Shown: positions 1-64,000 of the stretch, in pieces | How the letters are laid out: each line of letters begins with the position of its first letter | How positions within the stretch are numbered: position 1 is the first letter of the stretch | Virus record (IMG/VR): IMGVR_UViG_3300043399_000877 | Coordinates: 124,001-188,000 of that record | Direction: 5' to 3' (one strand) | Length of the DNA stretch: 64,000 bases | Translations under genes and position numbers: made by a program | The notes under the pieces: generated by a model | Database searches by the model: none | The model's input: only the letters and a program-made list of their open reading frames with translations | Told to the model about the DNA's origin: nothing

Positions 1-929
1 AGATCAACTTCGCTGGTGTCAATAGCTGCCACTTTGTTAAAAGTAATATTATCAAATTCTTTTAGTATAGAATCTTTTGTGACCCCATAGTATCTTCCCG
101 TGGGGTCTACAAAATGTTTTGTGAGATTTTTAATTAACTTTTTTTTTTGATCCGACATTGGGATGTCGTCTACGTTAACGGATTTAATCTTTTCCAAATA
201 AAGATCAGCATTTAGCCTTTCTACTTCTTTTTGCAAATATTGATATGCAACTTTGTACCAGTCAGTATTATATTCACAGTCTTGATATTCTTTAAACCAG
301 GGACCGCCTTCGGTGTAATGTATTACTTTTGGCTTTCCGTTATCTGGTTCCTTATACCAATTAACCAGCCAATTCCATTCATGACTTACTGCACCAATCT
401 CTGCATCTGTTAGCCATGTAAACCGATGAAAAAATGCTCCGGTTTTTTCCGGATCATTAACAAGAGCTTTTGTTAGGACTCGATTACTCGGATGCTCGCA
501 ATTTATAAGCATCATACTAGACCAGTTTTTTCTAGGGTACTGCGTTTGTTTTTGCCCATCCATTTTTATACCTTCTGCGGGTGTATAATCGTGTTGAGCA
601 CACATGATAGCATACTTGTCGTCTTTTAAATCAAACAACTTTGCAACATCTTCTACAAAAAGAAAGTCGCAATCTATAAACAAAGCCCAGCCCTTATATT
701 CCACTAATTCAGGTATAAGATATCGTGTATACGTAAATTCTGTAGCCGCAAGTTTATCAATATCTCGCCAATACAGGCCCGCCTGCCTTAACTCATGCTG
801 TTTTATTGGAATTATTTCAACTGGTACTGAAGCATGATCCAAGATGCTTTGTTTAGCAACTTGGTATGCAATGTCTTCTCTACTATCCCAACCAATAAAT
901 ATTTTTAATGGCTTAGTCTCTTCGTTCAA
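1..929 (-). CDS. GT-A fold glycosyltransferase (GT8-like), 3'-truncated by the window edge; absent from the ORF track
   Basis: Manual translation from a TTG at 929 (GGAGG SD upstream, overlapping the end of the upstream gene) gives MNEETKPLKIFIGWDSREDIAYQVAKQSI...TEFTYTRYLIP...ALFIDCDFLF...YPRKNWSSMML...WNWLV...KVIHYTEGGPWF. It has a DxD motif (DCD) and stays open to position 1. Confidence 0.85.
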   Translation of the reverse strand, partial: MNEETKPLKIFIGWDSREDIAYQVAKQSILDHASVPVEIIPIKQHELRQAGLYWRDIDKLAATEFTYTRYLIPELVEYKGWALFIDCDFLFVEDVAKLFDLKDDKYAIMCAQHDYTPAEGIKMDGQKQTQYPRKNWSSMMLINCEHPSNRVLTKALVNDPEKTGAFFHRFTWLTDAEIGAVSHEWNWLVNWYKEPDNGKPKVIHYTEGGPWFKEYQDCEYNTDWYKVAYQYLQKEVERLNADLYLEKIKSVNVDDIPMSDQKKKLIKNLTKHFVDPTGRYYGVTKDSILKEFDNITFNKVAAIDTSEVD

Positions 930-1677
930 TGTCTTCCTCCACGCACTGTTCACCATACTGTACTTCTAAAATATGACACGGAACATCTAGCGGGTTCGAT
1001 GTATGATGCCAGGTTCCTACTGGTATTACAAAAGTATCAGTTTCTGATAAGGTTACTGTATTTTTTACCCCATCCCATTCTGTATTTATAGAACATGAAC
1101 CTTTTAAAACAAACCAATGTTCACTTCTCTTAAAATGCCGTTGATCGCTAAGACTTTTTCCTGGCGTAATGACCAGCTCTTTAACTTTCATTCCGGGTTT
1201 TTCATCTAAAACTCGATACCAGCCCCACTGGCGCACAGTTTTTGGATTTTTCCAATCTTCAAGTATCCAGCTTGACGAGTTCTTTTTATCATCTCCGCCC
1301 ACACCCCATGCAAATTCCACCCAGGGAGAGTGCTTATATATAAATTCTGGACAGTTATCTGGTATACGATCACCACCGTTTGCAAATACCACGCGAGTAT
1401 CTGGGAACTTTTGCAAGCACTTGTATATTGCAAAATTCGCACTTCCGTCGTCGTCGTTAAAGTCGATAACTTCGTCAACAACTCCCAACTCTGCAATTAT
1501 AGCTGCTCTTTCATGCCATGGCATGAAAGGACGACCCTTCTTTCTAGTTAACCAAGCGTCGCTGTTAACACCAACAACGAGGTAATTTCCCAAAGCTTTT
1601 GCAGCTTTGAAGTATGCAATGTGTCCACTGTGAAGTGGATCAAATCCACCGGTAACAAGAACTACGTTTTTGGCCAT
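913..1677 (-). CDS. Cytidylyltransferase (TagD/HldE-C-like) fused to a cupin (mannose-6-phosphate isomerase type II C-terminal-like)
   Basis: N-terminal TGGFDPLHSGH (HxGH nucleotidyltransferase motif), GVNSD and FANGGDR; C-terminal RQWGWYRVL...LSDQRHFKRSEHWFV...WHH...ILEVQYG...EEDIER cupin signature. Confidence 0.9.
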   Translation of the reverse strand: MAKNVVLVTGGFDPLHSGHIAYFKAAKALGNYLVVGVNSDAWLTRKKGRPFMPWHERAAIIAELGVVDEVIDFNDDDGSANFAIYKCLQKFPDTRVVFANGGDRIPDNCPEFIYKHSPWVEFAWGVGGDDKKNSSSWILEDWKNPKTVRQWGWYRVLDEKPGMKVKELVITPGKSLSDQRHFKRSEHWFVLKGSCSINTEWDGVKNTVTLSETDTFVIPVGTWHHTSNPLDVPCHILEVQYGEQCVEEDIERRD

Positions 1678-1708
1678 TTAAATTTTTCCTTTATAGGTTT
1701 AATGTAAT

Positions 1709-1780
1709 TATTTAGATCTGTTTTGTAGATTTAAAAAAGCGGCTGTTCCTAATTATACAACATTTTTTGCTCCTATGCAA
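1709..1780 (-). promoter_or_regulatory. Sigma70-like promoter (TTGCAT-17-TATAAT) plus late-type CTAAATA motif for the leftward sugar operon
   Basis: Minus strand: TTGCAT 1780-1775, 17-nt spacer, TATAAT 1757-1752; CTAAATA 1715-1709. Confidence 0.55.
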
Positions 1781-1802
1781 TCTTTATTTGATAAATATTT
1801 TT

Positions 1803-2879
1803 ATGAAAAGAATAGCCGTAATTTGCGCATACCCTAAACACAACCCCGGAATGTATAGTGTGGATCTGGGTTTGGGTAGCATCGTTAATACTTTAGAAAA
1901 AGTTAAAGTTACAAGATTTAACATACAAGATAATTATTCTATAAAATCTGATTTATACAAATTAAAATACAATTTGTTATATGATGCGGCTCAATTAGAA
2001 AATTTTGACAAAATAATCATATGGGGTGATTTTCTTCTGTGGCTACTGTACGGAAAACATGAAATTTTATCAAAACAAAGAAAAAATCTAACATATGATC
2101 AAATTTTTGAAAAATGGTCTAACCTTATATTTTTAAAAAATAGACCAGACCTTCAAAAGAAAGTTATAATTTATGGAACAACACTGTACGGGATTAACAG
2201 TGAACAATTATCCAACAATGATTATCTCAGTATGCTATCTGAGCTATGCGACAACGCACAGTCGATTAGTTTTAGAGATGTTTTTTCAGCTAATTTTATT
2301 TCTCAAATTTCACAAAACAAAAATGTTTCATATAGAGTAGATTGTGCATTTCATTTTAACACCGATAAGATTTTAAAAAATATACAAGATTCACCATACC
2401 TATGCTATTCATTTGGTAGAAGTGGTTGCGATGCAAAACTTGAAGAGTTTGCTAAAGAGGTCGCTAACTCTATGAATCTTAATGCAGTAAACTTAAATTG
2501 GCTTGACAAGAGCGGACTTCCGGGTCTTATTAACAAAATTTCTGTCATAAAAGGATCTTCGGGATTAATTACCGACATATATCATTGTGGTATTACCGGC
2601 ATGAGAGAAAGCGTTCCGGTAATAGGAATAGGTATGGGTGCTTCAACAATTTCATCAACATTGTCTGATAAGAAAAAAGAAGTATTTTTTACACAAAGTT
2701 TTGCAAATCAAAATTACATATATGCAGAAAGTATTCTTAATCCTGAAAATAAAACTAATTTAATAGCGGACACCTGTTTAAAATTAAGCAATAGTCACGC
2801 ACATGAAATAATCAACTCATTTATAAAGAAGAAAACCGAGTCTGACAAAGATAGTTTAATTTTTGAAATTTTAAACTAA
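1803..2879 (+). CDS. Polysaccharide pyruvyl transferase-like protein
   Basis: Start refined to ATG 1803 (MKRIAVICAY..NPGMYSVD), just after ATAAATA at 1791-1797. Motifs IIWGDFL, YGTTL, ISFRDVFS, VDCAF and ITDIYHCGI match the PS-pyruvyl-transferase pattern (GG/SVRD/D.AF/T.S.H). Confidence 0.6.
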   Translation: MKRIAVICAYPKHNPGMYSVDLGLGSIVNTLEKVKVTRFNIQDNYSIKSDLYKLKYNLLYDAAQLENFDKIIIWGDFLLWLLYGKHEILSKQRKNLTYDQIFEKWSNLIFLKNRPDLQKKVIIYGTTLYGINSEQLSNNDYLSMLSELCDNAQSISFRDVFSANFISQISQNKNVSYRVDCAFHFNTDKILKNIQDSPYLCYSFGRSGCDAKLEEFAKEVANSMNLNAVNLNWLDKSGLPGLINKISVIKGSSGLITDIYHCGITGMRESVPVIGIGMGASTISSTLSDKKKEVFFTQSFANQNYIYAESILNPENKTNLIADTCLKLSNSHAHEIINSFIKKKTESDKDSLIFEILN

Positions 2880-3446
2880 ATCGCGTGTGAAGCTAAATTC
2901 ATCAGTTATGTAGGTTACTACAGTGTTGATGGGGTCATAAAATTTTAAATCTAGTATTCCATCGCACAGCATGACATCTGCTGGCATTGCACCTTCGGTA
3001 TTTACAAAATTTACCAGCTTGGTTGCTCCCTCAGGAGTTATGCAATAAGCCATGGCACCTTCATACCAATTTCCCACATATATGTGTTTTGCTTTGGGGC
3101 CGGTTGTTATCTTGATTGCGTCAACAAACTCTACATCTGGGAAAGTCCCGTTGATTGTTACATCATGCTCTAATATACATATGGGTTCATTTAATTCGAT
3201 ACATTTTTTCCACAGTCTATAGTGACTTAGAAAACAACCTATAACACCCGGTTTTTCAAGATACCGTGCACCTTTTTTAAATTTTGTATTAACCTTTACA
3301 CCAAACTCATGTAGTGAAGTTTTGGTTCCGTCAGTACCTTCAAAATACTCTATATCCCAGTTAAATTTTTTAGCTGTATCATAGGCATTCTGGGCCCATC
3401 GTACACTGTTCTCATAATCACTTAATCTAATAACGTAACTTTTCAT
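2871..3446 (-). CDS. Glycosyltransferase family 25 (LPS-biosynthesis type)
   Basis: YVIRL, FEGTDG, GVIGCFLSHYRLWKKC, ICILEHDV, AYCITPEGATKL, PADV. Confidence 0.85.
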   Translation of the reverse strand: MKSYVIRLSDYENSVRWAQNAYDTAKKFNWDIEYFEGTDGTKTSLHEFGVKVNTKFKKGARYLEKPGVIGCFLSHYRLWKKCIELNEPICILEHDVTINGTFPDVEFVDAIKITTGPKAKHIYVGNWYEGAMAYCITPEGATKLVNFVNTEGAMPADVMLCDGILDLKFYDPINTVVTYITDEFSFTRDLV

Positions 3447-4075
3447 ATGTACTTTTTATACCAATCTAAATACTTTTCTGTTTCTTTTTGTTCACCTTTG
3501 AGTGTCAAAAATATGCTATCCTGTTTATTTTTTCCAATACTTACCCATTTGGAATCCAGCATGTGATAGTTATGTTTTTCGTTAAGCAATTTTAAAACAT
3601 GTTGATCTCTTCCAAATTTCCATTCTGAAACTGGTTCTTTGTTGAGCTCATTTGCAAAGTCATATCTAAAATCGCTATTATCGAAACTAACCAAGCAGGC
3701 TAGCCATTTGGTACCTTTAGGATGCTTGAGAACCGTTGTATGTTTAAAAAGTTCAGAAAATTCTTGTTCACCGAATGCTCGTGTACAAATGCTATCAGCA
3801 TCCAAAGTTATTACATATTCATTTTTTGAGAACTTGTCTGCCACTTTTAAAAATCTAACTGCTTGTAAATAACCTATACGAGATTCATCATTTTCAAATA
3901 CACGATTCTCGAATGTATAGTTTACAAAAGGCAACGGAGAAAAGTCATATGGATTTACTATATGACAGTGCAGTGCTATCCAAGGATTATGATAATTAAT
4001 AGATTTTAAAAGATTTTCACCCCAGTCAGCATAATATTTTTGATCAACACCGATTAATATATTATACAGATGCAT
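3443..4075 (-). CDS. Putative GT-A glycosyltransferase-like protein
   Basis: ATG 4075 overlaps the uvsY end; YLQAVRFL, ITLDADS (DxD), GRDQHVL, KWVSIG. Confidence 0.5.
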   Translation of the reverse strand: MHLYNILIGVDQKYYADWGENLLKSINYHNPWIALHCHIVNPYDFSPLPFVNYTFENRVFENDESRIGYLQAVRFLKVADKFSKNEYVITLDADSICTRAFGEQEFSELFKHTTVLKHPKGTKWLACLVSFDNSDFRYDFANELNKEPVSEWKFGRDQHVLKLLNEKHNYHMLDSKWVSIGKNKQDSIFLTLKGEQKETEKYLDWYKKYI

Positions 4076-4517
4076 CTTCCATTCCTGCAACCCTCAACTT
4101 AACTATGTTAGTGATTTGCCATTGTTTTTGATCTAATGCCTTGAGTACTCCCAACCATTTATTTCGCAACAACGCAAACTCATTAATAATTTTTTCGTAA
4201 TCAACAACATCTGGCTCACCATCGACGTATTTTTCAACATCGCGGCTACTGAGTGCTCGTTGATAATTTTCCAAGTATTTGCGGAAAAATGAACTGCGCA
4301 ATCTGCGCAGTTCAATATTAAGATATTCTAATATGGCTTCTATCTCTTGCAATTGATTGAATCTGTGTTCGACAATTCCCGGAAGTTCAGCAGCAGATTT
4401 TTCTACATTTCCACGTAACTTAACTTCGTGTTTAGCAGATAGTAACTCGTTTTCAAAATATATTATTGCATCTGGAATCTTTGAAACATCTCTTGATATT
4501 TCACTATACCATCCCAT
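4062..4517 (-). CDS. uvsY: UvsY-like recombination mediator
   Basis: 151-aa helical protein with YLENYQRALSSRDVEKYVDGEPDVV and RNKWLGVLKALDQKQWQITNIVKLRVAGMED; lies next to uvsX. Confidence 0.75.
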   Translation of the reverse strand: MGWYSEISRDVSKIPDAIIYFENELLSAKHEVKLRGNVEKSAAELPGIVEHRFNQLQEIEAILEYLNIELRRLRSSFFRKYLENYQRALSSRDVEKYVDGEPDVVDYEKIINEFALLRNKWLGVLKALDQKQWQITNIVKLRVAGMEDASV

Positions 4518-4738
4518 TATTCATCCCACTCGCTTTCATCATCGCTGTCTATATCAAGGTAGTATGATATAGCATCGTCAAGGTATGCATCCGCACCCAA
4601 CGATTCTTTTAATGTTTCATCAGGCACTCCGTAATCTGCAAGCATGTCAACATACTTTTCAGCTACTACGTCAAGTGTTTTCTTATCAATATATTCCTTA
4701 AACAAGGTCCAGATTTCAACTATCTGATCTTCCTTCAT
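4517..4738 (-). CDS. Small acidic hypothetical protein
   Basis: ATG 4738 (MKEDQIVEIW...) overlaps the recA end; its stop overlaps the uvsY start. Confidence 0.7.
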   Translation of the reverse strand: MKEDQIVEIWTLFKEYIDKKTLDVVAEKYVDMLADYGVPDETLKESLGADAYLDDAISYYLDIDSDDESEWDE

Positions 4739-5816
4739 CGTCCTCAAACTCCTGGTTATCAACTGCTTCTTGGTCAGTTTCAGCACTATTTATAAACATG
4801 TCTGGATTTTTGCTTATATCATCCATTATCATATCCATAAGATCGCCCTTCCAGGCTTTTCTATATTCCAACACTTCTTCTCCACGAGTATTAGTATACT
4901 TGTAGCGATTCCCCTGTTTTACTAGCAGTCCTTGTTTTTCAAAAAGATCAAATAAACCACTGTAAGGATCCATTCCGGTAGTATATGGAATTTTTACTTC
5001 TACATCTTCAAACGGTTTTGCATAACGTGTTTTCATAACTTTGCACTTTGCACGAATACCGTTTACTTCGCTGGTCTTATTGCCATCTTCGTCTTCTTTA
5101 AGTTTGAGCTTCTTCATAGCAATAACAACACTACTTGCATAAATGAAGCCAGCACCACCGGAAATCTTATCATCTGGATCAAACATGTCTTGACTTGCAT
5201 AAGTGTGATTGGTAACCACCATACCCACGTTATAACTGCCGAACATGTTAACGCAGTTTGTAACAAGTGCCTTGAGTGCCTTTGCCTTGCGACCCATATC
5301 GCCTTTCATGTCACCAGCATCAAACTGATTGACTTCAGTGGGCGTCATTAACATGCCCAAACTGTCAACAACAAACAAGACTTTTGGACGATCTTTTTCA
5401 TCCATATCCTTGTAGTCTTTCATAAAGGTGCTGATTGTCTTGGCAACATCGTCAATCATTGCCATATTTAATTTTAACAGTTTTTCTTCACTTGTATCAA
5501 CGTCAAGTGCTTGAAGCCAGCTTTCGTCAAGAGCATTTTCACTGTCAATTAATACAACAAATATGCCCTGTTCTTGTGCGTGTCTCACTATGTTTCCGCT
5601 GCAAATATAACTTTTACCAGAGCCTGATTCTCCAGCAAACACACTCACTTTGCCTAAGGGAATTCCCTTGCGAAAGTCTCCGCTTATTAGATAATTTAGT
5701 GCATAATTGCCGGTACTGATCCAATCAGTTGGATCGTGAAATCCTGCACTCATGCCAGTAATACTTTTTGTCAGATTTGTTCTGAACTTTGTTGGGTCGA
5801 ATGTTTTAGAAGCCAT
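4716..5816 (-). CDS. uvsX: RecA/UvsX recombinase
   Basis: Walker A GESGSGKS, FVVLIDSENA, LFVVDSLG, VVTNHTY, ISGGAGFIYASS, KTRYAKPF. Confidence 0.96.
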   Translation of the reverse strand: MASKTFDPTKFRTNLTKSITGMSAGFHDPTDWISTGNYALNYLISGDFRKGIPLGKVSVFAGESGSGKSYICSGNIVRHAQEQGIFVVLIDSENALDESWLQALDVDTSEEKLLKLNMAMIDDVAKTISTFMKDYKDMDEKDRPKVLFVVDSLGMLMTPTEVNQFDAGDMKGDMGRKAKALKALVTNCVNMFGSYNVGMVVTNHTYASQDMFDPDDKISGGAGFIYASSVVIAMKKLKLKEDEDGNKTSEVNGIRAKCKVMKTRYAKPFEDVEVKIPYTTGMDPYSGLFDLFEKQGLLVKQGNRYKYTNTRGEEVLEYRKAWKGDLMDMIMDDISKNPDMFINSAETDQEAVDNQEFEDDEGRSDS

Positions 5817-5831
5817 GATTTATCCTTGTGT

Positions 5832-5862
5832 AAAAAAGGTTGGGGAACGAGTCCCCAACCTT
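5832..5862 (-). terminator. Intrinsic terminator between SSB and recA
   Basis: Perfect 11-bp stem AAGGTTGGGGA (5836-5846) / TCCCCAACCTT (5852-5862), followed by a U-tract on the minus strand. Confidence 0.8.
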
Positions 5863-5869
5863 ATTTGAA

Positions 5870-6874
5870 TTATTCCTTCTTGGAACGTGCTCTGATCATT
5901 GCAAGAATGTCTTGTGCGCCGCCGCCGGCTGGGGCTTTGGGTGCTTCTTGCTTTGGTGCTTCCGTTTTTGCCTGAGCCGGAGCAGGCTCTGAATCAAAAG
6001 GGATTTCGTCGTCATCTGCAACTGGTGCAGAAGGACGTCCTGCTGCTGGAGCCGAACGGCCACCGGATACCGGGTCACCAGTCTGTGCTGACATACCAGC
6101 AGGCTTGAAGTATTGGCTCCAACGATCAGCGTCATATGCTTCACCGTCTACGCTTGCTTCAAACATTTCCTTTATGACTTTAAGTTCAGTTTCGGAAGGC
6201 TTCTTCGGAAGGAAATCGCTAAGATTGTAAAGACCAAATTGGTTTACTGCATGCATTTCTGCATCACTAAGCGGTCTGCTTCTCATAGCCCACTTGCTGG
6301 TTCCGTAGTCTGCAAAACCACCCTTGCTGGTTTTGTTAAGACGGAAGTCAATTCCATGGCTATAATCAGTTGGGAGTTCTTCCATATCAGGATCAAGCAA
6401 TGCTGCTTTGATCAGTTGATAAATTTGAGGTCCAAGAATAAATCTACGAATGGGATTTTCTGGAACAGTATCTTCTTTCATATCTGTGGAAACTACAAGT
6501 CCCTGTGCGATGTAGCTTCTCTTCTTCCAGTACTTTCTACCAAGTTCTTCTAGGCTGGGGTCTTTAAACCAACCACGAACTTCGCTGAGAATCGGGCATG
6601 ACTCATTATACATTTCCATGCAAGGAACTTGCACTTGAACCGGACGGCTATCAGCTTCACCCTTTACGCCAGCGAACGGCAGTTTAATAACCAAACGTTC
6701 TACCCAAAAGAATGTATTCTGATCGTTACCATCAGGAAGGAATCTAATTGTTGAGGATTGTCCTTCTTTCATGTTCCAGAACGGAAAAATACCATTATCT
6801 GAAACCATATTAGAACCGGATGATCTAGTTTCCTGTTCTTTTAACTTTGCCCGAATTTCTGCCAAACTTGCCAT
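5870..6874 (-). CDS. gp32: Single-stranded DNA-binding protein (T4 gp32-like)
   Basis: IRFLPDG, FFWVER, PCMEMYNESCPI, YWKKRSY, GIDFRLNKTSKGGFADY, acidic/Pro-Ala C-terminal tail ending DILAMIRAR. Confidence 0.9.
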   Translation of the reverse strand: MASLAEIRAKLKEQETRSSGSNMVSDNGIFPFWNMKEGQSSTIRFLPDGNDQNTFFWVERLVIKLPFAGVKGEADSRPVQVQVPCMEMYNESCPILSEVRGWFKDPSLEELGRKYWKKRSYIAQGLVVSTDMKEDTVPENPIRRFILGPQIYQLIKAALLDPDMEELPTDYSHGIDFRLNKTSKGGFADYGTSKWAMRSRPLSDAEMHAVNQFGLYNLSDFLPKKPSETELKVIKEMFEASVDGEAYDADRWSQYFKPAGMSAQTGDPVSGGRSAPAAGRPSAPVADDDEIPFDSEPAPAQAKTEAPKQEAPKAPAGGGAQDILAMIRARSKKE

Positions 6875-6983
6875 AATTTTTCTCCTTTAAATGCCTTGTT
6901 ATGCCTATTGTGCCTAAATGTTATGTAGCACATTTCTTATACTACACTTTTTATTTATCTTGTCAACTAAAATATTATATTAA

Positions 6984-7008
6984 TTTGGCGGATCAAAGAC
7001 CCGCCAAA
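6984..7008 (-). terminator. Hairpin/terminator at the end of the 1022-aa gene
   Basis: TTTGGCGG (6984-6991) / CCGCCAAA (7001-7008) stem followed by an AU-rich tract. Confidence 0.6.
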
Positions 7009-10000
7009 CTTCTAATTCTTGATATTTCTGGGTTTTCAGAAACTGCATATTCCTTAAATGTACCATGTACACGATTTATAAACTCTGTGGCCATTGGTAC
7101 ATAATGGTCTCCATATTTCTTTTCAACCATGGTTAATACTGATGTTTCGCCTTTGGGGAACTGTCCGCTATTTCTATCATAGAAGGACAGTATAAAATCG
7201 CCTAATGAGGTCATCGGCTTCTCAGGTTGTGGCATGCCACCATCACCATCGTCGCATCCGCACTCGTCAGTTTCTTCTTCTTCAAATGCCGGTTTGCCCA
7301 AATACTTTTGCCTTAGTCCTGATAATGCTCTAGTGTTTTGTCCGTCAATGTATGCATCGAGATTTTTCAAATGCATTGCTGCCTCTTGGTCACCTTGTTG
7401 CGCTGCAACTGCCAGTGCCTGTCCTAATGGTGAGTTTTTGGCACTTATTGCGTCAAGTGCCATGTTGCCGCCCATGCCGGCCATGCCTATTAGAGCCAAT
7501 ATTTTTAGTTTATCGCGCATGCCTTCATCAACTGGTATGTCTGTCTGTTCTTTAAAGTTTCTTGGATCAAATTCCCATATTTTGCTGTTACCAAATTTTT
7601 CTACATTTTTTGGTGAATCAGCAAATTTCCTTAAATTGTCTAGTTGTTTTTTACCCAACACAAATCTTTTAATATTTGGTCTCCAATATTTCCGCATAAA
7701 GTCTTGCTGAGTTCTGTGCATAAAATCCAACAACTTTGGGTTCTCAAGAGATACGTAATACACTCTTTCCTGTGTTGCCGGTTCTACCCTGGCAGTATCA
7801 CTCCCCCAATTTGCTGTTTTTTGTTTTGGTTTAATAAGGCCGGCTTTCCCACCACCAACACCCTTTTCCTTGGGAGTTGCATGTACTACCTCTACATTTG
7901 GGATTTTTCCTTCATTTGCGTCATTTAGGTATTCTCCCAAGTATGGGTGTTTTTTTGCTGTTGCTGCATCAGGCCAAACCAGCAAAGCTTTTCTAATTCC
8001 CAACATTTGATCTGTTGCAAACAATTTTTGCACTGCTCGGTCTACAGCTTCATAAGATTTACCAAAAATAGTAGCTCTTACTTGAGCATCCTTGTATTGT
8101 ACATCGGCCGGTGTGTTACCTGGTCCCGCAATCATAAACAGCGACGGTTTTGTTTTTCCAACACCTGTAGCTGATCCACCGCGTTCAACAAATCTTACAA
8201 AAATTGTGTCACCGGCTTCGGTTATTGTTGACTCGCCAAATTGTCCCATAAGGCTTTCGTAGTAATCATCTATTTGAGATTCAAATGAGCTTTCTGTTCT
8301 GGCTGAGCCAACCGTAACTGCCGGTACATTAAATTTTAGTAGATCGCCCTTGTCCAACACAACGCTGTCAAACTTCATAGGATATTCGTAATGTCCGTCT
8401 TTGTTTTGCGACGGTTTTCCGATAATATAACGGCCGTTTGCAACCAACTCAGCAAGTTGTACACGCTTGCTTGACAACTTCACACCTATAAGCGGATTGG
8501 CACCATTATTTCTAACACCGGCTCTTGTAAACCCGTCTGCTGTGAGTAACTCTGGCATATCACCAAACTCATACATGTTTGCAATAACAAGAGTCGGACC
8601 CGGGGCTATTTTTGCATAAAACTTCTTGGGATCGTCTATTCCGAGGTCGTCGGCATCGTTTGCCATAAAGTCATGTGTAAACGCTACGTTAAAGTCTAGA
8701 GTTGCGTCTCCGGTAACTTTTTTCGAGTTAGCCATACGAGCGTCCAACTTCTGTCGCACCATTTCTACAGCTTTTTCTGGCTTATTTGACAAGCTCTTAG
8801 CGTCTTCTACTTCTCTGTTAGAAGCATTACTGATTGCAGTTGCCATAAATTGATTTTGTATTACTTTTGAAAGCGAGACATAAATTCTAAAATTATTGTA
8901 GTCTGGGTCGGCAACTTTAAAGTTTTTGTTGGTTTTATAACGATCATTTTCGTCAAGTTCAGTTTCTTCTGGTACACAGTTTGGAACTTCTTTTCCACCC
9001 TTGTCTTTCATACCCAGCTGTCTATAACCTTTCCAGCAAGGATCGTCAGCTTCTGCCACTAGTTCATCGGGTCCCAGTAATGTTGGTTTTGAACGTTCGC
9101 TAACTATACGATATATGTAGGGGAAAACGTCTTTTAGTTCTTCATTAAACTGGCGTATTGTAAGTTCTTCAATCCAATTTTCAGCAACATCTGATGGAAC
9201 TTCTTCAAGCACTGTTTGTTCAAAATTTTCGAAAGCTTCGCGATAAAATGTTTCTCTTTGGAGATGTTCTATTCTTTTTCTTACTTCGATAACTCGTTCG
9301 TTTACTGCGTCAACATACTGTGCAAGGCTTTCTGCCATTACACCGCCACGACCCATGTATCTCTTAAACTTACCAAGTTTGCCCAGCTCTTCACTCAAAC
9401 CAACAATATGACTACCAAAATCGTCGTATGGGTTACCGCCTTCACTTACGTGTCGCGCCATTGCCTTTGCACCATTTAAGTGTTTTATTGGATATTTGAA
9501 TCTTTCACCTTGACTGCTTTCAACATATATACTTTCTATATGTTGAGCGCGGCCGCCGGCTACTTCTTGATTTACTGGTTGACTATGATGTATAACTAGC
9601 CTTGCTTCACCAATATTCAAGTAACTCTTCATACTTGTTCCATAAAATTTGCTCTCGGTCATAGCATTTCCTTTAAATTTTTCACTAGACATTACCTGAT
9701 AGTCACGTTTTGTAAGATTGCTTTTATCAATGTCACGAACGTCGAAAGTTAGACGATTTATATTGGCAATCTTTCTTATTTTTCTTAAAAAATCATACCA
9801 AGACTTTTTAACGTTATTGGGTTGGTCTGATACAAAGTTTTTTTTATAAATTACAGATATGGCACGCTCATCTAAACTTACACTAACTTTTCCAAGTTTG
9901 GCTTCATCTGTGCTATAAGTAAAATCAAAAAATCTAGCATATTCAGGTTCAGTAACGACAGTCGCAGAATCGTCGCCCAGCTTGAGATCAGCAAACTGGG

Positions 10001-10061
10001 TGCTTATTAAATCATACAGTTCTTTGGCAACTGAATTCAGTTTTTTGTCTTCTTTTTCCAT
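6993..10061 (-). CDS. Large hypothetical protein, probably virion/head-associated and multi-domain
   Basis: Start refined to ATG 10061 (MEKEDKK), directly after late motif ATAAATA 10073-10067. Long ORF with a CWKGY..GMK.K.GK.VPNCVP motif and a hydrophobic segment near the C-terminus. Confidence 0.8.
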   Translation of the reverse strand: MEKEDKKLNSVAKELYDLISTQFADLKLGDDSATVVTEPEYARFFDFTYSTDEAKLGKVSVSLDERAISVIYKKNFVSDQPNNVKKSWYDFLRKIRKIANINRLTFDVRDIDKSNLTKRDYQVMSSEKFKGNAMTESKFYGTSMKSYLNIGEARLVIHHSQPVNQEVAGGRAQHIESIYVESSQGERFKYPIKHLNGAKAMARHVSEGGNPYDDFGSHIVGLSEELGKLGKFKRYMGRGGVMAESLAQYVDAVNERVIEVRKRIEHLQRETFYREAFENFEQTVLEEVPSDVAENWIEELTIRQFNEELKDVFPYIYRIVSERSKPTLLGPDELVAEADDPCWKGYRQLGMKDKGGKEVPNCVPEETELDENDRYKTNKNFKVADPDYNNFRIYVSLSKVIQNQFMATAISNASNREVEDAKSLSNKPEKAVEMVRQKLDARMANSKKVTGDATLDFNVAFTHDFMANDADDLGIDDPKKFYAKIAPGPTLVIANMYEFGDMPELLTADGFTRAGVRNNGANPLIGVKLSSKRVQLAELVANGRYIIGKPSQNKDGHYEYPMKFDSVVLDKGDLLKFNVPAVTVGSARTESSFESQIDDYYESLMGQFGESTITEAGDTIFVRFVERGGSATGVGKTKPSLFMIAGPGNTPADVQYKDAQVRATIFGKSYEAVDRAVQKLFATDQMLGIRKALLVWPDAATAKKHPYLGEYLNDANEGKIPNVEVVHATPKEKGVGGGKAGLIKPKQKTANWGSDTARVEPATQERVYYVSLENPKLLDFMHRTQQDFMRKYWRPNIKRFVLGKKQLDNLRKFADSPKNVEKFGNSKIWEFDPRNFKEQTDIPVDEGMRDKLKILALIGMAGMGGNMALDAISAKNSPLGQALAVAAQQGDQEAAMHLKNLDAYIDGQNTRALSGLRQKYLGKPAFEEEETDECGCDDGDGGMPQPEKPMTSLGDFILSFYDRNSGQFPKGETSVLTMVEKKYGDHYVPMATEFINRVHGTFKEYAVSENPEISRIRSLAGL

Positions 10062-10072
10062 AATATTATTTA

Positions 10073-11659
10073 TCAAAAATATGTACTTACAAAGATTGGC
10101 ATGGGTGGCTCATAATCTTCTTCTACCTGAATTTGGTTAAAGGTCTTATAAACAGTCACGTCCCAATCTTTCATTATGTTTATCATACGCAGCGCAAGTA
10201 TAATTGAGCTCACCAAGTCATCAGTTGTGCCGGGTTTTGCTTTAAATGTGCTTGCGGTTGCTACATAATTTTTTAATTCACTTATAAGTGGCTTGCTGTG
10301 AATAGTTAAATGCTTGTTTTCAACCATTGTCTTTAATCTAGCACATGTTGTTATTTTTGAGCTATGTGTTGTGTTAAAACCTTTTCTGAATTTTCTAACG
10401 TGACCCTTTTTTATTGGTTCACTTAAAAATAGCCCAGGAATGTTTTCTTCACCAAAATCATTTATAACAATAAGAGCAGCTTCTCCAATGGCGTTATTTT
10501 CAACACTCCAGTAAATATTACTTCCACCGGTCCTGCATTCGTCCGCAATATATTGGCAAATGTCTTTTAACACTCGAATCTGTCCAGGTATGGCGGTTAT
10601 GTTGTGTTGCCATTCTGCAACCTGTGTGTAGGTTGGGAGTTCGATTACTTGTATAGCTGCATTGTTGCCGCCGGTTCCCATACTAGGGTCAAGTGCCACA
10701 ATATAGCTAAATTCCGGACTGGGTTTCTTATACCAACGAGTCTGGCCCATATTCATAACCGGTGTTTTTCCGGTCAATTCAGCTAGTGTTAGGGAACTGA
10801 TTAGGGTCTCATCGTATACCAGGAATTCGCAACCGTATTCTCGACGGAATCTTTCTTCCCCGATACGTCCCATTTCGGTAGCAGCCCATTCTTCGTTTCG
10901 ATCAGGATGCTCGCTCCAGTGTGCAGTAAATGAAAAGAAACCGTTCTTACCTACGGACTTTTCGTTGCCGTATTCGTCAAACCTATCCGATGCTTGTTTC
11001 CATATGGTGGCAAAAGTATCTTCGTCACTATTTGGGGTACTGGTAATAATAGCTTTACCACCGGTCGCTAGTGTTGGAGAAATACTAGTCCAAAACTCGT
11101 CAGCTATGTTGGGTGGAACGAACGCAAATTCGTCACAATATAATAATGAAATTGACATACCACGACCAGTGTTGCCGGTGGTTGTTTGGCTTACTATACG
11201 AGAACCATTATCAAATTCAATAGTTCCTTTGTTATAGTTAATAGCACCCGCACGTATATGATTTGGGCACAGTTCATATGCATATCGAATTCTTTGCATA
11301 ATTTCTTGAGAACCAGCATACTTGTGTGCGGCAATAAGAATAGTTTGGTCTTGGTTAAACATAGCATACCACAACAAGTAACCGGCAGCACATGTAGTCT
11401 TACCGGTTTGGCGTGGTAGCATGTTTATATTAAATCGATGATTGTGATAACTTTCAAGTAGTCTTACTTGATAATCAAAAGGTTCAAAAAGTATTTTACC
11501 TTTTAGTGGATGTTGTATGTAAAAGTATTTTTTTAAAAAATACAAATAACCAGTGTCCGGATCCATACACCGTGCAAATTCTTCTATAGCTTCAGAAGTG
11601 TATGTTTCCTTCTGATGTGCTTTTTTGATTAAAACACCGTCTAAACTCTTGGCAGCCAT
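10073..11659 (-). CDS. terL: Terminase large subunit (T4 gp17-like)
   Basis: LPRQTGKTT Walker A, LLYCDEFAF Walker B, IITSTPN, FRREYGCEF, VALDPSMG, VENN, DDLV nuclease motif. Confidence 0.96.
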   Translation of the reverse strand: MAAKSLDGVLIKKAHQKETYTSEAIEEFARCMDPDTGYLYFLKKYFYIQHPLKGKILFEPFDYQVRLLESYHNHRFNINMLPRQTGKTTCAAGYLLWYAMFNQDQTILIAAHKYAGSQEIMQRIRYAYELCPNHIRAGAINYNKGTIEFDNGSRIVSQTTTGNTGRGMSISLLYCDEFAFVPPNIADEFWTSISPTLATGGKAIITSTPNSDEDTFATIWKQASDRFDEYGNEKSVGKNGFFSFTAHWSEHPDRNEEWAATEMGRIGEERFRREYGCEFLVYDETLISSLTLAELTGKTPVMNMGQTRWYKKPSPEFSYIVALDPSMGTGGNNAAIQVIELPTYTQVAEWQHNITAIPGQIRVLKDICQYIADECRTGGSNIYWSVENNAIGEAALIVINDFGEENIPGLFLSEPIKKGHVRKFRKGFNTTHSSKITTCARLKTMVENKHLTIHSKPLISELKNYVATASTFKAKPGTTDDLVSSIILALRMINIMKDWDVTVYKTFNQIQVEEDYEPPMPIFVSTYF

Positions 11660-11664
11660 TAGAA

Positions 11665-11699
11665 AACTCCTTATCTATTATTTATAAAGATAAGGAGTT
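11665..11699 (-). promoter_or_regulatory. Late promoter TATAAATA in the loop of an RBS-sequestering hairpin upstream of terL
   Basis: 12-bp inverted repeat 11665-11676 / 11688-11699; the loop holds TATAAATA (11686-11679) and the 3' arm holds the AGGAG SD. Confidence 0.8.
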
Positions 11700-11899
11700 A
11701 TCCGTGTGTTTTAATTTTTATTCTTGTGGTATTGGCTTGTAATCTATAAAACCATGCCACCCATATTGGTCTTTTAATTTTTTTTCTACGTAAGACTGTG
11801 TTCCTACTACAACATCTGTTTTTTCGTCACCAAAATGCGTTTTAAAAGAATATTTTACAGCAACTTTACCATCAGAATATCGTCTTGCATTTATAATTT

Positions 11900-12688
11900 T
11901 TATTTTGCTGTCTTCTGTGTTTTCATTGAAACTTTTTTTTTATCAGCAACGGCCTTTTTCATTGGCTCTTTTTTATTGCCGTCTTTGTCCATATCAAGGA
12001 AATCTGGCTTTGCAGCTTCTTTAACCTTCTTGTCCTTGAGGGCCTTTTTCATTGGCTCTTTTTTATTGCCGTCTTTGTCCATATCAAGGAAATCTGGTTT
12101 GGCTTTTTTCTCAGCTTCTGCTAGGGCACGATATAGTCTGGCTTTGATGCTTTCAACTGCCATAGCATTGTCGCCCTTTTGTGCAGCAGCGAATGCTCGC
12201 TTTTCACGGTTTATGCCACCGGAAAGGTCCTTTATCATCATATCGTGACCGGCATACTCGGGATTGGGTTCGTTTGCCCATTCTTCCATATCCATATCTT
12301 CATATGGGCTCGGATCTTTTACTCTTATATCCTTTGGATTTTTTGGGCCATTTAATCCACCGCCGGCTTTGGTAGTTACTGCATCTACACCTGCATACTT
12401 TTCATTTGGTGCATTTGCCGGTAACTTTGTTACTATGTCTGTGCCAGTGCCCATGTCAGCACCCATGTTGTCAACTGCTGATTTAAACTTTGAAATATCA
12501 TTATGCATGTTACCCAACGGTGCTGCGGATGTTGGTGTGCTAACACCGCGTAGTCTATCCAACATTGCGCCAACTTCGTCAGCAGTGTCACCGTTAAAAG
12601 TTACAGTCATATTGGCAGTTTCGTCCAGTCTTGTTTTTTTCTTTTCAACACCGTCAATGTGCTGCAAAATTTTCTTAATATCCATCAT
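11900..12688 (-). CDS. Charged hypothetical (likely head-associated) protein with two DxDxDG repeats
   Basis: 262-aa ORF with KPDFLDMDKDGNKKEPMKKA twice; possible -1 frame extension to 11718. Confidence 0.8.
   Translation of the reverse strand: MMDIKKILQHIDGVEKKKTRLDETANMTVTFNGDTADEVGAMLDRLRGVSTPTSAAPLGNMHNDISKFKSAVDNMGADMGTGTDIVTKLPANAPNEKYAGVDAVTTKAGGGLNGPKNPKDIRVKDPSPYEDMDMEEWANEPNPEYAGHDMMIKDLSGGINREKRAFAAAQKGDNAMAVESIKARLYRALAEAEKKAKPDFLDMDKDGNKKEPMKKALKDKKVKEAAKPDFLDMDKDGNKKEPMKKAVADKKKVSMKTQKTAK
11951..12097. repeat. 57-bp perfect direct repeat, 90-nt period
   Basis: ggcctttttcattggctc...ggaaatctgg at 11951-12007 and 12041-12097. Confidence 0.9.
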
Positions 12689-12701
12689 TTTCTCCTAACG
12701 G

Positions 12702-13217
12702 TTACTTCTTCTCTGTTTTTGATATGTCGTATGCACCATAGGGATTTTCTTTCCTGGCGACTTCTAATTCTTTTAGCAATGACATGACACGATTTTGTCC
12801 AGCAAATTCTTGTCCGCTAACACTTTCCATTTGCTCAGTGTCTAATAGCGATGTATAAACTTCTGTTTTTTTAGAAGTTTCCGCATAAGTTGTGTTAACT
12901 GGATCTGCAAGGTTCCTAACACGTATGTGGCTTCTTGGTACGTTGCAAATACTTCCGAGATACTCTTCTAGAACAGCCGGAGTAGTCGGGTATGTAAGGT
13001 CAGTTTCGAAGTGAACAACCTCTATGTTTTGCATATTGGGGAATTCTAAAGGACTCTCTTGGATTGGAGTTCTTTTACCTTCACTAAATTTCTTTACACC
13101 ATATTTTGTTAGTGCAGAATGCAAGTTATCTGACATCCCTTTGTGATCGCCAGCAACGGAAATCTTGAATTGATATACTTTTTTATTCTCTGCAAGATAG
13201 TCAAAAAACGTTTTCAT
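12702..13217 (-). CDS. Hypothetical protein
   Basis: 171-aa ORF (MKTFFDYLAE...) with SD and late motif ATAAATA at 13245-13239. Confidence 0.8.
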   Translation of the reverse strand: MKTFFDYLAENKKVYQFKISVAGDHKGMSDNLHSALTKYGVKKFSEGKRTPIQESPLEFPNMQNIEVVHFETDLTYPTTPAVLEEYLGSICNVPRSHIRVRNLADPVNTTYAETSKKTEVYTSLLDTEQMESVSGQEFAGQNRVMSLLKELEVARKENPYGAYDISKTEKK

Positions 13218-13237
13218 TGTTAAATCCTATAGTTATA

Positions 13238-13720
13238 TTATTTATCCGGATTAGTTTTTTTCAATCGCTCAAGCAAACTATTTCTGTCAGTCACTATAAA
13301 TCCCTCACCATTTGTTAGGTCTGCAACTGATGAGCTAGTATCTCTATCTAGCTTTTCTTTCTTAATTTGCATATCTACCATTTTTAGCTTTTTGTCTACT
13401 TTGGCTATTTTTGCTTCTAATCCGGTTTTTAAGAAAGCATTTGCTACTTCAAATATTCTGCCACTGTAGCGTCCTTCAACATTCATACCGAGGTCCATTA
13501 AATCTTCAAACGCTTGCATAGCCTTGTCTGCGACGTCGTTTAATTCTTCATCGGCCATTTCACCGAGCCCACTAACCTGTGGTAATGCTGCTGTAATCTT
13601 GTCTAAATCTCCGGGATCACGAACGTTAGTTAGTTCCCGTTTGGGTTTTTTGTTTTCAGGAGCGTCTAGTTCTTTAGAATTTTCCGGAAGATTTAAGAGT
13701 TTTTCAAGTTTCTTTGTCAT
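13238..13720 (-). CDS. Putative terminase small subunit (gp16-like)
   Basis: 160-aa helical protein; SGRIFEVA resembles the gp16 PRAYEV motif; coiled coil and C-terminal TDRNSLLERL; near terL. Confidence 0.5.
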   Translation of the reverse strand: MTKKLEKLLNLPENSKELDAPENKKPKRELTNVRDPGDLDKITAALPQVSGLGEMADEELNDVADKAMQAFEDLMDLGMNVEGRYSGRIFEVANAFLKTGLEAKIAKVDKKLKMVDMQIKKEKLDRDTSSSVADLTNGEGFIVTDRNSLLERLKKTNPDK

Positions 13721-13728
13721 AAGTTTAT

Positions 13729-14172
13729 TTACTTTCTCTTTCGTGAACCGTTGTGAAACATGTCGCCTTCGTTAATAATTCTAAAGCTAATACCCATTTT
13801 TGCAGCCCAAGCGCGAGCTGCGGCCCACTTGACTTGATTTAAGGCAAACTCAAGTCTATCATTTTGGTTACGTGTAACCTTTTCTTTAAATGTGTGCTTT
13901 TCTGGTTTAATTTCGATTAACTCGCTATGCTGTTTTCCGTCAGCATCTATGTATACAATAAAAAAATCTGGAACATATATCGTAGGTTTTCCAGTAAAAG
14001 GATTTACATAATTTATTTTAATACTTTCACTTGCCCATTTTAATATATTTGTATTAGTATCGCAGAAATTCATAAATGCAAATTCCCAACTGCTACGATA
14101 TGTTGGCTGTCGGTTCCCAACATACTTTTCGGGATTCTTTACAGTATATTTTCCTTTTGCATAATTTCTCAT
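13729..14172 (-). CDS. gp4: Head completion nuclease (T4 gp4-like, TnsA-like PD-(D/E)xK)
   Basis: KNPEKYVG, YRSSWE, KWASE, YVPDF, IEIKP, NQVKWAAA, FRIINE. Confidence 0.9.
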   Translation of the reverse strand: MRNYAKGKYTVKNPEKYVGNRQPTYRSSWEFAFMNFCDTNTNILKWASESIKINYVNPFTGKPTIYVPDFFIVYIDADGKQHSELIEIKPEKHTFKEKVTRNQNDRLEFALNQVKWAAARAWAAKMGISFRIINEGDMFHNGSRKRK

Positions 14173-14543
14173 ATTATGATATTTCTAACATCCTCAACAT
14201 TTGGGGTTGTGGAATTTCTGTATCCAAGTGTGCTTATTTTTGCACGATTGGAGTTTAAAACTTGGGTTACAACGTCGCTTAATTGTATGCTGGTGAGACC
14301 TTCAAGTGTTTCAACTATTTTAAAAACATTTACATTTTCAATTTTAGCTTGTTGTAAGATTGCTGTTGCAACGCTTACTGCTGCTAATTCGTCAAAACCG
14401 CGTTTTGTAAAAAACCCAATTACAGCATCGATTTGGTTTGCCGGATAGCTAACAGTAGTAGTGTAAAATTTATTATAAAATTCCTTAACTTCAGTTGCGC
14501 TATCTGGGTTTGAATTTTTGTCTATATTAGAAAAATCAGTCAT
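14169..14543 (-). CDS. Hypothetical protein
   Basis: 124-aa ORF coupled to its neighbours. Confidence 0.75.
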   Translation of the reverse strand: MTDFSNIDKNSNPDSATEVKEFYNKFYTTTVSYPANQIDAVIGFFTKRGFDELAAVSVATAILQQAKIENVNVFKIVETLEGLTSIQLSDVVTQVLNSNRAKISTLGYRNSTTPNVEDVRNIII

Positions 14544-14546
14544 GTG

Positions 14547-15641
14547 TTAATTCCCAAAATTTACTGGCGATGCAAGTGTCTCGGTGCTTCCGGTTGTAAG
14601 TCTGGAAAATGACAAATCGGACAATGCCCCAGGTGGTGGTACTGAATTTTCAGATATACGCAATACTTCGGTTAATACATCAGTACCAGTTGTGTTTTGC
14701 AAATTTTCGTAGGTATTAGCGGCTAGTAAAACACCACTTAAAAAGTTTCCAGATTGAAATTCATTTATTACTGTGTTTATGTTTGAAATTACGCCAGTTT
14801 GTCCATACAACACCCCAGTTCCACCGCCGGCAAGCGTTAACGGACTGGGCATGTTATCATAGTGTGTAGTGGCGAAACCGGCTGGATTTTCACCTTTGCT
14901 TACTTGACCACGATTATAAAACACAGCTTCATAACCAATAGTCATAGTATTTGAAGTAAAATCACTGTTTTCTTGATTTAATTTATCGTGTTGATATTTT
15001 TCAATATACGGGTTTACTAGTGTAAAGCTAGTAAATGTAGGTTTGGCATTTTGTGGGTGTAATTGAAAAACTTGAATGCTTGTAAAGAAATGTTGGTTTT
15101 TACCGCTTCTGTCCAAACCAAATTTATAACCCAATCTGTCAACACCAGCGTACATTGTATTAAGTGAGCCGGTTTTTTGATAAGCTGGATTAGTTAATCC
15201 TGGACTACCGTTGTAATCGGTAGTCGTATAATTGCTATCAGTATAGTAATATCTAAAGTAACTTTCCCACAGGAATGTGGTTATTCCAGCGTTGTCATCA
15301 TGAAACTCAATAGTAATTGGTTGATAGTCTACCCCAGTTTGAACAATTTTTTTACGGTTGTATTGATTTAGCGTTTCTGTTTTCAGTGTATAACCGGGCA
15401 AATCAACTGCCTTTACCAGCAAGTTTATTTCAGTTCTATCAAAAACGTTTTGTGTGTTTAATAATGAAACAACTGCGGGATTTATGTTGAATACCACGTG
15501 ATACAAATAGCCCACTTTTGGGGCCAACCGCATGTTATTATCAGTATACAATCTTGCAGCATGCTGGTAATCACCAAGGTTTCCCTTGGGATTTGTAAGG
15601 CTGCTTAAAAAGTTATCAAAAAAACCATTAAATGTCGACAT
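14547..15641 (-). CDS. Baseplate/tail-tube initiator-like protein (gp48/gp54 tube fold)
   Basis: Start refined to ATG 15641 after ATAAATA 15653-15647; LLVKAVDLPGYTLKTETLNQYNRK, YQPITIEFHDD; follows the tube gene. Confidence 0.6.
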   Translation of the reverse strand: MSTFNGFFDNFLSSLTNPKGNLGDYQHAARLYTDNNMRLAPKVGYLYHVVFNINPAVVSLLNTQNVFDRTEINLLVKAVDLPGYTLKTETLNQYNRKKIVQTGVDYQPITIEFHDDNAGITTFLWESYFRYYYTDSNYTTTDYNGSPGLTNPAYQKTGSLNTMYAGVDRLGYKFGLDRSGKNQHFFTSIQVFQLHPQNAKPTFTSFTLVNPYIEKYQHDKLNQENSDFTSNTMTIGYEAVFYNRGQVSKGENPAGFATTHYDNMPSPLTLAGGGTGVLYGQTGVISNINTVINEFQSGNFLSGVLLAANTYENLQNTTGTDVLTEVLRISENSVPPPGALSDLSFSRLTTGSTETLASPVNFGN

Positions 15642-15681
15642 ATAATTATTTATGCAAAAAAATAATATACAAACATAATAA

Positions 15682-15710
15682 AAGAGGCAAAGTACGAAAC
15701 TTTGCCTCTT
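15682..15710 (-). terminator. Intrinsic terminator downstream of the tail tube gene
   Basis: 12-bp stem AAGAGGCAAAGT / ACTTTGCCTCTT with a UUCGU loop on the minus strand. Confidence 0.75.
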
Positions 15711-15736
15711 AAGTAGCAATCTCTTTATATTTTTTA

Positions 15737-16369
15737 TTATACTGTTCTTGATTCGCCAGTAATCAAGCTATTGATAGTTCTTCCAACTGATGATCCAACG
15801 CCGGTATTTTCTGGTGTTTGAATTGCGTTATCATATTGTAGTGTAAGTGTAACTGTTACCGGTGCACTTGTTTCGTATGCAAGAGTATTGTAGTTAGCTT
15901 GGCTTAGGTAGCAACCATACAATTCCCATGTTTCTAGAACTGTTGGAGTATACTTGCCGTTACCACCGTCAAGAATTTCAAGCTTGGTAGTAAACTTGTA
16001 ATCAACACCACTTGCTGCGCTACTTTGTTCCATAAAATCAAACTGCTTCTGAAGCTGTTCACCAACCAACTTTTGCACGTTATTGTTAACATCTTCACGA
16101 AGGTTAATAGTAATCGGTGCCCAAGTATGCTTGCCTGCAAGGTTTACTTTTGAGTTGTAAACATGTACTTCCATGTTTTCAAAACTCAAATCTGGTCTAG
16201 TTGCGTCAATCACTTGCTTGGTAAGTTCAGTAGTGGATCCACTTACACCGAAGTTTAAAAATGTAACTCTGAATCTGTATTGTAGCTTTGGCATTAACAG
16301 ACCTTGGCCAGTTGGATTCTGGTCAGCTGCAAGTGGGACTGTTATATTTCTTAACGATGAGATTGCCAT
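15737..16369 (-). CDS. gp19: Tail tube protein (gp19-like)
   Basis: KLQYRFRVTF, RPDLSFE, YNSKVNLAGKHTW, DFMEQSSA, WELYGCY, VTLTLQYDNA; directly downstream of the sheath gene. Confidence 0.88.
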   Translation of the reverse strand: MAISSLRNITVPLAADQNPTGQGLLMPKLQYRFRVTFLNFGVSGSTTELTKQVIDATRPDLSFENMEVHVYNSKVNLAGKHTWAPITINLREDVNNNVQKLVGEQLQKQFDFMEQSSAASGVDYKFTTKLEILDGGNGKYTPTVLETWELYGCYLSQANYNTLAYETSAPVTVTLTLQYDNAIQTPENTGVGSSVGRTINSLITGESRTV

Positions 16370-16429
16370 ATTATCTATAACTCCTTATATAGAGTATTTA
16401 TCTTCTTTTCTAGTTTTTAAAATGCGTTA

Positions 16430-16453
16430 AAAAGGCCGCTTGCGCGGCCTTTT
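16430..16453. terminator. Bidirectional-type intrinsic terminator between sheath and tube
   Basis: AAAAGGCCGC-TTGC-GCGGCCTTTT. Confidence 0.8.
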
Positions 16454-16454
16454 A

Positions 16455-19400
16455 TTATAATCCAGCTATTTCGCCGGTATTCTTTAGACGTAGCGGTATG
16501 TAAATAAATTCGATTGCTTTTACTGGTTCAATCGCAATATCTACATAAAGTTCGTTACGATCTATTCTGCTTGGTGTGTTGTTTGATTCATCACACACAA
16601 CAAGATAGTCGTAAATCGCGCGTAGTCCGGTCAACTCTACCATTAGACTTTCAACCTGTTGCTTGATTTCGTCTCTGGTAATTTTATCATTTGGTTCAAA
16701 TATAAACGGCTTTGCGAGCTTCTTAAGCTGGCTGCGTAGATACACTACTAAACGTGCAACGTTTACACGATCCAGTGCGCTTGCGTTTCTTGCACGGGTC
16801 TTCTGTCCGTAAACAACAATACCAGCACCATTTAGGAACGTTATTGGGTTTACACCGTTTAGATAAAGTACATCACGTTGACCTTCATTTAGTGCTGTGC
16901 TTACAAATTCGCCTTCGTCACTTATGTAACCGACTGCACTTGCATTTGTAACTCCGCCGCGGCGAGTACCTGCTGGAGCAAACCACGGATATCCAACTTG
17001 GTCGTTTAGTGCTATAGTTCTTAGAACTATATGACTAGACGGAACCACTACGTTGTTTCCTAGATTGTCAGTAGTATAACCACTTGGGTAATACACACCA
17101 AGGTATTCATCTCTTGATACCAATCCTAGATCGTTGTCTTCAACAGCCTGATTCAAGTTTGAAGCCCATGCCTCGATACTGCTGCTGTTTGGCTTGAGTC
17201 TCATTGGGCTATCGCCTATGACAAACGCTGATAGTCCACGATCGTAGTTTAGGCTAATCATTTCTCCGATAAGTTCTGGATATCCTGGGCAAGCAATCAA
17301 GTTAAACACTCTTGATTCGTCGTCTCTGATATCTTGGTTACTTGCAACAAGAGCTTGTAGGCTTTGTACCACAACTTTACGCTGTGATTGGCGACCAAAG
17401 CAACCTGAACCGTCAACGTTATTTGCTGCCTCGCTCACCCAACGATGTGGATAATAATTTGACATAAATTGGTTGTTGAAACGACTGTTTCTTCCGCCAA
17501 CATTTATATAATTCTTAACCAAACGCTTAACGTTAAATCCGCTTCTTCTCAAATTCCACAACAGCATACCTTTTGGATATAGTGATGGGTCTGGTGCATC
17601 TGGATCCAAGTAATTGCTAGTCAGCAATTGAACTATTGATCCGGTTGGTTCTTCAGTAGCGGTTCCGCCGTTTCGTCCTGCCCGGGCGTCAGCGAAAACA
17701 ATACCGTTTTCAGTAGTTTGGTCAGTCTTGTCTACCAACACCCACTTGTCTAAATCTGCACTGTATCTGTAAATCATCGGGTAATTTTCCATGTCCCCGT
17801 TGTCGATCCACAAGTCACCTTCTGCAAGTGGTGAACCGTCGGATTGTTGTGTTGGTTCAGTAGCACTCACAATCGGTCCCAGTGGGTTAGTGTCCTGATA
17901 TGCTAGGCTATAGTTTTTATATCCAACCCATGTTGTGCCGTTGTTAATTAGTATGTCAACTTCATCAGTTATACTATTATACCAAAGAGTTCCGTCTTCT
18001 GCAACAGTTGATGGAGCATCTACTGACGCAACGTAATTTAGGACCTTCCACTTCGTTGCAACGTAAGTTGCTCCATCACCAGCTTCAGCAGCAGCTACAT
18101 AAAAATCTACTGTAGATGCATTGTTGTTTGGATCATATGGAGTGAATATCTTTTCAATAGGATTGTTTGCGCCTTCTATGAAGCGCATTTCGCCACCTTG
18201 GTCATGTTTAACAACCAGTCTGTTTGACCCATCAACAGTAGCAGACACATTATTCAAGCTAGAATTATTAATAAGTGCAGCAAGTGTAGCAGCATCATTT
18301 TCATTACCCACTGCTGTGAAGCTTAGGATGCCACTGTCAACTAAGAACTGGTTACCGATACGACTTTCTTTTATTCTAAACTGATATGTACCAACTGCAA
18401 ATTGTGTTGAAATTGGTGTGCTAGTGACAGTTGTAGATCCAGTGCCGTTTCTTCTAAAAATTTTAAATGTGGCCAGCTTATTGGGATCCAATGTTTCCCC
18501 AATGTTTGATTGCACATACAATGCACCATCTGGAATACCAAGTCCGCCACGATTTCTATCTAACATATAAATTGCATGGTGATTGTTGTCGTATATTGGC
18601 GCCGTCATAGAATCCCATAGCAATGTAGTGCTATTCCAAAGTTTTATTGACCAGTTTGCACCAAGGTTTGGAGTTGTGGTCTTAATCCATATACTACCAG
18701 TAGGTCTTGGTTGAACATCAGTCAATTTATATTCTGGAACTTGAGTGTGTGTTTGTATGCTCAATTTTGGTGCATAATAAGTTTTAGCTTGGAGACCCAA
18801 TGCAGTTAGCAATGCAGGTGCTCCTGTGAGTGCAAATGCATCCCAACCACCGCTTCCGTTATTGTAAAGAGCAATTCGGTTATTTACAACTTTTGCACTA
18901 AATCCAGTTCCGGCAGATGCCATTACGCTGTTAATTTGTGCAACAAAGGTTGCAAGCGTTTCAGCGCCAGGTACTTCAACCTGATATTCTATTTGTGCAT
19001 TTCCAACTGTAGTAAAAGTTAATGAAAGTGCAGGATTGCTTAGACCAGCTAACGATGGCGATGACACTGATCCAGTAACAACCGGATTGCTTGCTTTCCA
19101 CTCTTCTGAGCCAACTTCTACCCAAACCAGATCTGCGTTTTTGTACCATAGTCTTGGTGTATTTGTGACTGTGACTATTGCATAAGATCCTACTCTTCCA
19201 ATGTCAGATCTTGGAGTATAATCGCCACCTGCAAAGTTTACAACACGCGCAGTTTCTGTTATTTTTATCGGCTCAACATTGCTGAATTTTTGACCACCAG
19301 CAGCAACTGAGCTTGCATTCCATGAAAATATACCGAAAAGACTTTGCTGCAAGTCAAACCAGTAAGTCCCAGCAGTTGGATTTCCGCGGGGTGCCTCGGA

Positions 19401-19766
19401 TCTAGCATTCAATGTTCCCAAATCCAGAGGGGCTCTTACGACATAGGCTCTGTTGCTTACTCCCAGGTATGAGTAAGCTGCTTGCAATCCGTATTCGTTT
19501 TGCTCACCACCGTGGATTGGGTTGTTATTTGCATCTTTATAAAATATTGCATCACCAAAAGTTTCAGAAAGTTCTCTCTGACTTGTGATTGCATAAACTT
19601 TTCCTGCGTTTGCAGCAAGTGTACCGGGTGCAATTCCGGTATTTGAAGGATTTGGTTTATTCTGCTTTGTTGTTATAAAAATAAGAGGTGTGGTACCTGG
19701 TTCAGCAGGCGTATAGAAACTCTCATCTATAACGCTAACCTGTACACCTGGTGATTGTAATGCCAT
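16455..19766 (-). CDS. gp18: Tail sheath protein (gp18-like) with a large inserted region
   Basis: LQSPGVQVSVIDES, EYGLQAAYSYL, FNLIACPGYPE, PWFAPAGTRRG, GQKT, ALDRVNVARL, IEPVKAIEFIYI; GAGGAG SD favours ATG 19766. Confidence 0.95.
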   Translation of the reverse strand: MALQSPGVQVSVIDESFYTPAEPGTTPLIFITTKQNKPNPSNTGIAPGTLAANAGKVYAITSQRELSETFGDAIFYKDANNNPIHGGEQNEYGLQAAYSYLGVSNRAYVVRAPLDLGTLNARSEAPRGNPTAGTYWFDLQQSLFGIFSWNASSVAAGGQKFSNVEPIKITETARVVNFAGGDYTPRSDIGRVGSYAIVTVTNTPRLWYKNADLVWVEVGSEEWKASNPVVTGSVSSPSLAGLSNPALSLTFTTVGNAQIEYQVEVPGAETLATFVAQINSVMASAGTGFSAKVVNNRIALYNNGSGGWDAFALTGAPALLTALGLQAKTYYAPKLSIQTHTQVPEYKLTDVQPRPTGSIWIKTTTPNLGANWSIKLWNSTTLLWDSMTAPIYDNNHHAIYMLDRNRGGLGIPDGALYVQSNIGETLDPNKLATFKIFRRNGTGSTTVTSTPISTQFAVGTYQFRIKESRIGNQFLVDSGILSFTAVGNENDAATLAALINNSSLNNVSATVDGSNRLVVKHDQGGEMRFIEGANNPIEKIFTPYDPNNNASTVDFYVAAAEAGDGATYVATKWKVLNYVASVDAPSTVAEDGTLWYNSITDEVDILINNGTTWVGYKNYSLAYQDTNPLGPIVSATEPTQQSDGSPLAEGDLWIDNGDMENYPMIYRYSADLDKWVLVDKTDQTTENGIVFADARAGRNGGTATEEPTGSIVQLLTSNYLDPDAPDPSLYPKGMLLWNLRRSGFNVKRLVKNYINVGGRNSRFNNQFMSNYYPHRWVSEAANNVDGSGCFGRQSQRKVVVQSLQALVASNQDIRDDESRVFNLIACPGYPELIGEMISLNYDRGLSAFVIGDSPMRLKPNSSSIEAWASNLNQAVEDNDLGLVSRDEYLGVYYPSGYTTDNLGNNVVVPSSHIVLRTIALNDQVGYPWFAPAGTRRGGVTNASAVGYISDEGEFVSTALNEGQRDVLYLNGVNPITFLNGAGIVVYGQKTRARNASALDRVNVARLVVYLRSQLKKLAKPFIFEPNDKITRDEIKQQVESLMVELTGLRAIYDYLVVCDESNNTPSRIDRNELYVDIAIEPVKAIEFIYIPLRLKNTGEIAGL

Positions 19767-19854
19767 CGTCAATTCTCCTCATGGATTTATCATTCTTAGT
19801 ATTTAGTAGAATGTTGCCGAAATGAGCTTGAATGGACTAAAAAACTATAATATT

Positions 19855-20364
19855 TTATTTAGATAAGATATGGCTTACTAGGTCACAGGTGTTTTTCTTC
19901 AAGTCTGCAAGGTTGCCGTTGTTATCAATTATATAATCTGCCATCCATATTTGCAATGTCATACTTTTTGGATCTTCTGGTGGCAAATGATCACTACGGT
20001 CTACCCAAATGGCGTAGTCAAATACCCCAGTATTTCGCATTGCGTGAAATTCTTTTTTGTTTCTAAGACCGCAATAAATGTCATATTCTGCAAAAATTTC
20101 ACGACCGAGGCGAGCATGGTCGTCGTTACAATAATCGTGTATTATATTATACCATTCACTGCGATGATTATGACGATCGTCATAAGCTTCTTGATATGAT
20201 GAATAGTTGTATATGTCTTTTAACAGTGGATATACTAACTTTTCAGCACAAAAATGACTACTAGATCTAAAATTGTATCCATACTGTTCTTGTAAAATTT
20301 CACAAACAGTATCTTTTCCATGACGGCCGTGGCCAATAATTAACAATTTGGGCAATTTTTTCAT
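19855..20364 (-). CDS. Deoxynucleoside monophosphate kinase-like P-loop protein
   Basis: IIGHGRHGKDTV P-loop, GLRNKKEF, IWVDR, DYIIDNNG. Confidence 0.75.
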   Translation of the reverse strand: MKKLPKLLIIGHGRHGKDTVCEILQEQYGYNFRSSSHFCAEKLVYPLLKDIYNYSSYQEAYDDRHNHRSEWYNIIHDYCNDDHARLGREIFAEYDIYCGLRNKKEFHAMRNTGVFDYAIWVDRSDHLPPEDPKSMTLQIWMADYIIDNNGNLADLKKNTCDLVSHILSK

Positions 20365-20370
20365 ATGTTT

Positions 20371-20399
20371 ATATTAACATAATATTTTTGCAATGTCAA
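20371..20399 (-). promoter_or_regulatory. Sigma70-like extended -10 promoter, probably giving a leaderless mRNA
   Basis: TTGACA 20399-20394, 17 nt, TG-T-TAATAT 20379-20371, ATG 6 nt downstream with no SD. Confidence 0.6.
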
Positions 20400-21154
20400 C
20401 CAATAATAAATCCATATCCGCGACCACCAGCCACTTGCATTGCCAAATCGTTTTCAAGTTTTTCAAGTTCGTTTTGTGCTTCTGCTTTTAAATCTTGTCC
20501 ATTAAGTGATCCGCCGCCCTGTGGTCCAGCAATAGTTGGGAATTTGCCACGGGCTTCACCAAGCATAAATTTACATGTTGCAAGAGCATAATCACGTATC
20601 CACTGTTTTGCCAAATAATCAGTTAATAACTGAATGTCTGGGCGATAGTTATAAACGTACATAAGGACTTCTTCTTGGGCGTGTGGTCTTTGTAGTATAG
20701 TAAGTTTTTTGGTCGCAGCGTTCCACTTGAATTCTATAAAGCTACCAAACATTCTGCCTAGCAATTCTTGATATTGTGCAAACAATTCATATGTCAACAA
20801 ACCGCCCTGTTTTGTGCCGGCCATCAAATATGTGTTTGTATATGCCAAGTTAAATGGTTCAAACAGCGTTCCGCCTTCACCGCCTCCGGTTCTACTACCA
20901 ACACTGCGTCTAAAAAGCTGACGCACCTCTACAATTTCATTTGGTAGTATGTATTCGTTTTGATCTACTTCCAGTGGTAATACCACGTAGCTTTCTTCAA
21001 CACTGTTGTCGCTTCTCTGTCTAAACTTGCTAAGAGCGCGGTCCAGTGCTGTTTCATAGTGTATGGGATCCAGTTCCACATCAACCATTCCGCCACCCAA
21101 CATTGCGTGTATATAGTCAAATATTTTTTGTTTTTCAATTTGTAAGTTAGACAT
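20396..21154 (-). CDS. gp13: Neck protein / head-tail adaptor (gp13-like)
   Basis: LGGGMVDVEL, YILPNEIVEV, WIRDYALATCKFMLGEARGKF..I.GPQGG.SLNG..LK.EA. Confidence 0.85.
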   Translation of the reverse strand: MSNLQIEKQKIFDYIHAMLGGGMVDVELDPIHYETALDRALSKFRQRSDNSVEESYVVLPLEVDQNEYILPNEIVEVRQLFRRSVGSRTGGGEGGTLFEPFNLAYTNTYLMAGTKQGGLLTYELFAQYQELLGRMFGSFIEFKWNAATKKLTILQRPHAQEEVLMYVYNYRPDIQLLTDYLAKQWIRDYALATCKFMLGEARGKFPTIAGPQGGGSLNGQDLKAEAQNELEKLENDLAMQVAGGRGYGFIIG

Positions 21155-21170
21155 GTCGCCCTCCGTTGCA

Positions 21171-21189
21171 AGTATTTATTATAAATACT
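21171..21189. promoter_or_regulatory. Palindromic bidirectional late promoter
   Basis: AGTATTTAT-T-ATAAATACT gives TATAAATA on + and AATAAATA on -, between divergent gp13 and gp14. Confidence 0.75.
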
Positions 21190-21191
21190 GT

Positions 21192-22328
21192 ATGCCACGT
21201 ATATCTCTCTATAGACCAACAAAAAGTTCTGATTATTTTTTTATTGATCGAGTAATACTCGAGCAATTCACTGTTGGCGGAACTGATGTTATTGTACACA
21301 AATATCTTGGACCAAAAAACACTACACCAGAAGAAGCAACAGCAGATCAACCAGTGTATGATGTAATAAGCGAATCGAATATTCAAGATTTGCTGTTTTT
21401 GGAAAATAGGGATAGAAAGTATGATAAGGACGTATACGTAATACGTGGGGTATACTCAGTACAAGATCAAGACTTTGACTTAAGTCAGTTTGGTTTGTTT
21501 TTAACAAATGATATAATATTCCTAACAATTCACATAAACGGATCTGTTAAAACTTTGGGCAGAAAAATTATGGCTGGAGATGTTATTGAATTGCCGCATT
21601 TAAAAGATGATTATGCGTTAAATGACTACGATTTTGCATTAAAAAGATTTTATGTAGTCGAAGAAGTGAATCGTGCAAGTGAGGGTTTTAGCCAGACCTG
21701 GTATCCACACTTGTATAGACTCCGATTAAAACAACTGATAGATTCTCAGGAATACAAAGATATCTTGGGAGACAGACCTGGTCAAAGCACTTATGAAAAA
21801 GAACTACAAATTAATGATGCAATTATTGCACAAGCCGAGATCGATGCACTAAAGTCTGGGTATGATGTATCTCATTACTATACTTTGACAGTAAACCCAG
21901 ACGGTAGTGTCACGCTTGTAACAGTTGATACATCACAAGTCACTGCTGACGGTGGTGATTTTTCCTTTATAGTTAACAGTGGCGCACAAAATCGACCGGT
22001 TAAAGAAGGTTATACAGGCTACTTGTTGGGAACCAGTGAAGCCCCAAACGGAGCCCCGGTTGGCACTGGTATAAGTTTTCCTACAAACAAAACCTTGGGT
22101 GATTATTTTATAAGAACTGACTACATGCCACACAGAATGTTTAGGTATGATGGCGCAAAATGGACCCGTGTTAAAGATGATGTACGACTAACTATGACAC
22201 CTGGACCGGATAGAATGACCCAAAAAGGTACATTTATAAACAACACTGCCACTAACGTAATAGGTGGGGAAGTTGTTGAAGAGAGACAAAGTTTAAGCAA
22301 AGCTTTGAGACCCAAAGCTGACAACTAA
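21192..22328 (+). CDS. gp14: Neck protein / head closure (gp14-like)
   Basis: Start refined to MPRISLY; IQDLLFLENRDRKYD, FDLSQFGLFL, GDVIELPHL, FYVVEEV..ASEGFSQTWYPHLY. Confidence 0.8.
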   Translation: MPRISLYRPTKSSDYFFIDRVILEQFTVGGTDVIVHKYLGPKNTTPEEATADQPVYDVISESNIQDLLFLENRDRKYDKDVYVIRGVYSVQDQDFDLSQFGLFLTNDIIFLTIHINGSVKTLGRKIMAGDVIELPHLKDDYALNDYDFALKRFYVVEEVNRASEGFSQTWYPHLYRLRLKQLIDSQEYKDILGDRPGQSTYEKELQINDAIIAQAEIDALKSGYDVSHYYTLTVNPDGSVTLVTVDTSQVTADGGDFSFIVNSGAQNRPVKEGYTGYLLGTSEAPNGAPVGTGISFPTNKTLGDYFIRTDYMPHRMFRYDGAKWTRVKDDVRLTMTPGPDRMTQKGTFINNTATNVIGGEVVEERQSLSKALRPKADN

Positions 22329-22339
22329 GGATTAACACT

Positions 22340-24016
22340 GTGCTTCATTTTTACGACGGGCAAATACGAAGATATCTAACACAACTTATAAGAATGTTGA
22401 GTAATTTCAGCTACAAAGACGGTGATGGAGATTTAAGAAGAGTCCCAGTTATGTATGGTGACATCAGCAGACAGGTTGCAAACATTCTTAAAGAAAATAG
22501 CGAAAATAAATTACCAAGTGCACCTAGAATTGCAGTATACATAACCGGTTTAGATATAGATCGTGAACGTACTAGTGATAGTAGTTTTGTAAGCAAAGTT
22601 CACATACGCGAGCGAGCCTGGGATTCGACTAATCAAGAATACCAAAATATACAGGGAAAAAATTACACAGTTGAAAGACTCATGCCCACTCCGTATAAGA
22701 TGACTGTAAATGCTGACGTTTGGAGCACAAACACAGATCAAAAATTACAAATATTAGAACAAATTTTAATGTTATTTAACCCTAGTTTGGAAATACAAAC
22801 TACTGACAATTACGTTGATTGGGCAAGTTTAACAACTGTGGACTTGGATGCTGTTACATTTACTAATAGATCTATTCCGGTTGGAACAACAGATAATATA
22901 GATGTTGGTACGCTTACTTTTTCTACCCCGATATGGATTAGCCCACCCGCAAAAGTTAAAAAGATGGGCATCATAACTGACATTATAATGAACATTTTTA
23001 ATGAAGATACAGGTACTATAGATCTAGGATTGTCGACTCCCGAACTTAACAAATATGACGATTCACAAGCAGGAAGAGTTGACTACTCTCGTGGATCGCT
23101 TACTGAAACAACTGCCAACGTGCCGGGCGCAGCATACAACCAAAAAATTCTCATCGGTGAAGATTATAAGACTCGTGACGGACGAGATGTGAGAATATAT
23201 GCTGTAGATGCCGGAGCACCTAAACCAGTACACGGCTCATATTGGGATGAAACTTCCAATCTTTGGGTTATGGCAAGTTGGGATGCCTATGGCATATACG
23301 ATATAGAATCTGCAGATCCTGGAATACTTGATTTGGTATCAGTTAGATCACAAACAACAAATACTATTACTGAAACTCCCACCGCTGCCGAAGTTGTTGC
23401 TGTTAATTATCAACAATATGGCGTATATGTTGAAGGAGAAGAAGTTCAGTTAGTTAAAAACGGATCTAATAAAAAGCATAGTTGGCTCAACATTTTTAAT
23501 TCATATCCGGGAAGATATGTACCAGGAATAACTCGAATATTCCTATCAAGATTGGATTTGGATATTCTTATAACCGGAACTGTTACTTTAAAAAATACCG
23601 ACAACAGCAAATTAACAGTTGTGTGGGATACTGATACGTTCCCTTCAAATACAAGTATCGCTGGAAGAACCAATATAGAGTATGTAATTGACCCTAGTAG
23701 ATTTAATCCAATTTATGTGAAACAGCCGAATATGAGATTTTTACTAATAGGTGACATAGGATCAGAAGAAAACCAAGACGGGCCGCGAGCATGGAAACAG
23801 GCTAATGGAGATGACTTTACAGCATCAGAAAATGATATTATCGAATGGGACGGCAGCAACTGGAATCTAGTGTTTGACGCTAGTCAACAAACTGAACCAA
23901 CGTTTGTCACTAATCTAAACACCCGCGTTCAATATATGTGGACTGGTACGGAATGGATTGAAAGTATAAACGGTGATTATCCACCTGGCAGCTGGAGAAT
24001 AGAACTAGATGGATAA
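22340..24016 (+). CDS. gp15: Tail terminator / sheath stabilizer (gp15-like) with C-terminal extension
   Basis: FYDGQIRRYL.Q, RVPVMYGD, LPSAPRIA, PTPYKMT, KLQILEQILMLFNP. Confidence 0.85.
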   Translation: MLHFYDGQIRRYLTQLIRMLSNFSYKDGDGDLRRVPVMYGDISRQVANILKENSENKLPSAPRIAVYITGLDIDRERTSDSSFVSKVHIRERAWDSTNQEYQNIQGKNYTVERLMPTPYKMTVNADVWSTNTDQKLQILEQILMLFNPSLEIQTTDNYVDWASLTTVDLDAVTFTNRSIPVGTTDNIDVGTLTFSTPIWISPPAKVKKMGIITDIIMNIFNEDTGTIDLGLSTPELNKYDDSQAGRVDYSRGSLTETTANVPGAAYNQKILIGEDYKTRDGRDVRIYAVDAGAPKPVHGSYWDETSNLWVMASWDAYGIYDIESADPGILDLVSVRSQTTNTITETPTAAEVVAVNYQQYGVYVEGEEVQLVKNGSNKKHSWLNIFNSYPGRYVPGITRIFLSRLDLDILITGTVTLKNTDNSKLTVVWDTDTFPSNTSIAGRTNIEYVIDPSRFNPIYVKQPNMRFLLIGDIGSEENQDGPRAWKQANGDDFTASENDIIEWDGSNWNLVFDASQQTEPTFVTNLNTRVQYMWTGTEWIESINGDYPPGSWRIELDG

Positions 24017-24024
24017 GTATTTTT

Positions 24025-24459
24025 ATGAAAAAGATAATATGCAGTGGTGCCTTATTTTATGCACTAGATACTAACCGTTTTTTATTTTTACATAGGTCAC
24101 GAGGAAAACGTGCTGACCTTTGGGGCTTAGTGGGTGGAACCAACGAAGAAAGTGAAACTCCCTGGGATGGCTTGTGCCGAGAAATAACTGAAGAAATTGG
24201 TTCAATTCCTAAAATTAAAAAAACAATACCATTAGAAACATTTGTAAGTAATGACGACCATTTTAGTTTCCATACATATTTGTGCATAGTTGATAATGAG
24301 TTTTTACCAAAACTAAACGAAGAGCATGATGGGTATTGTTGGGTTACTTTTGGAAAGTGGCCCAAACCATTACATTCGGGCCTACAAAATACACTGAAAA
24401 GTCGTACTAATATTAAAAAATTAGAAACTGTAATTAAATTAATAAATTTAATTATCTAA
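24025..24459 (+). CDS. NUDIX hydrolase
   Basis: WGLVGGTNEESETPWDGLCREITEEIG Nudix box; LNEEHDGYCW. Confidence 0.9.
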   Translation: MKKIICSGALFYALDTNRFLFLHRSRGKRADLWGLVGGTNEESETPWDGLCREITEEIGSIPKIKKTIPLETFVSNDDHFSFHTYLCIVDNEFLPKLNEEHDGYCWVTFGKWPKPLHSGLQNTLKSRTNIKKLETVIKLINLII

Positions 24460-27400
24460 TTTTCTAAAATGATAGTCACCGTCGTGCTCGACTCGGCTAA
24501 AGTTTGACACCAACTCATAACCTATAGAGCGCATGTATTCGATTACCTCTTCTACTTTTGGTGCACCCTCATTATAATCAGTGTGCTGTGCTTCAAGTAT
24601 TATGTCTTTGCAATTGCTCAGTGTATATTCTGCGCCACGAAGCACATCCAACTCAGATCCTTGAATATCTAATTTTACCAAATCCGGCAGCGGCCAATTG
24701 TTGTATTTTACAACAGTGTCAAGAGTCCAGGCTGTTTTCATAACAACGTCATTTTCATCAAATCGTCCAGTGGTTTCTTTATAATAGGAATTACCGCCCG
24801 GTTCCCAAATATGTTGATAAAATTTTAATTCCTTTCCATCTTGATCCGAAAGTAATCCAATATAATAACTGTCTTGTGATTTTTCAAAATAAGGACGGCA
24901 TTCTTCCATAGCATCAAACAGGTAGTAATTTGAATCCGGCCAAACAGTCTTAGCATGCCGTGTCCAATGCAATACGCATGCACCTATGTCATATATTACC
25001 TTTGGTTTTATACCCATTGATCCCATAATTTTTAAATATCGACGATGATCTTCAGGCAAGCGATCTTCATGATATGCCATTTCTAATATTTGCTTTTGTT
25101 CCGCATATGGGTCTGGTTGTTGTAGAACCGGCTGTGGTTCCGGAAGTTCAACGGTATTTTTTACCAAAAACTTAGTTGCGCCGATGTGCTCGCATTTAAT
25201 CGATGGGTCTACCCAAACACTAAATCCGTTTTCCCTTGCTTTTCTGCAAAAATATATATCTTCAGAGATAGTATGACTGTGGTCAAGTGCAGAAGTGTAT
25301 ACAAAGTGTGGATATTCAAGTTTCCTAAAAACCTCCCCTTTTATTAAACAACACCCAAAACCACAACTTGCAATTTCAGTTATTTCTTTATTGTGCAATT
25401 CTTCATATGGTATGTTTGTAACACCACCAAACCCAGTATCTTTGTACACTTCGAGAACATGCAGGCCGGGAACACGCTGTATATATAAACCAGAAATTAT
25501 ATCTCGATCTGCATCTAGCATTTTTTTAAGTGTGTCTGCTGGCAATACTATGTCGCTATCAACACTAAACAGATAATCATACCTTTTTGCCCATTCAGCT
25601 ATTAGGTTTCTTATTTGATCTATTTGATAACCATAGAAAAATTGAAACTCAGTGGTATATCCTTCGGGTATTTCTAAATCATATATTGATTTAAAAGTTT
25701 CAGTCTCAATGTATTTGTTGGTAGGAACTGCTATAAGTATTTTTTTCATTTCTTTTCTTTGTACAATATTTTCAGAAAACGACGGAAGTAACTCATAATT
25801 TAATGTAGATGGGTCTTCCCATATTGTTGATTGTCTTATCCAACATATGGCAGGAGTGGGATCTGCTATCGCCAGAGGAACTGATGATTCCGTATCGCCC
25901 GGTTGATTAACTCTCATAAAATAAAAATTATCAATAGCTCGAGTTACACCGTTTTTATCAATCTCCGTTAATAAACTTTCGCATGTTCGCCATGTCAACG
26001 CATATGCGTGGGCGCCACTGTGCCTCGGAACATCAACAACTCGCGCAGGTGGGCCAGCTCGGGTGTAATCGTAAATACCGATATTTTTAAATTTATATCC
26101 AAGTGCTACTATTCTGTTATCCGGTATGGGTATGTCTACAGGATGCAACATTAGAGAATCGTGTTCAAGTACTATTGCGGTTTCACGATTTTCTAAAATA
26201 CGACGCCAAATTGCAAAATGGCTGGCTGTGGCACATGCAGCAATGTCATTTACATCTCCATTTATGGGTAAACCTGCAAATGCTTCTGCGGCAGTTTTGC
26301 CTTCTATTCCTTCAAAATATTCCCAAGCTAAACCAACACGCTCGCACGACTCGGCAGCAGCTTTTGCATATTCTATTGAATTTGAGTTTGACGTTCTTAA
26401 TATATATGCTTTGGAAGGTACATTACTGTTTTTATAACTCATATCTGCGTTACGATTTTGCTCTTCCCCGCGTACTTTGTAATCATTTAATGGATTTGCA
26501 TCATTATAGTAACACACTATTTCCTGATTGCAATATATTTTTTCCGGTTCCACTTGTTCTATTAACTCATAAAACAATGGATTATCGTGACCGGATCGCA
26601 TCCAATCACCACTGGGGTTTTTAAACTTATTCCAATTAACTGCTTTTATATATCTTCCCAATACTGTTCTCAAATGAGTATAGGGTATGCGCCAATTAAA
26701 CCAATGTGACCTGTAACTTTTATTCTTTTTAACCATGCTTGGGTACTCTTGAGCTATTAACGGTATATTGTCTATGACACTCCACATGCTACCGTATGTA
26801 AACTCATATCCCTGATTGTACAGGTCGTTATAATAATGAAATATTGTATTATTGTTGGCTAACCAATCATCCCCGTCGAGTAGAATTACAATGTCATCTT
26901 CGTTTACATATTCCTCGACTGCCGTTAATTGATTGTATATTGCGCCTTGATTTTGGATATTATCGATAACTTTAAATTTATCAGCGATACCGGGAGGCAA
27001 GCTGTTTATAGTTTTGACAGCTTCCGAATGTGAGTTGTCAGTCGAAGCATCATTAATTATAATATGGAGATAGTTATCATAATCCTGCTGTGCAACTGAA
27101 AGAATGTTTTTTCTAACATAACTCCCTGCGTTCCAGAATGGACTTACGACTACTATTCTTCGTTGTTTGCCATACGATCTGTACTGACGTTTAGCCGGAA
27201 AGTTGAGAACCCTACCAAAAACACCAGCAACTTTTTCGTTTATGCGAGACACTTTATGATATTCATCTACTGGTAAAAATTCACCACTTACACCATATAA
27301 AAATTGTTTCCATTGTAGCGCAACAGTATCCCATCCGGCTACATCTCGCACAACGTTGCAATAATTTTGCTTTTGCTGGAGTAAGTATCGATTATTGTAA

Positions 27401-28440
27401 GCACTTATTACTAGTTCAACAAATCTGTCTACCTGTGCGGCATTATCAATATGTGGAAATAAACCGTTTGGCTCGATCGCGTAGTCTAACAAGTAACAGG
27501 CTTGTTCGACAGCAGTTTCCTCTAATGCCCCAAATCGTGTTGTAATTACCGGTGTATTGTAAAGCAACGATTCAAGGCTGCTTATTCCAAAAGTTTCGGG
27601 AAAACTTCCGGGATAAATTGTAAAACTTGCATTGGCTAATATGCGAGCTATTTCATATTGAGGTATTACACCGGTAAATGTTACATCTAACTCTTTTAGA
27701 TCCGGTCGATCTGCAAGCTGAGAGACTACAACTTCTTGGCTATCTGGTTCAGCATTTTCTCTAAAACGATAAAAACCACCTATGATAGTTAAATGTGCAT
27801 CAGGTATTTGTTGTTTAACACGAGGCCATATTTGATTTACAAGCGGCAGCATACCCTTACTCATGCTCGCATTAAACACAAAGTGGTTTGGGTCTTTCAG
27901 AGATAGGTCCACTTCCGGTATGTGTTGGACTGCGCCGTTTCGTGTTTGGAATACAAAACGCTTTAGTACTTCAAAGTTACGCTTTTTACCATGATCACAG
28001 TTAAGGAAGTAGTCTGTGTGAAAGTCACTCAATGTAAACACATGATCAATGGTCCCGTTAAGCAACAGGTCTTCTACTATTTGGTCACCTTCGATAAAAG
28101 TATCATGCAACCAAAGTATTCGCTTTCCACAGTTTTGCACAAACGGGTGGGTATTGTGTTCAGACATTAACGGAATCACAGATCTTGAAGAAATAGCAAA
28201 ATCATATGTTTCTGTGTGGGCATGTGCATCACTGTTGTCAATATAACGTACTCCGTCATACACTCCGGGTCCAGAGTGTGTGGAGTCTCTACAATTGTTA
28301 AAAACCGTAACATCAAAACCCAACTGTGCAAGGTTTTTGGATATTAGTATTACTGCACTTTCGCTACCGCCTAGCCCGCGGCGTTCTAAGGTAGTCCCAT
28401 CATAGCAGAGACCCAGTTTGTCTATTATAACTATTCGCAT
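24448..28440 (-). CDS. Five-domain glycan-modifying enzyme: GT4-like + GT2 + GT25-like + GT2-like + FkbM-type methyltransferase
   Basis: GLGGSE, LWLHD and ETFGISSLESL (GT-B); VVSPFWNA, IINDASTD and LLDGDDW (GT2); YFEGIEG, CATASH and VLEHDS (GT25); IAVPT, SVDSD, CGFGC and SEDIYFC (GT2-like); YDIGAC and KLDIQGSELDVL (FkbM). Confidence 0.85.
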   Translation of the reverse strand: MRIVIIDKLGLCYDGTTLERRGLGGSESAVILISKNLAQLGFDVTVFNNCRDSTHSGPGVYDGVRYIDNSDAHAHTETYDFAISSRSVIPLMSEHNTHPFVQNCGKRILWLHDTFIEGDQIVEDLLLNGTIDHVFTLSDFHTDYFLNCDHGKKRNFEVLKRFVFQTRNGAVQHIPEVDLSLKDPNHFVFNASMSKGMLPLVNQIWPRVKQQIPDAHLTIIGGFYRFRENAEPDSQEVVVSQLADRPDLKELDVTFTGVIPQYEIARILANASFTIYPGSFPETFGISSLESLLYNTPVITTRFGALEETAVEQACYLLDYAIEPNGLFPHIDNAAQVDRFVELVISAYNNRYLLQQKQNYCNVVRDVAGWDTVALQWKQFLYGVSGEFLPVDEYHKVSRINEKVAGVFGRVLNFPAKRQYRSYGKQRRIVVVSPFWNAGSYVRKNILSVAQQDYDNYLHIIINDASTDNSHSEAVKTINSLPPGIADKFKVIDNIQNQGAIYNQLTAVEEYVNEDDIVILLDGDDWLANNNTIFHYYNDLYNQGYEFTYGSMWSVIDNIPLIAQEYPSMVKKNKSYRSHWFNWRIPYTHLRTVLGRYIKAVNWNKFKNPSGDWMRSGHDNPLFYELIEQVEPEKIYCNQEIVCYYNDANPLNDYKVRGEEQNRNADMSYKNSNVPSKAYILRTSNSNSIEYAKAAAESCERVGLAWEYFEGIEGKTAAEAFAGLPINGDVNDIAACATASHFAIWRRILENRETAIVLEHDSLMLHPVDIPIPDNRIVALGYKFKNIGIYDYTRAGPPARVVDVPRHSGAHAYALTWRTCESLLTEIDKNGVTRAIDNFYFMRVNQPGDTESSVPLAIADPTPAICWIRQSTIWEDPSTLNYELLPSFSENIVQRKEMKKILIAVPTNKYIETETFKSIYDLEIPEGYTTEFQFFYGYQIDQIRNLIAEWAKRYDYLFSVDSDIVLPADTLKKMLDADRDIISGLYIQRVPGLHVLEVYKDTGFGGVTNIPYEELHNKEITEIASCGFGCCLIKGEVFRKLEYPHFVYTSALDHSHTISEDIYFCRKARENGFSVWVDPSIKCEHIGATKFLVKNTVELPEPQPVLQQPDPYAEQKQILEMAYHEDRLPEDHRRYLKIMGSMGIKPKVIYDIGACVLHWTRHAKTVWPDSNYYLFDAMEECRPYFEKSQDSYYIGLLSDQDGKELKFYQHIWEPGGNSYYKETTGRFDENDVVMKTAWTLDTVVKYNNWPLPDLVKLDIQGSELDVLRGAEYTLSNCKDIILEAQHTDYNEGAPKVEEVIEYMRSIGYELVSNFSRVEHDGDYHFRKLDN

Positions 28441-28468
28441 ATATCAACCTATAAAAGCTAATATATTT

Positions 28469-28497
28469 AAATGGCAGGGGATTATTCCCCGCCATTT
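28469..28497 (-). terminator. Bulged hairpin at the fibre 1 stop codon
   Basis: AAATGGC-A-GGGGA / TCCCC-GCCATTT; a late-type TTAAATA motif overlaps its end. Confidence 0.5.
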
Positions 28498-31400
28498 ATG
28501 GTTTTGCGAATTTGTTCCAGTTGTGCAGTCAGTGAGTTGATGGTAATCTGTTGTTCTTTTATGGCTTCAATCAACAGTGGTACCAATCTTTCATACTTGA
28601 TGGTCAAGTAATTCTCACCACTCTTGCTATAAAGATTTCCTTGGGAATCTTCTTTATGATCGAATGGTGCAGGTGCAACCGCTTCGGGCAACACTGCTTG
28701 TACTTCCTGTGCCAGCAATCCAACTTCAACTTTATCTGGATCTACAGCTAACCCAAGCTCAGTTGCTTCAGATTTCCAATTATAGTAAACTCCGTTGATT
28801 TTAGAAAGTTTTTCAACAGCATTGGAAACAACTTGTACATTTTCCTTCAATCTTGCATCCGAGCTGTATGCAGTTATTTCGCCCGCTGCGGTAATTGCAC
28901 CACCAAAAGTTACAGATCCACCGAGTCCGTTAATAATTAGGGTATTAGTGGCACCGTTGTTTCTGGCCATTATTTCATTAGGATCAATACAAACGTTGGC
29001 GGCAGTACTGGGACCTACTTGGAAACCGTGCAACGTGCTAGTAAGATTTACGTCTGCTGTAGCATTGCATCTTAGCCTAGTTATAGTTAGACCGCCAATA
29101 CCAGACAAATTTCCAACTTCAGTGGTACCAGCATACCAAGAAAATTGGCCTGCGCTTGTAGGAACCGAATTCCAAAGAGTATCAGTAGCTATACCTATTG
29201 CATAATCAACCGCTGCTGCACCAACACCCGGATAAAGTACAAGTTTAGTACCCGCACTTCGTGTTGTAAATGCCGGTATAGCTACACCGTTTGTATTCCA
29301 GTCAATTCTATTACCAGTTGTACCGTTTAGATAAATTTGGCCGTTATTGTTGACGGCATCCCATGCATTTGTAGATATAATTTGTGCGCTAAATGTTTTG
29401 TCTGCACTAAACGTCTGCACTGCTGCAAGTGTAGCTATTGTACTAGTCGCATCCGGTAATGTATAAGTTCTAGCCGCAGTCGGTCCAGCAAATGTTACAA
29501 ATTGGTTACCTAGCAGCTCAGTCTTAACGTTTGCAAGCGTCTTTGGTCTGACGAAACCATCTGAACCAGTTTCAACAAAGTAATGTGTTGCAGCGGTCGC
29601 TGTATCTCCAGATCCCGACAAGTTGATGAATGTTGGGTAGAAATATCCACCATAGTTAAGACGTGTCGTGCCGGTCGGCGTCGTGGTACTCGTATCAAAC
29701 TGGCCAGATGTTGCTACAGATCTTATCACAGCCATAGTATTTGGTGCTGCGGTTGTAATATCCGGCACTATAATTGTTGTGTCTGCAGTTGGGGCATTGT
29801 TTAATTCAGTGTAAAAAGTTCCGGCAGAATTATACATTCTGAAATTACCACCGGAAGTAAATACTGCTGTCAATGTCGGTTGAGCACTGGTAGCAGCGGT
29901 CCAAATTTGAAGATCACTACCACCTGCTGTACTTGCGCCCACACCACGCACAAGAGCCAGGTCACCGGATGACTGTGTACTAGCGTCTCTGCTTGCAAAA
30001 ACCACAGCACCAAGTTCAGTACCAGCATTCACTGTAGTACTGTTAAACTCTAACCTTAAACGTGCACCAATAGAACCATTAGCAGACGCCACGTATATAT
30101 CAGTTCCTTGAATAGTATTGACTGGAACTGTTGCGTTGGTAAGTGCAGCACCCATTTTAACTGTACCAGCAACTGTCTGCGCACCGGTTGTAGCGTTCGC
30201 ATACGAAACAGATGTAGTAGAGCATGCGGTAACTGTAAATGTACCATTATAACCGGTTGGTGTGACACCGGCAACAATAATCTGAGACCCGACTTCAAAT
30301 GGTGCTGCGGCTTGTGCTGCAAATGTCAGTGTTGCCGTTGTACCTGTGCCGCTTGCTCCGGTTGTCGCGATAGTAGTTGCCAAAGTTGGCACGGTAAGAA
30401 CGTCACCTGCTGTATATCTGTGACCGCCCCAGGTTAAAGTTACGCCAGTTACTACACCAAGAGCAACCGTTACAGTCGCCAGCGAATAAGAACCTGTTCC
30501 ACCCGACATTATCACGTTCGTGTGTGTGCCGTTCATGTAACCGGTACCACCGGAAGTTATGGCTGCCAATGTTAAAATAGGGCCGGTTACAGCAGATATA
30601 TCTGCACCAACAGCAAGGTTTCCGGGGACAATGGCGCTGGGTGAAAGTAACTTTGTGCTACCACCGTCAGCATCACCAATACTAACGTTAGTTGTTGACC
30701 CTGCCGCGCCGCCGGTGCCGATGTTAACTGTTTTGGTAAATCCGGATGCTGTAGCACCAGTCGCCAAGTTAAGAGTTTGAGAGGTTGTAGCTGCTCTACC
30801 AATTGTTATAGCACCGGTTCCGGACGTTCCGCCAATGTCTATTGTGCCGGAAGTTTGACCTGTTCCGATACTTATTGCTGCTGTTGTGTTATCTGTGAAC
30901 AAAGATGCAGCAGCATTGGTTGCGTTTACTGAAGTTATACCAGTCAAGGCAAGCGCCGCGCTGCCACGGTTGATGGTGACAGATGTTGTACCAATATTCA
31001 TTGTTTGGTTTACAGCAGCCACATCAGTGCCGATTGTAAGTCCTAATGAAGCTCTTGCTGTAGCACCAGTTTCACCAACCCAGTTTGTTCCATTACCTAC
31101 AATAATAGTATTGTCTGCTGGTGTTACTAGTGCAATGTCTGCAAGTCCCGCGTCATATGCTTGAACGTTGGTGCCAATTACGAGGCCAAGAGTCGTGCGT
31201 TGTGCAGCAGCGTCTGCATCATCCAAGATTGCTCGACCAGCAGCAGTCAAAGTAGTCACTGCGTATGTATCAGCCGCAGTCGTATAAATCATACGGTCGG
31301 CAGCAGTAGTCAAACCAGCTATGGACTGAAGACCTGCGTCATATGCTTGAACGTCTACACCAATAGTACCGGTATCTAGAACGCGGGACCAAGTCATTGA

Positions 31401-34400
31401 GGTGGTACCTAAAGTGTCAGTACCTTTAAAGTCAGTATCGAAGGTCTTACCTCCGTTTGCGGTGCCTTGGTCAACTGCAACCGCCGCTGCCGCTAACTCT
31501 GATGCAATGTTAGCATCATTCGCCCTAGTCCAAGCACCAGCCGCCACAACGTAAATTCCGTTTTCAGCAGCAGCAGTTTGGTTCTTTACAAGAACTCTAT
31601 CACCTGCTACAACGGCCACACCGTCAATAGTTTGAGGCGCTGATAGTGTAATATTAGCAGTTGTTGCGGCCTTGACGCTACGTTTGACCCATGCGTCTGG
31701 GAGATTTTCAAGAGTTAAGGTCTGCCAGCTTGGTGCGCTCGCGCCTGCCGAAACAAATGCCTGGCCAGCAGTACCAGCAGCAGTTACCGCAGTTGCCCCA
31801 GCACCAGTTTGATATGGAACACCCCCAGCAACACCGCCTGCTATGTTAGTGGCGGTTGTTGCAGTAGTAGCATTACCAGAGAACGTAGTTGCTGTTAATG
31901 TACCGGTAGAAGGCACATATGATAGTGCCGTAGCAGTTGCCCTAACTCGTGCAGTTTGGTTGCTACCAGCAGCAGCAACAAATACTGGATAATGTGTTGT
32001 GGCAGAAGTGTCTTCAGTAGCATTTATGGTTGTTGATGGTCCAGCAGTACCTTGGATACCTTGGCTACCAGTAAAACCAACGGATCCTTGTGATCCTTGA
32101 ATGCCCTGGCTACCGGTAAACCCTCGGCTACCGGTAAATCCTATGGGCCCTTGTTGACCCTGTATGCCTTGAACGCCCTGACTTCCGGTAAATCCGATCG
32201 GTCCTTGGTTTCCTTGAACACCTTGAACTCCTTGGCTACCGGTAAACCCGATCGGCCCCTGCTGGCCTTGAACGCCTTGAACGCCTTGGCTACCAGTAAA
32301 TCCTCGGCTACCAGTAAATCCAATCGGTCCTTGTTGTCCCTGGACGCCCTGCACACCTTGGCTACCGGTAAATCCTATAGGTCCTTGTTGTCCCTGGATG
32401 CCTTGAATGCCCTGACTACCAGTAAATCCAATGGGTCCCTGCTGGCCCTGTATGCCTTGAACGCCCTGACGCCCTTGTACACCTTGGCTTCCGGTAAATC
32501 CAATAGATCCATCAGAACCCTGTACACCTTGAATTCCCTGTGTGCCTTGAATGCCTTGACTTCCAGTAAATCCGATTGGCCCCTGCTGGCCCTGTATGCC
32601 TTGAACGCCTTGGACGCCTTGACGACCCTGAATACCTTGACTTCCAGTAAATCCAATGGGTCCCTGCTGACCCTGTATGCCTTGAACGCCTTGAATCCCC
32701 TGACTTCCAGTATATCCGATTGGACCATCAAATCCTTGTATACCCTGAACTCCTTGGACTCCCTGACTTCCGGTAAACCCAGTTGTACCAGTTATACCTT
32801 GACGACCTTGAACGCCTTGAACTCCCTGACTTCCGGTGAATCCAACGGGCCCCTGCTGGCCCTGTATGCCTTGAACGCCTTGGACGCCTTGACTTCCAGT
32901 ATATCCGATTGGACCATCAAATCCTTGTATACCCTGCACGCCTTGAACGCCTTGACTTCCAGTAAACCCAGTTGTACCAGTTATACCTTGACGACCTTGA
33001 ACGCCTTGAACTCCCTGACTTCCGGTGAATCCAACGGGCCCCTGCTGGCCCTGTATGCCTTGAACGCCTTGGACGCCTTGACTTCCTTGAACGCCTTGGA
33101 CACCTTGGCTACCAGTAAATCCTATGGGTCCTTGGTTTCCTTGAATGCCTTGTGTTCCTTGAACTCCCTGACTACCGGTAAATCCAATCGGTCCTTGTTG
33201 TCCCTGAACGCCTTGAACGCCCTGGCTACCGGTAAACCCAATGGGTCCTTGAGATCCTTGAATCCCCTGTGTGCCCTGGATGCCTTGACTTCCGGTAAAT
33301 CCGATTGGGCCTTGTTGACCCTGTATGCCTTGAACGCCCTGACGTCCTTGGACACCTTGGCTACCTGTAAACCCAATAGATCCATCAGAACCCTGTACAC
33401 CTTGAATTCCCTGAACGCCTTGGATACCTTGACTACCAGTAAATCCTATGGGCCCTTGTTGTCCCTGTATTCCCTGGCGCCCTTGAACACCTTGGACGCC
33501 TTGAACACCTTGGCTTCCGGTAAATCCTATTGGTCCGTCAGAACCCTGTATGCCCTGTACACCTTGAACTCCCTGGCTACCAGTAAACCCAATCGGTCCT
33601 TGTTGACCTTGGACGCCTTGTATGCCCTGTGCGCCCTGTACACCTTGGCTTCCGGTAAATCCGATCGGTCCTTGGTTTCCTTGAACTCCTTGTATGCCCT
33701 GACTACCAGTGAATCCAACGGGACCTTGAGATCCTTGTATGCCCTGACGGCCCTGTATGCCCTGAATTCCTTGGCTACCAGTAAATCCGATGGATCCGTC
33801 AGAACCCTGTACACCCTGGACCCCTTGGCTACCTTGACTGCCGGTAAATCCGACGGATCCCTGAGATCCTTGTATACCTTGAACTCCCTGTGTGCCTTGA
33901 ACGCCTTGGCTTCCTGTGAATCCGATTGGACCATCAAATCCTTGAATACCTTGACGCCCTTGGACACCTTGACTACCAGTAAATCCAACGGGCCCTTGTT
34001 GTCCCTGTACACCCTGAACTCCTTGAACTCCCTGACTACCGGTAAATCCAACGGGTCCTTGTTGTCCCTGGATACCTTGTGTTCCTTGAACTCCTTGACT
34101 ACCGGTAAATCCGATCGGTCCTTGGTTTCCTTGAACGCCTTGTGTTCCTTGAACTCCCTGACTACCGGTAAATCCAATCGGGCCCTGCTGGCCCTGAATG
34201 CCCTGCACGCCTTGAACGCCTTGACTTCCAGTAAACCCAATCGGTCCTTGCTGTCCCTGTATGCCCTGTGTACCCTGACTTCCGGTAAACCCGATCGGGC
34301 CCTGTTGGCCCTGAACTCCCTGACTACCAGTAAATCCGATCGGTCCTTGGTCGCCTTGAATTCCCTGGCGACCTTGAATACCCTGAACTCCCTGGCTACC

Positions 34401-37385
34401 AGTAAATCCGATCGGCCCTTGAGGCCCTTGAACGCCTTGTATTCCCTGACTACCGGTAAATCCGATCGGTCCTTGTTGACCTTGAACTCCTTGTGTTCCT
34501 TGTACACCCTGAACTCCTTGAACTCCCTGACTACCGGTAAATCCGATCGGCCCTTGAGGCCCTTGAACGCCTTGTATTCCCTGACTACCGGTAAATCCGA
34601 TCGGTCCTTGGTTTCCTTGAACACCTTGTGTTCCTTGTACACCTTGAATTCCTTGACTGCCAGTAAATCCAATCGGTCCCTGCTGACCCTGAATGCCTTG
34701 AGTGCCCTGGGTTCCTTGACTACCAGTAAATCCAATCGGTCCCTGCTGACCCTGAATGCCTTGAGTGCCCTGGGTTCCTTGACTACCAGTAAATCCAATG
34801 GGACCTTGTTGACCTTGAATGCCCTGGACTCCTTGGCTTCCAGTGAAACCTGTTATACCTTGCGCGCCCTGAATTCCTTGTGTGCCTTGGATGCCTTGAC
34901 TACCAGTAAAGCCTGTTGGGCCAATTTCACCCTGAATACCTTGTGTTCCCTGACTTCCTTGACGTCCTTGAATTCCCTGACTGCCAGTAAAACCAATCAG
35001 GCCTTGTTCGCCCTGGATGCCCTGAACACCCTGACTACCGGTAAATCCGATGGGTCCTTGTTCGCCTTGGACACCTTGCGTACCCTGAATGCCTTGACTA
35101 CCGGTAAATCCGATGGGTCCTTGTTCGCCTTGGACACCTTGCGTACCCTGAATGCCTTGACTACCGGTAAATCCGATGGGTCCTTGTTCGCCTTGAATTC
35201 CTTGTAGTCCTTGACGTCCTTGAACACCTTGACTTCCAGTAAAACCAATCGGGCCCTGGTTGCCCTGTATGCCCTGAACTCCTTGGCTACCAGTAAATCC
35301 GATCGGGCCCTGGTTGCCCTGTATGCCCTGGCGACCTTGAATTCCTTGACTACCAGTAAAACCTGTTAACCCTTGTTCTCCTTGAACACCCTGTGTACCC
35401 TGAACTCCTTGGACTCCCTGACTGCCAGTAAACCCGATGGGTCCTTGCTCGCCTTGAATTCCTTGTAGTCCTTGTGTGCCTTGGCTACCGGTAAACCCGA
35501 TGGGTCCTTGAGATCCTTGAACTCCCTGTATGCCTTGAACTCCCTGGCTACCGGTAAATCCAATGGGTCCTTGAGCTCCCTGAACACCTTGAATTCCTTG
35601 TGTGCCCTGAGATCCTTGTAATCCATAAGGACTACCTACCCATTGACCACTTGAATTTATAACAGTTCCAATATCTTGAATACTATACCCACTCGTTACA
35701 ATATTGGCAGTATTGTCGATAGAAAATGTTGTTCCAGTTAAATCTATCCCGGCGCCTGCGCTATAAATCTGAGCAGAACTAATTTGAACAAAATTGATTG
35801 GTGTTGTTCCAAACGATATTGTTCCAGCAGTGGTCATTACATATAGTTCGCCGGCACCGGTTGCACCTTCTTTGACGAAGAATGCATCACCAGCACCCAA
35901 AGAGTCCGGGTCACTAGGTGCATAGGTATTTGCATCAAGCGATCTAACCAATATCCAATTTGTTGATCCCGACCCAACATTCGAAACTGTGTAAATTCCG
36001 TTGTGTGCAGCATTTGTTTGATTGTAAACAAGCACTCTGTCATTTAGGCTCAACGTAACACCGTCGATTACCAATGCAGTTTGTGTGCCAGAATTGGTAA
36101 GTGTTGCACCTACTCCGTCAGTTCCATTGTCGTAAGTTGCAGACAGCGCAGTAGGTGCTTCTACTCTTACGGCTATGTGATAATGTATAGCTGCTGAAGC
36201 AATTGTATCAACATATTGTTTTGTTGCTGCATGCATCGCAGTTGTTGGGTCGTTTGCAAGAGTCAAACGTCCGGCGGTCATAGCAGTGTCGGTATCACTT
36301 CTTAAAAACTGTGCAGAACTCAGTCCTTGAAGTGTTTGAGCGTCACCCGCCGTTGAACCCTGTATACCCTGGACACCTTGAACACCTTGACTACCAGTAA
36401 AACCCGTTAATCCTTGTTCGCCTTGAACGCCCTGACTTCCTTGGCGGCCTTGGATACCTTGTAATCCCTGTAGACCTTGAACGCCTTGGACGCCTTGACT
36501 ACCAGTATACCCCCTTGCACCTAAGTTTCCGTCTATACCCTGAATTCCTTGAACACCCTGAATTCCTTGAATACCCTGGGCGCCGTGGCTACCAGTGTAA
36601 CCGCGTTCACCCTGTGGACCAACTATTTGTCCAGCATTGTCCCAGGTGGCGCCGGTCCAAATATAAAGATTTCCTTCAGATTGAACAATGTATGCGTCGC
36701 CGATGTCACCAGTATAGCTTGATGGATACCCGGGAAGATCGGTTACTAGGCTTACGCTGCCCTTTAAAACAATACTAGTACCCTGTGGGCCTTGGCTACC
36801 AGTAAATCCGGTATCACCCTTGGAACCAGTAAATCCGGTATCACCCTTGGAACCTGTGAATCCTGACGACCCAGTATACCCTCTTGGACCGATATTTGAA
36901 AAGAATTTCCAAGTAGACCCGTCATATATAAAATTAACATTTGCTCTACCAGTGTCTAAATCAAAAATTTGAGCAGAATTTTCAATAGTTTCACCAGAAC
37001 CTGCGTCTACTGATAGGTTATTTATTGACCAGTCGCCACCGTCTGCTATTGAAACAAACTGACCGACAACCGGTGAACTGGGAAGTGTGACGGTAAATGC
37101 AAATACAGTGGTATCGGCAATGATAAACTCACCACTTGTGGCAGCGTAATTATTTGTTACTTTTGTCCAATTTATAATGGGTTCACCGACCCATTCACCA
37201 CTGGAATTTATTACTGTACCATAATTGTTTATTTTTAATGATACTGCACTTAGGTTTCCACCTACTTGAATTATTTGGCTAGCCAGTGCTTGTAACAAAA
37301 CTTCTGACGAATCTGAAGAATTTACAAAATTAATATTTTCAGTTTGTAGTCCATTTTTGACTACGAATCGTTTATCATTTGCCAT
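28482..37385 (-). CDS. Giant collagen-like tail fibre (fibre 1) with C-terminal intramolecular chaperone (peptidase S74)
   Basis: 2967 aa; Gly-X-Y region 35624-32034; two DRVLVxNQ..NGIY tail-fibre domains flank it; C-terminal GEITAYSSDARLKENV...YERLVPLLIEAIKEQQ. Confidence 0.9.
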   Translation of the reverse strand: MANDKRFVVKNGLQTENINFVNSSDSSEVLLQALASQIIQVGGNLSAVSLKINNYGTVINSSGEWVGEPIINWTKVTNNYAATSGEFIIADTTVFAFTVTLPSSPVVGQFVSIADGGDWSINNLSVDAGSGETIENSAQIFDLDTGRANVNFIYDGSTWKFFSNIGPRGYTGSSGFTGSKGDTGFTGSKGDTGFTGSQGPQGTSIVLKGSVSLVTDLPGYPSSYTGDIGDAYIVQSEGNLYIWTGATWDNAGQIVGPQGERGYTGSHGAQGIQGIQGVQGIQGIDGNLGARGYTGSQGVQGVQGLQGLQGIQGRQGSQGVQGEQGLTGFTGSQGVQGVQGIQGSTAGDAQTLQGLSSAQFLRSDTDTAMTAGRLTLANDPTTAMHAATKQYVDTIASAAIHYHIAVRVEAPTALSATYDNGTDGVGATLTNSGTQTALVIDGVTLSLNDRVLVYNQTNAAHNGIYTVSNVGSGSTNWILVRSLDANTYAPSDPDSLGAGDAFFVKEGATGAGELYVMTTAGTISFGTTPINFVQISSAQIYSAGAGIDLTGTTFSIDNTANIVTSGYSIQDIGTVINSSGQWVGSPYGLQGSQGTQGIQGVQGAQGPIGFTGSQGVQGIQGVQGSQGPIGFTGSQGTQGLQGIQGEQGPIGFTGSQGVQGVQGTQGVQGEQGLTGFTGSQGIQGRQGIQGNQGPIGFTGSQGVQGIQGNQGPIGFTGSQGVQGRQGLQGIQGEQGPIGFTGSQGIQGTQGVQGEQGPIGFTGSQGIQGTQGVQGEQGPIGFTGSQGVQGIQGEQGLIGFTGSQGIQGRQGSQGTQGIQGEIGPTGFTGSQGIQGTQGIQGAQGITGFTGSQGVQGIQGQQGPIGFTGSQGTQGTQGIQGQQGPIGFTGSQGTQGTQGIQGQQGPIGFTGSQGIQGVQGTQGVQGNQGPIGFTGSQGIQGVQGPQGPIGFTGSQGVQGVQGVQGTQGVQGQQGPIGFTGSQGIQGVQGPQGPIGFTGSQGVQGIQGRQGIQGDQGPIGFTGSQGVQGQQGPIGFTGSQGTQGIQGQQGPIGFTGSQGVQGVQGIQGQQGPIGFTGSQGVQGTQGVQGNQGPIGFTGSQGVQGTQGIQGQQGPVGFTGSQGVQGVQGVQGQQGPVGFTGSQGVQGRQGIQGFDGPIGFTGSQGVQGTQGVQGIQGSQGSVGFTGSQGSQGVQGVQGSDGSIGFTGSQGIQGIQGRQGIQGSQGPVGFTGSQGIQGVQGNQGPIGFTGSQGVQGAQGIQGVQGQQGPIGFTGSQGVQGVQGIQGSDGPIGFTGSQGVQGVQGVQGRQGIQGQQGPIGFTGSQGIQGVQGIQGVQGSDGSIGFTGSQGVQGRQGVQGIQGQQGPIGFTGSQGIQGTQGIQGSQGPIGFTGSQGVQGVQGQQGPIGFTGSQGVQGTQGIQGNQGPIGFTGSQGVQGVQGSQGVQGVQGIQGQQGPVGFTGSQGVQGVQGRQGITGTTGFTGSQGVQGVQGIQGFDGPIGYTGSQGVQGVQGIQGQQGPVGFTGSQGVQGVQGRQGITGTTGFTGSQGVQGVQGIQGFDGPIGYTGSQGIQGVQGIQGQQGPIGFTGSQGIQGRQGVQGVQGIQGQQGPIGFTGSQGIQGTQGIQGVQGSDGSIGFTGSQGVQGRQGVQGIQGQQGPIGFTGSQGIQGIQGQQGPIGFTGSQGVQGVQGQQGPIGFTGSRGFTGSQGVQGVQGQQGPIGFTGSQGVQGVQGNQGPIGFTGSQGVQGIQGQQGPIGFTGSRGFTGSQGIQGSQGSVGFTGSQGIQGTAGPSTTINATEDTSATTHYPVFVAAAGSNQTARVRATATALSYVPSTGTLTATTFSGNATTATTATNIAGGVAGGVPYQTGAGATAVTAAGTAGQAFVSAGASAPSWQTLTLENLPDAWVKRSVKAATTANITLSAPQTIDGVAVVAGDRVLVKNQTAAAENGIYVVAAGAWTRANDANIASELAAAAVAVDQGTANGGKTFDTDFKGTDTLGTTSMTWSRVLDTGTIGVDVQAYDAGLQSIAGLTTAADRMIYTTAADTYAVTTLTAAGRAILDDADAAAQRTTLGLVIGTNVQAYDAGLADIALVTPADNTIIVGNGTNWVGETGATARASLGLTIGTDVAAVNQTMNIGTTSVTINRGSAALALTGITSVNATNAAASLFTDNTTAAISIGTGQTSGTIDIGGTSGTGAITIGRAATTSQTLNLATGATASGFTKTVNIGTGGAAGSTTNVSIGDADGGSTKLLSPSAIVPGNLAVGADISAVTGPILTLAAITSGGTGYMNGTHTNVIMSGGTGSYSLATVTVALGVVTGVTLTWGGHRYTAGDVLTVPTLATTIATTGASGTGTTATLTFAAQAAAPFEVGSQIIVAGVTPTGYNGTFTVTACSTTSVSYANATTGAQTVAGTVKMGAALTNATVPVNTIQGTDIYVASANGSIGARLRLEFNSTTVNAGTELGAVVFASRDASTQSSGDLALVRGVGASTAGGSDLQIWTAATSAQPTLTAVFTSGGNFRMYNSAGTFYTELNNAPTADTTIIVPDITTAAPNTMAVIRSVATSGQFDTSTTTPTGTTRLNYGGYFYPTFINLSGSGDTATAATHYFVETGSDGFVRPKTLANVKTELLGNQFVTFAGPTAARTYTLPDATSTIATLAAVQTFSADKTFSAQIISTNAWDAVNNNGQIYLNGTTGNRIDWNTNGVAIPAFTTRSAGTKLVLYPGVGAAAVDYAIGIATDTLWNSVPTSAGQFSWYAGTTEVGNLSGIGGLTITRLRCNATADVNLTSTLHGFQVGPSTAANVCIDPNEIMARNNGATNTLIINGLGGSVTFGGAITAAGEITAYSSDARLKENVQVVSNAVEKLSKINGVYYNWKSEATELGLAVDPDKVEVGLLAQEVQAVLPEAVAPAPFDHKEDSQGNLYSKSGENYLTIKYERLVPLLIEAIKEQQITINSLTAQLEQIRKTINGGE
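32034..35624 (-). repeat. Coding tandem repeat (Gly-X-Y)n, about 399 triplets built from GPIGFTGSQ and G[VIT]Q units
   Basis: 3591 nt = 1197 aa, exactly divisible by 9; no register break seen on reading the translation. Confidence 0.85.
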
Positions 37386-37436
37386 TTGGTTCCACTATCC
37401 CCTCGAAGGCTTATATTTGTATTTATGGTTTTTGCA

Positions 37437-37796
37437 TCAAAGCGTTGGCCAAGATATATTGAAGGGATCAGGTTGTAATGTTATGTCCCGCAATGCTTGG
37501 CGGTAACTTGAAAGTTCGATTGGAACAGCCTTTCCTTCTTCATAAAGTCTTATAACCGAAATATCACTATTAGCCAACAAAATATTTCTATAATTACGAA
37601 TCTCTTGCCATTTTAAATCTATTTCTGCTTCATTCGGATTGCGTACAATCCAACTTGATCCGTTCCATTCCAAGATCTCCCCTTTTGTAATTTCTGGTTT
37701 TTCTGGAGCAAGAACAAAGTCGTTAATATTATAATTTTGAACATCCGTTGGCAACGGGTATGGATATGAACCTTTATAGCTGTATAGTTTTTCCAT
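37437..37796 (-). CDS. Tail fibre assembly chaperone-like protein
   Basis: WQEIRNYRNILLANSD...YRQALRDITLQPDPFNISWP signature. Confidence 0.8.
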   Translation of the reverse strand: MEKLYSYKGSYPYPLPTDVQNYNINDFVLAPEKPEITKGEILEWNGSSWIVRNPNEAEIDLKWQEIRNYRNILLANSDISVIRLYEEGKAVPIELSSYRQALRDITLQPDPFNISWPTL

Positions 37797-39202
37797 TATA
37801 ATGTTCCTGTGTTAGTTGACGGGAACGATCTGTTTGGTCCCCAAATAATTCTGACTGCGCCAACTCTTCCATTTCCGCTGGAACCGTAGGTTGTATCTAC
37901 ACCACCACCGCCGCCGCCATAAACACCGCCATTTGGGGGCGTACCTGCGCCACCACCGCTGCCGCCGCCTGCTTGAACGGAAGCGCCCGTGCCACCAGCA
38001 CCGTTTGTACCTGCACCAAGAATACCAACACCACCGCCACCGCCTGCAGTGCTGGTGCTGCCGTATCCACCACCACCGCCACCACCGGCGCCAGCAGACC
38101 CAGCGGCGCTGCCAGAAGTGCCGCCGGTTCCACCATTTCCAGTGTAGCCACCGGCGCCGCCACCGCCGCCTGATGTAGTGCTTACGTTTGATGCGCCATT
38201 ACCACCATTGCCACCATTTGGACTATATCCGCCGCCAGCGCCACCGGCTCCACCAGTTAATCCTTGTTTACCACCATAAGCCACAACGGTAGATGTATTA
38301 ATAAAATATGAATCTCCACCAGTCGTGCCGTTGCCACTTACGCTACCGGACCCGGCCGCGCCCACAACTACCGTATACGAGTTTCCCGGGACTACTGAAA
38401 TGTTATTTCGCCAAGCTAGTCCGCCACCACCCCCGCCGCCGCCGCCAGATGCCCCGGCACCACCCCCGCCGCCACCACCCACGCACACAACATGTACCCA
38501 GTTTACACCCGCCGGGCAGGTCCATGAAAATGTACCAGCTGATGAATACGTTGCTTCACCATTAGAGGAAGGATAAACAATGGTTTCTGAGACAGACACA
38601 TACTTCCATCCAGTATTCATATATACATTTAACAGGTTTGTGGTAGTGTCATACCATTGTAAACCAACAGTGGGCGACACTGGCGCAGTATCTGATACAA
38701 CTATTGCATTTGGTCCAGTAATTCCTTGAACACCCTGGCGTCCTTGAACGCCTTGAAGACCTTGAACTCCCTGGCTACCAGTGTACCCAGCCCCGATGAT
38801 ACCTTGGACGCCTTGAACCCCTTGACTTCCGGTATATCCTGTAGTTCCTGCTCCGGTAATTCCTTGAACACCTTGAACGCCTTGAATACCAGCATCACCA
38901 TTTGCACCAGTTATACCTTGAAGACCTTGAACTCCTTGACTTCCGGTATATCCCGTAGTTCCTGCTCCGGTAATTCCTTGAACGCCTTGAGCACCTCGGC
39001 TTCCGGTGTATCCCGTAGTGCCTGTCCCGGTAATTCCCTGGGGTCCTTGAATACCTTGTACACCTTGGCCACTGCCACCGCCGCCCCCGTTACCACCAGT
39101 TCCTTGAATACCCTGAATTCCCTGTGGGCCTTGTATTGTAAAAGAAGGGCTTACGCTTGAAAAAAAATCACTTAATTTTACCCTAGTTGTCATTAAACCC
39201 AC
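37796..39202 (-). CDS. Short collagen-like protein with a glycine-rich (polyglycine II, gp38-adhesin-like) C-terminal domain
   Basis: GxQ/GYTGS repeats, then [13 protein letters not shown], then [21 protein letters not shown]...GAVRIIWG. Confidence 0.8.
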
Positions 39203-39224
39203 CCATCTATTAGTATATTTATTG

Positions 39225-39896
39225 TCATGCCAATATCAAAGTTTCTGAAATTTTATACTGAGTTGAATTAGCAGTTGTCCTTGTTGCCATAAGGCGAACA
39301 TTTGCTCCGCTTATATCAACATCGTACACAACAATTGCTGCTGCCCCAGTATACACTACACCATATTCGGTTGCGCTCGCGGTAGTACCATTGTGGGCAA
39401 CTAATAATTCTGATATTTGAACTTCACCAGTTATACTATCATATGCTTGTACTATAAGTTTACCTGATCTAAAGCCAGATGTTGAAAAACTTGCAATCTG
39501 CGTTTTACTAGTAGTTGTTAACGTGATTGATTCTGAATTTAAATTTACATTTGAATTTATTTTTATGTCACCAGCAACATCCAATTTTGATGATGGTGAA
39601 CCGGTACCTATACCAACACGACCAGTTGCAATATCATAAACTAAGCCAGTTGCTGCTGCTAAAATACCTGAATTATTAAAAATTACCTGCGTATTGCTGC
39701 CGGGTGCTGTTAGATTAGTAGCCGGATTTAACCAACTTCTAACGCCAGCGGTTGTAGACGATAAAATATATCCATTTGACGCCGGTACACCAAGGTCAGG
39801 TTCAGCTTCTGCTAGAGTCAAGAACTGGTATCTGTCAGCCGAAACTTCGGTTGCTGGGGTTTTTTCTACTCTATTTGACAGAAGCTGACTTAACAC
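39225..39896 (-). CDS. Putative virion structural protein sharing its N-terminal module with fibre 2
   Basis: [33 protein letters not shown] matches the fibre 2 N-terminus; [17 protein letters not shown] fibre motif. Confidence 0.7.
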
Positions 39897-39898
39897 TT

Positions 39899-40363
39899 TT
39901 ATTCAACTCCCACATGCTCGTTTGATAGTTTTTCTTCTGCTGCGGCCCACACGTCAAAAACGCTGTTGCTTTCTGCACGTATTTGTATTCGATCTCCATT
40001 TGCCGCATTTGGGTCACGCTTAAACAAGCTGCGTCCCTGTAACGGTATAAATGCTGTGTCGCCGGCTGGTACCTTTGCTCTGCCCAACTCAACAGTCACA
40101 CCGTCTTCAGTTAATAATATAACTTCAATCCATTTTGTCACACTATCTTTATTTCTGGCCGATAACGGTGTTAAAAAGAAAACTTCTCCCGGTCTAATTG
40201 CGCGGGCCTCGTCAACAGGGTCGCGTGTTGAAAACTTTGTGGAAGCATCCGGTACACTAAAATCCGGTGCTTCGGCAATTGTTGTATAACTGGTTGTAAC
40301 ATTTATCATACTTACTCTTATAGGTTTTCCAGTACTGGGTGTCCTGCATGTAATCCTTGCCAT
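39899..40363 (-). CDS. Small beta-rich hypothetical virion protein (paralog of 57855-58208)
   Basis: Shares ...VPAGD..IP..GR..L..GDR(I/L)..AE pattern and position with 57855-58208. Confidence 0.65.
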   Translation of the reverse strand: MARITCRTPSTGKPIRVSMINVTTSYTTIAEAPDFSVPDASTKFSTRDPVDEARAIRPGEVFFLTPLSARNKDSVTKWIEVILLTEDGVTVELGRAKVPAGDTAFIPLQGRSLFKRDPNAANGDRIQIRAESNSVFDVWAAAEEKLSNEHVGVE

Positions 40364-40366
40364 ATT

Positions 40367-42919
40367 TTAAAAACTCCTTGCGATTGCAGCACGAGTTGCA
40401 ATCCTGTTAACTGATTGTTCAAAAGGCGGGCCAGTAAGCTCACCGGTGTCAGCATCTATTTTCATACCACCGATAAAGAGAGCCGATCCCTGATCGTCTT
40501 GTCCGCTAGCAATAACTATCCCGTTGTTTAATTCTAGAATGCTTTCTTCGATAGTTGCAAAATTTCTTGCAGGCGGTATTTTGGTAAGTGCGACACCTGC
40601 CATGATGCCGGTCCAAGTGTGTCCTATTGCAGTAATAGTTGACGGCTCTGAAACCAATGTTGGATCTAATACTGTTTGTGTTAACGCGGAAACCAAAGCA
40701 GTTACAATAGTATCAGCTGCACTACCAACACCGGCTAATGCGTTTACTTGGTCTCGTAAATATTCCCAACTATAAATAAAAGCCCCTAAAAGACTTTGAT
40801 TTTCTAAATTAAGATAACGTAACACTGACCTTGCTATAGCGCGACTGTTTGCGGTTATTGTTGTAAAACTAGTCCTAAATTCAGCATCCGGCCAACTTGT
40901 GCTGGGTGAAACTTTAATCGGAGGTTCACCGTCAGTAGCTATTGTGTTTATAATATTATCCATTCTAGCTTGCGCAAACGCTGCTGCCGCACTACTACCA
41001 GCAGTACCGCTGGTATCTTGAGACCCGGTATTTCCACTACTTTTTGTTATAGATATTCCTTGAAGAATGTCACCTAGTATATTTTTTAGTCTTTGAAATG
41101 CAGCAATTGTTGGGAATTTTTCATCTGTACCAAATTGCCCTGTGGTTCCCACATAATAAGCCATAGCAGCATTATATGTTTCCAAATTGCCACCATAAGT
41201 AAGATCGTATCTTAATGCGTCAATAATGAATCCAACGTCTCTGCGACATGCTGCACTGTTATAAGTAAAACTACTACTAAACGGGCTTATGTTTCCGGCC
41301 ACTTGCACCGCAATCCATGCATCTATTTCATCTTGAATAAATGTCTTATTTGCAAGCAACAGCCGTCTAGCATTAAAATAGCCAGTATCGTATCCTGTGG
41401 GATCAGTTAAAACAAATGCGTTTGCGTTTGCTTCTCCGTTGGTTATAATGTCTATAATTTCATCAAAAAGCGCATTTGCGCGAGTAAGCGAGGTACCACT
41501 TAAATAGCTACCAAATACTGATTTTTGCTCAGCTAGTGCTAATAGTGTGTTTGCTTTTTGGTTTGTTAACACTTCGCTAGCATTTGCACGATAGTATGCT
41601 AATGCACTTTTTATACTTCTAAAATTGCTGTTGAATAGCAGATCATAAACTACTGCTTCATTGATGAGCAATGTATCCCTAAAACATTTGTCATAGTCGT
41701 AATTGGCTGCTGTAAAAGTTCTGTTTCCCTGTGTATCAAAAAATCCCCGTGCAAAATCCAACATGGGTTTTTCATTTGCAGTGCTTAGTGTCCAACTTAA
41801 TGCTTGTAGGAACAATCCTGCATCGCGTTCGGTAGTTGCTTCATAGTCAGCTGGCCAATTGGTAGTAAAACCTTGGGAGTCTAGTTCAGATATCAAATTA
41901 GAAATTATAGTAGTTTTTGCTGCATCAATAGCGGTGCTGGCCGCAGATTGTGCTGTAAGAGTAATGGCCACTTCTGTTGGGTTTACTAGATTTCGGGTAC
42001 CACTAGAAACCATTGTATAGTCGCCAAACTGTGTTGAACAACTTGATAATATTATTTGTCCACCGCCTAATGCATAAAAATGTCTATGACACCACATGCT
42101 TACAGCATTAACAGCATTGATTAGTGCGCCATTTTTAGCACAATAACCAATTCCGTTATGTGTCACAGGCGTTGCGCCCCAGGTCATTATGTTGGGGAAT
42201 ATACTATCAGGATCGAGAACACTTGCATCGGCCAGTACTACTCCAGCGCCGCGGCCTACCAATGGGTTAGCGTTTTCACGATCTAATGGTGGGGCTATGC
42301 TGGTCCAGTATGGTGGTGTTCTAACTACAATTTTGTGAACGTATGGTACTCGGGTAATTCTGGCGCCGGGACGAAAACAAATCGCGAATCCTTCAGTTGG
42401 ATTATCCATGTCATCAAGGCGCCAACCTTCAAAAACAGGTCCTTCAACAAAACAACCAGAACCCAATCTAAAAACATTGCGTTCTTCGTATCCAACTTCT
42501 GGTCTTATAAAAACTGTCCGGTGTGCTGCTCTTATTACTGTGTTATCTGGAACATCCAAATGACCTTGTGTTATGTATACGCCCGGACCTATATCAATAA
42601 GAGTTAATGCTTCTCTTGCAACTGCGACTTCAAGAGCTTTTTCTATAGTTGCAAATGCGCTGCTCCAAGTATCACCACTGTTGCGATCGTTACCGGCTTT
42701 TTGAACATATAGAGTGTTCTCAATAGGAACACTTCCGGATATTTCAACAATATCTTCGTAAGTTACATTTTGCTGTAATGCTTGATCAAAATATTCTTGA
42801 TATTGTTTTAGGAACATTTTGCCATCATAGGTATTGATGGCTATTTCACCCAAATCGAGTTGTTGAATGGTAGGCACCTTGTCAGGTACCGAACTGCGAC
42901 GTAATTTAATCGTTGACAT
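40367..42919 (-). CDS. Large putative virion protein: Mtd-N-like start, beta-helix-like domain, phycobiliprotein-like helical repeats
   Basis: MSTIKLRRS..VP...LGEIAINTYDGK; LYVQKAGNDRNSG...AFATIEKAL...GPGVY; KCFRD and ACRRD repeats; C-terminus paralogous to 58215-63128. Confidence 0.8.
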   Translation of the reverse strand: MSTIKLRRSSVPDKVPTIQQLDLGEIAINTYDGKMFLKQYQEYFDQALQQNVTYEDIVEISGSVPIENTLYVQKAGNDRNSGDTWSSAFATIEKALEVAVAREALTLIDIGPGVYITQGHLDVPDNTVIRAAHRTVFIRPEVGYEERNVFRLGSGCFVEGPVFEGWRLDDMDNPTEGFAICFRPGARITRVPYVHKIVVRTPPYWTSIAPPLDRENANPLVGRGAGVVLADASVLDPDSIFPNIMTWGATPVTHNGIGYCAKNGALINAVNAVSMWCHRHFYALGGGQIILSSCSTQFGDYTMVSSGTRNLVNPTEVAITLTAQSAASTAIDAAKTTIISNLISELDSQGFTTNWPADYEATTERDAGLFLQALSWTLSTANEKPMLDFARGFFDTQGNRTFTAANYDYDKCFRDTLLINEAVVYDLLFNSNFRSIKSALAYYRANASEVLTNQKANTLLALAEQKSVFGSYLSGTSLTRANALFDEIIDIITNGEANANAFVLTDPTGYDTGYFNARRLLLANKTFIQDEIDAWIAVQVAGNISPFSSSFTYNSAACRRDVGFIIDALRYDLTYGGNLETYNAAMAYYVGTTGQFGTDEKFPTIAAFQRLKNILGDILQGISITKSSGNTGSQDTSGTAGSSAAAAFAQARMDNIINTIATDGEPPIKVSPSTSWPDAEFRTSFTTITANSRAIARSVLRYLNLENQSLLGAFIYSWEYLRDQVNALAGVGSAADTIVTALVSALTQTVLDPTLVSEPSTITAIGHTWTGIMAGVALTKIPPARNFATIEESILELNNGIVIASGQDDQGSALFIGGMKIDADTGELTGPPFEQSVNRIATRAAIARSF

Positions 42920-42956
42920 ATGCAACCCTTCTAATTTTGCTGACTATATAGTCAAG

Positions 42957-43001
42957 AAAAAGCCCTAAAGCAAATATATATGAATATTTATCTTTAGGGC
43001 T
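42957..43001 (-). terminator. 10-bp terminator hairpin with a late promoter in its 21-nt loop
   Basis: AGCCCTAAAG (42961-42970) / CTTTAGGGCT (42992-43001), U-tract after it on -, ATAAATA at 42991-42985. Confidence 0.65.
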
Positions 43002-43012
43002 AGGTTAGGGTA

Positions 43013-44608
43013 TTAATAAGTTCCGCCGTCGATCATACCAACAAATTCGCTAGCATTTATTTTTGCAAGAGCAAAACCTGAAGCAGTTCTATCAATAGTG
43101 TTTGAAGCTAGTGCAGATGTGGGAGCACCGTTGAAAACATAATATTCGCTGTTGGTTGCGTCACGGAAGAAACCAGTGTACTTTTCACCAGTGCTGCCGT
43201 AACTTCCGACAAATCCGATATCGATAGTGTCGGAAGCAGTATTACCAATTGCCAATCTTATTAATGGGTCTTCAACTTCTAAGCTTGTGGTATTTACAGT
43301 AACAGTATCACCGTTGACTATTAAGTCACCTGTGATTGTAACGTCATTGTTAAAAGTAACTGTGCTAGTACTTGCAGCACCAATTGATATTGCAGTCGCA
43401 GCGCCACCAAAGTTTATTGTAGTTGCGGTATCATTTAATAGATTAAAAGTTGTCTGGGTCGTAGTTAAATCACCACCGTTAACAGCCAAATCACCAGTTA
43501 CAACAGTATTTGCGTTGTTGATTGTAGTTGTACCAGTTGCGGCACCGATGCTTACCGATGTACCAGCACCTGCAAAGTTTACTGTAGTTGCGGTATCATT
43601 TAATAGATTAAAAGTTGTCTGGGTTGTGGTTAAATCACCACCGTTAACAGCCAAATCATTTGAAACCACAACGTTTGCTGCACCAAGAGTAATAAGTTCG
43701 CTACTGTTAGTAGTGGTTACTTTGATGTATTCGTTTGTTCCTTCTTTCAACACAAATGCCGTAGCAGTGTTGTCTTCCATAACCAATGCCAGTGATGTCA
43801 AAGAATTACCAAGTGTAGTAAGTTCACTGTTATCAGTTGTAGTTATTTTAAAATATTCGTTAACACCTTCTTTGATAACAAATGCAGTAGCAGTATTATC
43901 CGGAATAACAATACTTGTAATTGCGTTATCACCGGTTGATGTTAGTGTACCTGCTATAGTTAAGTTACCGTTTTTGTCAACACTAAACTTAGAAACTCCG
44001 CCAACTGCAAGATCAATAAGTTTTGATGTAAGTGTTGAGCTAGTGTCCGTTACATTCAACTTTATTGCTGTAAATGTTTCCGGAGTACCACCATCGTTCC
44101 AAGTAGTGGTCATATCAAGTGCTGCTATTTGAGTTGCAAGGGTTCCAGTGGTTATGCTGGTAGAGCCAGTTGCACTATCTACGGAAAATTTTGTATTGGT
44201 GCCATCTGTAACTGTTAGTAAATTGTCACCGCGTGTTGTGGATCCGGCAAACACATAATCGCCAGTACCGTTTGTGTCAAAAGTAAGATTGGCATTTGTT
44301 GCAGTTGTACTTATAGTTGACCCATTGAGGTTGATGTCGTCAACGTTAAAATTATCAATTTTACTGTTTGAATCAACAATTATTGCGCTTGACGCAGTAA
44401 GCGTTCCAGCAACATGATCAAGCATGTCAGTAAAATACTTACCACCGATTATTTGATACTCAGTATCACCTGTGCCACCGGTACCAAATAACAACTTACC
44501 GCCCAAATTGTCCTGTGCGCCCGACGCGTATGAGTAAGCAAGTTCTCCAGCTACAATAGTACCGGGAGCGGTTGTCCCAGACGTGCGTTTAATCTTAATT
44601 AGTGACAT
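43013..44608 (-). CDS. Putative fibre/baseplate structural protein with internal repeats
   Basis: MSLIKIKRTSGTTAPGTIVAGELAYSY N-terminus; Thr-rich beta repeats; ends IDGGTY. Confidence 0.75.
   Translation of the reverse strand: MSLIKIKRTSGTTAPGTIVAGELAYSYASGAQDNLGGKLLFGTGGTGDTEYQIIGGKYFTDMLDHVAGTLTASSAIIVDSNSKIDNFNVDDINLNGSTISTTATNANLTFDTNGTGDYVFAGSTTRGDNLLTVTDGTNTKFSVDSATGSTSITTGTLATQIAALDMTTTWNDGGTPETFTAIKLNVTDTSSTLTSKLIDLAVGGVSKFSVDKNGNLTIAGTLTSTGDNAITSIVIPDNTATAFVIKEGVNEYFKITTTDNSELTTLGNSLTSLALVMEDNTATAFVLKEGTNEYIKVTTTNSSELITLGAANVVVSNDLAVNGGDLTTTQTTFNLLNDTATTVNFAGAGTSVSIGAATGTTTINNANTVVTGDLAVNGGDLTTTQTTFNLLNDTATTINFGGAATAISIGAASTSTVTFNNDVTITGDLIVNGDTVTVNTTSLEVEDPLIRLAIGNTASDTIDIGFVGSYGSTGEKYTGFFRDATNSEYYVFNGAPTSALASNTIDRTASGFALAKINASEFVGMIDGGTY
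43418..43658. repeat. Near-perfect direct repeat (about 76 bp, 165-nt period) encoding DLAVNGGDLTTTQTTFNLLNDTATT
   Basis: Copies at 43418-43493 and 43583-43658. Confidence 0.85.
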
Positions 44609-44655
44609 TTTTATCTCCCAACGTGTCTTTGTATTATTTATACATTTTTATTTTT

Positions 44656-45669
44656 TTAATATACACCAGCGTCAATTATTTGTTTATTTAAAATTCGAGT
44701 AGGTACAAACTTTTTAATAGTCTGATCAAAAACTAATAATGCGCCGTCTTCAATAGTATTTTTGTCTAATTCAGCAAAGTTGTCAATAAAGCTTTCTATC
44801 GGTACTAGTTTTTCCGATAAAAATTGAAGATTTACTGCATCTGTCGCCTGTGCCGGTCTTTCAAGATTTACAATCCTTCTTCCGGATACATCTATATTTC
44901 CACCAGTTGCAGGTTCCAATTTTATATCGGTATTTGCATCTACGCTTTTTATAATGTTGTCAGTTATTAATATTCGGTGTATTCTAGTTTCATTTTGATA
45001 AAAACTAGCGGAGGTTACACCGTTTATTACAACATTTACAACCTTTTCAGTACCACCAAGCGCCACAACATACGTGTTTGGGTCGTCTACTGAAATTATA
45101 CGATCTTCGTTATCTTTAAATTCGTAAGCGGCGACATAGTCAATCAACGCTTGAGCATTTATTAAAGCATCTGGATCATAGGGGTTTGTTAACTGAGTGG
45201 AATCTATGACACCAGAATTATATCTAAATACTTGTTGTTCGTAATTGGTTGTTCCGGTGACTGTTACTATTCCAGTACCAGTTGATAGTAAGTTTAAATT
45301 TTGATTGTCGTAAGTGTTTATACTGTTTGTATAAATTCCAACAAGAGCATTGTTACTGTCTTGAACACGAAATGCCCCATACTGTATTGAGTTTGTTGAC
45401 GGATCAAGTCTTGATAGACTACTGTCATACATCATTGTCACATAATATGAAGGCGTTAGATTTACTAATACACCAAAATCAGTAACACCGTTAATTATAT
45501 CTGCATTAGTTGGATTTAATGCAATATAACTGTTATTAAAAGTGTTTGGCGGGTTTGTATCAGAGAACAGATAAGTGAAATTATCATTTACTTTTGTAAA
45601 TGCTTCATATAGGGTATCACCATCACCAGCATCTGGTGCGCTGCCCACATTTATAATCAGTTGTTCCAT
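44656..45669 (-). CDS. Baseplate wedge-associated protein with gp9/gp10-type N-terminal motif
   Basis: IINVGSAPDAGDGDTLYEAFTKVNDNF is the T4 gp9/gp10-like start; shares a domain with the N-terminus of 58215-63128. Confidence 0.65.
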   Translation of the reverse strand: MEQLIINVGSAPDAGDGDTLYEAFTKVNDNFTYLFSDTNPPNTFNNSYIALNPTNADIINGVTDFGVLVNLTPSYYVTMMYDSSLSRLDPSTNSIQYGAFRVQDSNNALVGIYTNSINTYDNQNLNLLSTGTGIVTVTGTTNYEQQVFRYNSGVIDSTQLTNPYDPDALINAQALIDYVAAYEFKDNEDRIISVDDPNTYVVALGGTEKVVNVVINGVTSASFYQNETRIHRILITDNIIKSVDANTDIKLEPATGGNIDVSGRRIVNLERPAQATDAVNLQFLSEKLVPIESFIDNFAELDKNTIEDGALLVFDQTIKKFVPTRILNKQIIDAGVY

Positions 45670-45741
45670 AGATAAATCCCATTAGAATCTGTTGTATTCT
45701 AATGTATTTATCGGAACACTGCTATATATAAAACCTGCTAT

Positions 45742-46479
45742 TTATTCAGGATAACTTGCGATTTCCCTAATTATCCGTTTTCTTGCAAAAAAATTGTTTT
45801 TTATTTCAGATTCGTTTCTTATATAAGATTTTGGAATTAAAAAAATTCCATCATAACGAGACATTTCACCATTTCCAAAAACATGCGGATAGTCAAATGC
45901 GCGTTCGTTTGGTATAAAATCAAACATAAATCCGTCGGCTACGGCGACATTATCTGGAACAGTCCAAAACATTTCAGTTGAGCTTAACGCATAGGCTTGT
46001 TCAACTGTATCAACCGCCGTTGCATGTGGATGAGACTCCAAAAGTTTTTTATAATTTTGGTTTTCTGAACTTCCTATAAAAAATAAATCAAATTTTTCTT
46101 TACCATTATATGCATCAAAAAAACCTGCAATATTTGATTTTCTTTTTGTTTCTGTTACTATACCATCCGTGGGAACTAATACGACTTCTCCCCACGACTT
46201 AACGTTTTGAGTTTCTTTAAAAACTACTGGAAATTCGTACGCAACGTTGAGTTCATTAAGTTTTGGCTTAAGCCAGTATGGAAAGAAATCTTGTAATTTT
46301 ATTCCATTTTTTACTAAAATAACAAACTCAGATTTTCCGTAAAACTCAGTTGCTTGACTATAATCTGATGTATCGTCAACGTACTTTACGGGATTCCTAG
46401 TTAGAAAAGAATTTTTTAAAACGTCAAATCCATTATATATTTTTCCATCAAAACGATTAAATTTTTGTACTGTATTCAT
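45742..46479 (-). CDS. Hypothetical protein, possibly a glycosyltransferase-like fragment
   Basis: Start refined to MNTVQKF at 46479 (overlaps upstream gene end); MFWTVPDN...YPHVF...YDGIFLIPK. Confidence 0.6.
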   Translation of the reverse strand: MNTVQKFNRFDGKIYNGFDVLKNSFLTRNPVKYVDDTSDYSQATEFYGKSEFVILVKNGIKLQDFFPYWLKPKLNELNVAYEFPVVFKETQNVKSWGEVVLVPTDGIVTETKRKSNIAGFFDAYNGKEKFDLFFIGSSENQNYKKLLESHPHATAVDTVEQAYALSSTEMFWTVPDNVAVADGFMFDFIPNERAFDYPHVFGNGEMSRYDGIFLIPKSYIRNESEIKNNFFARKRIIREIASYPE

Positions 46480-47077
46480 TTGTATCATCCAAAAGGTATA
46501 TTTTAGTGCCATAGTGTCCAACATTTTTACTAGCATCAACGTCAACATACACTGTAAAATTATTGTTGTTGGCATTCTCACAAAATACTATATCTTCACC
46601 AACTAGAGTTTCAGTGTAATTGTCCCACCGATTGAAAAACCAGGGACAGTTAATAGCTTTAAAAACACTTGTCTTTATTAAAATGCATCCAAAGCCCACA
46701 GCAAAAACCGGATGTAAACCAGATTGTGAACTTAATCTACTGTTAAAATCAGTTTCATTATCAAACGCAACACTACGCTGTGGTCGTCTTCTAGTGCTGT
46801 ATGTACATCCAACTATATCTTTATTATGTTTTTTTAAATTAAAAAATACATCTGATGGGAAATGCATATCGCTATCCAACCAAAGCGTGTATTCTGAGTC
46901 GTCAGCTATTGCTTTTTTGACCAGCTGATTTCTGCTATCAGCAATTGTAGTACCTATAATCATGTTAAGAGAAAAACTTACATTTTTTCTTGTAAGTTCA
47001 GCTGCGAGGTTTGCCAGACATATGGCAAACCCTGCCGGTATATAATCTTTAGTAGGTATACATATTGAAACTTGCAT
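46457..47077 (-). CDS. GT2-like glycosyltransferase
   Basis: ICIPT, IADSRNQLV, TLWLDSDM (DxD), AVGFGCILIK, GEDIVFC. Confidence 0.8.
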   Translation of the reverse strand: MQVSICIPTKDYIPAGFAICLANLAAELTRKNVSFSLNMIIGTTIADSRNQLVKKAIADDSEYTLWLDSDMHFPSDVFFNLKKHNKDIVGCTYSTRRRPQRSVAFDNETDFNSRLSSQSGLHPVFAVGFGCILIKTSVFKAINCPWFFNRWDNYTETLVGEDIVFCENANNNNFTVYVDVDASKNVGHYGTKIYLLDDTNEYSTKI

Positions 47078-47490
47078 CAGAGCAAATCAGAAGGCACAGT
47101 ATTAATTTGTATATTTCTTTCAACTTCGATAGTCAAATCGTTGACAGATCGAGCATACACTGTTGTATTTTTGATAACTTCTTCAAAATCTTCTTTAGGA
47201 AGATTTATGATCTGAATCATTGTTTCTGGTTGAACTTTTCCAAGAGTTAGCAAATCACTTGCTGCTAATTTAGAAAAATGTCGAATCCAATGAAGTCTAT
47301 CTTCGGATTCAAATCTTTCTAATACCGCATCTTGGGTTTCACCATCTAGAATTTCATTTAAAACTTTAGTGTATGTTGCGGGGTTTAATTCAGAATTTCC
47401 ACGCAATAGTTGAAGCTTTAATACTTTTCTGCTTTTTGTATACTCTTGTGAGAGAATTACATTTTTTAGTTCATAACTGGTTATATTCAT
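47077..47490 (-). CDS. Hypothetical protein
   Basis: 137-aa ORF with AAGGA SD, stop overlapping the next start. Confidence 0.7.
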   Translation of the reverse strand: MNITSYELKNVILSQEYTKSRKVLKLQLLRGNSELNPATYTKVLNEILDGETQDAVLERFESEDRLHWIRHFSKLAASDLLTLGKVQPETMIQIINLPKEDFEEVIKNTTVYARSVNDLTIEVERNIQINTVPSDLL

Positions 47491-47501
47491 ACTAAAAATC
47501 C

Positions 47502-47672
47502 TTATCTACCGCCAAAAGATGCACTCAAGTTTACCGTACCACCGGCAGCTATTCCAACATATGTGCCCATTGCACTCATAGTTATATCGAGTGGCGTGGC
47601 CATCACACCAACAAAATATACTCTAACATCTGCATAAAGTCTTATAGCTGTTCCAGTTGCGGGTAATGCCAT
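47502..47672 (-). CDS. Small 56-aa Gly/Ala-rich protein (not in the ORF track), possible fibre-associated subunit
   Basis: Manual translation MALPATGTAIRLYADVRVYFVGVMATPLDITMSAMGTYVGIAAGGTVNLSASFGGR*, with late-type TTAAATA upstream (47703-47697). Confidence 0.7.
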   Translation of the reverse strand: MALPATGTAIRLYADVRVYFVGVMATPLDITMSAMGTYVGIAAGGTVNLSASFGGR

Positions 47673-47714
47673 GTGTCTTTCTCGTTTCTAGTATGATATT
47701 TAAGCATTGTAGTC

Positions 47715-47741
47715 GGTTAGACCGTTAAAAACGGTCTAACC
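47715..47741. terminator. 12-bp hairpin immediately after the fibre 2 stop
   Basis: GGTTAGACCGTT-AAA-AACGGTCTAACC. Confidence 0.65.
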
Positions 47742-50700
47742 TTATTTTCCTTCTAGCCGATCTACCTTGGCTTTGAGTTCTTTAACAGCTTCAATAAGCA
47801 ACGCAGTTAGTTTTTCGTATTGTACTGTTAAATATTCTTCACCAGTTTTGCTAGTTCCAGTTTCTGGATCTATGTCAAACGGTGCATTTCTTACAGCTTC
47901 CGGTAGTACTTTGAATACTTCCTGTGCTATAACACCGACATCTCGATCTTTTCTTGGAACAAAGTCAAGTGTTTCGGCTTTTTTATGGTCCCAATCAAAA
48001 GTTACACCGCGCAGTGATGTTATTTTATCAAGAGCATTGTCAATGGTAGTTATATTGGTTTTAAGTCTTTCATCCGAACTATAAGCAGTAATTTCACCAA
48101 CTGCACTAAAGTTTCCGGTTGCACCAAACGTTGCTGCAATAGTACCAGCAGTTGTTACGTTAAACGAACCAACAGCACTTGAGAATATACCGGTATCAAC
48201 ATCACGGACTGCGAGTGCTGGTGCCGCCGCTGTTCCGGATCCCTGCAAGTATGTTCTACCAGAAGCAATCCACAATGCCCAGGAATTGGTTATAGTTGTA
48301 GGCAGGACAGCTACAGGTGCTGCATCGATTTTAACGTTTGCAGCAGTGGTTATTGTCATAGTATTAGTGCTAGTAAATGTTGGAGTACGGAATGTAGCGT
48401 GATTTCGTTGGGAAACTGTGCCACCGGCAGCCGTAGTAGTATCAGTAAACGTGCTGTTTGCCACGTTTAGTCTGACACCAGTTGCTGTATTAGTTACACC
48501 ACTGATATTTCCAGTCATATTAACTTGATCAGTAAATGCCACAGTACCGTCAGTTGCCACAGTCATAGGAATTAGCGTACCGGCACTGTCTACTTTAAAT
48601 ACTCTGAGCGTGTTAGTTGGGTCAACATCTATGTTCCAGGTGTTGTTAGTTTGTCCAGTTATTGTGTCCGCTGCACTATTTCCGTAACCAAGAACCAGTT
48701 GTCCACCGTCAGATGATGCAGCTGACCCACCACGTACAACCAGTTGTCCAGTGCCTATTATAACACCAGCCGCAAGTATAGTATTTGCGCCCGGCGGGGT
48801 TGTACCTACGCCCAAGCCGTCCGAACTACCAAACCCAGCGGTTCCACCAACTTGTAAACCACCGCTGAAGAAGTTGGAATTTTCATTTGAAACGTATATA
48901 CCCCAGCGAGACTTCCATTCCCCCTCATACACACCATAATACAAATACCCTTCCCCAGCGTTACCGGGTGCAACTATGTCGCTATCAAGTCTTGTATAAT
49001 CGCCAAATGTAGTTGACAATGTTCCACCGTCAACTTCTATCCAATTATAATTTATATATGACGTTCCAACACTTCCTGCGTCAACATTTATCTTATTGTA
49101 TGTTGAATACAGCGATGTAGTAGTTGATCCGCTTCTTGTATTTTGGCCTATGTTTTGCGATCCAATTACACTTGCTATTGTTCCGGTACCACGGTTAGTT
49201 GCCTCGTTATATCCGCCAATAAAGGTTGTACCAGCTACTGCAACGTCATTTGCGTTACCGGCAAATATTCTGTTGTATCCAGAAAATCCGCTAAGTGTAT
49301 AACTTGTAATTCCGTCGGCACCTAATAGACTTCCTTCAGTTATTGTCACATCGTTTACGATACCGTAATGAATACGGCTTGCCGAAAGAACACCGTCAGT
49401 TGTACTAACTGATGTTACCAAAGATCTTAATGATGTTGTATTAGATGATCCAGATATACTTGCATTTATAATATAATTTGTTGCCGGAAGACTATCTTTA
49501 AGACCAATGTTGCCAACTATATTTGTGTTTCCGTTTGCATCAAAGTATGCAGCCTGTGAACCACCAGTTGTTATCCCGAGTTGGTTAGTACCACTCAGAT
49601 ACATACCTGTAGAAGTATCACCTATAAAACTATATGACGGCGAGGCATTAGTCCCGCTAGATAGTCTTAATTGACCGCTTGTTGTGTTAAATCCAAGCTT
49701 TGTACTTGCCGCCAAGGCTGTTGAATCTACACCGGTGGCTGCAACAAATACTGGGAAACGTAGTCCACCGCTTGTCTCGTCAGTGGCCAATATTGTATCG
49801 CTTGGACCAGCCGTTCCGCCACTACCAGTGTATCCACGTACCCCTTGAATACCTTGACTTCCAGTGTAACCGCGGCTGCCGGTAAATCCAACCCCAGTTA
49901 TACCCTGTATACCTTGTGGACCCACAATGCCTTGAATACCTTGGCTTCCAGTGTAACCGCGGCTGCCGGTAAATCCAGCACCAGATGGTCCTTGGACCCC
50001 TTGGCTACCGGTAAATCCAGTATTTCCTTGATTTCCTTGAATTCCTTGACTACCGGTAAATCCACGACTTCCGGTGAATCCAACACCAGACGATCCTTGA
50101 ATGCCCTGGCTACCGGTAAATCCAGTATTTCCTTGAAATCCCTGAATGCCCTGACTACCAGTAAATCCACGACTTCCGGTAAATCCAGTATCACCAAGGC
50201 CGTCTGTACCTTTTATACCCTGGATACCTTGCATGCCCTGGCTACCGGTAAATCCACGACTTCCGGTAAATCCAGTGTCACCAAATCCGTTACTGCCTTG
50301 AGTACCCTGCGGTCCTTGGCGTCCTTGTATACCTTGACTTCCAGTATATCCACTGCTTCCGGTAAATCCAGTGTCACCAAATCCGTTACTGCCTTGGATA
50401 CCTTGAATACCTTGGCGTCCTTGTATACCTTGGATACCCTGACTTCCAGTAAATCCAGTTAAACCAGCACCATCTTGACCTCGTATACCTTGAATACCTT
50501 GGATACCTTGAATACCTTGGCTACCAGTAAATCCAGTTAAACCAGCACCATCTTGACCTCGTATACCTTGAATACCTTGGATGCCTTGAATACCTTGGCT
50601 ACCAGTAAATCCACGGGTTCCTGTGCCGCTTATACCCTGAATTCCTTGTAGACCTTGAATACCTTGGCTACCGGTAAATCCAGTTGAACCAACGCCATCC

Positions 50701-53700
50701 GGTCCTTGTATACCTTGACCGCCTTGAACGCCTTGTACACCTTGGCTTCCGGTAAATCCACGGATGCTTGCACCGCTTATACCTTGAATACCCTGAATAC
50801 CTTGACTTCCGGTAAATCCGGCACCACGAATACCTTGAATACCTTGAATACCTTGAATACCTTGTGGGCCTTTTATTTGGCCTACGTTATTCCATTGTGT
50901 TCCATCGTAAACCCAAAAATTACCTGTTGCGTCATCTATGACACCGTTTCCGGGTTCAGCTGGATTGCTTATGGTATTGAAATAATAATTCAAATACAGC
51001 GATGGTTGATTTGGTCCGCCTGCCGGGAATACTGCATTTACGTCAGCTGCTGATCCGATTATTAAAAGTGCTGGACCGTAGGTTCCTTGTAGACCTTGAA
51101 CGCCTTGGCTACCGGTAAATCCAGTAGACCCAACAATGCCTTGTATACCTTGACGACCTTGAATACCCTGAATTCCCTGGCTACCAGTAAATCCAGTTCC
51201 TCCAGATTGACCACTGATTCCTTGTAGACCTTGAACGCCTTGACTACCGGTAAATCCATTTTGACCTTGTTGGCCTTGAATACCTTGGCTACCGGTAAAT
51301 CCTCGGCTACCAACAACACCAACGCCATCGGTTCCTCGGATACCTTGAATGCCCTGGGCGCCTTGGCTACCAGTAAATCCAGTTCCTCCAGATTGACCAC
51401 TAATGCCCTGAACACCTTGAATTCCCTGGCTACCGGTAAATCCAATAGGTCCCTGTGAACCTTGAATACCCTGACTTCCGGTAAATCCTCTAGCACCAAC
51501 GGTACCATCTATACCTTGTATACCTTGCAGGCCCTGGTTGCCTTGTACACCTTGGCTACCGGTAAATCCTCGGCCACCAACAGTACCACTAATACCCTGA
51601 ATTCCCTGGAGTCCAGTGGATCCCTGGATACCTTGGCTACCGGTAAATCCTCGGCCACCAACAGTACCACTAATACCCTGAATTCCCTGGAGTCCTTGAA
51701 CGCCTTGGATACCTTGGCTACCAGTAAATCCTCTAGCACCAACAGTACCGTCTATACCTTGTATACCTTGAAGTCCAGTAGATCCCTGGATACCTTGGCT
51801 ACCAGTAAATCCTCTAGCACCAACGGTACCGTCTATACCTTGTATACCTTGCAGGCCCTGAACGCCCTGACTTCCGGTAAATCCTCTAGCACCAATGTTA
51901 CCATCTATACCCTGGATACCTTGAAGGCCCTGGACGCCTTGACTTCCGGTAAACCCACGAGCTCCAGTTAAACCTGTTTCACCCTGGGAACCTTGGACAC
52001 CTTGTCGCCCCTGGATACCTTGAATACCTTGGCTACCGGTAAATCCAGTAGTTCCATTTAATCCAGATATACCCTGAATACCCTGTATACCAATACTTCC
52101 AGTAAATCCGCGGCTACCAACAAAACCTGAATTACCAAGAGATCCTTGAATACCTTGGATACCCTGGCTACCGGTAAAACCAATTACCCCACGAATGCCT
52201 TGAATTCCCTGTGGTCCTTGGATACCCTGAATTCCCTGCGGTCCTTTTATTTGACCTACGTTGTTCCATATGCTGCCATCAAATACCCAAAGATCACCAG
52301 TAGACTGATCTATTACCCCGTTTCCAGTAACTCTGGATGGGAATGTGTCGTTTAAGAAATTATTGGGATTTCCGGTAATATTTACATTTTCAACAGAGCC
52401 TATTACAGTGAGTGATGGTCCGTATGTTCCCTGTACACCCTGTATACCTTGGGATCCTTGGATACCTTGAATGCCCTGACTTCCGGTATATCCAAAAGCA
52501 CCAGCACCACCTTGTATACCTTGAGTACCTTGACTTCCGGTAAAACCTATCGGTCCCTGGCTACCGGTGTATCCTAGGCCACCTATTGGACCACTTATAC
52601 CTTGGATACCTTGGATACCTTGGCTACCAGTATATCCGCGACTACCAACAAAACCAGTATTACCTATTTCACCAGTTAGACCCTGGACCCCTTGAATACC
52701 CTGACTACCGGTAAATCCTGTTAAACCACGAACACCTTGAATACCTTGACTACCGGTAAATCCAACGCTTCCGGTAAATCCGCGTATACCTTGGACACCC
52801 TGACTACCGGTAAATCCAACGCTACCTACGTAACCTAAATCTCCACGATCACCTTTGGTTCCTTGTGGACCTTGAATACCTTGCGCGCCGACAAATCCGC
52901 TAATACCCTGAACACCTTGGATACCTTGGATACCATCAACGCCTTGTATTCCTTGAATACCCTGTGGTCCTATGCTACCAGTATATCCACGACTACCCAC
53001 AAATCCGTCAATGCCCTGGAGTCCTTGCACCCCTTGGAATCCCATAGGTCCTTGAATACCCTGGGCACCTTGTAAACCTTGAACCCCCTGACTACCGGTA
53101 AAACCTGTAGATCCACTTATACCTTGTAAACCTTGTAGGCCTTGTGGTCCAATTGTTCCTTGAACTCCATCTTGACCTGCAAGACCTTGCTGACCGGTTG
53201 TTCCTTGAGCCCCAACAGTTCCCTGAAGACCGTTAGCACCTTGTAGACCCTGTTGTCCCACTGTGCCCTGAGCACCGGTTGTTCCTTGTGCGCCGTTGGC
53301 TCCTTGGACACCCCGGCTTCCGGTAAATCCAGTTATACCTGTAGTACCCTGAGCACCATTGGATCCTTGAATACCCTGTGGGCCTTGTGGTCCAACTATC
53401 TGACCCACGTTTTCCCATGAGCTTCCATTGTATACCCAAAAATCGCCAGTAGCAGAATCTATTACACCATTTCCAGCTACTGCTGCTGGAAAATAATAAT
53501 TAAGCAGGCCTTGTGGGTCGTTTGGTCCACCTGTCGGATAAACAGCATTAACATTGGCTACTGAACCTTCGATAGTTAACGCGGGTCCATAGGTACCTTG
53601 AAGACCTTGAGTACCTTGGCTGCCAGTATAACCCATACTACCAATGAATCCAGTTTGACCGACAATTCCTTGGGGTCCTTGAATGCCTTGAATGCCTTGC

Positions 53701-54077
53701 AATCCCTGTGGACCTTGTGGGCCTTGCAAGCCCTGATACCCTTGCAAACCTTGTGTTCCTTGGGAACCCTGCAGACCCTGTGGGCCTTGAATTCCCTGCA
53801 GACCTTGCTCACCGGTAGCACCTTGTATACCTTGACTTCCCTGAGCACCTTGTAGGCCGCGCTGCCCTTGAATACCCTGAATACCTTGAGGACCCTGGAG
53901 TCCCGGAGTCCAATAGCGTCGTCCGTCAGTATCACCAGTTAGGTAATACCCGTTATCCTCTGGTAAGCCAAGATTTGGTTCAGCCTCACCGGGACGCATG
54001 AACTCATATCGCTTATCACTTATTTCACCAGGCGGTATAGTCTTTACTTTTTTAGATATAGGATATTTGTCACTCAT
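47742..54077 (-). CDS. Giant segmented collagen-like tail fibre (fibre 2) with C-terminal S74 chaperone
   Basis: 2111 aa; Gly-X-Y blocks separated by three homologous globular domains; C-terminal GEITAYSSDERLKTNI...YEKLTALLIEAVKEL. Confidence 0.9.
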   Translation of the reverse strand: MSDKYPISKKVKTIPPGEISDKRYEFMRPGEAEPNLGLPEDNGYYLTGDTDGRRYWTPGLQGPQGIQGIQGQRGLQGAQGSQGIQGATGEQGLQGIQGPQGLQGSQGTQGLQGYQGLQGPQGPQGLQGIQGIQGPQGIVGQTGFIGSMGYTGSQGTQGLQGTYGPALTIEGSVANVNAVYPTGGPNDPQGLLNYYFPAAVAGNGVIDSATGDFWVYNGSSWENVGQIVGPQGPQGIQGSNGAQGTTGITGFTGSRGVQGANGAQGTTGAQGTVGQQGLQGANGLQGTVGAQGTTGQQGLAGQDGVQGTIGPQGLQGLQGISGSTGFTGSQGVQGLQGAQGIQGPMGFQGVQGLQGIDGFVGSRGYTGSIGPQGIQGIQGVDGIQGIQGVQGISGFVGAQGIQGPQGTKGDRGDLGYVGSVGFTGSQGVQGIRGFTGSVGFTGSQGIQGVRGLTGFTGSQGIQGVQGLTGEIGNTGFVGSRGYTGSQGIQGIQGISGPIGGLGYTGSQGPIGFTGSQGTQGIQGGAGAFGYTGSQGIQGIQGSQGIQGVQGTYGPSLTVIGSVENVNITGNPNNFLNDTFPSRVTGNGVIDQSTGDLWVFDGSIWNNVGQIKGPQGIQGIQGPQGIQGIRGVIGFTGSQGIQGIQGSLGNSGFVGSRGFTGSIGIQGIQGISGLNGTTGFTGSQGIQGIQGRQGVQGSQGETGLTGARGFTGSQGVQGLQGIQGIDGNIGARGFTGSQGVQGLQGIQGIDGTVGARGFTGSQGIQGSTGLQGIQGIDGTVGARGFTGSQGIQGVQGLQGIQGISGTVGGRGFTGSQGIQGSTGLQGIQGISGTVGGRGFTGSQGVQGNQGLQGIQGIDGTVGARGFTGSQGIQGSQGPIGFTGSQGIQGVQGISGQSGGTGFTGSQGAQGIQGIRGTDGVGVVGSRGFTGSQGIQGQQGQNGFTGSQGVQGLQGISGQSGGTGFTGSQGIQGIQGRQGIQGIVGSTGFTGSQGVQGLQGTYGPALLIIGSAADVNAVFPAGGPNQPSLYLNYYFNTISNPAEPGNGVIDDATGNFWVYDGTQWNNVGQIKGPQGIQGIQGIQGIRGAGFTGSQGIQGIQGISGASIRGFTGSQGVQGVQGGQGIQGPDGVGSTGFTGSQGIQGLQGIQGISGTGTRGFTGSQGIQGIQGIQGIRGQDGAGLTGFTGSQGIQGIQGIQGIRGQDGAGLTGFTGSQGIQGIQGRQGIQGIQGSNGFGDTGFTGSSGYTGSQGIQGRQGPQGTQGSNGFGDTGFTGSRGFTGSQGMQGIQGIKGTDGLGDTGFTGSRGFTGSQGIQGFQGNTGFTGSQGIQGSSGVGFTGSRGFTGSQGIQGNQGNTGFTGSQGVQGPSGAGFTGSRGYTGSQGIQGIVGPQGIQGITGVGFTGSRGYTGSQGIQGVRGYTGSGGTAGPSDTILATDETSGGLRFPVFVAATGVDSTALAASTKLGFNTTSGQLRLSSGTNASPSYSFIGDTSTGMYLSGTNQLGITTGGSQAAYFDANGNTNIVGNIGLKDSLPATNYIINASISGSSNTTSLRSLVTSVSTTDGVLSASRIHYGIVNDVTITEGSLLGADGITSYTLSGFSGYNRIFAGNANDVAVAGTTFIGGYNEATNRGTGTIASVIGSQNIGQNTRSGSTTTSLYSTYNKINVDAGSVGTSYINYNWIEVDGGTLSTTFGDYTRLDSDIVAPGNAGEGYLYYGVYEGEWKSRWGIYVSNENSNFFSGGLQVGGTAGFGSSDGLGVGTTPPGANTILAAGVIIGTGQLVVRGGSAASSDGGQLVLGYGNSAADTITGQTNNTWNIDVDPTNTLRVFKVDSAGTLIPMTVATDGTVAFTDQVNMTGNISGVTNTATGVRLNVANSTFTDTTTAAGGTVSQRNHATFRTPTFTSTNTMTITTAANVKIDAAPVAVLPTTITNSWALWIASGRTYLQGSGTAAAPALAVRDVDTGIFSSAVGSFNVTTAGTIAATFGATGNFSAVGEITAYSSDERLKTNITTIDNALDKITSLRGVTFDWDHKKAETLDFVPRKDRDVGVIAQEVFKVLPEAVRNAPFDIDPETGTSKTGEEYLTVQYEKLTALLIEAVKELKAKVDRLEGK

Positions 54078-54127
54078 TTTTGTTCCATTATAGCCGATTT
54101 ACTATTATTTATCAATATCGACTATAA

Positions 54128-54916
54128 TTAAAACCCCAAGTGTTTACTTCTCACAAAGTTTAAATCCCAGGTAGTATATGAAATAGGAATTGCAGAACCA
54201 GAGAAGGGTTCTGGATTTGGGTTAACTAAACGCCATCCTTCTCCCCATTTTTTAGTAAGATACTCAATATTCATGTTATTTGCTATATCAAGCCTAGGTT
54301 TCAAGTCTGGTTCACTTTTTTCAGTTTGACTTCCATGTTCATAATATTGATTTTTATCTGCAGGACCGTGCAAATAAGATGCATTTGTGCCAATCCATCT
54401 TTTTATAGGACGATAATGAAATCTCATCAAATAATCTGCGTCTTCACAATATGCAGGATATGTATTTTCGTCAAATAATCCAAATTCAGAAACTATAATA
54501 TCACGAATCATAAACAAATCCCAAGCACCTATATTAAAATCTCCGGGATTTGGGTGGATCATTCCAATATAAGGATCTGACTCAGCTATTTCCACCATCT
54601 CTTTTAACAACCCTGGTCCAAATGCGACATCATCATTTACTATGATCCAGTAAGGTGCATTCATATAACATTTGATTATTAAATTCCAGGCGCCAGCACA
54701 TCCTATGTTGGCTGGCATATGGACAACTTTAATTTTATCAATATAGCGATGTGTTATTTTTGTTAAAGCATTTAATTCTTCGTCGATTTCTCCACGACCG
54801 TTGTTGTTTATAATAACAAAGTTTTCTACTGGATAATCAACACTCATAATTAATCTTGTTACCCAGAACGGATTTGACACTATTGCAGCACCAATAACTG
54901 GAATTTTATTCATCAA
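54128..54916 (-). CDS. GT2-like glycosyltransferase
   Basis: VIINNNG, NIGCAGAWN, IVNDDV (DxD-like), FGLFDEN.YPAYCEDADY. Confidence 0.8.
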   Translation of the reverse strand: MMNKIPVIGAAIVSNPFWVTRLIMSVDYPVENFVIINNNGRGEIDEELNALTKITHRYIDKIKVVHMPANIGCAGAWNLIIKCYMNAPYWIIVNDDVAFGPGLLKEMVEIAESDPYIGMIHPNPGDFNIGAWDLFMIRDIIVSEFGLFDENTYPAYCEDADYLMRFHYRPIKRWIGTNASYLHGPADKNQYYEHGSQTEKSEPDLKPRLDIANNMNIEYLTKKWGEGWRLVNPNPEPFSGSAIPISYTTWDLNFVRSKHLGF

Positions 54917-56748
54917 CGATCTCCGAGCATATAACTTTCAGCTTTTTTAATTTTGTTGTTAACTGTTTTTATTTTTTCTATAACAGATTTTTTTATCAAA
55001 GACGGATTTACGTACCAATCTTCGTATGCGCGATATTCGTCAGGTGCTATATTGTCAACAACCAATTCATATCCCTTGCTTTTTAAGTATTCACGAGATA
55101 GTTCTCTAATTTTACTATTCTTATCCGTGTATGCGTCATGTTCAAAAGTTATAACACCGAACGAATATTCATCAAATGGTATACTTAAAAGAACGTTATA
55201 TGAAACTTCTGGAGGATCACAATCTATTTGTAGGTAATCTATATTTTTCTTGAATTTGTGATTTTTTAGCAGAGTCTTATAATCGACTTCAGTTGCATCT
55301 GCATGTACACAAGGATTTAACCGACTAGTCGAATATGCATTTGCAAAATCTAGATTTAAGTCTATCGATACACCAGTCCATCCAAAACTATTTTCTAGCA
55401 AGTAAGTATTATTACCGTATTGTGGATTTCCAGCACCTATCTCAAGATAAGTTCCAAATTGCTTTCCATCATGGGCAGCTAACACAAACATATCTTGATA
55501 TGACTCAGAATAGTTTTTTTCTATATTTTCTGAATTTTTAAATTTAAAATTTAGTTTTGCATGTTTTTTTGCTGTATAACTTTCAATTTTCTTAGTTACA
55601 AACGCATTTAAATAATTTAAATTATTATAAGTCAACGTAGTAAATTGCTCGTTCATTTCATAGTTAACATAAAGATCTAAAAATATATTTTTAGATTCTT
55701 CTTGAAGTCCGCACCACCAGGCAGTGTGTGCCTTTTGGAACAACAATGCATACTTTCCCGGAAAATCCACAGTTGATCTCAATGGTTCTAGGTTGTCAAA
55801 TTCACAAACATCAACAGCAATTGATGCAGTTGTATAAGAATCAAACCAACGGCCATCGGTGTTGTGCTGGCTTTCATAAAACAAACTCAAGTAAAAATAA
55901 GCTTCGGGCCGTTTCGGAAGTAGTGCAACTGCGTGTTGTAAAAATCCTTTTACAGTAAATTTTCTAGTACCCTGAGATTCAAAACACCTTGCACATTGAA
56001 TAAGGCATTCGTATTGTAGGAGTTTATTTTCAGTTCTTTCAGCTGTTCTAATGTAATATGAAACTGCGCTTGCTGTTTGTCCTATATTATGATAATATCG
56101 CGCAAGCAAGTAATTATTTTCAGGATCATTTGGACTTAAAACATAATTTTTTATAAGATTTTCCACCTTAATTCCAGTTAACCAATTATAAAAACTCTGG
56201 ACAGAAATTAGATTTAACCATTCATTTCTGTTTTTATCAAAGTTTTCGTAAGTTATTTCGAGATCTGTTTTTAAGAGTTCTTGATTTCCACTAGTAATAA
56301 CGCTGCAACCATAATCAGTATCTACTGTAAAAATTTCAAGATCATTTCTTGTTTTTCTAAAATGAACTAATGATTTCCAACAATCACCATTCCAAGTTCC
56401 CCCAGTAAACGGTATTACTTGGTGCTCTTCTTTTGCTGGATTCATGTCATGGCAAATTATAAATCCTCCTGGATTAAGAACTGCCAACGAGTTGTCAATA
56501 TCCTTTATAACTTGATCACTATGGTGAAGCCCATCAACAAATATAACATCAAACGTTTCAGTGTTATTTTTAAAAAAATCATCAGATGTTAATGTATGTG
56601 TAGCTAGTGATAAAGGTTCTGGATCTACGCCAATTTTGTACTCACATTGTATTTGAGAAAAATTCGATCCGTCTGAAACTCCAATTTCTAAATACTTTTT
56701 TGCAGAAATTCTTTTGATAATTTCATTTATAATTTTAGTTCTATTCAT
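54913..56748 (-). CDS. Class I SAM methyltransferase + TPR + FkbM-like methyltransferase fusion
   Basis: YLEIGV, FDVIFVDGLH, GGFIICHD; TPR-like YLLARYY..A..YY and PKRPEAYFYL; SESYQD, YLEIGAG, YLQIDCD, VITFEHD. Confidence 0.8.
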   Translation of the reverse strand: MNRTKIINEIIKRISAKKYLEIGVSDGSNFSQIQCEYKIGVDPEPLSLATHTLTSDDFFKNNTETFDVIFVDGLHHSDQVIKDIDNSLAVLNPGGFIICHDMNPAKEEHQVIPFTGGTWNGDCWKSLVHFRKTRNDLEIFTVDTDYGCSVITSGNQELLKTDLEITYENFDKNRNEWLNLISVQSFYNWLTGIKVENLIKNYVLSPNDPENNYLLARYYHNIGQTASAVSYYIRTAERTENKLLQYECLIQCARCFESQGTRKFTVKGFLQHAVALLPKRPEAYFYLSLFYESQHNTDGRWFDSYTTASIAVDVCEFDNLEPLRSTVDFPGKYALLFQKAHTAWWCGLQEESKNIFLDLYVNYEMNEQFTTLTYNNLNYLNAFVTKKIESYTAKKHAKLNFKFKNSENIEKNYSESYQDMFVLAAHDGKQFGTYLEIGAGNPQYGNNTYLLENSFGWTGVSIDLNLDFANAYSTSRLNPCVHADATEVDYKTLLKNHKFKKNIDYLQIDCDPPEVSYNVLLSIPFDEYSFGVITFEHDAYTDKNSKIRELSREYLKSKGYELVVDNIAPDEYRAYEDWYVNPSLIKKSVIEKIKTVNNKIKKAESYMLGDR

Positions 56749-57794
56749 TATACTTTGTGATCCGCTATAAATTCTTCAAGTAAGTTTTTGGGCATACGCA
56801 ACACATATGAAGCGTTGTCTTGAAACCCGAAAGTTATAAGAACATCATTGTTCCAATAGCACATGCCAACAGCAAACTCGACGTGGCCGTTCATTAAAGA
56901 AAAGTCTTTAGTTATATGGACTAAATTCCAGTTTTTGTCCCATACAACAAACCTATGACGATAGACTGCATCTTTTCTACCAACTTCACTGGTAAAAAGA
57001 TCAACTTCGTGAGTTAATGCAAGGTAGTGCTCGCCCCACGAAATGACTTGTGACCCACCGCGCAAGTCTGCACCAAGTGGATAATGTTGTGTTAGGTGTG
57101 TAGTAACTGATGCGGGACTGGTTGTACTTGCTTGCACTACTTCAGTAGGATTGCTCCATTTAACATACGTAAATGGTGTATCTAATACTGGCATCCAATT
57201 TTTTTCACAATAAGAATTTTTGTCTTTGGGTGGTTCTATCCGGTGGCGCCATACTTCACGGACTGCTGATTCGGTAACTTCTAATTTTGAAAGTTCCATT
57301 CTGCCTTGACCGTGCGTAGTAGTATCTCGTCTAACTCCGGTTATATATAATTCACCATTCCAGCGAACTAACCTCGCGTCTTCTAATCCTACAAAATCCC
57401 ATAACGGTTCATAAGTGTCAAATCCACTTGTGTCAATTAAGTTATATCTTTCTATTTCAAGATTGTCGTTTAATTCACAGTACCAGTTAAGTGTACGCAA
57501 ATGCATATCATTTTCTGGATGAAGGTAAGTTAACGGACCCCATTGATGTTGAAATAATTTTTTTTCTGAATGATAAAATGTGTAATTTACGTGACGTATT
57601 ATCACAACAAGCTTTCCATTATCATTTAATATGGAAGGGTTCATCAACCCGGTTCCATTTGTTTTTTCGGCAGGCAATATTAATGGATGTATACTTCCGC
57701 CGTTCTCTAACGAATATTTGCTAAGGCTGAAATCGTTATCAAAATTGTAATGTTGTTCAATTTCAGTTGATGTTTTTTTAGGTCCTAAGTTCAT
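56748..57794 (-). CDS. Five-bladed beta-propeller glycoside hydrolase/phosphorylase-like protein (GH130/43-like)
   Basis: MNPSI, GLEDARL, EKNWMP, LRGGSQ, VEFAVG, ITFGFQD motifs; ATG 57794 has a GGGGA SD (ORF track start 57824 is less likely). Confidence 0.65.
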   Translation of the reverse strand: MNLGPKKTSTEIEQHYNFDNDFSLSKYSLENGGSIHPLILPAEKTNGTGLMNPSILNDNGKLVVIIRHVNYTFYHSEKKLFQHQWGPLTYLHPENDMHLRTLNWYCELNDNLEIERYNLIDTSGFDTYEPLWDFVGLEDARLVRWNGELYITGVRRDTTTHGQGRMELSKLEVTESAVREVWRHRIEPPKDKNSYCEKNWMPVLDTPFTYVKWSNPTEVVQASTTSPASVTTHLTQHYPLGADLRGGSQVISWGEHYLALTHEVDLFTSEVGRKDAVYRHRFVVWDKNWNLVHITKDFSLMNGHVEFAVGMCYWNNDVLITFGFQDNASYVLRMPKNLLEEFIADHKV

Positions 57795-57800
57795 GAATAA

Positions 57801-57843
57801 ATCCCCATTGTAGTTATTATACATGGGGATTTATTATTGTCAA
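57801..57843 (-). promoter_or_regulatory. Consensus sigma70 promoter with its -10 box inside an RBS-occluding hairpin
   Basis: TTGACA 57843-57838, 16 nt, TATAAT 57821-57816; hairpin 57801-57830 whose 3' arm holds the SD. Confidence 0.65.
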
Positions 57844-57854
57844 TATTGATTTTA

Positions 57855-58208
57855 TTATTCGTTAGCTGCTTCGTTTAAGCTCATAACAAAATCTACAGAC
57901 TCGTTTGCACTGGCGTATGCATACAACCGGTCACCTTGTTCAAGAACCACTCGTCCTGCTATTGCAGAAAGCACATCTTTTGCAGGAATTTCAATATCAG
58001 GAACAACATAATATTGTGACGGTAGCGGAAGTGTTGGTTTTTCAATTATCACAGTAACACTTACCGTATTACTTGAAAAGTTTGCACAAGTTGCAGAAAG
58101 TATAATTGACGACACCGTTTGTGGTGCAGTGTATATCAACGTTGAACTAGTTGTCAGTTTTTTAGTTATGCTTCTAAATGCGTTTAACGGAATTAAGGGA
58201 GTTACCAT
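57855..58208 (-). CDS. Small beta-rich hypothetical virion protein (paralog of 39899-40363)
   Basis: IYTAP...SIILSATCAN...IPAKD...GRVVLEQGDRLYA. Confidence 0.7.
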   Translation of the reverse strand: MVTPLIPLNAFRSITKKLTTSSTLIYTAPQTVSSIILSATCANFSSNTVSVTVIIEKPTLPLPSQYYVVPDIEIPAKDVLSAIAGRVVLEQGDRLYAYASANESVDFVMSLNEAANE

Positions 58209-58214
58209 TTAATT

Positions 58215-61200
58215 TTATTCTCCAATTGCAAGTATATATGGTGTTAGAGTTGAGTACAACGATTTTCTGAACACCCGACCTTCGATAATACCCTTGGCAC
58301 GGTTTATCTTGAGCTGTGTACCTATCTTAAAGTCACCGCGCTGGTCAGTTGCTGTAAAGTAAACTCTACCACCATTTGCTTCAACTATTTCGTTACCTTC
58401 TACCGGGGTACCACCCAAATATGGTAGAGCTATGTTGATATCAGTACCAGATCCAATCCATTCAAAAGTATGACTACTTGAAGTTATCAAACTAAGTTGG
58501 TGGAACGAGACTGCTATATTCGGATTAATAACACCTTCACGTATTTCTTCTTCTATAGTTATGAGTGCATTGTAACGATTGTCAAGCAATTCCTCAACTA
58601 CATCAAACAAGTCTTCAAGAATGTTTGCCTCTGTTGATGTAGCTGCTGGTAGCGACGTATCTTGAATTTCAACAGTGTTTAATGCGGTTACTGGACTGTT
58701 TACAACGCAAAGTTTTGCAACATCTTTTACATAATTAAATGTGTCTATGCTTGCAGCAATTTCGTTATTTGGGATCTGTTGCACACCACCGTTAAAGTAT
58801 GATCTTATAGCCACGTTTGTTGCAACATTACCTTGATACAGCATGTCGTATGTAATAGCATCTATTACATAACCCATATCTCTTCTGCAAAGGTCTTCAT
58901 TATACAAATAGTTACCGGATATGTATTCTGTAATTGCTGCTTTCGTAGCATCTTTGTTGGTTTGCATAGTTGCAAACAATGTTACTAAACCGCTGCCGAC
59001 CCAATTTGTAGAAGGATTGATTGTTGAAACTGTGGATTGTGTTTCAACAACACTTATAAGGTTGTCCATTAGTCCTTGAACAGTTAATGATGCGTCAAGT
59101 GAACCCGCAAGTCCAGTTACTTGTGCAACAGTTCCTTGTAGTTCTTCTACATCGAGGTTAACTGCAATTTCACTTAAAATAGTTTTCATATACTTGTATG
59201 CGCCCACGGTTGCCATCTTTTCTGCGGCTGCTACTTGTAGCGTTGATTTTGAATAGTACGCATTTGCTGCTATAACTGTTTCAGTGTTACCACCGTAAGT
59301 CAAGTCATAATATAGTGCGTCTATGATTAAATCAACATCTCGTTCACAAGTTGCTTGGTCATAAACCAGGTTTGGATATCCGCGGTTAATGTACTCAACT
59401 ATTTCAGCTTTTATAAATGCCCGGTTTAGATCAATAAGATTTCTAGCATTTTCATATCCGGAATCATATGCAGTAGGATCCGGAATAATATATGATGGTA
59501 TATTATCGACGCCGTCTCTCAGTATTTCTAGAATAATATTCATATTATCAGTTACTGAATCGACTGCTGTTGGATTTCCAGTCACAGTGTCTATTAAGAT
59601 AGATTTCAAATATCCAAAAGACCCTAGTGTTTGAATTTTTTGATTCTGAGTGACAACAGCAGCGCCATTTCTGTAATAGCTTCTAGCAGCAGTTATGCTA
59701 CGGAAGTTAGAACCAAACATCATGTCATACCCAACAGCATCAACTATCAAGCCAACATCACGCTCACAAAGTCCTACATCATATTCAAAAGTTCCCTCGA
59801 TGTGTTCTATAACTGCTGTTTGGATGTCATTTATGTCAGCTCTAACAAGTGCATTTAGGGTTGTTAATGATGTGTCAACCCACGCAGTGCTTGGATTCAC
59901 TTGTGAAGGTTGTGTTTCAGTGTCTATTATACCTATTATGTTGTCAAGTAATCCCTGTGCAGTGGATGACTCGGGATTTCCTGATGTAAGTGCAGCTATT
60001 AGGGATTTTAAGTATGTTAGTGCGGCCACAGTTGGTGCTTTTTCTGGAAGTGATATTTGCAATTGATTACCGGAGTAGTATGCATTACCAGCTATGGTTG
60101 TTTCAAGATTTCCACCATAAGTCAAATCATAATGCATTGCTTCCAAAATATAGCCCAAGTCGCGCTCACAAGTTGCTTGGTTATAAGACAGTGACGGGTA
60201 GTTTGTGTTTATGTAAGCTATTACCTGTGTTATCAAGCTGGCTCTATTTGTAAATATAGTGTTTCTTACTGATTGCAAGTTCGCATTGTAGCCAGTTGGG
60301 TTAGGCGTTACCGATGCTGGTACTGACGGCAGACCGTTTTCAAGAACATCTATAATTATGTTCATGTTGCTCAACACTGACGCCTCTGCCGAACTTACAC
60401 CGGACACAAAACCGTACATAACGTATTTTAAATAATCTAGTGCGCCAACAGTTGCCTTTTTCTGACTTTGGGTAACAACAGCGGCACCGTTTCTGTAATA
60501 ACTTCTAGCAGCAGTTATGCTACGGAAGTTAGAACCAAACATCATGTCGTACAGTATTGCATCGACAATAATACCCACATCTCTTCTGCAAAGTTCTGCA
60601 TTGTAACTTGCAATCAATGGCAGGTTTTCAACTATGTATGCTGTGCCTTCTTCAATTAAGAATTGGCGGTTTGCTTGAATAATGTCGGCTGCCTTTTTGC
60701 GATTAGCATCAACTCCCACTGGGGTAGCAAAGTCGATCGCTGGGATAGCCAGTTCACCGAACGAAAGTATGTTAATAATCAAATCCATATTTTGTCCGAT
60801 ACTGGCAGCCTGTGTGGTGTTCATGTCTACCAAATCTAGCAGTAGATCTTTTAATTTATACAATGCTGATATGGTTTCAACTGACTGATTATTTCTAACG
60901 TTTATAGCACCAGCTCGCAAGTAACTCGCACCTGCAATTATAGATCTGTAATTGGTTCCAAAAGCCATATCATCTATTACAGCTTCTGCAATCAACCCCA
61001 CATCACGTGAGCATTTCGCTTCATTATACTGGAAGAACGGAAATTCTTTTTCTATATGCTTGATTACTTCAGTTCTCATAAACGGGATTTGTGAAAGCAA
61101 GTATTCACGATCTTCTCTTACTTCAATCGGTTCTTCATCAAAAAACTGTGGTACAATTAACTCATTTTTAATGTTTAATTCACCAACTTCTCTTACAGTA

Positions 61201-63128
61201 TAATAATTTGTATCACCAAAGAACCTGACAGCATCGCCAATATTTGGCTTCTTAATAAGTCTATCCATCACAAACTGGTTGGTTTGCGGTTGAGAAACTA
61301 CTCTACCGTAATAAAGTGGAGTACTTACACCGTCTGCTTTTAGTGCGTAATTACCAAATGTACTGTTGCTGTTCGTTATTGATGTAAATCCACCCTTTTC
61401 GCAAAGGAATGCAACATCACAGCAAATTGTAAACAAGCTCACAAGCTGAGTATTTCCACGGTTAAGCATGTGTATACCAATACCACCTTGGTTATATTGA
61501 GTAAACGCATCACATACCATTGACTTCAAACCATCAGAGTGATTTCCGTCAACTCGCATGCCTGTTCCAGTTGTGGTTAATGATGTACAGTTTTGAACAT
61601 ACGGGCTCTGTGTAATGAATCCAGCGCCGGTTCCGTCATTTGCAAAAGCAACAGCAGCACTTGGTGCAAGATGATCTTTAAAGGTTACTTGTGTTATGTA
61701 AGAACCGTTATATACCCAGAACATATCTTGAGTTCTATTAAGCGGTCTTATAGTCACAGTTCTCAAGCTATCACCGACTAGCGATACCCGCGCTGGAAGT
61801 CGAAGTGGGTTGTCGATCACATATACACCACTTTTAATATAAATTGTAATAGGGTCAAATTCTGATGGTGGCTGTGTTGCTCGAATTAATTGCACAACCT
61901 CGAGGGCTCTGTCAATAGTTTTAAAAGGTTCTGAAAGCGTTGTACCGTCGTTTTCATCGTTACCGCTTTCATCTGAAACGTAATAAACATTGTTTACACG
62001 GTCAGCAATACCGATTTCTCTAACAGTATCTATAGCGTTTTTACTTCGTTTAAAGTATACTTTACCATCGGTATTGTTTACAAAAAGTTCAGCTTTTTCA
62101 AGTGTTGACGCAGGTGGTATGTACCCAATTAAATCGGTATTTTTTAATATTATAATACTATCTTGAATTCTGCCTTGTTCAAAGAGAGTATTTTTAATTC
62201 TACTACCTGGTAGAACTTCTAAGTCACCAGTCACTGCCAATTCAGTTTTTAAATTTGTTATACCACCAACAGCGCCGATGTTGATTACTTGCCCAGCACC
62301 AAATGCGTTTATTGTTGAAGAATTTGTGTTGAAAAGATTTACATTTGGTTTAGTTGTTTCGAGATCAGTTTTAAAGCTAACTTTATCTTCAAAAAATTCA
62401 GTTGTCGTAGTTCCATCTATAGATATTTTAGCATAACTTGATGGATATCCTTCTTCTGTAGAAAAAACTTCAACTCGAGTATTGCCTTCTGGTACTGGCG
62501 CAACTATTTTGTTTTGCCAGTTATACAAGTTATAAGCAGTTACATAATCGATCATACCTCGCACGTTTACAAGTGCGTCATCATCTTTAGGATCGGCTAA
62601 GTTGTTTGGATTTTCGTCGTTAAATTCAATGTATCCAGTTTCTGAATCATAAACGAAAACTTGTTGCTCATAATCGGTTGTATTCTTAACAGTGACAATT
62701 CCGGTACCGGATCCGACTAGATAAAGATCCTGATTGTCATCTGTTAAGATAGCTCTAGTATAAAGCGATGCTAGATCCTGATTTTCGTATGTTAAACTAA
62801 ATGAACCAGTTCTTGTAGAATCTGAAACTGGATCGTACCAAGTTTTGGATTCATCAAAAAGTATTCTTGCTTTGGGTTCTGAACCACGATCTATTAATAC
62901 ACCAGAAACACCAAGGGTTACGCCGGCACCGGTTTCGCCCTTGTTAATTACTATAACATTGTCGGTGATATCTAAATCTTGTGACTCAACACTGGTTGTC
63001 GTACCGTAAACAACCATGTTACCTTTAACGTATACTGTACCAGTATTGTCAGTATCTAGAGTAATATTACCCCCTGGATTAACTATTAACTGGTAGTCAT
63101 CTACGCCGTATAGATCAATTTTAGACAT
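58215..63128 (-). CDS. Very large putative virion protein: beta-helix-like domain with six tandem phycobiliprotein-like helical repeats
   Basis: 1637 aa; VYYVSDESGNDENDG..FKTIDRAL...SGVY...SLVGDSLRTVTIRP; six CxRD repeats; C-terminal SSSHTFEWIGSG...TDQRGDFKIG. Confidence 0.85.
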   Translation of the reverse strand: MSKIDLYGVDDYQLIVNPGGNITLDTDNTGTVYVKGNMVVYGTTTSVESQDLDITDNVIVINKGETGAGVTLGVSGVLIDRGSEPKARILFDESKTWYDPVSDSTRTGSFSLTYENQDLASLYTRAILTDDNQDLYLVGSGTGIVTVKNTTDYEQQVFVYDSETGYIEFNDENPNNLADPKDDDALVNVRGMIDYVTAYNLYNWQNKIVAPVPEGNTRVEVFSTEEGYPSSYAKISIDGTTTTEFFEDKVSFKTDLETTKPNVNLFNTNSSTINAFGAGQVINIGAVGGITNLKTELAVTGDLEVLPGSRIKNTLFEQGRIQDSIIILKNTDLIGYIPPASTLEKAELFVNNTDGKVYFKRSKNAIDTVREIGIADRVNNVYYVSDESGNDENDGTTLSEPFKTIDRALEVVQLIRATQPPSEFDPITIYIKSGVYVIDNPLRLPARVSLVGDSLRTVTIRPLNRTQDMFWVYNGSYITQVTFKDHLAPSAAVAFANDGTGAGFITQSPYVQNCTSLTTTGTGMRVDGNHSDGLKSMVCDAFTQYNQGGIGIHMLNRGNTQLVSLFTICCDVAFLCEKGGFTSITNSNSTFGNYALKADGVSTPLYYGRVVSQPQTNQFVMDRLIKKPNIGDAVRFFGDTNYYTVREVGELNIKNELIVPQFFDEEPIEVREDREYLLSQIPFMRTEVIKHIEKEFPFFQYNEAKCSRDVGLIAEAVIDDMAFGTNYRSIIAGASYLRAGAINVRNNQSVETISALYKLKDLLLDLVDMNTTQAASIGQNMDLIINILSFGELAIPAIDFATPVGVDANRKKAADIIQANRQFLIEEGTAYIVENLPLIASYNAELCRRDVGIIVDAILYDMMFGSNFRSITAARSYYRNGAAVVTQSQKKATVGALDYLKYVMYGFVSGVSSAEASVLSNMNIIIDVLENGLPSVPASVTPNPTGYNANLQSVRNTIFTNRASLITQVIAYINTNYPSLSYNQATCERDLGYILEAMHYDLTYGGNLETTIAGNAYYSGNQLQISLPEKAPTVAALTYLKSLIAALTSGNPESSTAQGLLDNIIGIIDTETQPSQVNPSTAWVDTSLTTLNALVRADINDIQTAVIEHIEGTFEYDVGLCERDVGLIVDAVGYDMMFGSNFRSITAARSYYRNGAAVVTQNQKIQTLGSFGYLKSILIDTVTGNPTAVDSVTDNMNIILEILRDGVDNIPSYIIPDPTAYDSGYENARNLIDLNRAFIKAEIVEYINRGYPNLVYDQATCERDVDLIIDALYYDLTYGGNTETVIAANAYYSKSTLQVAAAEKMATVGAYKYMKTILSEIAVNLDVEELQGTVAQVTGLAGSLDASLTVQGLMDNLISVVETQSTVSTINPSTNWVGSGLVTLFATMQTNKDATKAAITEYISGNYLYNEDLCRRDMGYVIDAITYDMLYQGNVATNVAIRSYFNGGVQQIPNNEIAASIDTFNYVKDVAKLCVVNSPVTALNTVEIQDTSLPAATSTEANILEDLFDVVEELLDNRYNALITIEEEIREGVINPNIAVSFHQLSLITSSSHTFEWIGSGTDINIALPYLGGTPVEGNEIVEANGGRVYFTATDQRGDFKIGTQLKINRAKGIIEGRVFRKSLYSTLTPYILAIGE

Positions 63129-63145
63129 CGAAGTTCTCCGTTAAA

Positions 63146-63535
63146 TTAGATAGCTGTTAGTACTATGTAATCGTTTGAAGAATCGTTTTCTAGATACCAT
63201 GTATAGCGATTACCACTAAAGTCTTTTGCAGTTCTCTTGTTGATTTTTGCTAGGTTTATTTCTGCACCGCTGTTAGATGCAACGTAACCAAACAGTCTCA
63301 TTTCTTTAGCAGCACTCGGTGCACCGTCTTTTAACACGCAAGTTATATATTTGGTGCTATCACCTATATCGCCAACACGGCAAACGCGAAATGTTTTTGC
63401 GCCACGTTGTTTTAAAATTACACCGTCTGTACGTAGTGCAGTTCCATCGTGAAACTCAACACGCACACCAGTATTGCTTGCAAAAGTACCGATTACGTCA
63501 GTACCAAACACATCTTTTCTTAGAGGTCGTCCCAT
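63146..63535 (-). CDS. Small hypothetical (likely late/virion) protein
   Basis: MGRPLRKDVFG...ILKQRGAKTFRV; AGGAG SD and late motif upstream. Confidence 0.8.
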   Translation of the reverse strand: MGRPLRKDVFGTDVIGTFASNTGVRVEFHDGTALRTDGVILKQRGAKTFRVCRVGDIGDSTKYITCVLKDGAPSAAKEMRLFGYVASNSGAEINLAKINKRTAKDFSGNRYTWYLENDSSNDYIVLTAI

Positions 63536-63540
63536 TTATT

Positions 63541-63607
63541 TCTCCTTTTGACGTTCTAGGTCATACGCCGGGAAGCGTAAGTCCGTGAGGACATTTACAT
63601 GACATAG
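63541..63607 (-). ncRNA. Candidate structured cis-regulatory RNA leader (three-way junction / alternative hairpin)
   Basis: Outer stem 63607-63599 with 63564-63556 (8/9 pairs) encloses hairpins GUCC/GGAC and ACGC/GCGU; competing UGAC/GUCA hairpin next to the SD; ATAAATA at 63614-63608. Confidence 0.5.
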
Positions 63608-63629
63608 TATTTATCAAATGGAGGTAAGA

Positions 63630-63656
63630 ATAAAAAAGCCCGTTTAACACGGGCTT
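63630..63656 (-). terminator. Intrinsic terminator
   Basis: AAGCCCGT (63636-63643) / ACGGGCTT (63649-63656) followed by a U-tract on -. Confidence 0.75.
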
Positions 63657-63921
63657 ATTTTCCAGAAAGTGTAGCAATAAATTCGTGTTTAGAAAATGTT
63701 TTAAACTCTGATACAGCTTTGTTTAAAATATCCTCAGCTTCTTTCTTATATCTGGGATTTTTTGTTTGAGATTGTTTAACTAGCAGTGAGAAATATTCTT
63801 TTTTAAGACGTTCAAATCTTTTCTGAAAAATAACAATCTGTGGTGCGTAACCGGGATGGTTTTTACGCCATTGTTTTATCGTGCGTTCGTATTCGTCCCA
63901 GGATGCATCAATGTTTGTCAT
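63655..63921 (-). CDS. Small helical hypothetical protein
   Basis: 88-aa ORF behind a sigma70-like promoter, no SD. Confidence 0.7.
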   Translation of the reverse strand: MTNIDASWDEYERTIKQWRKNHPGYAPQIVIFQKRFERLKKEYFSLLVKQSQTKNPRYKKEAEDILNKAVSEFKTFSKHEFIATLSGK

Positions 63922-63926
63922 GCTAT

Positions 63927-63964
63927 AATATAAAAAAAATAGCTGTTGTTGTCAACAGCTATTT
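63927..63964 (-). promoter_or_regulatory. Sigma70-like promoter whose -35 box lies in a 12-bp palindrome that also reads as a terminator
   Basis: TTGACA 63955-63950, 17 nt, TATATT 63932-63927; AAATAGCTGTTG-TTGT-CAACAGCTATTT at 63937-63964. Confidence 0.6.
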
Positions 63965-64000
63965 CAGTTATTTTACACAGAGAAGTTTTTATTTAGACGG

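Follow-up and report, generated by a model that had tools for sequence, protein, structure and literature searches.

Does a phage coat its own collagen-like fibres with sugars, by means of enzymes encoded beside them? The question is raised by the window, i.e., the whole stretch of 64,000 nucleotides that was analysed. The region considered here is the tail-fibre module of a freshwater jumbo myovirus of ~382 kb. To our knowledge, virus-encoded virion glycosylation is established only for giant viruses and mycobacteriophages. A probability of about 0.5 is given here to the reading that soluble phage enzymes glycosylate the fibre proteins, which would be a new form of virion glycosylation by viral enzymes. 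The enzyme-fibre pairing recurs in many uncultured phages, which makes a sugar coat on the fibres probable.

From 24.4 to 63.5 kb, all genes lie on one strand (minus), with gaps of 0-50 nt or with overlapping stop and start codons. Two of them encode long collagen-like fibres: fibre 1 (28482-37385, minus strand, 2,967 aa) and fibre 2 (47742-54077, minus strand, 2,111 aa). The Pfam Collagen family (PF01391) is matched with E=2.7e-23 and the Gly-X-Y periodicity is long, i.e., 442 in-phase triplets for fibre 1 and 374 for fibre 2. Fibre 1 has a globular tail-fibre domain at aa ~350-590 and a single unbroken GXY run of 1,197 residues at aa 588-1784 (~340 nm if triple-helical). The collagen of fibre 2 is broken up by a small globular insert that occurs three times. 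Both fibres end with a Peptidase_S74 intramolecular chaperone (Pfam E=5.1e-16 and 1.1e-18), and their sequences contain SDARLK and SDERLK, which we take to be the Ser...Lys cleavage motif of this domain. The fibres are putative triple-helix trimers, for which the S74 chaperone would be the trimerising domain. A tail assembly chaperone (Phage_tail_APC, 37437-37796, minus strand) is located immediately upstream of fibre 1; its homologue comes right before the glycosyltransferase in the related locus L389. A long ORF of the plus strand (32097-35207) was rejected as a separate gene: it is the fibre 1 repeat read on the antisense strand.

The first-pass annotation described dozens of copies of the motif G[FY]TGS in three collagen-like proteins. 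This holds for fibre 1 (64 copies) and fibre 2 (49 copies, plus 5 G[FY][VI]GS variants); the third, a small protein with a Gly_rich_2 domain (37796-39202, minus strand, 468 aa), contains only 4 copies, all GYTGS. Shuffling of triplets within the GXY runs gave on average 12.4 copies (maximum 24, n=5,000) for fibre 1 and 10.5 copies (maximum 21) for fibre 2. In fibre 1, GS comes after every G[FY]T, and the spacing of the motif along the main helix is 15-30 residues (mode 21). At the DNA level (15 nt), 30 distinct sequences encode the 64 copies of fibre 1, and 21 encode the 49 copies of fibre 2. In other words, the residues are fixed while the codons vary synonymously, the Ser codon alternating between AGY and TCN. 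The repeat DNA is itself degenerate (66-94% matches, mixed periods). On this evidence the motif is not an artefact of recent duplication. It must be noted that an independent assembly of the source sample fragments to pieces of 178-379 bp within the repeat array of fibre 1 (32180-35165), thus the exact number and order of its repeats rest on one assembly.

The gene of a five-domain enzyme (24448-28440, minus strand) begins 42 nt past the end of fibre 1, i.e., directly downstream, as had been annotated. The order of its domains is GT4, GT2, GT25-like, A197-like GT-A and FkbM. Domain 1 (27241-28440, minus strand) is a GT4 of GT-B type matching Glycos_transf_1 with 43.4 and 36.8 bits (Pfam cut-offs 27 and 26.4), and 52 homologues all keep E282 and E290 of its EX7E motif. 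Domain 2 (26446-27183, minus strand) is a GT2 of GT-A type (Glycos_transf_2, 57.7 bits, cut-off 23.3), with D522-G-D524-D525 invariant in 55 homologues. Domain 3 (25771-26442, minus strand) is a GT25-like insertion, missing from most relatives and present as a stand-alone gene in locus L012. Taken alone it reaches 18.2 bits against Glyco_transf_25, under the cut-off of 24, and the L012 gene (7367-8062), 28% identical to it, reaches 63.9 bits; a profile built from three sequences for this domain matches the GT25 structure 8xc8 (E=1.7e-3) and also touches Mimivirus R655. Domain 4 (25147-25749, minus strand) is an A197/Anp1-like GT-A with an invariant D961-x-D963. Domain 5 (24451-25053, minus strand) is an FkbM-family methyltransferase (Methyltransf_21, 52.1 bits, cut-off 22.7; TIGR01444, 48.3 bits, cut-off 37.7). 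The EX7E and DxD motifs do not vary among homologues of 45-72% identity. The GT4-GT2 core is found in at least 1,519 protein clusters of metagenomes, and no close relative was found in any isolate.

Glycosyltransferases are found on both sides of fibre 2. They had been described as GT2-like; this is right for the upstream one (54128-54916, minus strand, 262 aa; Glycos_transf_2, 32.7 bits, cut-off 23.3), whose start overlaps the stop of the gene upstream. The other one (46457-47077, minus strand, 206 aa, DSD motif) has no Pfam GT2 match and is an A197/Anp1-like GT-A, paralogous to domain 4 of the five-domain enzyme. The methyltransferase-TPR-methyltransferase protein of the first-pass annotation is found at 54913-56748 (minus strand, 611 aa); it comprises a class I methyltransferase, TPR and a C-terminal half which is FkbM-like by atlas look-alikes only. 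With that of the five-domain enzyme, the set has three methyltransferase domains (FkbM or class I). The next gene (56748-57824, minus strand, 358 aa) encodes a five-bladed beta-propeller, of GH130/GT108 type according to its predicted fold (pLDDT 76, pTM 0.81; top Foldseek matches 4udg, 1vkd, 6q4z and 5b0p, E about 1e-8, TM 0.5-0.6); its score against Pfam Glyco_hydro_130 is 14.1 bits, under the cut-off of 26. The propeller is thus retained, but it is not necessarily the hydrolase first proposed, since this fold covers beta-mannoside phosphorylases and mannosyltransferases as well as hydrolases. Farther away, a protein of 254 aa (913-1677, minus strand) fuses a cytidylyl/adenylyltransferase-like domain with a mannose-6-phosphate-isomerase cupin, and is likely to be a sugar-activation step.

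Three scattered pieces of the window are joined as one contiguous island in the related loci L389-L391. The order is: fibre (144 GFTGS), chaperone, glycosyltransferase, FkbM, propeller, GT17, methyltransferase, TPR-FkbM, GT2, nucleotidyltransferase/PMI and gp13, i.e., the homologue of 913-1677 ends the enzyme island and the neck gene gp13 follows. The enzyme domains are fused or split depending on the relative considered, the propeller being joined to TPR-FkbM in L198. Between relatives the island differs in content and position, and aminotransferase, epimerase and sulfotransferase genes are also found in it. The closest large relative has this island beside a fibre which is not collagen-like.

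Such variability is expected if the fibre region is a hypervariable insertion hot spot, whose enzymes would alter the glycans of the host envelope (LPS O-chain, capsule or S-layer glycan) in the course of infection, either blocking superinfection or keeping the progeny off debris. Aminotransferases, epimerases and sulfotransferases are typical of surface-polysaccharide clusters. Furthermore, a protein of 117 aa (57855-58208, minus strand) has homologues right before the fibre genes in 11 other loci, and in the window the three-gene enzyme cassette separates it from fibre 2, as an insertion into an otherwise conserved gene pair would do. In aquatic T4-like phages (pelagimyophages, cyanomyophages), the tail-fibre genes are interspersed with genes for glycosyltransferases and for sugar-nucleotide enzymes, some of them rfaE-like, and the glycosyltransferases of the pelagimyophage «host recognition cluster» were interpreted as modifying the host O-chain (PMC7029224); the five-domain family, the collagen link and the motif are unreported there. 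On the contrary, the island is packed among late structural genes and encodes no membrane protein, flippase, polymerase, ligase or initiating phosphoglycosyl transferase. No transmembrane helix was detected in any enzyme (hydrophobicity windows of 19 residues), Pfam matches revealed no flippase, polymerase or lipid-carrier transferase in the block, and no family of the Gtr-type or Wzx/Wzy-type machinery was found in the block or in the related islands. The TPR domain suggests a protein partner, and the linkage described below is specific to one collagen sequence class. Envelope remodelling is considered unlikely. From their sequences, the enzymes appear to be a real, soluble and catalytically conserved glycan-building set inside the fibre module.

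That these glycosyltransferases hypermodify the phage DNA against restriction is very improbable. Phage glycosyltransferases, including multi-enzyme sets, do glycosylate DNA bases according to work cited in PMC12619734. Nevertheless, no protein encoded in 24.4-63.5 kb matches the Pfam families of T4-type DNA alpha- or beta-glucosyltransferases, and the genes lie among late structural genes, away from those of nucleotide metabolism. Moreover, sugar-type FkbM methyltransferases, TPR and a mannoside-type propeller suit the assembly of a glycan on a protein or on another glycan.

Co-occurrence of G[FY]TGS collagens and glycosyltransferases across phages had been proposed as a check, and the linkage extends well beyond this genome. 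The big glycosyltransferase is present in 18 of 74 motif-rich collagen loci vs. 4 of 91 motif-free ones (p=3e-4), and after de-duplication in 15 of 64 vs. 4 of 89 (p=8e-4), both values being without phylogenetic correction and the two samples of loci possibly stemming from different habitats. The family is enriched seven-fold beside motif-rich collagens. Conversely, 32 of 73 other loci with the big glycosyltransferase have a motif collagen gene, within 150 nt in 17 of them and in both orientations, vs. none of 79 tail-sheath loci. This amounts to a genetic linkage between the family and the G[FY]TGS collagen genes. The linkage has exceptions in both directions: some loci with the enzyme have no fibre-like collagen within 10 kb, and the majority of the motif-bearing collagen loci have no glycosyltransferase nearby. 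Around 45 motif loci without this family, the Pfam families of 120 neighbouring ORFs include no glycosyltransferase family in their top 25.

The proposal that G[FY]TGS is a glycosylation sequon with Thr in the Y position comes out weakened. Among 5,335 copies of the motif in other phages, Ser is conserved at 97% and Thr at 71% only, the latter being replaced by non-hydroxyl residues (Val, Ala or Ile). The motif loci are mostly devoid of glycosyltransferase and a non-collagen fibre can be found beside the island. That the motif is an acceptor site at all is a tentative idea, judged rather improbable from the sequences; if it is one, its conserved core would be [FY]-x-G-S, and Ser would be no worse a candidate than Thr. 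The motif resembles G-[FY]-[ST]-G, the site of O-GlcNAc on EGF repeats. Alternatively, the motif may have a structural role in collagens of this class, and the target of the enzymes may be elsewhere: with an aromatic residue followed by Ser in the next X position, it might serve to keep the triple helix stable or in register, or as a binding site for a partner. The retention of Ser after the aromatic X, the frequency of the motif in phage collagens without a nearby glycosyltransferase and the occurrence of the enzymes beside motif-free collagens and one non-collagen fibre all agree with this. Likewise, Thr is the commonest Y residue of bacterial collagens, glycosylated or not, and works via hydration (PMC8968730). 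This structural role is doubtful nevertheless, considering the seven-fold enrichment and the fact that the most conserved position is a hydroxyl residue, which is compatible with an acceptor role. A full-text literature search for the motif strings returned no phage or collagen paper. Six cultured phages (S-CAM9, Pelagibacter phage Mosig, Roseobacter phage CRP-603, Ralstonia RP12, Atu_ph07 and Bacillus Gamma) were also searched: the motif occurs once in one of them and is absent from the other five.

Glycosylation of the fibres being the favoured reading, the following pathway may be envisaged, with the fibre as the acceptor that gene neighbourhood suggests. A short, methyl-capped oligosaccharide would be built directly on the fibre proteins in the cytoplasm of the infected cell, before or during their trimerisation. 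The set would comprise: (i) at least 6 glycosyltransferase-type domains, the GH130/GT108-type propeller being counted; (ii) the 3 methyltransferase domains; (iii) what is likely a sugar-nucleotide enzyme. The TPR domain would serve to keep the protein substrate in place, and the multi-domain enzyme would work like an assembly line, as A064R of chlorovirus PBCV-1 does. The first-pass interpretation of a virion glycosylation system keeps, in this way, its real enzymes in the fibre module and the linkage with collagen, together with a plausible methylation of the glycan; pyruvylation has no support, no pyruvyltransferase being found among the enzymes of the module, and the sequon has lost weight as said above.

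Several known systems can be compared with this one. PBCV-1 A064R is a GT-GT-methyltransferase for capsid glycans whose terminal methyltransferase caps the glycan (PMC7826918). As in A064R and A111/114R, several glycosyltransferase domains are carried here by one viral polypeptide; the differences are that the host is bacterial and not eukaryotic, the domain families are others, the proposed target is a collagen-like fibre instead of the major capsid protein, and only genes are considered here. Mimivirus encodes collagen-like proteins and L230, a GT25-like collagen glycosyltransferase (PMC9614988), to be compared with domain 3. However, L230 hydroxylates Lys and glucosylates hydroxylysine, whereas Lys occupies 2 of the 442 Y positions of fibre 1 and the window has no hydroxylase. 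The collagen regions of BclA (exosporium of Bacillus and Clostridioides) bear short O-glycans, some of them methylated, and a glycosyltransferase gene is near the collagen gene (PMC12357932). The Thr-rich stalks of bacterial type are common to both systems, but BclA has GPT-type repeats without the aromatic-Ser motif, depends on cellular enzymes and forms spore hairs and not virion fibres. Finally, mycobacteriophage enzymes glycosylate virion proteins (Freeman et al. 2023, as cited in PMC12619734); in the account given there, the glycans are attached at the C-termini of the capsid and tail-tube subunits, one or two enzymes are involved, and collagen or fibre targets do not appear. A paper on large aquatic phages («moraphages») mentions glycosyltransferases and not collagen.

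If the fibres are glycosylated, virion glycosylation would be extended to uncultured aquatic phages, a very large group, and this would be the first O-glycosylated collagen in a phage, with a candidate acceptor motif amenable to assays on synthetic (GPIGFTGSQGVQ)n peptides. The glycosyltransferases of phage «host recognition clusters», now taken as modifiers of the host LPS, would have to be re-annotated. Host recognition by the fibres, their resistance to proteases and the avoidance of mutual sticking would also be concerned. A broader proposal is that aquatic phages match the chemistry of their collagen fibres to modification cassettes: (i) [FY]-x-G-S collagens O-glycosylated by the GT4-GT2 family, giving bottle-brush glycocollagen rods of ~340 nm; (ii) Gln-type collagens with the propeller-TPR-FkbM cassette; (iii) Lys-rich collagens with 2OG-Fe(II) oxygenases. 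Taken all together, these parts are distinctly unlikely to hold; if they do, post-translational modification of collagen would be a widespread phage trait shaping host recognition.

The count of the T4 late-promoter motif TATAAATA shows no enrichment (6 observed vs. 6.7 expected), sigma-70 and terminator scans stay at background level, and none of the public RNA runs contains this DNA. A NUDIX hydrolase gene (24025-24459, plus strand) is convergent with that of the five-domain enzyme and overlaps its 3' end by 12 nt, an arrangement repeated in L392/L393; whether it belongs to the glycosylation system is uncertain. Downstream of the standalone GT-A, a protein of ~245 aa (45742-46479, minus strand; if started from the listed GTG at 46581, it would overlap the GT-A gene) gave an atlas hint of a GT-A fold, which is a lead only, its structure prediction (pLDDT 37) having been discarded. 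A DNA search of the window and of the glycosyltransferase gene gave no match in cultured phages. Protein searches gave weak or partial matches, the best (34-40% identity) being domain-4-like pieces of cyanophages and an archaeal virus. When one genome per bacterial species was scanned, the sole match was a 2.9-kb contig in a Luminiphilus MAG, which is probably phage DNA.

Both large collagen-like fibres are encoded on the minus strand, fibre 1 (2,967 aa) at 28482-37385 and fibre 2 (2,111 aa) at 47742-54077, and both end C-terminally in a Peptidase_S74 intramolecular chaperone. The motif G[FY]TGS occurs 64 times in fibre 1 and 49 times in fibre 2, vs. shuffled means of 12.4 (maximum 24) and 10.5 (maximum 21), respectively, in 5,000 trials where triplets were permuted within GXY runs. 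The first-pass annotation had announced dozens of copies in three collagen-like proteins; this is true for the two fibres but not for the 468-aa collagen/Gly-rich protein (37796-39202, minus), which has only 4. In fibre 1, GS follows G[FY]T in every case, motif spacing in the main helix is 15-30 residues (mode 21) and 64 of the 75 Thr at Y (third triplet position) belong to the motif; Gln occupies 67% of the Y positions and Pro none. The motif is written in 30 distinct 15-nt encodings in fibre 1 and 21 in fibre 2, with third positions varying freely and Ser codons from both families. Since the codons vary synonymously and the fibre DNA repeats are only 66-94% alike, what maintains the motif is, judging from the sequence, selection rather than recent duplication.

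A single uninterrupted GXY run of fibre 1 covers 1,197 residues, i.e., about 340 nm if triple-helical, and the globular domain of this fibre also occurs in proteins annotated as tail fibres in marine and freshwater phages. Contigs assembled independently from the source sample are an exact match, but at 32180-35165 (fibre 1 repeat array) they are fragmented into pieces of 178-379 bp, with a summed depth of 1-3x flank; the number and order of the fibre 1 repeats thus lack independent confirmation. It can be added that the collagen contains a small globular insert, about 55-70 aa long (pattern ...G.G.VID..TG..WV..G..W.NVGQI.GPQG), which interrupts it at three sites in fibre 2 (aa ~163-228, 551-611 and 999-1068) and at one in fibre 1 (aa ~203-255). 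Comparable inserts are present in collagen fibres of two related metagenomic loci (L036 and L044).

The 381,886-bp IMG/VR contig contains the window at bases 124,004-188,003. Its DNA is present in sequencing runs of a single freshwater metagenome; aquaculture and estuary samples match it in part. The gene content (UvsX-like recombinase, gp32-like SSB, large terminase, tail tube, tail sheath, gp15) indicates a T4-like myovirus; the tail tube and the 1,105-aa tail sheath are 43-49% identical to their counterparts in the jumbo phages Atu_ph07, Phosso and PA5oct, and a DNA-level search against cultured phages gave no match to the window. Among the tail and packaging genes, 13729-14172 (minus) encodes a protein with a TnsA-like endonuclease N-terminal domain (E=4e-20), possibly a homing-type endonuclease.

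All genes in 24.4-63.5 kb are carried by the minus strand; neighbouring genes are 0-50 nt apart or, in some cases, overlap at their stop/start codons. The five-domain enzyme (24448-28440, minus; 1,330 aa) begins 42 nt beyond the end of fibre 1, as first described. Its domains are, in order, GT4, GT2, a GT25-like insertion, an A197/Anp1-like GT-A and an FkbM methyltransferase; across 30-55 homologues, neither the EX7E pair nor the DGDD motif nor the DxD of domain 4 varies. GT2-like genes had been placed on both sides of fibre 2: 54128-54916 is a GT2, but the term is only loosely right for 46457-47077, since this gene is a paralogue of domain 4. The reading of 54913-56748 as MTase-TPR-MTase agrees with the domains found, i.e., class I methyltransferase, TPR and FkbM-like fold. 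The structure model of 56748-57824 is a five-bladed propeller; since the structures that match it best are those of GH130 beta-mannoside phosphorylases and of GDP-mannose-dependent mannosyltransferases of Leishmania, "hydrolase" is not the sole reading, and may not be the best. The product of 913-1677 (minus; 254 aa) joins a cytidylyl/adenylyltransferase-like domain (RfaE domain II type) to a mannose-6-phosphate-isomerase cupin (NT/PMI fusion); this gene stands 23 kb from the other enzymes. A NUDIX hydrolase that might act on nucleotide sugars (24025-24459, plus) is convergent with the five-domain enzyme, overlapping its 3' end by 12 nt. Pyruvylation, also suggested at first, is not retained: a pyruvyltransferase was looked for and not found.

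The GT4-GT2 core (domains 1-2) is found in at least 1,519 metagenomic protein clusters, on contigs up to 370 kb, none of these clusters having an informative name. The closest cultured-phage match to the core has 25% identity across a quarter of its length. Domain architecture differs by fusion and fission, and the five-domain form is found, among the relatives compared, in the window's phage only. In a scan of one genome per bacterial species, the sole core match was a 2.9-kb contig (L388) of a Luminiphilus MAG bin. It is probably phage DNA within that bin, which is at best a weak hint to the host group.

A motif collagen gene is present in 32 of 73 other big-GT loci, vs. a collagen gene in none of 79 tail-sheath loci of related phages; 17 motif collagen genes lie within 150 nt of the big GT, 14 of them divergently oriented. 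Co-occurrence, proposed initially as a check, was examined in two viral-contig samples drawn by DNA patterns (GFTGSQG vs. generic GxQGxQGxQG collagen): the big GT is found in 18/74 motif-rich and 4/91 motif-free loci (odds ratio 7, p=3e-4), or 15/64 and 4/89 once near-identical loci are merged (p=8e-4), both tests ignoring shared ancestry and habitat. The propeller plus TPR-FkbM cassette trends in the opposite direction (1/74 vs. 9/91). Without the big GT, this cassette adjoins long Gln-type collagens lacking G[FY]TGS in eight loci (L178, L198, L223, L260, L265, L280, L337 and L369).

In the related loci L389-L391, the enzymes that the window has in three separate places join in one contiguous block: a fibre with 144 GFTGS, small collagens, a tail assembly chaperone and the big GT (67% identical), followed by FkbM, propeller, GT17, methyltransferase, TPR-FkbM, GT2 and, as last enzyme gene before the neck gene gp13, the NT/PMI fusion (51% identical to 913-1677). 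In L198, the propeller and the TPR-FkbM part form one fused protein of 739 aa. This block and this fusion support the view that the scattered enzymes, 913-1677 included, would form a single functional unit.

The reading preferred here, with a probability of roughly 0.5, is that soluble phage enzymes, encoded on the strand and in the gene block of the fibres and their chaperone, would equip the fibre proteins, in the cytoplasm, with a short oligosaccharide that contains methylated sugars. The TPR domain would keep the protein substrate in place, and the multi-domain enzyme would serve as assembly line. A mannose- or heptose-type nucleotide sugar may be among the sugars supplied, given the NT/PMI fusion, the mannoside-type propeller and the PfkB kinase and epimerase adjoining the GT in another locus (L021). 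The main rival, modification of host envelope glycans, is how similar gene clusters of pelagimyophages were interpreted (PMC7029224); it is the less probable here, since no membrane or export component is present (none of the window's glycan enzymes has a transmembrane segment) and the association is with one fibre class. Glycosylation of DNA by these enzymes is highly improbable.

The system closest in working principle to the proposed fibre glycosylation is PBCV-1 A064R, which combines two glycosyltransferase domains with a methyltransferase to make a capsid glycan. Mimivirus L230 is a GT25-like enzyme on a viral collagen, but it works through hydroxylysine, which the window fibres lack; among cellular structures, the BclA-type glycosylated collagen hairs of spores offer a parallel. 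In mycobacteriophages, virion glycosylation was demonstrated on capsid and tail-tube subunits, according to work cited in PMC12619734. The literature search found no description of the big-GT family, the motif or a phage collagen fibre-glycosyltransferase link, and the glycosylation system outlined here is a still unproven, sequence-based proposal.

The first-pass idea that G[FY]TGS is the sequon is favoured by the enrichment of the big GT at motif collagens, but is weakened on several counts. In 864 collagen runs taken from other phages, 5,335 cases have an aromatic residue at X (second triplet position); the next X is then Ser in 97%, whereas Thr is at Y in only 71%, the remainder being mostly Val, Ser, Ala and Ile; the conserved core is thus, on these counts, [FY]-x-G-S. 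In 45 motif-bearing loci without the big-GT family, no glycosyltransferase is among the commonest Pfam hits of 120 neighbouring ORFs. Moreover, Thr is the commonest Y residue of bacterial collagens generally, where it stabilises the helix through hydration (PMC8968730). Finally, in the closest large relative (L392/L393, a 370-kb contig), whose GT is 68% identical and followed by the same NUDIX-gp15 arrangement (80% identical), these enzymes are grouped around a fibre of 1,174 aa that is not a collagen but is made of NNNFFG...NT[TS]G repeats, rich in N-x-T/S triplets. Its sugar island of about 22 kb also contains a DegT aminotransferase, two epimerases/dehydratases, GT17 and a sulfotransferase. 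It is thus doubtful that the motif is the acceptor site.

The 117-aa product of 57855-58208 has homologues in 11 loci (L168, L169, L179, L206, L207, L231, L239, L248, L264, L270 and L273), where a fibre gene starts within about 5 nt after it; these fibres share an N-terminal domain with fibre 2 and gene 39225-39896. Between 57855-58208 and fibre 2, the window has the propeller, MTase-TPR and GT2 genes, as if they had been inserted in a conserved pair. In Synechococcus phage S-CAM9 (L394, 15011-39388), the homologue is followed by a fibre whose collagen is of the Lys/Gln/GPT type and lacks G[FY]TGS. Several 2OG-Fe(II) oxygenase genes flank the fibre genes there, a hint that cyanophages may modify their collagen in another way, by hydroxylation.

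Follow-up and report, generated by a model that had tools for sequence, protein, structure and literature searches.

Phycobiliproteins (PBPs; Pfam PF00502), comprising phycocyanin, phycoerythrin, allophycocyanin and the ApcE bilin domain, and their relatives are known as light-harvesting antennae or as small soluble bacterial globins. The latter are represented by the bilin biosynthesis-associated globins (BBAGs), PBP paralogues outside photosynthesis that are found in genomes also carrying HO and FDBR genes, are clustered next to pre-PcyA and HO, in some cases carry C-x-R-D, self-attach bilins and have no known function (PMC10151467). In phages, HemO-PcyX and the cyanophage ho1, pebS, pcyA and cpeT "auxiliary metabolic genes" have been assigned to host light harvesting or their purpose has been called enigmatic, as for hemO and pcyX in hosts without phycobilisomes, and no phage-encoded acceptor protein has been named (PMC11480375, PMC10452541). 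T4-like cyanophages, for example S-PM2 with p091 of 3338 aa, also encode giant tail-fibre and structural proteins.

Here we describe a tail-fibre gene of a 382-kb marine phage (IMG/VR record IMGVR_UViG_3300043399_000877; the window analysed is the 64,000-nucleotide stretch at positions 124,001 to 188,000 of that record) whose stalk is built from remote PBP homologues that keep the PBP pigment-attachment motif. Like PBPs, the units have a globin-type core from helix A to helix H (PBP residues ~30-175), with C-x-R-D on helix E in the same alignment column. They differ from PBPs in lacking the N-terminal X-Y helix hairpin that makes the alpha-beta protomer, since structural and profile matches start at PBP residue 27-39; in being about 145 aa long against 162-177 aa; in being fused head to tail in one chain, with 2 to 37 per protein, inside virion fibre proteins rather than forming an alpha/beta pair of separate subunits; and in their own conserved residues (Y-D...G-G-N, Y-Y). 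There is no evidence of chromophore or light harvesting, and the carrier phage here is not a cyanophage; neither a covalently bound bilin nor assembly into (alpha-beta)3 discs was examined. With some BBAGs they share C-x-R-D, and the genome here also encodes HO and an FDBR; they are repeat domains of phage fibres, about 130 kb from HemO-PcyX, and were not placed in the BBAG tree. The giant cyanophage proteins contain the same units, nine in two ORFs in S-PM2 and four each in P-HM1 and P-HM2, and the window's protein is a short member of this family, with two full units and split flanking units. We found no prior report of such domains in phage fibres; their presence as the repeating stalk unit of phage tail fibres puts the family in a wholly new setting.

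Organization of the fibre gene and its repeats

The repeats described in the sequence-only reading are present in the window at the places it gave. YDYDKCFRDT... covers residues 409-434, with the Cys414 codon at 41686..41684, and YNSAACRRDV... covers residues 555-580, with the Cys560 codon at 41248..41246, 146 aa later. The half unit YEATTERDAGLFLQAL covers residues 361-376, its T365 lying 49 aa before Cys414, and the C-terminal pieces LLGAFIYSWEYLRDQVNAL and DTIVTALVSAL cover 712-730 and 738-748, respectively. The two repeats are far beyond chance, with repeat HMM E-values of 1e-46 and 1e-61, and the first paralogue, encoded at 58215..63128, has six C-x-R-D units at Cys706, 847, 987, 1121, 1261 and 1414. 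Two corrections are needed: the likely start is ATG 42919, with an AAGGG ribosome-binding site 6 nt upstream, giving 850 aa rather than 852, and the half unit aligns Thr, not Glu, with the Cys position. The features are collected below.

Features of the fibre gene and its paralogue (residues are in P0001 numbering, P0001 being the protein of this gene counted from TTG 42925; model positions are those of the repeat HMM)
Coordinates (strand)	Residues	Feature	Supporting observations
40367..42919 (-)		Tail-fibre gene, 850 aa from ATG 42919	PHROG tail-fibre families match; ribosome-binding site and ATG seen; homologues are 846-856 aa and begin MSTIKL
42956..43001 (-)		Terminator-like hairpin (AGCCCTAAAG...CTTTAGGGCT plus a T run) after the upstream gene, followed by TTGAC and an AAGGG ribosome-binding site	Read directly from the sequence; not tested further
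42365..42916 (-)	4-187	N-terminal fibre-attachment region	phrog_17885 tail fiber protein, E 2e-24; homologues carry Pfam Mtd_N; tblastn matches to cyanophage tail-fibre and gp7-like proteins over residues 1-320
41966..42739 (-)	~63-320	Beta-strand-rich region, probably a right-handed beta-helix	Strands in the model, but low pLDDT over 200-310; Foldseek hits to tailspikes and rhamnogalacturonan lyase; DUF1565 and pectate-lyase-like hits in relatives and in protein P0002
41738..41950 (-)	326-396	Half unit 0: helices A, B, E, F', T365-x-R367-D368, no Cys	Model positions 10-77, 13.7 bits; T365, R367 and D368 invariant in 35 homologues
41384..41725 (-)	401-514	Unit 1: E to H helices, C414-F-R416-D417; lacks its own A/B helices	Model positions 33-148, 144 bits; Cys414 kept in 20 of 32 homologues, R and D in 31 of 32
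40883..41404 (-)	508-681	Unit 2: complete PBP-like globin domain, C560-R-R562-D563	Model positions 2-148, 193 bits; single-unit model pLDDT 94.9, PBPs the top matches; Cys560 kept in 32 of 32 homologues
40799..40906 (-)	674-709	Orphan A/B helix pair	Model positions 1-36, 10.6 bits; same piece present in 4- and 6-unit homologues
40664..40783 (-)	715-754	Orphan G/H-like helix pair	Model positions 91-130, only 0.3 bits here, 8.2 bits in protein P0003; predicted to pack on residues 316-483
40370..40663 (-)	755-852	C-terminal domain, highly conserved, fold not resolved	Many invariant columns; pLDDT below 50 in the monomer model; by eye, P0002 ends in a similar GHT/SHT...DDQG/DQRG tail
58215..63128 (-)		Paralogous fibre gene, 1637 aa, with six plain tandem PBP-like units at 58578..61124	All six units carry C-x-R-D; weak pectate-lyase-like hit upstream of the units

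The assignment to a tail fibre or tailspike rests on N-terminal homology and gene neighbourhood. The protein matches phrog_17885, phrog_5342, phrog_4527 and phrog_9851, neighbouring genes match tail-fibre and fibre-assembly PHROGs, and cultured-phage homologues are annotated as tail fibre or virion structural proteins. Presence in the virion and trimeric assembly were not examined, no proteome or structure being available for this uncultured phage. A megablast search of the gene against cultured phages found nothing.

The sequence-only reading proposed that complete domains had been inserted into a loop of an ancestral domain, giving an extensible stalk, and named as a refutation a model in which the half repeats fail to pack together. 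The repeat HMM shows complementary pieces, and in a complex prediction made to address this point the N piece (316-515) and the C piece (674-760) are predicted to pack together, with an ipSAE of 0.81 against a best control of 0.01. The nested arrangement is therefore supported by models only, these models do not settle which helix completes which domain, and the picture is more tangled than a simple Russian doll because unit 1 lacks its A/B helices and a spare A/B pair follows unit 2. Extensibility is borne out, as homologues with 2, 4 and 6 units keep the same flanks and other proteins reach 36-37 units. A crude classification of units did not bear out strict alternation of two subtypes, since the patterns AB, AABB, ABAB and ABAABB all occur, although in the P0001 family extra units do come as CYRD plus CRRD pairs.

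Relationship to phycobiliproteins and conservation of the C-x-R-D motif

The phycobiliprotein likeness put forward in the sequence-only reading is supported by three independent lines, namely profile-profile homology, predicted fold and Pfam hits in homologues. Comparison by hhalign of 70 diverse units with 143 cyanobacterial CpcA/CpcB-type proteins gave 90% probability and E 1.7e-6 over 114 columns, unit positions 11-138 aligning with PBP positions 39-165 and C-x-R-D falling on PBP Cys84. A unit profile searched against PDB sequences returned 7 hits, 6 of them phycocyanin alpha, aligned on the same Cys84. PF00502 scored 27.9-41.5 bits, against Pfam's gathering cut-off of 22.2, in six close homologues (P0061, P0007, P0011, P0015, P0105 and P0109). 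The protein studied here does not reach this cut-off: P0001 has no Pfam hit at E up to 1 and only weak sialidase matches in a direct PDB sequence search, P0002 scores 12.1 bits, and only 4 of 70 single units reach E 0.01 or better.

The full-length structure, whose prediction had been proposed as a check, was modelled, and all of its top 50 VIA matches are PBPs (Z 13-15, rmsd 2.4-2.8 A), with model residues 512-663 on PBP residues 33-177. The top 50 Foldseek matches of the single-unit model are likewise all PBPs, with TM 0.5-0.68. An unbiased search of 48,161 PDB chains with this model ranks PBPs and ApcE first (Z 13.2-10.5), these being the top 8 chains, followed by sensor globins, photocobilins and RsbR, and then haemoglobins. 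The PBP-type globin fold is assigned on predicted models only.

Conservation of Cys, Arg and Asp among homologous repeats had also been set in advance as a criterion, with loss of the Cys counting against the proposal. Selection on the motif is real, but Arg and Asp are stricter than Cys. At the position of Cys414, homologues that lack Cys have Ser (8), Thr (3) or Ile (1). Over all 412 unique units Asp is kept in 99%, Arg in 95% and Cys in 76%, whereas in the 361 units that have the C-terminal half Cys is kept in 83%, against ~95% for Arg and ~99% for Asp. In 70 diverse full units with a mean identity of 32%, Asp is invariant and Cys and Arg are at 90% or more. A repeat phylogeny with ApcA/B, CpcA/B and ApcE, likewise suggested, was not built, as it would not be reliable at about 15-20% identity. 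An exhaustive search found 1578 protein clusters with these units. A third PBP-like protein, of 325 aa, has no counterpart in the other carrier phages.

Bilin genes in phages that carry the units

The possibility that the window derives from a cyanomyovirus was rejected, as there is no psbA and the capsid is 70-76% identical to GAP32, CBB, PA5oct and Phosso-type jumbo phages; the phage is a GAP32-like jumbo myovirus. Its genome encodes adjacent HemO and an FDBR, the latter a PcyX (215 bits to PDB 5owg against 46 bits to PcyA), but no CpeT or CpeS lyase. All five near-complete psbA-less phages with these units carry HemO plus a PcyX-like FDBR and fall in two lineages with only 37% capsid identity, and no CpeT was found in the other psbA-less carriers either. 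This absence is compatible with lyase-independent attachment of a bilin but does not show it, attachment itself not having been assayed. In cultured cyanophages the units co-occur with cpeT (10 of 11 against 0 of 7; Fisher p 2.5e-4 by record and 0.003 by genus), and in six of them cpeT lies 0.4-2 kb upstream, on the same strand, of a unit-bearing fibre gene.

The idea that HemO-PcyX always goes with the units was rejected. Pelagiphage Mosig has HemO and PcyX but no units, so that the pigment genes have another use at least there, and P-SSM2 and P-SSM5 have HO and an FDBR without units. Phage B23, conversely, has units without cpeT. Whether the units resemble BBAGs in being encoded together with HO and an FDBR is left undecided by these observations, given the shared genome, the ~130-kb separation, the five of five carriers with both genes and the counterexample of Mosig. 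The counts are small and partly non-independent by descent. Of 42 IMG/VR contigs tested from a scan with a degenerate DNA pattern, 41 were 10-49% fragments and uninformative on co-occurrence with HemO, and a capsid-based control set was dropped because it too was almost all short fragments.

Possible bilin binding by the fibre and alternative readings

We interpret the product as a virion tail-fibre or tailspike-like protein with, from the N to the C terminus, a fibre-attachment region, a beta-strand (probably beta-helix) region, a helical stalk of globin domains homologous to PBPs and a conserved C-terminal domain. In this protein the first and last units are partial and are predicted to fold back on each other, so that extra unit pairs in relatives lengthen a loop-like excursion. 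The units keep the PBP chromophore triad, with Cys for the thioether link and Arg and Asp for the propionate and pyrrole nitrogens, and we infer, with moderate confidence, that they bind a linear tetrapyrrole while the fibre is assembled in the infected cell. In this phage that would be phycoerythrobilin made by its own HemO-PcyX pair, attached either spontaneously, as BBAGs with C-x-R-D attach bilins without lyases (PMC10151467), or through an unknown lyase, and the released virion would then carry pigmented fibres. Our analysis demonstrates the repeats, their homology and fold likeness to PBPs, the conservation of the motif, the fibre gene context and the genomic co-occurrence with bilin genes, whereas bilin binding is an inference from sequence, models and gene co-occurrence, no chromophore having been observed, and what a pigment would do is speculation. 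T-type lyases, moreover, are known for Cys153/155, not Cys84 (PMC10452541). This reading would provide a concrete phage-encoded candidate acceptor, a structural protein of the virion, for hemO and pcyX in phages of non-cyanobacterial hosts and for cyanophage cpeT.

We can not rule out that the PBP-type globin fold was recruited only as a rigid, stackable building block for long fibres, the Arg-Asp pair and a small residue at the Cys position serving folding or inter-domain packing without any bilin, although we consider this possibility less likely. The replacement of Cys in 12 of 32 homologues at unit 1 and by an invariant Thr in the half unit, while Arg and Asp are retained, could reflect such a structural role, as could the huge arrays typical of structural repeats and the location of T365, D368 and C414 at the predicted interface between pieces in the complex model, and Mosig, P-SSM2 and P-SSM5 show that the bilin genes do not need the units. 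However, the Arg and Asp of C-x-R-D in PBPs are described as hydrogen-bonding partners of the chromophore (PMC10151467), and retention of the full triad at 83-99% across units only about 32% identical is hard to explain by packing alone. Nor does this reading give a reason why all five psbA-less carriers keep HemO and PcyX, or why cpeT tracks, and often abuts, the fibre gene in cyanophages.

It is unlikely that the domains instead bind haem, another tetrapyrrole or a host surface component, acting in receptor recognition or sensing unrelated to the bilin genes. Fibres are receptor-binding organelles, and the next structural neighbours after PBPs are haem-binding sensor globins (Z 10.4) and photocobilin globins (Z 9.5), but the conserved motif is the bilin triad aligned column for column with PBPs, and the units sit in the middle of the protein, between the beta-strand region and the conserved C-terminal domain, whereas a distal tip would be the usual place for receptor binding. 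Convergence of an unrelated helical repeat around a short motif is very unlikely. Single units rarely reach Pfam significance, Foldseek E-values are only 6e-3 to 6e-2 and helical bundles can give Z around 13 without any relationship, yet the profile-profile match covers the whole globin core, the structural ranking below PBPs and ApcE falls off through the globin clades in the order of the published tree (PMC10151467), and three independent methods align the same Cys.

As for function, the most attractive idea is light-dependent behaviour of the fibre during adsorption. In this view, which we regard as improbable on present evidence although it is not excluded, the units would be chromophorylated in the infected cell, using host bilins plus phage CpeT in cyanophages or phage HemO-PcyX in phages of hosts without phycobilisomes, and would act as a light sensor that gates adsorption. 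This would explain at once why phages carry cpeT and hemO-pcyX and why some cyanophages adsorb only in the light. Circumstantial support is thin and comes from few phages: P-SSM2, which carries no units, adsorbs in the dark, whereas S-PM2, P-HM1 and P-HM2, all of which carry the units, show light-dependent adsorption (PMC6628666, citing Jia 2010).

Organization of the fibre gene and its repeat units

The repeats lie in an open reading frame on the minus strand. Its ATG is preceded by a terminator-like hairpin, a TTGAC box and an AAGGG ribosome-binding site, and homologues begin with MSTIKL, so the gene most likely encodes 850 aa. The hairpin, which carries a T run, lies between the stop codon of the upstream structural gene (43013) and the fibre gene, which may therefore be its own transcription unit. 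The observation made in the sequence-only reading was confirmed, as every peptide it reported, namely two Cys-containing repeats 146 aa apart, a half unit 49 aa before the first Cys and a C-terminal half, is present at the position claimed. A motif scan of all six frames of the window found the same pattern in one other ORF only, which is the "first" paralogue of the sequence-only reading and encodes the protein P0002.

A repeat HMM was built from the units of the window and then from 380 units of homologues, and it dissects the protein into five pieces (see table). There are thus three A/B pairs, three E/F' hairpins and three G/H pairs, arranged so that the ends are complementary. Ahead of this stalk lie a fibre-attachment region and a beta-strand region, and behind it lies a very conserved C-terminal domain that the monomer model does not resolve. 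Homologues of 1150 and 1450 aa keep the same flanks and add two or four full units, as CYRD plus CRRD pairs, while P0002 has six plain tandem units and no half units.

Positions of the fibre gene, its repeat pieces and associated features (window coordinates unless another record is named; G000 is the phage's own genome; L numbers are sub-loci)
Feature	Position	Strand	Residues	Repeat-HMM positions	Content
ORF containing the repeats	40367..42925	-
Most likely gene	40367..42919	-			850 aa, ATG at 42919
Half unit			326-396	10-77	helices A, B, E, F', with T365-x-R-D
First Cys unit	Cys414 at 41686	-	401-514	33-148	E to H, with C414-x-R-D; no A/B
Second Cys unit	Cys560 at 41248	-	508-681	2-148	complete unit, with C560-x-R-D
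A/B piece			674-709	1-36	A/B only
G/H-like piece			715-754	91-130	weak match
Terminator-like hairpin	42956..43001	-
Paralogous ORF (P0002)	58215..63128	-			1637 aa, six units
Collagen-like ORF	28482..37385	-			2967 aa
Collagen-like ORF	47742..54077	-			2111 aa
Galactosyl-transferase-like ORF and ORF with a DNA-methyltransferase-like segment	54128..56748	-			between the collagen-like fibre gene and the paralogous fibre gene
HemO and PcyX-type reductase, outside the window	G000:C1:32951-34154 (L005:1492-2698)	-			adjacent genes
325-aa protein, outside the window	L001:1489-2466, inside the open frame G000:C1:264223-265224	+			one N-terminal unit
S-PM2 region with cpeT and fibre gene (L385)	S-PM2 161500-178000
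ACG-2014e region with cpeT and fibre gene (L396)	ACG-2014e 15500-33500				cpeT 18240-18764; fibre gene 19130-31357

Relationship of the units to phycobiliproteins and predicted packing of the ends

The units are phycobiliprotein (PBP)-like by three routes. In sequence-profile comparisons, six homologues exceed Pfam's curated cut-off for PF00502, scoring 27.9-41.5 bits against 22.2, and match profile positions 62/72-153, that is, from the Cys84 helix to the C-terminus. The finding's own protein, however, has no Pfam hit, and single units rarely reach significance against PF00502. A profile of 70 diverse units found phycocyanin alpha chains as 6 of its 7 PDB sequence hits, aligned exactly on K-C-x-R-D. 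Additionally, hhalign against 143 CpcA/CpcB-type proteins from cyanobacterial genomes gave 90% probability and an E-value of 1.7e-6 over 114 columns covering the whole globin core.

The second route is the predicted fold. The full-length structure prediction, which the sequence-only reading had proposed as a check, has pLDDT 85-96 over residues 320-760, and all of its top-50 VIA matches are PBPs (Z 13-15, rmsd 2.4-2.8 A, residues 512-663 on PBP residues 33-177), although the X-Y hairpin of true PBPs is absent. A single-unit model has pLDDT 94.9 and pTM 0.90, and its Foldseek top 50 are all PBPs. In an unbiased comparison with 48,161 chains, PBPs and the ApcE bilin domain take ranks 1-8 (Z 13.2-10.5), followed by sensor globins, photocobilins and RsbR, and then by haemoglobins. 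The third route is the motif, since C-x-R-D is the PBP chromophore-binding motif, in which Cys forms the covalent link and the other two residues hydrogen-bond to the chromophore (PMC10151467).

Loss of the Cys among homologues would have counted against the sequence-only reading, which inferred selection on this residue. Among 35 full-length homologues, T365, R367, D368 and D563 are invariant, and R562 and R416/D417 are near-invariant. Cys560 is kept in 32 of 32 aligned sequences, but Cys414 is kept in only 20 of 32, with Ser in 8, Thr in 3 and Ile in 1. Over 412 unique units, Asp is 99%, Arg 95% and Cys 76%; Cys rises to 83% in units that have the C-terminal half, whereas Thr dominates in truncated units. 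In 70 diverse full units, at a mean identity of 32%, Asp is invariant and Cys and Arg are at 90% or more. Selection on the site is therefore clear, but it is strongest on Arg-Asp.

The same reading proposed that complete domains are nested inside a split one, a proposal that would have failed had the half units not been predicted to pack together. We folded the N piece (316-515) with the C piece (674-760) as two chains, and ipSAE was 0.81, 0.81 and 0.79 in three runs, against 0.01 for the best of three controls. The mark of the method was reached by 58 of 80 solved complexes and 2 of 110 mismatched pairs, counts that hold only roughly here because our own alignment was used. This is a model and not a measurement, and contact pairs are not given; it does not distinguish whether G3/H3 completes unit 0 and A3/B3 completes unit 1 (the nested reading) or whether another pairing holds. 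There were about 200 contacts, with the C piece touching A0/B0, E0/F'0 (including T365 and D368), E1 (including C414) and G1/H1. The interpretation is thus supported, by modelling, in that the ends are predicted to pack together with complete units as an excursion between them.

Genomic context and distribution

The window is bases 124001-188000 of a 381,886-bp IMG/VR virus record rated complete. The major capsid protein is 70-76% identical to those of GAP32, CBB, PA5oct and Phosso-type jumbo myoviruses of proteobacteria, and there is no psbA, so the phage is probably not a cyanophage. The gene sits among tail-fibre and fibre-assembly genes and two giant collagen-like ORFs, which have 21-25% Gly and hundreds of G-X-Y triplet runs, flank the fibre genes and account for the local rise in G+C to 0.48-0.52. 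The genome also encodes adjacent HemO and an FDBR in the order Hsp20, ClpS, HemO, FDBR, upstream of an alpha/beta hydrolase. The FDBR is a PcyX, scoring 215 bits to PDB 5owg against 46 bits to PcyA, and PcyX is the enzyme that makes phycoerythrobilin (PMC11480375). This is the "pink pigment" cassette, here in a GAP32-like jumbo phage of 382 kb. No CpeT or CpeS lyase was found in the genome.

An exhaustive HMMER search found 1578 cluster representatives at E 0.001 or better and 671 at 1e-30 or better, with up to 36-37 units in proteins of about 6000 aa. The typical architecture is Mtd_N, then DUF1565 or a pectate-lyase-like region, then the units. Among 50,697 cultured-phage records the units occur in 117, all of them cyanophages and 111 of them Synechococcus phages; S-PM2 has nine units in two giant ORFs, including p091 with five C-x-R-D sites. 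Several environmental IMG/VR fragments (L063/L222, L077/L254, L102/L233 and L121/L181) carry both a capsid gene 81-86% identical to that of this phage and a C-x-R-D unit within a few kb, as in this genome, and the jumbo lineage with PBP-like fibres therefore seems common in metagenomes.

Among phages without psbA, every near-complete genome with units has HemO plus a PcyX-like FDBR, namely G000 and four other phage genomes, G001 (85% complete), G007, G012 and G048. These form two lineages with only 37% capsid identity between them, and none has CpeT; fragments were uninformative. The converse fails, as pelagiphage Mosig has HemO and PcyX but no units. In a panel of 18 cultured phages, units and CpeT occur together in S-PM2, P-HM1, P-HM2, MED4-213, ACG-2014e, S-H9-1, S-WAM2, S-B64, S-CAM4 and S-CAM1, B23 has units without CpeT, no phage has CpeT without units, and P-SSM2, P-SSM5, S-CAM9, S-8S56, S-PRM1, S-SRM01 and Mosig have neither (Fisher p 2.5e-4 by record and 0.003 by genus). 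A review gives CpeT in 31 of 153 cyanophage genomes (PMC10452541). In six phages cpeT, a bilin-lyase-like gene, lies 0.4-2 kb upstream, on the same strand, of a unit-bearing giant fibre gene. In cultured Synechococcus phages such as S-PM2 and ACG-2014e, this is a giant "short tail fiber" gene inside the baseplate and fibre module. The S-PM2 RefSeq record also shows tRNA features drawn inside this coding sequence, which looks like a coordinate error in the record.

Possible bilin binding by the fibre units

Our analysis supports well that the protein is a fibre, that the units are PBP homologues and that the bilin triad is under selection, whereas bilin binding by the units is inferred from the triad, from the BBAG precedent of lyase-free attachment at C-x-R-D (PMC10151467) and from the co-occurrence patterns. 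We consider this inference somewhat more likely than not. The chief rival is a pigment-free structural module in which Arg-Asp has taken a packing role, and the variable Cys and the cases of Mosig and P-SSM2 keep that possibility alive. What a pigment on a fibre would do is an open question. One hint, suggestive only as it rests on three phages in two lineages against one, comes from adsorption behaviour, in that S-PM2, P-HM1 and P-HM2 adsorb only in the light (PMC6628666) and carry units, while P-SSM2 adsorbs in the dark and carries none.

Full-text searches found no description of PBP-like domains in phage fibres or virions, although the literature covered was incomplete and prior mention elsewhere cannot be excluded. 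The 2024 paper on phage hemO, pcyX and alaS calls the purpose of these genes enigmatic and only speculates about BBAGs or phytochromes. A six-frame scan of the genome found only one further unit, at the N-terminus of a 325-aa non-fibre protein (K-C-T-R-D; 28 bits to the repeat HMM, PF00502 E 0.066), with no counterpart in seven other phages searched. This unit is fused to an unknown C-terminal part of ~190 aa and encoded next to a radical-SAM gene, and the protein could be a soluble BBAG-like bilin binder or carrier.

Follow-up and report, generated by a model that had tools for sequence, protein, structure and literature searches.

Phycobiliproteins (PBPs) are, to our knowledge, regarded as occurring solely in the antennae with which cyanobacteria, red algae and cryptophytes harvest light, and in their subunits the Arg and Asp that follow Cys84 hold the bilin. 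A subunit has its two canonical attachment positions on opposite sides (PMC6614406); in ApcE the bilin is attached autocatalytically (PMC2327270). T4-like cyanophages possess genes for bilin synthesis as well as T- or S-type lyases, whose role has been called 'unresolved' or 'a mystery', and the bilin genes are kept even in phages of phycobilisome-less Prochlorococcus, or in phages without psbA and hli (PMC3037559, PMC10665884). Here we describe what is very probably a large sister branch of the PBPs in phage virion proteins, in which the residues of chromophore attachment are retained. Our literature search, with subscription journals outside it, found no description of PBP-like repeats in phages and no account of pigmented or fluorescent phage particles.

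A fibre-type protein with six helical repeats

The window is the whole stretch of DNA analysed, 64,000 nucleotides at positions 124,001 to 188,000 of IMG/VR record IMGVR_UViG_3300043399_000877. Judging by sequence, it belongs to a 382-kb Rak2/PA5oct-like jumbo phage and not to a classical T4-like cyanophage; the hallmark proteins MCP (72% identity) and TerL (56% identity) group it with jumbo phages of Proteobacteria. A search for tRNAs in this phage gave none, and two 10-kb stretches elsewhere in its genome contain replication genes only. An intact ORF in the window encodes a fibre-type protein of 1,637 aa, and a second protein of 852 aa carries further copies of the same repeat. The features are as follows.

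58215..63128, minus strand: whole gene, with an N-terminal region, a beta-helix, six PBP-like repeats and a conserved C-terminal domain
61239..61991, minus strand: pectate-lyase-like right-handed beta-helix region, about aa 380-630 (Pfam PF12708, E 0.002, under the family cut-off)
60708..61121, minus strand: PBP-like repeat 1, aa 670-807, Cys706 codon at 61013 (HMM)
60285..60701, minus strand: PBP-like repeat 2, aa 810-948, Cys847 codon at 60590 (HMM)
59874..60278, minus strand: PBP-like repeat 3, the modelled repeat, aa 951-1085, Cys987 codon at 60170 (HMM, AlphaFold, Foldseek, PF00502)
59463..59867, minus strand: PBP-like repeat 4, aa 1088-1222, Cys1121 codon at 59768 (HMM)
58995..59456, minus strand: PBP-like repeat 5, aa 1225-1378, Cys1261 codon at 59348, with a longer G-H loop (HMM)
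58614..58988, minus strand: PBP-like repeat 6, aa 1381-1505, Cys1414 codon at 58889, the most divergent, its C-terminal helix aligning poorly (HMM)
58221..58562, minus strand: conserved C-terminal domain, aa 1523-1636, common to many fibre families (C-termini of PHROG 17885 and 3442)
57855..58208, minus strand: 117-aa ORF directly downstream, a conserved partner gene (PHROG 1276, unknown function)
40367..42925, minus strand: second protein of 852 aa; aa 395-680 (window 40886-41743) comprise two full PBP-like repeats, both retaining C-x-R-D (HMM domain E 1e-29 and 3.5e-43)

The 1,637-aa protein matches the PHROG tail-fibre families 5342 (E 1.5e-101), 4527 and 17885, and its gene lies in the virion gene module directly downstream of portal, prohead protease and gp23, with sheath, tube and collagen-like fibres among the other neighbours; by these matches and this location it is a predicted tail-fibre or baseplate-associated virion protein. 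It is collinear with gp322 of Synechococcus phage B23: the beta-helix regions are 40% identical across 300 aa, the C-terminal domains are strongly conserved, and the 117-aa ORF is 28% identical (E 3e-13) to the 117-aa gp323, which occupies the equivalent gene position. The 852-aa protein also matches PHROG tail-fibre families and has an additional degenerate repeat at aa 326-403, in which Thr replaces Cys.

The C-x-R-D motif occurs six times in the fibre protein, against 0.03 occurrences expected from its composition alone. The positions of the six motifs and the spacing of their Cys residues (141, 140, 134, 140 and 153 aa) are identical to those of the original prediction, whose span of 58575-61120 agrees with the six repeats as delimited by HMM (aa 670-1505). 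The repeats are helical and 135-153 aa long, with about 140 aa typical. Their pairwise identity is 20-49%, the closest pairs being 2/4 (48%) and 3/5 (49%), which points to duplication of a two-repeat unit; the bias of the family towards even repeat numbers (171 vs 84) fits this as well. An alternation of two repeat types, analogous to alpha and beta subunits, was considered and rejected, since mean identity is unaffected by whether two repeats lie an odd or an even number of positions apart. Each repeat of the window type has a single unpaired Cys, which rules out an intradomain disulfide.

Relationship of the repeats to phycobiliproteins

It had been predicted that the virion-type protein bears a string of PBP-fold domains, and both profile searches and the predicted structure, a globin/PBP fold, support this. 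The six repeats are in all probability genuine but very divergent relatives of PBPs, in fold and by homology, and Pfam, profile-profile and structure tests agree on this reading. PF00502 is the sole Pfam family to recur, being found with 32 of 130 and 47 of 100 diverse repeats (E <= 1; best E 5e-5). Its gathering threshold of 22.2 bits is reached neither by the whole window protein (12.1 bits) nor by repeat 3 (13.2 bits, E 0.09, aa 27-115 against profile positions 68-152), and the window repeats taken alone give E 0.03-0.2 in single-sequence and Pfam searches, which is not significant. When the PDB sequences were searched with the repeat profile, PBPs made up 20 of 21 matches. The top PDB sequence match of the deep profile was the type IV pilin 4bhr (E 0.003), judged spurious because it covers the Ala/Thr-rich C-terminal half only and has no structural support. 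The allophycocyanin sequences that the prediction had quoted agree with real allophycocyanin ORFs from metagenomes.

Alignment of the repeat profile with 94 real PBPs by hhalign gave a probability of 96.4% (P 1.4e-9, 116 columns), and a second, independent set of repeats gave the same values; in the controls, a reversed alignment and 20 column shuffles, scores were 8-18 and P was at least 0.024. The alignment places repeat positions 5-123 on PBP positions 40-164, and its start at PBP residue 40 accords with the earlier proposal of a globin core without helices X and Y. When three parts of the domain were aligned separately, all were collinear (P 0.0045 for the N-terminal part, 2e-7 for the motif and 7e-4 for the C-terminal part). 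Consensus residues common to repeats and PBPs (N47, P64, Y74, Y97, G102, K137 and D155) are distributed over helices B, E, G and H.

Repeat 3 was modelled by AlphaFold with a pLDDT of 97.3 and a pTM of 0.91; the model has six helices and a predicted globin-type, all-helical core of helices A/B, E, F, G and H. In a Foldseek search of the PDB its nine best matches belong to the PBP family (TM 0.58-0.71), led by allophycocyanin, the ApcE PB domain and smURFP, with haemoglobins next; the E-values are just 0.02-0.1. For a modelled repeat of cyanophage S-PM2, taken from an IMG/VR sequence, PBPs are 49 of the best 50 structural matches. Several PBP features are altered in the repeats: the X-Y hairpin is absent, Arg93, present in 100% of PBPs, is Asp in 80% of repeats, Gly114 is Tyr in 96%, and Thr96 and Glu117 are lost. 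The repeats have no conserved His, and haem binding was rejected on this ground.

Convergence, by which an unrelated helical repeat would share the C-x-R-D helix with PBPs by chance, could account for the weak scores of the window repeats on their own and for Foldseek E-values above 0.01, and unrelated families can yield globin-like folds. We consider it very improbable and already disfavoured, since two independent repeat sets reach a profile-profile significance that no shuffle approaches, the flanks align collinearly without the motif, the common residues are spread over four helices, and PBPs outrank every other globin in both Foldseek searches.

A candidate ligand site and proposed bilin attachment

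Over 2,640 repeats the most conserved positions are C37 (0.90), R39 (0.91) and D40 (0.95), which align on Cys84/82, Arg86/84 and Asp87/85 of PBPs and are all present in 6/6 window repeats. Where the Cys is present, Arg and Asp are both kept in 2,333 of 2,383 repeats, and where it is absent, in just 63 of 170; its replacement is Tyr, Phe or Trp in 104 of these 170, all such figures counting related sequences and not independent events. This coupled loss with aromatic substitution suggests that the fold survives without the triad and that a bulky side chain then occupies its place. The Syn9 repeats have lost the Arg. Conservation and joint loss of Cys, Arg and Asp thus point to a putative ligand site. 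Four further residues, D51, N57, Y67 and T83, are invariant in the phage repeats specifically and could fill the pocket in place of a bilin. Of 141 repeats of the S-PM2 type, 132 have a second Cys, which closes an extended G-H loop in the N-cap position of the last helix and corresponds to beta-Cys153, although the alignment behind this match is weak (P 0.012). None of the six window repeats has this second Cys, and 770 of 776 repeats of the window type lack it.

We propose, tentatively and with somewhat more doubt than conviction, that these repeats of the PBP branch form part of a fibre in which each would carry a covalently attached bilin. The PBP chromophore site would have been retained as a Cys homologous to Cys84 followed by the bilin-holding Arg and Asp, and each repeat would accept a linear tetrapyrrole inside the infected cell, whether by autocatalysis of the ApcE kind or with the help of a host or phage lyase. 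The resulting fibre would be pigmented and able to absorb or respond to light, and some phages may have pigment-bearing particles. Lyases may fail to recognise so divergent a substrate. The roughly 95 kb of the window phage genome that were read yielded neither a haem oxygenase, a bilin reductase or a lyase nor any gene of photosynthesis. The further suggestion that the domains mimic or bind phycobilisomes was judged unlikely, because a virion fibre meets the cell surface and not the thylakoid.

Rather unlikely, in our estimate, is a pigment-free structural module, that is, an ancestral PBP domain captured and reused as a stable helical bead of about 140 aa that lengthens fibres, its former bilin pocket filled by Y67, N57, D51 and T83 and its Cys, Arg and Asp retained within a network of buried polar groups or in disulfides between repeats or chains. 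Such a module would suit a repeat number ranging from 4 to 37, much as in a spacer that sets length, the replacement of small PBP residues beside the site by phage-specific polar invariants such as the Tyr at Gly114, the existence of repeats without the triad, and the excess of even repeat counts, with which Cys pairing is possible. The cultured relatives of the window phage have non-photosynthetic hosts, and the lack of bilin genes in the genome portion read is in line with it too. It leaves unexplained why, at 15-25% overall identity, conservation is highest at the three ancestral ligand residues, and why the triad is lost jointly with Cys replaced by Tyr, Phe or Trp rather than Ala or Ser; moreover, a lone free Cys is unusual in an extracellular domain, and the two-Cys variants place both Cys at canonical PBP attachment positions.

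The coupled conservation and loss of the triad reveals a site and not the identity of its ligand, which might also be biliverdin from the haem oxygenase of a heterotrophic host or a metal ion, or the Cys might be a reactive residue that links covalently to another virion protein or a receptor. The presence of smURFP with biliverdin (6fzn_B) among the best structural matches would agree with such a site, as would the lack of a known cyanobacterial host for the jumbo lineage with the one-Cys type and the extra invariant residues D46, D51 and N57, which lie outside the PBP bilin site. We regard a ligand other than phycobilin as unlikely: the window type has no conserved His or second Cys for a usual metal site, the homologous site binds bilin in every characterised relative (PMC2327270), and the cultured phages with the domain all infect bilin-producing hosts.

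Distribution of the family and comparison with known systems

Clustered at 50% identity, the repeat family comprises 1,349 clusters. In 50,697 records of cultured phages the domain is restricted to cyanophages (218 and 349 records). The original prediction had guessed that repeats of this kind might go unannotated in large structural proteins of T4-like phages from aquatic habitats; they are indeed present in the giant gp7/fibre proteins of T4-like cyanophages, of which the domain is a standard building block, and those of the Kyanoviridae, the T4-like cyanophage family, resemble PE/PC beta subunits, with an invariant second Cys corresponding to beta-Cys153. IMG/VR was scanned with a degenerate DNA pattern for the helix-E motif of PBPs and yielded no canonical PBP gene, indicating that the repeats form a lineage of their own. 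A DNA pattern scan of cellular genomes gave just 11 loci. One lies in the genome of a Kitasatospora isolate and the other 10 on contigs derived from metagenomes, 8 of which bear a MAG or bin label; none of the 11 is cyanobacterial, so they are uninformative on the host.

Two puzzles become testable with these repeats. One is that S-PM2, P-HM1 and P-HM2 adsorb in the light only, with host photosynthesis not required; S-PM2 and P-HM2 both have the PBP-like repeats. The other is the bilin synthesis and lyase genes of T4-like cyanophages. It is conceivable, if doubtful, that particles of cyanophages and of the jumbo lineage bear bilins bound covalently to arrays of these domains in their fibre and baseplate proteins, that these pigments would act as the light sensor in the light-dependent adsorption of S-PM2 and P-HM1/P-HM2, and that the phage bilin genes (ho1/pcyA/pebS and cpeT/cpcV) serve at least partly to chromophorylate the phage's own virion proteins; a T-type lyase would then act on the beta-153-like Cys, and an S-type lyase or autocatalysis on the Cys84-like Cys. 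If the repeats prove pigment-free, they would still show clearly that the fold of a photosynthetic host protein has been reused as a fibre building block, and would be a compact, lyase-independent PBP core that is a possible scaffold for a fluorescent tag.

The closest described proteins are the alpha and beta subunits of PBPs (PF00502), with which the repeats share the globin-type core from helices A/B to H and, at the start of helix E, a Cys of the Cys84 type followed by Arg and Asp; the cyanophage variants with a long G-H loop and second Cys are like beta subunits in particular. Unlike these subunits, the repeats have Asp for Arg93 and no X-Y hairpin, so that no alpha/beta dimer or disc is expected. 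A PBP subunit is also a free chain of 160-170 aa that carries a chromophore, whereas the repeats are 6-37 tandem copies within one virion-protein chain, are 15-24% identical, fall under the Pfam threshold, possess invariant residues of their own and have a bilin site that is putative.

The PB domain of ApcE is likewise a PBP-type domain inside a very large multidomain polypeptide, and ranks near the top of the structural search (4xxk_A, TM 0.67, rmsd 3.0; 7vea_aM, TM 0.71). ApcE has one such domain followed by linker (REP) repeats and is a cytoplasmic phycobilisome component, whereas in the window protein the PBP domain itself is repeated. The bilin Cys of ApcE sits at another position; the window repeats keep the canonical Cys84-type position. 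Its attachment of bilin without a lyase is a precedent for self-sufficient chromophorylation (PMC2327270). A lone PBP core can bind bilin covalently with neither lyase nor partner in smURFP, an engineered allophycocyanin alpha subunit that self-ligates biliverdin (6fzn_B, TM 0.65), which, unlike the repeats, is a laboratory-evolved single domain and a homodimer.

Repeats of the same family are found in the giant proteins of T4-like cyanophages, namely Syn9 gp101, P-HM2 gp7, S-PM2 p091, S-RSM4_214 and B23 gp322, which carry virion, tail-fibre or baseplate labels in their depositors' annotation (e.g. 'virion structural protein' for Syn9 gp101 and the S-PM2 neighbours). B23 gp322 shares with the window protein the order of beta-helix, repeats, C-terminal domain and downstream 117-aa gene. 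The cyanophage giants differ from it in their two-Cys, PE/PC-beta-like repeats, as against the one-Cys window type, and in gene position, which is between gp6 and gp8/gp10 in these phages and after the jumbo-genome head module in the window.

The repeat array and its fold

The repeats lie within a fibre-type protein encoded by an intact ORF:

58215..63128 (-), 1,637 aa, fibre-type protein with six tandem phycobiliprotein (PBP)-like repeats

This protein contains exactly six C-x-R-D motifs (0.03 expected from its composition), with Cys at residues 706, 847, 987, 1121, 1261 and 1414; the Cys codons and spacings match those listed in the original prediction, which confirms its observation of six C-x-R-D repeats. 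With an HMM derived from these copies, six repeats of 125-154 aa each are delimited between residues 670 and 1505. Their pairwise identity is 20-49%, and the closest pairs are repeats 2/4 and 3/5, which indicates a recent duplication of a two-repeat unit.

Against PF00502, the Pfam Phycobilisome family, the window repeats score 12-13 bits, under the Pfam cut-off of 22.2. PF00502 is matched by 32 of 130 diverse repeats (best E 5e-5), any other Pfam family by at most two, and in a set centred on cyanophage S-PM2 the proportion is 47 of 100. Of the 21 chains that the repeat profile found among PDB sequences at E <= 10, 20 belong to phycocyanin or phycoerythrocyanin and align with it at the Cys84 helix. 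Genuine PBP genes taken from metagenomes served to verify the PBP strings quoted in the prediction, and 94 non-redundant PBPs formed the reference for the profile-profile test. hhalign joined the repeat alignment to this reference with a probability of 96.4% (P 1.4e-9, 116 columns), setting repeat positions 5-123 against PBP residues 40-164; as controls, the same alignment reversed, or with its columns shuffled (20 times), scored 8-18 with P >= 0.024. Aligned alone, the part before the motif falls on PBP 40-66 (P 0.0045), the motif part on 81-103 (P 2e-7) and the part after it on 124-164 (P 7e-4), the same order as in PBPs.

Modelled by AlphaFold2 without templates, repeat 3 (aa 951-1085) is predicted to form six helices (pLDDT 97.3, pTM 0.91). 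Its best nine Foldseek matches in the PDB all belong to the PBP family (allophycocyanin core chains, the ApcE bilin-binding domain and smURFP), with haemoglobins next; the E-values are modest (0.02-0.1) and the ranking is unambiguous. The ApcE domain superposes with TM 0.67 and rmsd 3.0. For the model of an S-PM2 repeat (pLDDT 97.5), 49 of the 50 best Foldseek matches in the PDB are PBPs, headed by phycoerythrin and phycocyanin beta chains. Since Pfam, PDB sequences, profile-profile comparison and structure prediction agree, the repeat is best described as a PBP-type globin core lacking the X-Y hairpin, in line with the prediction, and we consider its PBP fold and homology very probably established in silico.

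The window phage and the surroundings of the repeat gene

The window phage is no classical cyanophage. In its major capsid protein it shares 72% identity with Sinorhizobium phage Phosso and with Vibrio phage 2.275.O and 69% with Rak2-like phages, and in its terminase 56% with the Pseudomonas PA5oct group. The window crosses the two ends of the 381,620-bp contig (window 913 is contig 344101; window 58215 is contig 19771). This points to a jumbo-phage genome that is complete and either circular or terminally redundant; there are two assemblies of almost the same size (381,620 and 381,886 bp). The repeat gene is positioned after portal, protease and gp23, a layout found also in a related IMG/VR contig. 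The window also contains the following genes:

57855-58208 (-), 117-aa ORF directly downstream of the repeat gene, in the same position as B23 gp323 (E 3e-13)
40367..42925 (-), second fibre-type protein, 852 aa, with two full PBP-like repeats carrying C-x-R-D and one degenerate
28482-37385 (-), giant collagen-like fibre gene, 2,967 aa
47742-54077 (-), giant collagen-like fibre gene, 2,111 aa

Synechococcus phage B23 (gp322/gp323) shares the whole cassette of beta-helix, repeats, C-terminal domain and downstream 117-aa gene, whose product may act as a partner or chaperone of the fibre. The 852-aa protein, whose degenerate repeat has Thr in place of Cys, also carries repeats; therefore at least two phage proteins are built with the PBP-like module. 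The GC content of the two collagen-like genes is 0.45-0.52, versus 0.33-0.40 around them, and the long antisense ORF at 32097-35207 (+) is a side effect of the Gly-X-Y repeat. Sugar-modifying genes occur amid the structural genes (window 913-4090, 24448-28440, 46457-47077 and 54128-56748), including cytidylyltransferase/mannose-P isomerase, pyruvyl transferase, GT25, GT2, an Anp1-like gene, methyltransferases and a 1,330-aa glycosyltransferase-methyltransferase fusion; their location suggests that the virion fibres are glycosylated. A TnsA-like endonuclease ORF between the terminase and tail-tube genes (13729-14172, -) is probably a homing or mobile endonuclease.

Distribution of the repeat family

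A profile search of 1.84 billion representatives assigned 1,349 clusters to the family at E <= 0.001, the largest proteins reaching 6,382 aa and up to 37 repeats. Tblastn against 50,697 records of cultured phages matched 218 records with four window repeats as queries and 349 records, at 1,135 places, with one P-HM2 repeat; the matching records are all Synechococcus or Prochlorococcus phages, bar one named 'Marine', and the repeat was not found in cultured Rak2-like phages in this set. The best matches in a set of predicted viral structures come from cyanophage tail proteins and from freshwater phages that are uncultured. In T4-like cyanophages (Kyanoviridae), the repeats occur in giant proteins adjoining baseplate genes:

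Syn9 gp101, 6,076 aa, 'putative fiber'
P-HM2 'gp7', 4,454 aa
S-PM2 p091, giant protein
S-RSM4_214, giant protein

When 185,579 cellular genomes were scanned with a DNA pattern, only 11 loci came up, none of them cyanobacterial; ten lie on metagenome-derived contigs, eight of which carry a MAG or bin label, and one lies in the genome of a Kitasatospora isolate. No description of PBP-like domains in phage proteins was found in the searchable literature.

The putative chromophore site and comparison with phycobiliproteins

Over 2,640 repeats, C37 (0.90), R39 (0.91) and D40 (0.95) rank in the top five positions by conservation. Of the 2,383 repeats with the Cys, 2,333 keep both Arg and Asp, as do 63 of the 170 without it; in 104 of these 170 the Cys is replaced by Tyr, Phe or Trp. 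The counts include related sequences. The triad is thus lost jointly, the fold survives its loss and a bulky aromatic occupies the Cys position, which is how a ligand site behaves and not core packing. The three repeats of Syn9 gp101 (aa 4392-4957) have Cys and Asp without Arg (C-x-D/T-D), a natural variant useful for probing the role of the Arg.

Bilin attachment would be the most likely single mechanism, a reading we put forward tentatively. Several points count against bilin binding: no bilin or lyase genes occur in the ~95 kb of the window phage genome read, the host may be a heterotroph and phage-specific residues might fill the pocket. A pigment-free structural module ranks below bilin attachment and seems somewhat unlikely; some other ligand or chemistry at this site, also ranked below it, is more doubtful still. 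As for cyanophages, S-PM2 and P-HM1/P-HM2 have been shown, without explanation, to depend on light for adsorption (PMC6628666), the role of phage bilin genes and cpeT has been termed a mystery or unresolved (PMC3037559), and cluster C cyanophages possess an S-type lyase and lack psbA and hli (PMC10665884).

Classical PBP attachment sites are Cys84 and an insertion near position 150 (PMC2327270; PMC6614406), and beta-Cys153 is served by T-type lyases (PMC10452541). Of 141 full Kyanoviridae repeats, 132 have a second Cys (S-C-x-D/N-V); in the cultured T4-like cyanophages with two-Cys repeats (Syn9, P-HM2, S-PM2, S-RSM4, S-RIM2 and B23) it lies just ahead of the last helix. It caps this helix in the S-PM2 model, after a 26-residue G-H loop, and falls on PBP beta-Cys153 in a weak alignment (P 0.012). 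The lyase CpeT is commonly encoded by T4-like cyanophages, and in S-RSM4 cpeT lies ~1 kb upstream of the repeat gene.

Mapped in phycocyanin alpha numbering, the repeats and PBPs have a common consensus over four helices (N47, P64, Y74, C84, R86, D87, Y97, G102, K137 and D155). The repeats differ in lacking Arg93 (replaced by Asp), Thr96, Gly114 (Tyr in 96%) and Glu117, and in having invariants of their own (D51, N57, Y67 and T83). In PBPs, alpha/beta dimerisation relies on Arg93 and the X-Y helices; the loss of both from the repeat is in keeping with a domain that has ceased to form PBP discs.

What the first reader, a model, noticed from the sequence alone, without database searches (positions are those of the whole stretch)
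63541..63614. Compact multi-stem RNA leader with mutually exclusive pairings next to a Shine-Dalgarno site
Seen (minus strand): ATAAATA promoter motif, then CUAUGUCAU-GUAAAU-GUCC(UCAC)GGAC-UU-ACGC(UUCCCG)GCGU-AUGACCUAG-AACGUCA-AAAGGAG-AAAUAA-AUG. The outer stem GUCAU/AUGAC (extendable to 8 of 9 bp) closes a three-way junction. UGAC can instead pair with the GUCA just before the SD. This is a GC-rich island in AT-rich intergenic DNA. Inference: a translational switch or protein-binding operator for a late gene. I cannot match it to a named Rfam family.
Basis: partly seen in the sequence, partly recalled or inferred. Interest (0 to 1): 0.6.

Follow-up and report, generated by a model that had tools for sequence, protein, structure and literature searches.

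The report
Phage late-gene leader RNA (freshwater-2 family)
The flagged stretch is a real, conserved structured 5' leader RNA, a divergent copy of the orphan Rfam motif "freshwater-2". It follows a T4-type late promoter in an uncultured freshwater jumbo phage, and one of its hairpin loops appears to base-pair with the start codon of the virion-module gene it precedes.

Summary
Window 63530-63615 (-) holds, in order: a T4-type late promoter (GATAAATA); variable hairpin P1 (GUCC/GGAC); an invariant CUUA junction; hairpin P2 (ACGCU/GGCGU); hairpin P3 (UGAC/GUCA, loop CUAGAAC); AAGGAG; and the AUG.

It scores below threshold for Rfam RF02980 freshwater-2 (29.6 bits against a 49.9 cut-off). However, 46 of 47 viral contigs with an orthologous protein carry the same leader, and several of those pass the cut-off.

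On 103 aligned leaders, P2 is 99.7% paired and P3 96.7% paired, both with abundant compensatory changes.

A new observation: the 3' end of the P2 loop, (C)CCA, is complementary to the start region (A)UGG(G). It becomes GCCA where the second codon changes from Gly (GGN) to Ala (GCN) (Fisher p = 4e-18; five protein clusters).

The motif is virus-specific, always lies behind NTAAATA, and always precedes one protein superfamily beginning MGRP..., located in the T4-like head gene module.

The most likely function is control of translation initiation by occluding the start codon, probably with a trans-acting factor. This mechanism is inferred, not shown. The element is a new member of a known but functionally orphan family.

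The parts
63632..63654 (-). Intrinsic terminator of the upstream 88-aa gene: GCCCG-UGUUAAA-CGGGC followed by U6. It isolates the leader from upstream transcription.
   Evidence: Sequence read. It is the cause of the spurious Rfam 'Trp_leader' hit.
63608..63615 (-). T4-type late promoter GATAAATA (NATAAATA class).
   Evidence: All 131 unique family leaders have NTAAATA 66-122 nt upstream of the ATG. In the window, 18 of 22 ATAAATA sites lie on the coding strand and at least 12 sit just upstream of ORFs. NATAAATA/TATAAATA is the late promoter of T4-like phages (PMC2984593).
63581..63592 (-). P1: variable hairpin GUCC-UCAC-GGAC.
   Evidence: -3.7 kcal/mol. 113 of 130 family leaders have a hairpin of different sequence ending 0-2 nt before CUUA; 17 lack it. 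The closest relative, L144, has GUUC/GAAC.
63578..63581 (-). Invariant junction CUUA. The A opens P2.
   Evidence: C, U, U and A are invariant or nearly so in 103 aligned leaders.
63565..63578 (-). P2: ACGCU / GGCGU with loop UCCC.
   Evidence: Family P2 is 99.7% paired. One pair is GC 53 / UA 27 / AU 18 / CG 1. Pair 64-84 is U.G in 95, C-G in 4 (window type) and U-A in 2.
63569..63573 (-). 5' strand of the proposed pseudoknot: P2 loop UCCC(G).
   Evidence: Complementary to (U)GGGA at 63534-63530. Family-wide covariation with CDS position +5.
63549..63563 (-). P3: UGAC-CUAGAAC-GUCA, with a 7-nt loop that is nearly invariant in the family.
   Evidence: P3 is 96.7% paired, with 3-5 pair types at each of three positions. 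Loop U, A, A, A, C are 100% conserved and G is 97%.
63542..63547 (-). Shine-Dalgarno AAGGAG, 6 nt before the AUG and 1 nt after P3.
63530..63535 (-). Start codon AUG plus GGA. U34-A30 form the 3' strand of the proposed pseudoknot.
63146..63535 (-). Regulated gene: 129-aa 'MGRP' protein. Function unknown, all-beta, SH3/Tudor-like barrel.
   Evidence: No Pfam or PHROG family. About 1000 homologs, all annotated hypothetical. AF2 model with pLDDT 83. Fold searches. In relatives it lies behind gp20-gp21-gp23.
58215..63128 (-). Downstream 1637-aa tail-fibre-like gene, 17 nt after the MGRP stop. Probably co-transcribed.
   Evidence: PHROG tail-fibre families, E = 1.5e-101. ORF map.

Best explanation
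The element is a divergent member of the freshwater-2 RNA family (Rfam RF02980). It is a cis-acting 5' leader on the late transcript of an 'MGRP' virion-module gene, in an uncultured T4-like jumbo phage of 382 kb from a freshwater metagenome.

Shown:
- The RNA consists of an optional variable hairpin P1, an invariant CUUA junction, hairpin P2, hairpin P3 with the near-invariant loop CUAGAAC placed against the Shine-Dalgarno site, and then the AUG.
- P2 and P3 are maintained by compensatory changes on the sense strand.
- The 3' end of the P2 loop covaries with the first bases of the coding sequence.

Inferred:
- The P2 loop pairs with (A)UGG(G/C). In the window this is UCCC(G) with (U)GGGA. The result is an H-type pseudoknot that encloses P3 and the SD and holds the start codon in a helix.
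- This gates translation initiation of the MGRP gene, and by coupling perhaps the gene behind it.
- The invariant unpaired bases (CUUA, A after P2, CUAGAAC) are most simply explained as the contact surface for a trans-acting factor that stabilises or opens this fold. That factor would more likely be a protein than a metabolite.
For: Family identity:
- Rfam hit over the full model length, including GGACUUAYGC..GCGUA..CUAGAAC..AAGGAGAAA..AUG.
- Orthologous leaders pass the gathering score: L019 74.5, L014 70.2, L037 52.5, and L009 50.1, whose protein is 79% identical to the window's.
- 46 of 47 loci fetched by protein homology alone carry the leader.

Structure:
- Covariation score 0.328 against 0.091 when shuffled (0 of 500 shuffles reach it); slid controls are 0.053 or lower.
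- The U.G pair in 95 of 101 sequences only works as RNA on this strand.

Pseudoknot:
- The loop base 5' of the loop's 'CC' is C 93, A 25, U 7, G 3 when CDS position +5 is G.
- It is G 19, U 3 when +5 is C. Fisher p = 4e-18.
- G with C is found in 5 protein clusters at 50% identity.
- A search for GCCA loops, blind to the start codon, returned 29 of 31 loci with ATGGC.
- The near-identical proteins in L107 (AUGGGC, loop CGCCU) and in L189/L204 (AUGGCA, loop AGCCA) differ in exactly this way.

Specificity:
- The pattern gave at least 120 viral contigs, nearly all followed by SD plus ATGG and an MGRP-type ORF.
- In 596 Gbp of prokaryotic genomes, only 3 of 59 matches are real, all in MAG contigs.
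- 119 of 137 downstream ORFs hit one HMM.

Late-gene context.
Against: - No experiment and no transcript ends are available. The only RNA run holds a contig elsewhere in the operon.
- The pseudoknot is short (3-5 bp). In a fixed column register only 72.8% of cells pair.
- 25 leaders have only CCA/UGG, and three Ala-type leaders (L060 group) keep UCCA.
- The Gly-to-Ala switch may have happened only a few times.
- With a near-perfect SD left single-stranded, the fold might barely reduce translation.
- MGRP homologs in the cultured jumbo phages Atu_ph07 and Phosso keep the late promoter and the MGRP N-terminus but have short plain leaders. The element is therefore dispensable for this gene family.
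- No factor or ligand is identified.
Confidence: 0.6

Rival explanations
1. A three-way junction closed by GUCAU/AUGAC acts as a switch, because UGAC can pair either with the 5' GUCA(U) or with the GUCA next to the SD.
For: In this one sequence both folds are possible and isoenergetic, at -12.1 and -11.9 kcal/mol. The MFE fold uses the outer stem. L144 has the same 5' sequence.
Against: The outer stem pairs in 48.2% of cells, against 45.6% shuffled and up to 43.5% slid. The 5' 'UGUC' is kept when P3 is GCGG, GUGG, CAGC, UUAC or GGC, so it does not covary with P3. Relatives with the same P2/P3 type (L107, L162, L204) lack it. A T4-type late start about 6 nt after TATAAATA would remove part of the 5' arm (general knowledge of T4 late promoters).
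Confidence: 0.08
2. Autogenous operator. The MGRP protein itself, when not yet assembled into virions, binds the leader and represses its own translation, as T4 gp32 and gp43 and ribosomal protein S15 do.
For: There is an exclusive one-to-one link between leader and MGRP genes, including paralogs in one genome. The unpaired bases are invariant. The protein core resembles SH3/Tudor/KOW barrels, some of which bind RNA (Z = 5.3). There is precedent in T4 (PMC3014915).
Against: The fold match is weak and generic. The conserved MGRP N-terminus is also present where the leader is absent. There are no binding data. Paralogs differ widely outside the N-terminal half.
Confidence: 0.2
3. Small-molecule riboswitch, with an H-type pseudoknot aptamer like SAM-II, preQ1-II or guanidine-III.
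For: It has a compact pseudoknot with a highly conserved core in a 5' UTR that sequesters the initiation region. Phage-borne riboswitches exist: two glutamine riboswitches lie next to one family member.
Against: It controls only one family of late virion-module proteins with no metabolic link. The preQ1-II Rfam hit is below threshold and rests on the SD region. No ligand candidate exists.
Confidence: 0.1
4. Constitutive element with no switch. A 5' structure protects the late mRNA from nucleases, or insulates and enhances the ribosome-binding site for very high expression.
For: The SD is strong and unpaired in the short form. P1 lies near the 5' end. Structure protects T4 messages from RegB cleavage at GGAG (PMC3014915). 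A likely Atu_ph07 homolog is an abundant virion protein: 35.15 kDa calculated against gp498 at 35.16 kDa with 75.5% coverage.
Against: Generic protection does not explain the invariant loop and junction bases, or the covariation with the start codon. Other late genes in the same window manage with 14-36 nt between promoter and ATG.
Confidence: 0.2
5. DNA-level signal: a binding site near the promoter, or a recombination cassette boundary.
For: It always lies next to the late promoter, and the 5' coding sequence is conserved.
Against: Compensatory changes preserve pairing, not sequence. The dominant U.G pair would be A.C on the other strand or in DNA.
Confidence: 0.02

Closest known systems
Rfam RF02980 freshwater-2 RNA (Weinberg et al. 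2017, PMC5737381; motif from freshwater metagenomes, function unknown)
   Same: Same three hairpins, same conserved strings (GGACUUAUGC, GCGUA, CUAGAAC, AAGGAGAAAA..AUG), same position before an ORF, same habitat.
   Different: The window copy scores 29.6 bits against a cut-off of 49.9. It has a short P2 (5 bp, C-G instead of U.G at pair 2), a 4-bp UGAC P3, and lacks the CGGACUUCU spacer of the seed-like long form. The viral origin, late promoter, MGRP link and start-codon pseudoknot are not in the main text of the 2017 paper, which does not mention the motif. As far as I recall, they are not in the Rfam description either.
T4 gene 32 mRNA pseudoknot operator (autogenous translational repression)
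   Same: A T4-type phage, a 5'-leader pseudoknot, and control at translation initiation (PMC3014915).
   Different: The gene 32 pseudoknot lies 67 nt upstream of the AUG and nucleates cooperative binding over an A+U-rich tract. Here the pseudoknot would contain the AUG itself. It is on a late gene rather than an early/middle one. There is no sequence similarity.
E. coli rpsO (S15) and thrS operators (from memory)
   Same: A hairpin loop pairs with the start region (rpsO). A hairpin with a 7-nt anticodon-like loop abuts the SD (thrS). Both are repressed by a protein that traps or excludes the 30S subunit.
   Different: There is no homology, the binder here is unknown, and the element is phage-encoded.
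Pseudoknot riboswitches (SAM-II, preQ1-II, guanidine-III)
   Same: Comparable size, H-type topology, and occlusion of the initiation region.
   Different: Those sequester the SD and sit before metabolic or transport genes. The preQ1-II model scores only 26.6 bits against a cut-off of 47.

Membership tests
Rfam RF02980 freshwater-2 | Covariance-model score at or above the gathering score (49.9 bits) | tested here: not met
   The window scores 29.6 bits, E = 0.024 on 1 kb, and is lost in the 64-kb scan. Orthologous leaders score 50.1-74.5 bits.
Rfam RF02980 freshwater-2 | Homology to accepted members (same position before orthologous genes, alignable throughout) | tested here: met
   46 of 47 loci with orthologous proteins carry it. 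A model built from them scores the window at 71.3 bits.
Rfam RF02980 freshwater-2 | Three consecutive hairpins with conserved junction and loop sequences, followed by SD and AUG | tested here: met
   Full-length model alignment 1-84. P2 and P3 covariation. P1.
Rfam RF02980 freshwater-2 | Freshwater or aquatic metagenomic origin | tested here: met
   Runs holding the window come from freshwater, estuary, wastewater, retting, aquaculture, activated-sludge, sediment and 'outdoor' metagenomes.
T4 gene 32-type autoregulatory pseudoknot | [quoted passage not shown] | tested here: not met
   The downstream gene is an MGRP protein in the head gene module, not gp32. The architecture differs. Binding is not testable with these tools.
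preQ1-II riboswitch (RF01054) | Score at or above 47 bits with the aptamer core | tested here: not met
   26.6 bits. The alignment rests on the terminator hairpin and the SD.
Metabolite riboswitch in general | Ligand-dependent structural change | not testable with these tools
   No ligand candidate. The gene context is structural.
T4-type late transcription unit | NATAAATA/TATAAATA -10 element in a genome with T4-like core genes | tested here: met
   GATAAATA at 63615-63608. 131 of 131 leaders have it. gp23 is present in the own genome. gp20, gp21 and gp23 are present in relatives. The array of sites before ORFs is. gp55 itself was not searched.

The most novel reading that the evidence does not exclude
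The freshwater-2 leader is a protein-responsive translational operator in which the start codon is locked into a pseudoknot. Uncultured T4-like jumbo phages would use it to tie synthesis of a whole family of virion-module (MGRP) proteins to assembly, for example by feedback from unassembled MGRP protein. This would be the first family-wide structured operator for late genes in T4-type phages.
Probability: 0.25. Interest if true: 0.7.

Novelty: new member of a known kind. Interest (0 to 1): 0.5.

Why it matters
To my knowledge, freshwater-2 has stood in Rfam since 2017 as an orphan motif: no organism, no gene function and no mechanism. This window and its relatives place it in T4-like large and jumbo phages, directly behind a late promoter and in front of a single protein superfamily that sits next to the capsid genes. 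They also give a concrete, mutationally testable structural hypothesis, namely pairing of the P2 loop with the start codon. Apart from T4 gene 32, structured translational operators are hardly known in T4-type phages, and none is known for late genes. The practical limit is that no cultured phage carrying the leader was found.

Tried and rejected
- Single-sequence folding does not distinguish the element from shuffles.
- The Rfam hits Trp_leader, preQ1-II and the sRNA families are explained by the terminator and the SD.
- The second weak RF02980 hit in the own genome is only a late promoter, a hairpin and an SD. The own genome holds one leader and one MGRP gene.
- blastn and tblastn against 50,697 cultured-phage records found no leader and no close protein.
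- Atu_ph07 and Phosso have distant MGRP genes without the leader.
- Sequencing runs: 20 holders, and the only RNA run is kept as contigs. Its one contig (62619-62887) lies in the tail-fibre gene and says nothing about transcript ends.
- Protein function stayed open:
  - Pfam, PHROGs, Foldseek against PDB, and the ESM Atlas gave nothing.
  - BFVD gave only uncharacterized phage proteins.
  - VIA-wide gave weak SH3/Tudor-like matches.
- The word search sees only proteins of 0.55-1.75 times the query length. Longer MGRP relatives (up to 453 aa) were found through the leader instead. The large representative search was not used.
- Looked for by eye and by mutual information, but not supported:
  - pairing of the P3 loop with 5' UCUA or 3' UUCU;
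  - pairing of GGAC with GUCC in codons 3-4;
  - an association of the long-form spacer with the Arg codon.
- The long form has a possible anti-SD hairpin (CUUCU..AGGAG). It cannot covary because the SD is invariant, and it is absent from the window.
- ARAGORN finds no tRNA-like gene.
- Papers: 'freshwater-2' occurs in no held paper, and no supplement of the 2017 paper is held.

Full report
WHAT IS THERE.
Read on the minus strand, the intergenic stretch between an 88-aa ORF (63655-63921) and a 129-aa ORF (63146-63535) contains the following, in order:
- an intrinsic terminator (63654-63632);
- GATAAATA (63615-63608);
- 15 nt of A/U-rich sequence beginning CUAUGUCAU;
- hairpin GUCC-UCAC-GGAC (63592-63581);
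- UU;
- hairpin ACGCU-UCCC-GGCGU (63578-63565);
- A;
- hairpin UGAC-CUAGAAC-GUCA (63563-63549);
- AAGGAG (63547-63542);
- AUG (63535-63533).

The structured core is 57% G+C in a 40.6% window.

Taken alone, the sequence does not fold better than shuffles (z = -0.49).

WHERE IT COMES FROM.
The window is bases 124001-188000 of a 381,886-bp virus record judged complete. It was assembled from a freshwater metagenome, and close relatives occur in estuary, wastewater and other aquatic samples.

The genome encodes a T4-type major capsid protein about 1 kb beyond the window's end. In related 270-360-kb contigs the gene order is Portal_T4, prohead protease S77, a 365-aa gene, Gp23, an 87-89-aa gene, and then the homolog of the 129-aa protein.

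In the window, ATAAATA occurs as often as chance predicts (22 times). However, 18 sites lie on the coding strand and at least 12 sit 14-78 nt before ORF starts in a module of giant structural genes. This is the NATAAATA/TATAAATA late promoter of T4-like phages (PMC2984593; gp55-dependent according to PMC3014915). The leader studied here is the longest of them, at 73 nt from promoter to ATG.

FAMILY.
A permissive Rfam scan of 1 kb gave a full-length but sub-threshold match to RF02980 freshwater-2 (29.6 bits, cut-off 49.9). The match aligns UCC..GGACUUACGC..GCGUA-UGAC-CUAGAAC-GUCA..AAAGGAGAAA..AUG.

The link between leader and gene rests on three searches:
- Searching viral contigs with the 129-aa protein gave 47 loci. 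In 46 of them the same leader precedes the gene. The exception is the second gene of a tandem pair.
- Many of these leaders pass Rfam's own threshold. They include L009, whose protein is 79% identical to the window's.
Nearly all hits are followed by SD, ATGG and an ORF beginning MGRP(L/I/V)xK, or more rarely MA(R/N/K).

As a control, the same pattern in 596 Gbp of prokaryotic genomes gave 59 hits. Only 3 are real, and all 3 are on MAG contigs. The motif is therefore virus-specific, and chance matches run at about one per 10 Gbp.

All 131 unique leaders have NTAAATA 66-122 nt before the ATG. 119 of 137 complete downstream ORFs (117-453 aa) match one HMM built from the window's orthologs. The own genome holds a single copy of both leader and gene.

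STRUCTURE.
I built a covariance model from 75 diverse leaders and aligned 103 leaders to it. Pair counts on that alignment give the following:
- P2 is paired in 99.7% of cells. One pair is GC 53 / UA 27 / AU 18 / CG 1. Another is U.G 95 / C-G 4 / U-A 2.
- P3 is paired in 96.7% of cells, with three to five pair types at each of three positions.
- The overall covariation score is 0.328 against 0.091 for shuffles (0 of 500 reach it) and at most 0.053 for slid controls.

The alignment was fitted to P2 and P3, which favours them somewhat. However, the same pairs top an independent mutual-information scan on motif-anchored blocks. The dominant U.G pair shows that the structure acts as RNA of this strand.

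P1 cannot be aligned. In 113 of 130 leaders a hairpin of unrelated sequence ends 0-2 nt before CUUA, and 17 leaders have none. P1 is therefore common but dispensable.

The 5' 'UGUC' stays the same whatever P3 is. It is probably part of the initially transcribed sequence. By what is known of T4 late promoters, transcription starts about 6 nt after TATAAATA, that is near 63603-63601. That would leave at most GUCAU of the 9-nt arm.

PSEUDOKNOT (new here, inferred).
The 3' end of the P2 loop is almost always (C)CCA or CCA, and the coding sequence almost always starts AUGGG.

Aligning each leader by register and adding three scans for GCCA loops that did not specify the start codon gave 150 unique leaders. 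The loop base that would face CDS position +5 is distributed as follows:

| CDS position +5 | C | A | U | G |
|---|---|---|---|---|
| G (Gly second codon) | 93 | 25 | 7 | 3 |
| C (Ala second codon) | 0 | 0 | 3 | 19 |

Fisher p = 4e-18. Further points:
- Counting each state once per protein cluster at 50% identity, G with C occurs in 5 clusters, U with C in 1, and G with G in 2.
- 29 of the 31 GCCA-loop loci start ATGGC.
- L107 and L189/L204 encode nearly identical proteins. They differ in AUGGGC with loop CGCCU against AUGGCA with loop AGCCA.
- In the window the pairing would be U73-A30, C72-G31, C71-G32, C70-G33 and G69.U34.
- The geometry is that of a classical H-type pseudoknot, with P3 and the SD in the long third loop.
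- In a fixed column register only 72.8% of cells pair, because CCA-type loops sit one column off. The helix is short, at 3-5 bp.

THE GENE.
The MGRP protein has no Pfam or PHROG family and about 1000 unnamed relatives. Its predicted all-beta fold (pLDDT 83) resembles SH3/Tudor/KOW barrels in residues 13-83, but only weakly (Z = 5.3; nothing from Foldseek against PDB).

BFVD links it to uncharacterized proteins of the 490-kb Agrobacterium phage Atu_ph07. There, AUZ95257 begins MGRPISKKFIG. It follows GATAAATA and a plain 26-nt leader with no freshwater-2 fold. Its calculated mass of 35.15 kDa equals that of 'gp498' (35.16 kDa, 23 peptides, 75.5% coverage) in the published virion proteome (PMC6102473 supplement). 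This identification rests on mass alone and is tentative.

Sinorhizobium phage Phosso is similar: it has AATAAATA, a plain leader, and a protein beginning MGRPLKKSFFG. The protein family is therefore wider than the RNA. The conserved MGRP N-terminus is a protein feature to which the loop is matched, not the reverse.

HOW IT PROBABLY WORKS.
Shown: a conserved sense-strand RNA fold directly in front of, and apparently pairing with, the initiation codon of one family of late genes.

Inferred: the fold limits or gates 30S binding and start-codon selection. The invariant unpaired bases (CUUA, the A after P2, and CUAGAAC, a 7-nt loop with the Y-U-NNN-R-N pattern of U-turn loops) are a recognition surface for a factor.

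Candidate readings, with my odds, are given under the rival explanations:
- feedback by MGRP protein;
- another phage or host protein;
- a metabolite;
- no factor at all (stability or insulation).

The long, Rfam-seed-like form adds CGGACUUCU, which could pair with the SD. The window lacks this.

COMPARISON AND VERDICT.
It works most like the protein-controlled operators of T4 gene 32, E. coli rpsO and thrS, or like small pseudoknot riboswitches. It is a member of none of them. It is a homolog of freshwater-2, although it fails that model's score cut-off.

I rate it a new member of a known, functionally orphan family. The useful new context is its phage origin, the late promoter, the single gene family it precedes, and the start-codon pseudoknot.

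All ORFs were read with table 11.

Noticed in passing
L106:2284-2395 (-), next to L106:1992-2106 (-): Two tandem glutamine riboswitches (RF01739, 61.1 and 52.8 bits) lie immediately upstream of a freshwater-2 leader on one viral contig. This hints that some carriers are cyanophage-like.
   Followed up: no
window 1-64000, e.g. 6952, 11679, 13239, 16395, 21173, 37420, 39216, 42985, 44635, 45705, 54106 (-): ATAAATA occurs at chance frequency overall. However, 18 of 22 sites are on the coding strand and at least 12 sit 14-78 nt before ORF starts. This is an array of late promoters in a structural module with giant ORFs of 2967, 2111, 1637, 1330, 1105 and 1027 aa.
   Followed up: partly
window 63632-63654 (-) and 63935-63965 (-): Two intrinsic-terminator-like hairpins with U tracts bracket the 88-aa gene. 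The first causes a spurious Rfam Trp_leader hit.
   Followed up: partly
G000:C1:52315-52362 (-) = L002:1500-1560: TATAAATA, a small hairpin (AUUGCGGAGCGCAAU) and AAGGAGAAAAGAAAUG precede another late gene (MADVTNLQVGG...). This is a weak RF02980 hit caused by the shared SD region, not a family member.
   Followed up: partly
L011:1032-1902; L028:224-331 and 1417-1515; L020:231-316 and 1417-1515; L164:720-834 and 1202-1315: Several phages carry two MGRP paralogs. Usually each has its own freshwater-2 leader. In L011 the second paralog follows the first directly, without a leader.
   Followed up: partly
L046:1417-1503: One accepted family member (54.5 bits) has a different P3 loop, GGG-UUUAAA-CCC instead of CUAGAAC. 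The loop is therefore not absolutely required.
   Followed up: no
L215:5883-6920 (Atu_ph07 360882-361920) and L219:360-1105 (Phosso): Cultured jumbo rhizobiophages have MGRP-type genes behind (G/A)ATAAATA with short unstructured leaders. The Atu_ph07 protein's calculated mass matches an abundant virion protein (gp498) in the published proteome.
   Followed up: partly
L244, L246, L248 (GTDB genome contigs): Three MAG contigs, labelled Rhizobium sp., Crocinitomicaceae (72.8 kb) and Vampirovibrionales, carry true leaders with MGRP genes. They are probably phage contigs binned with bacteria, and are at best a weak host hint.
   Followed up: no
window 62619-62887: A 269-nt contig from a metatranscriptome library, differing in 6 of its 269 letters, lies in the tail-fibre-like gene downstream of the leader. 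It cannot show transcription or transcript ends.
   Followed up: no
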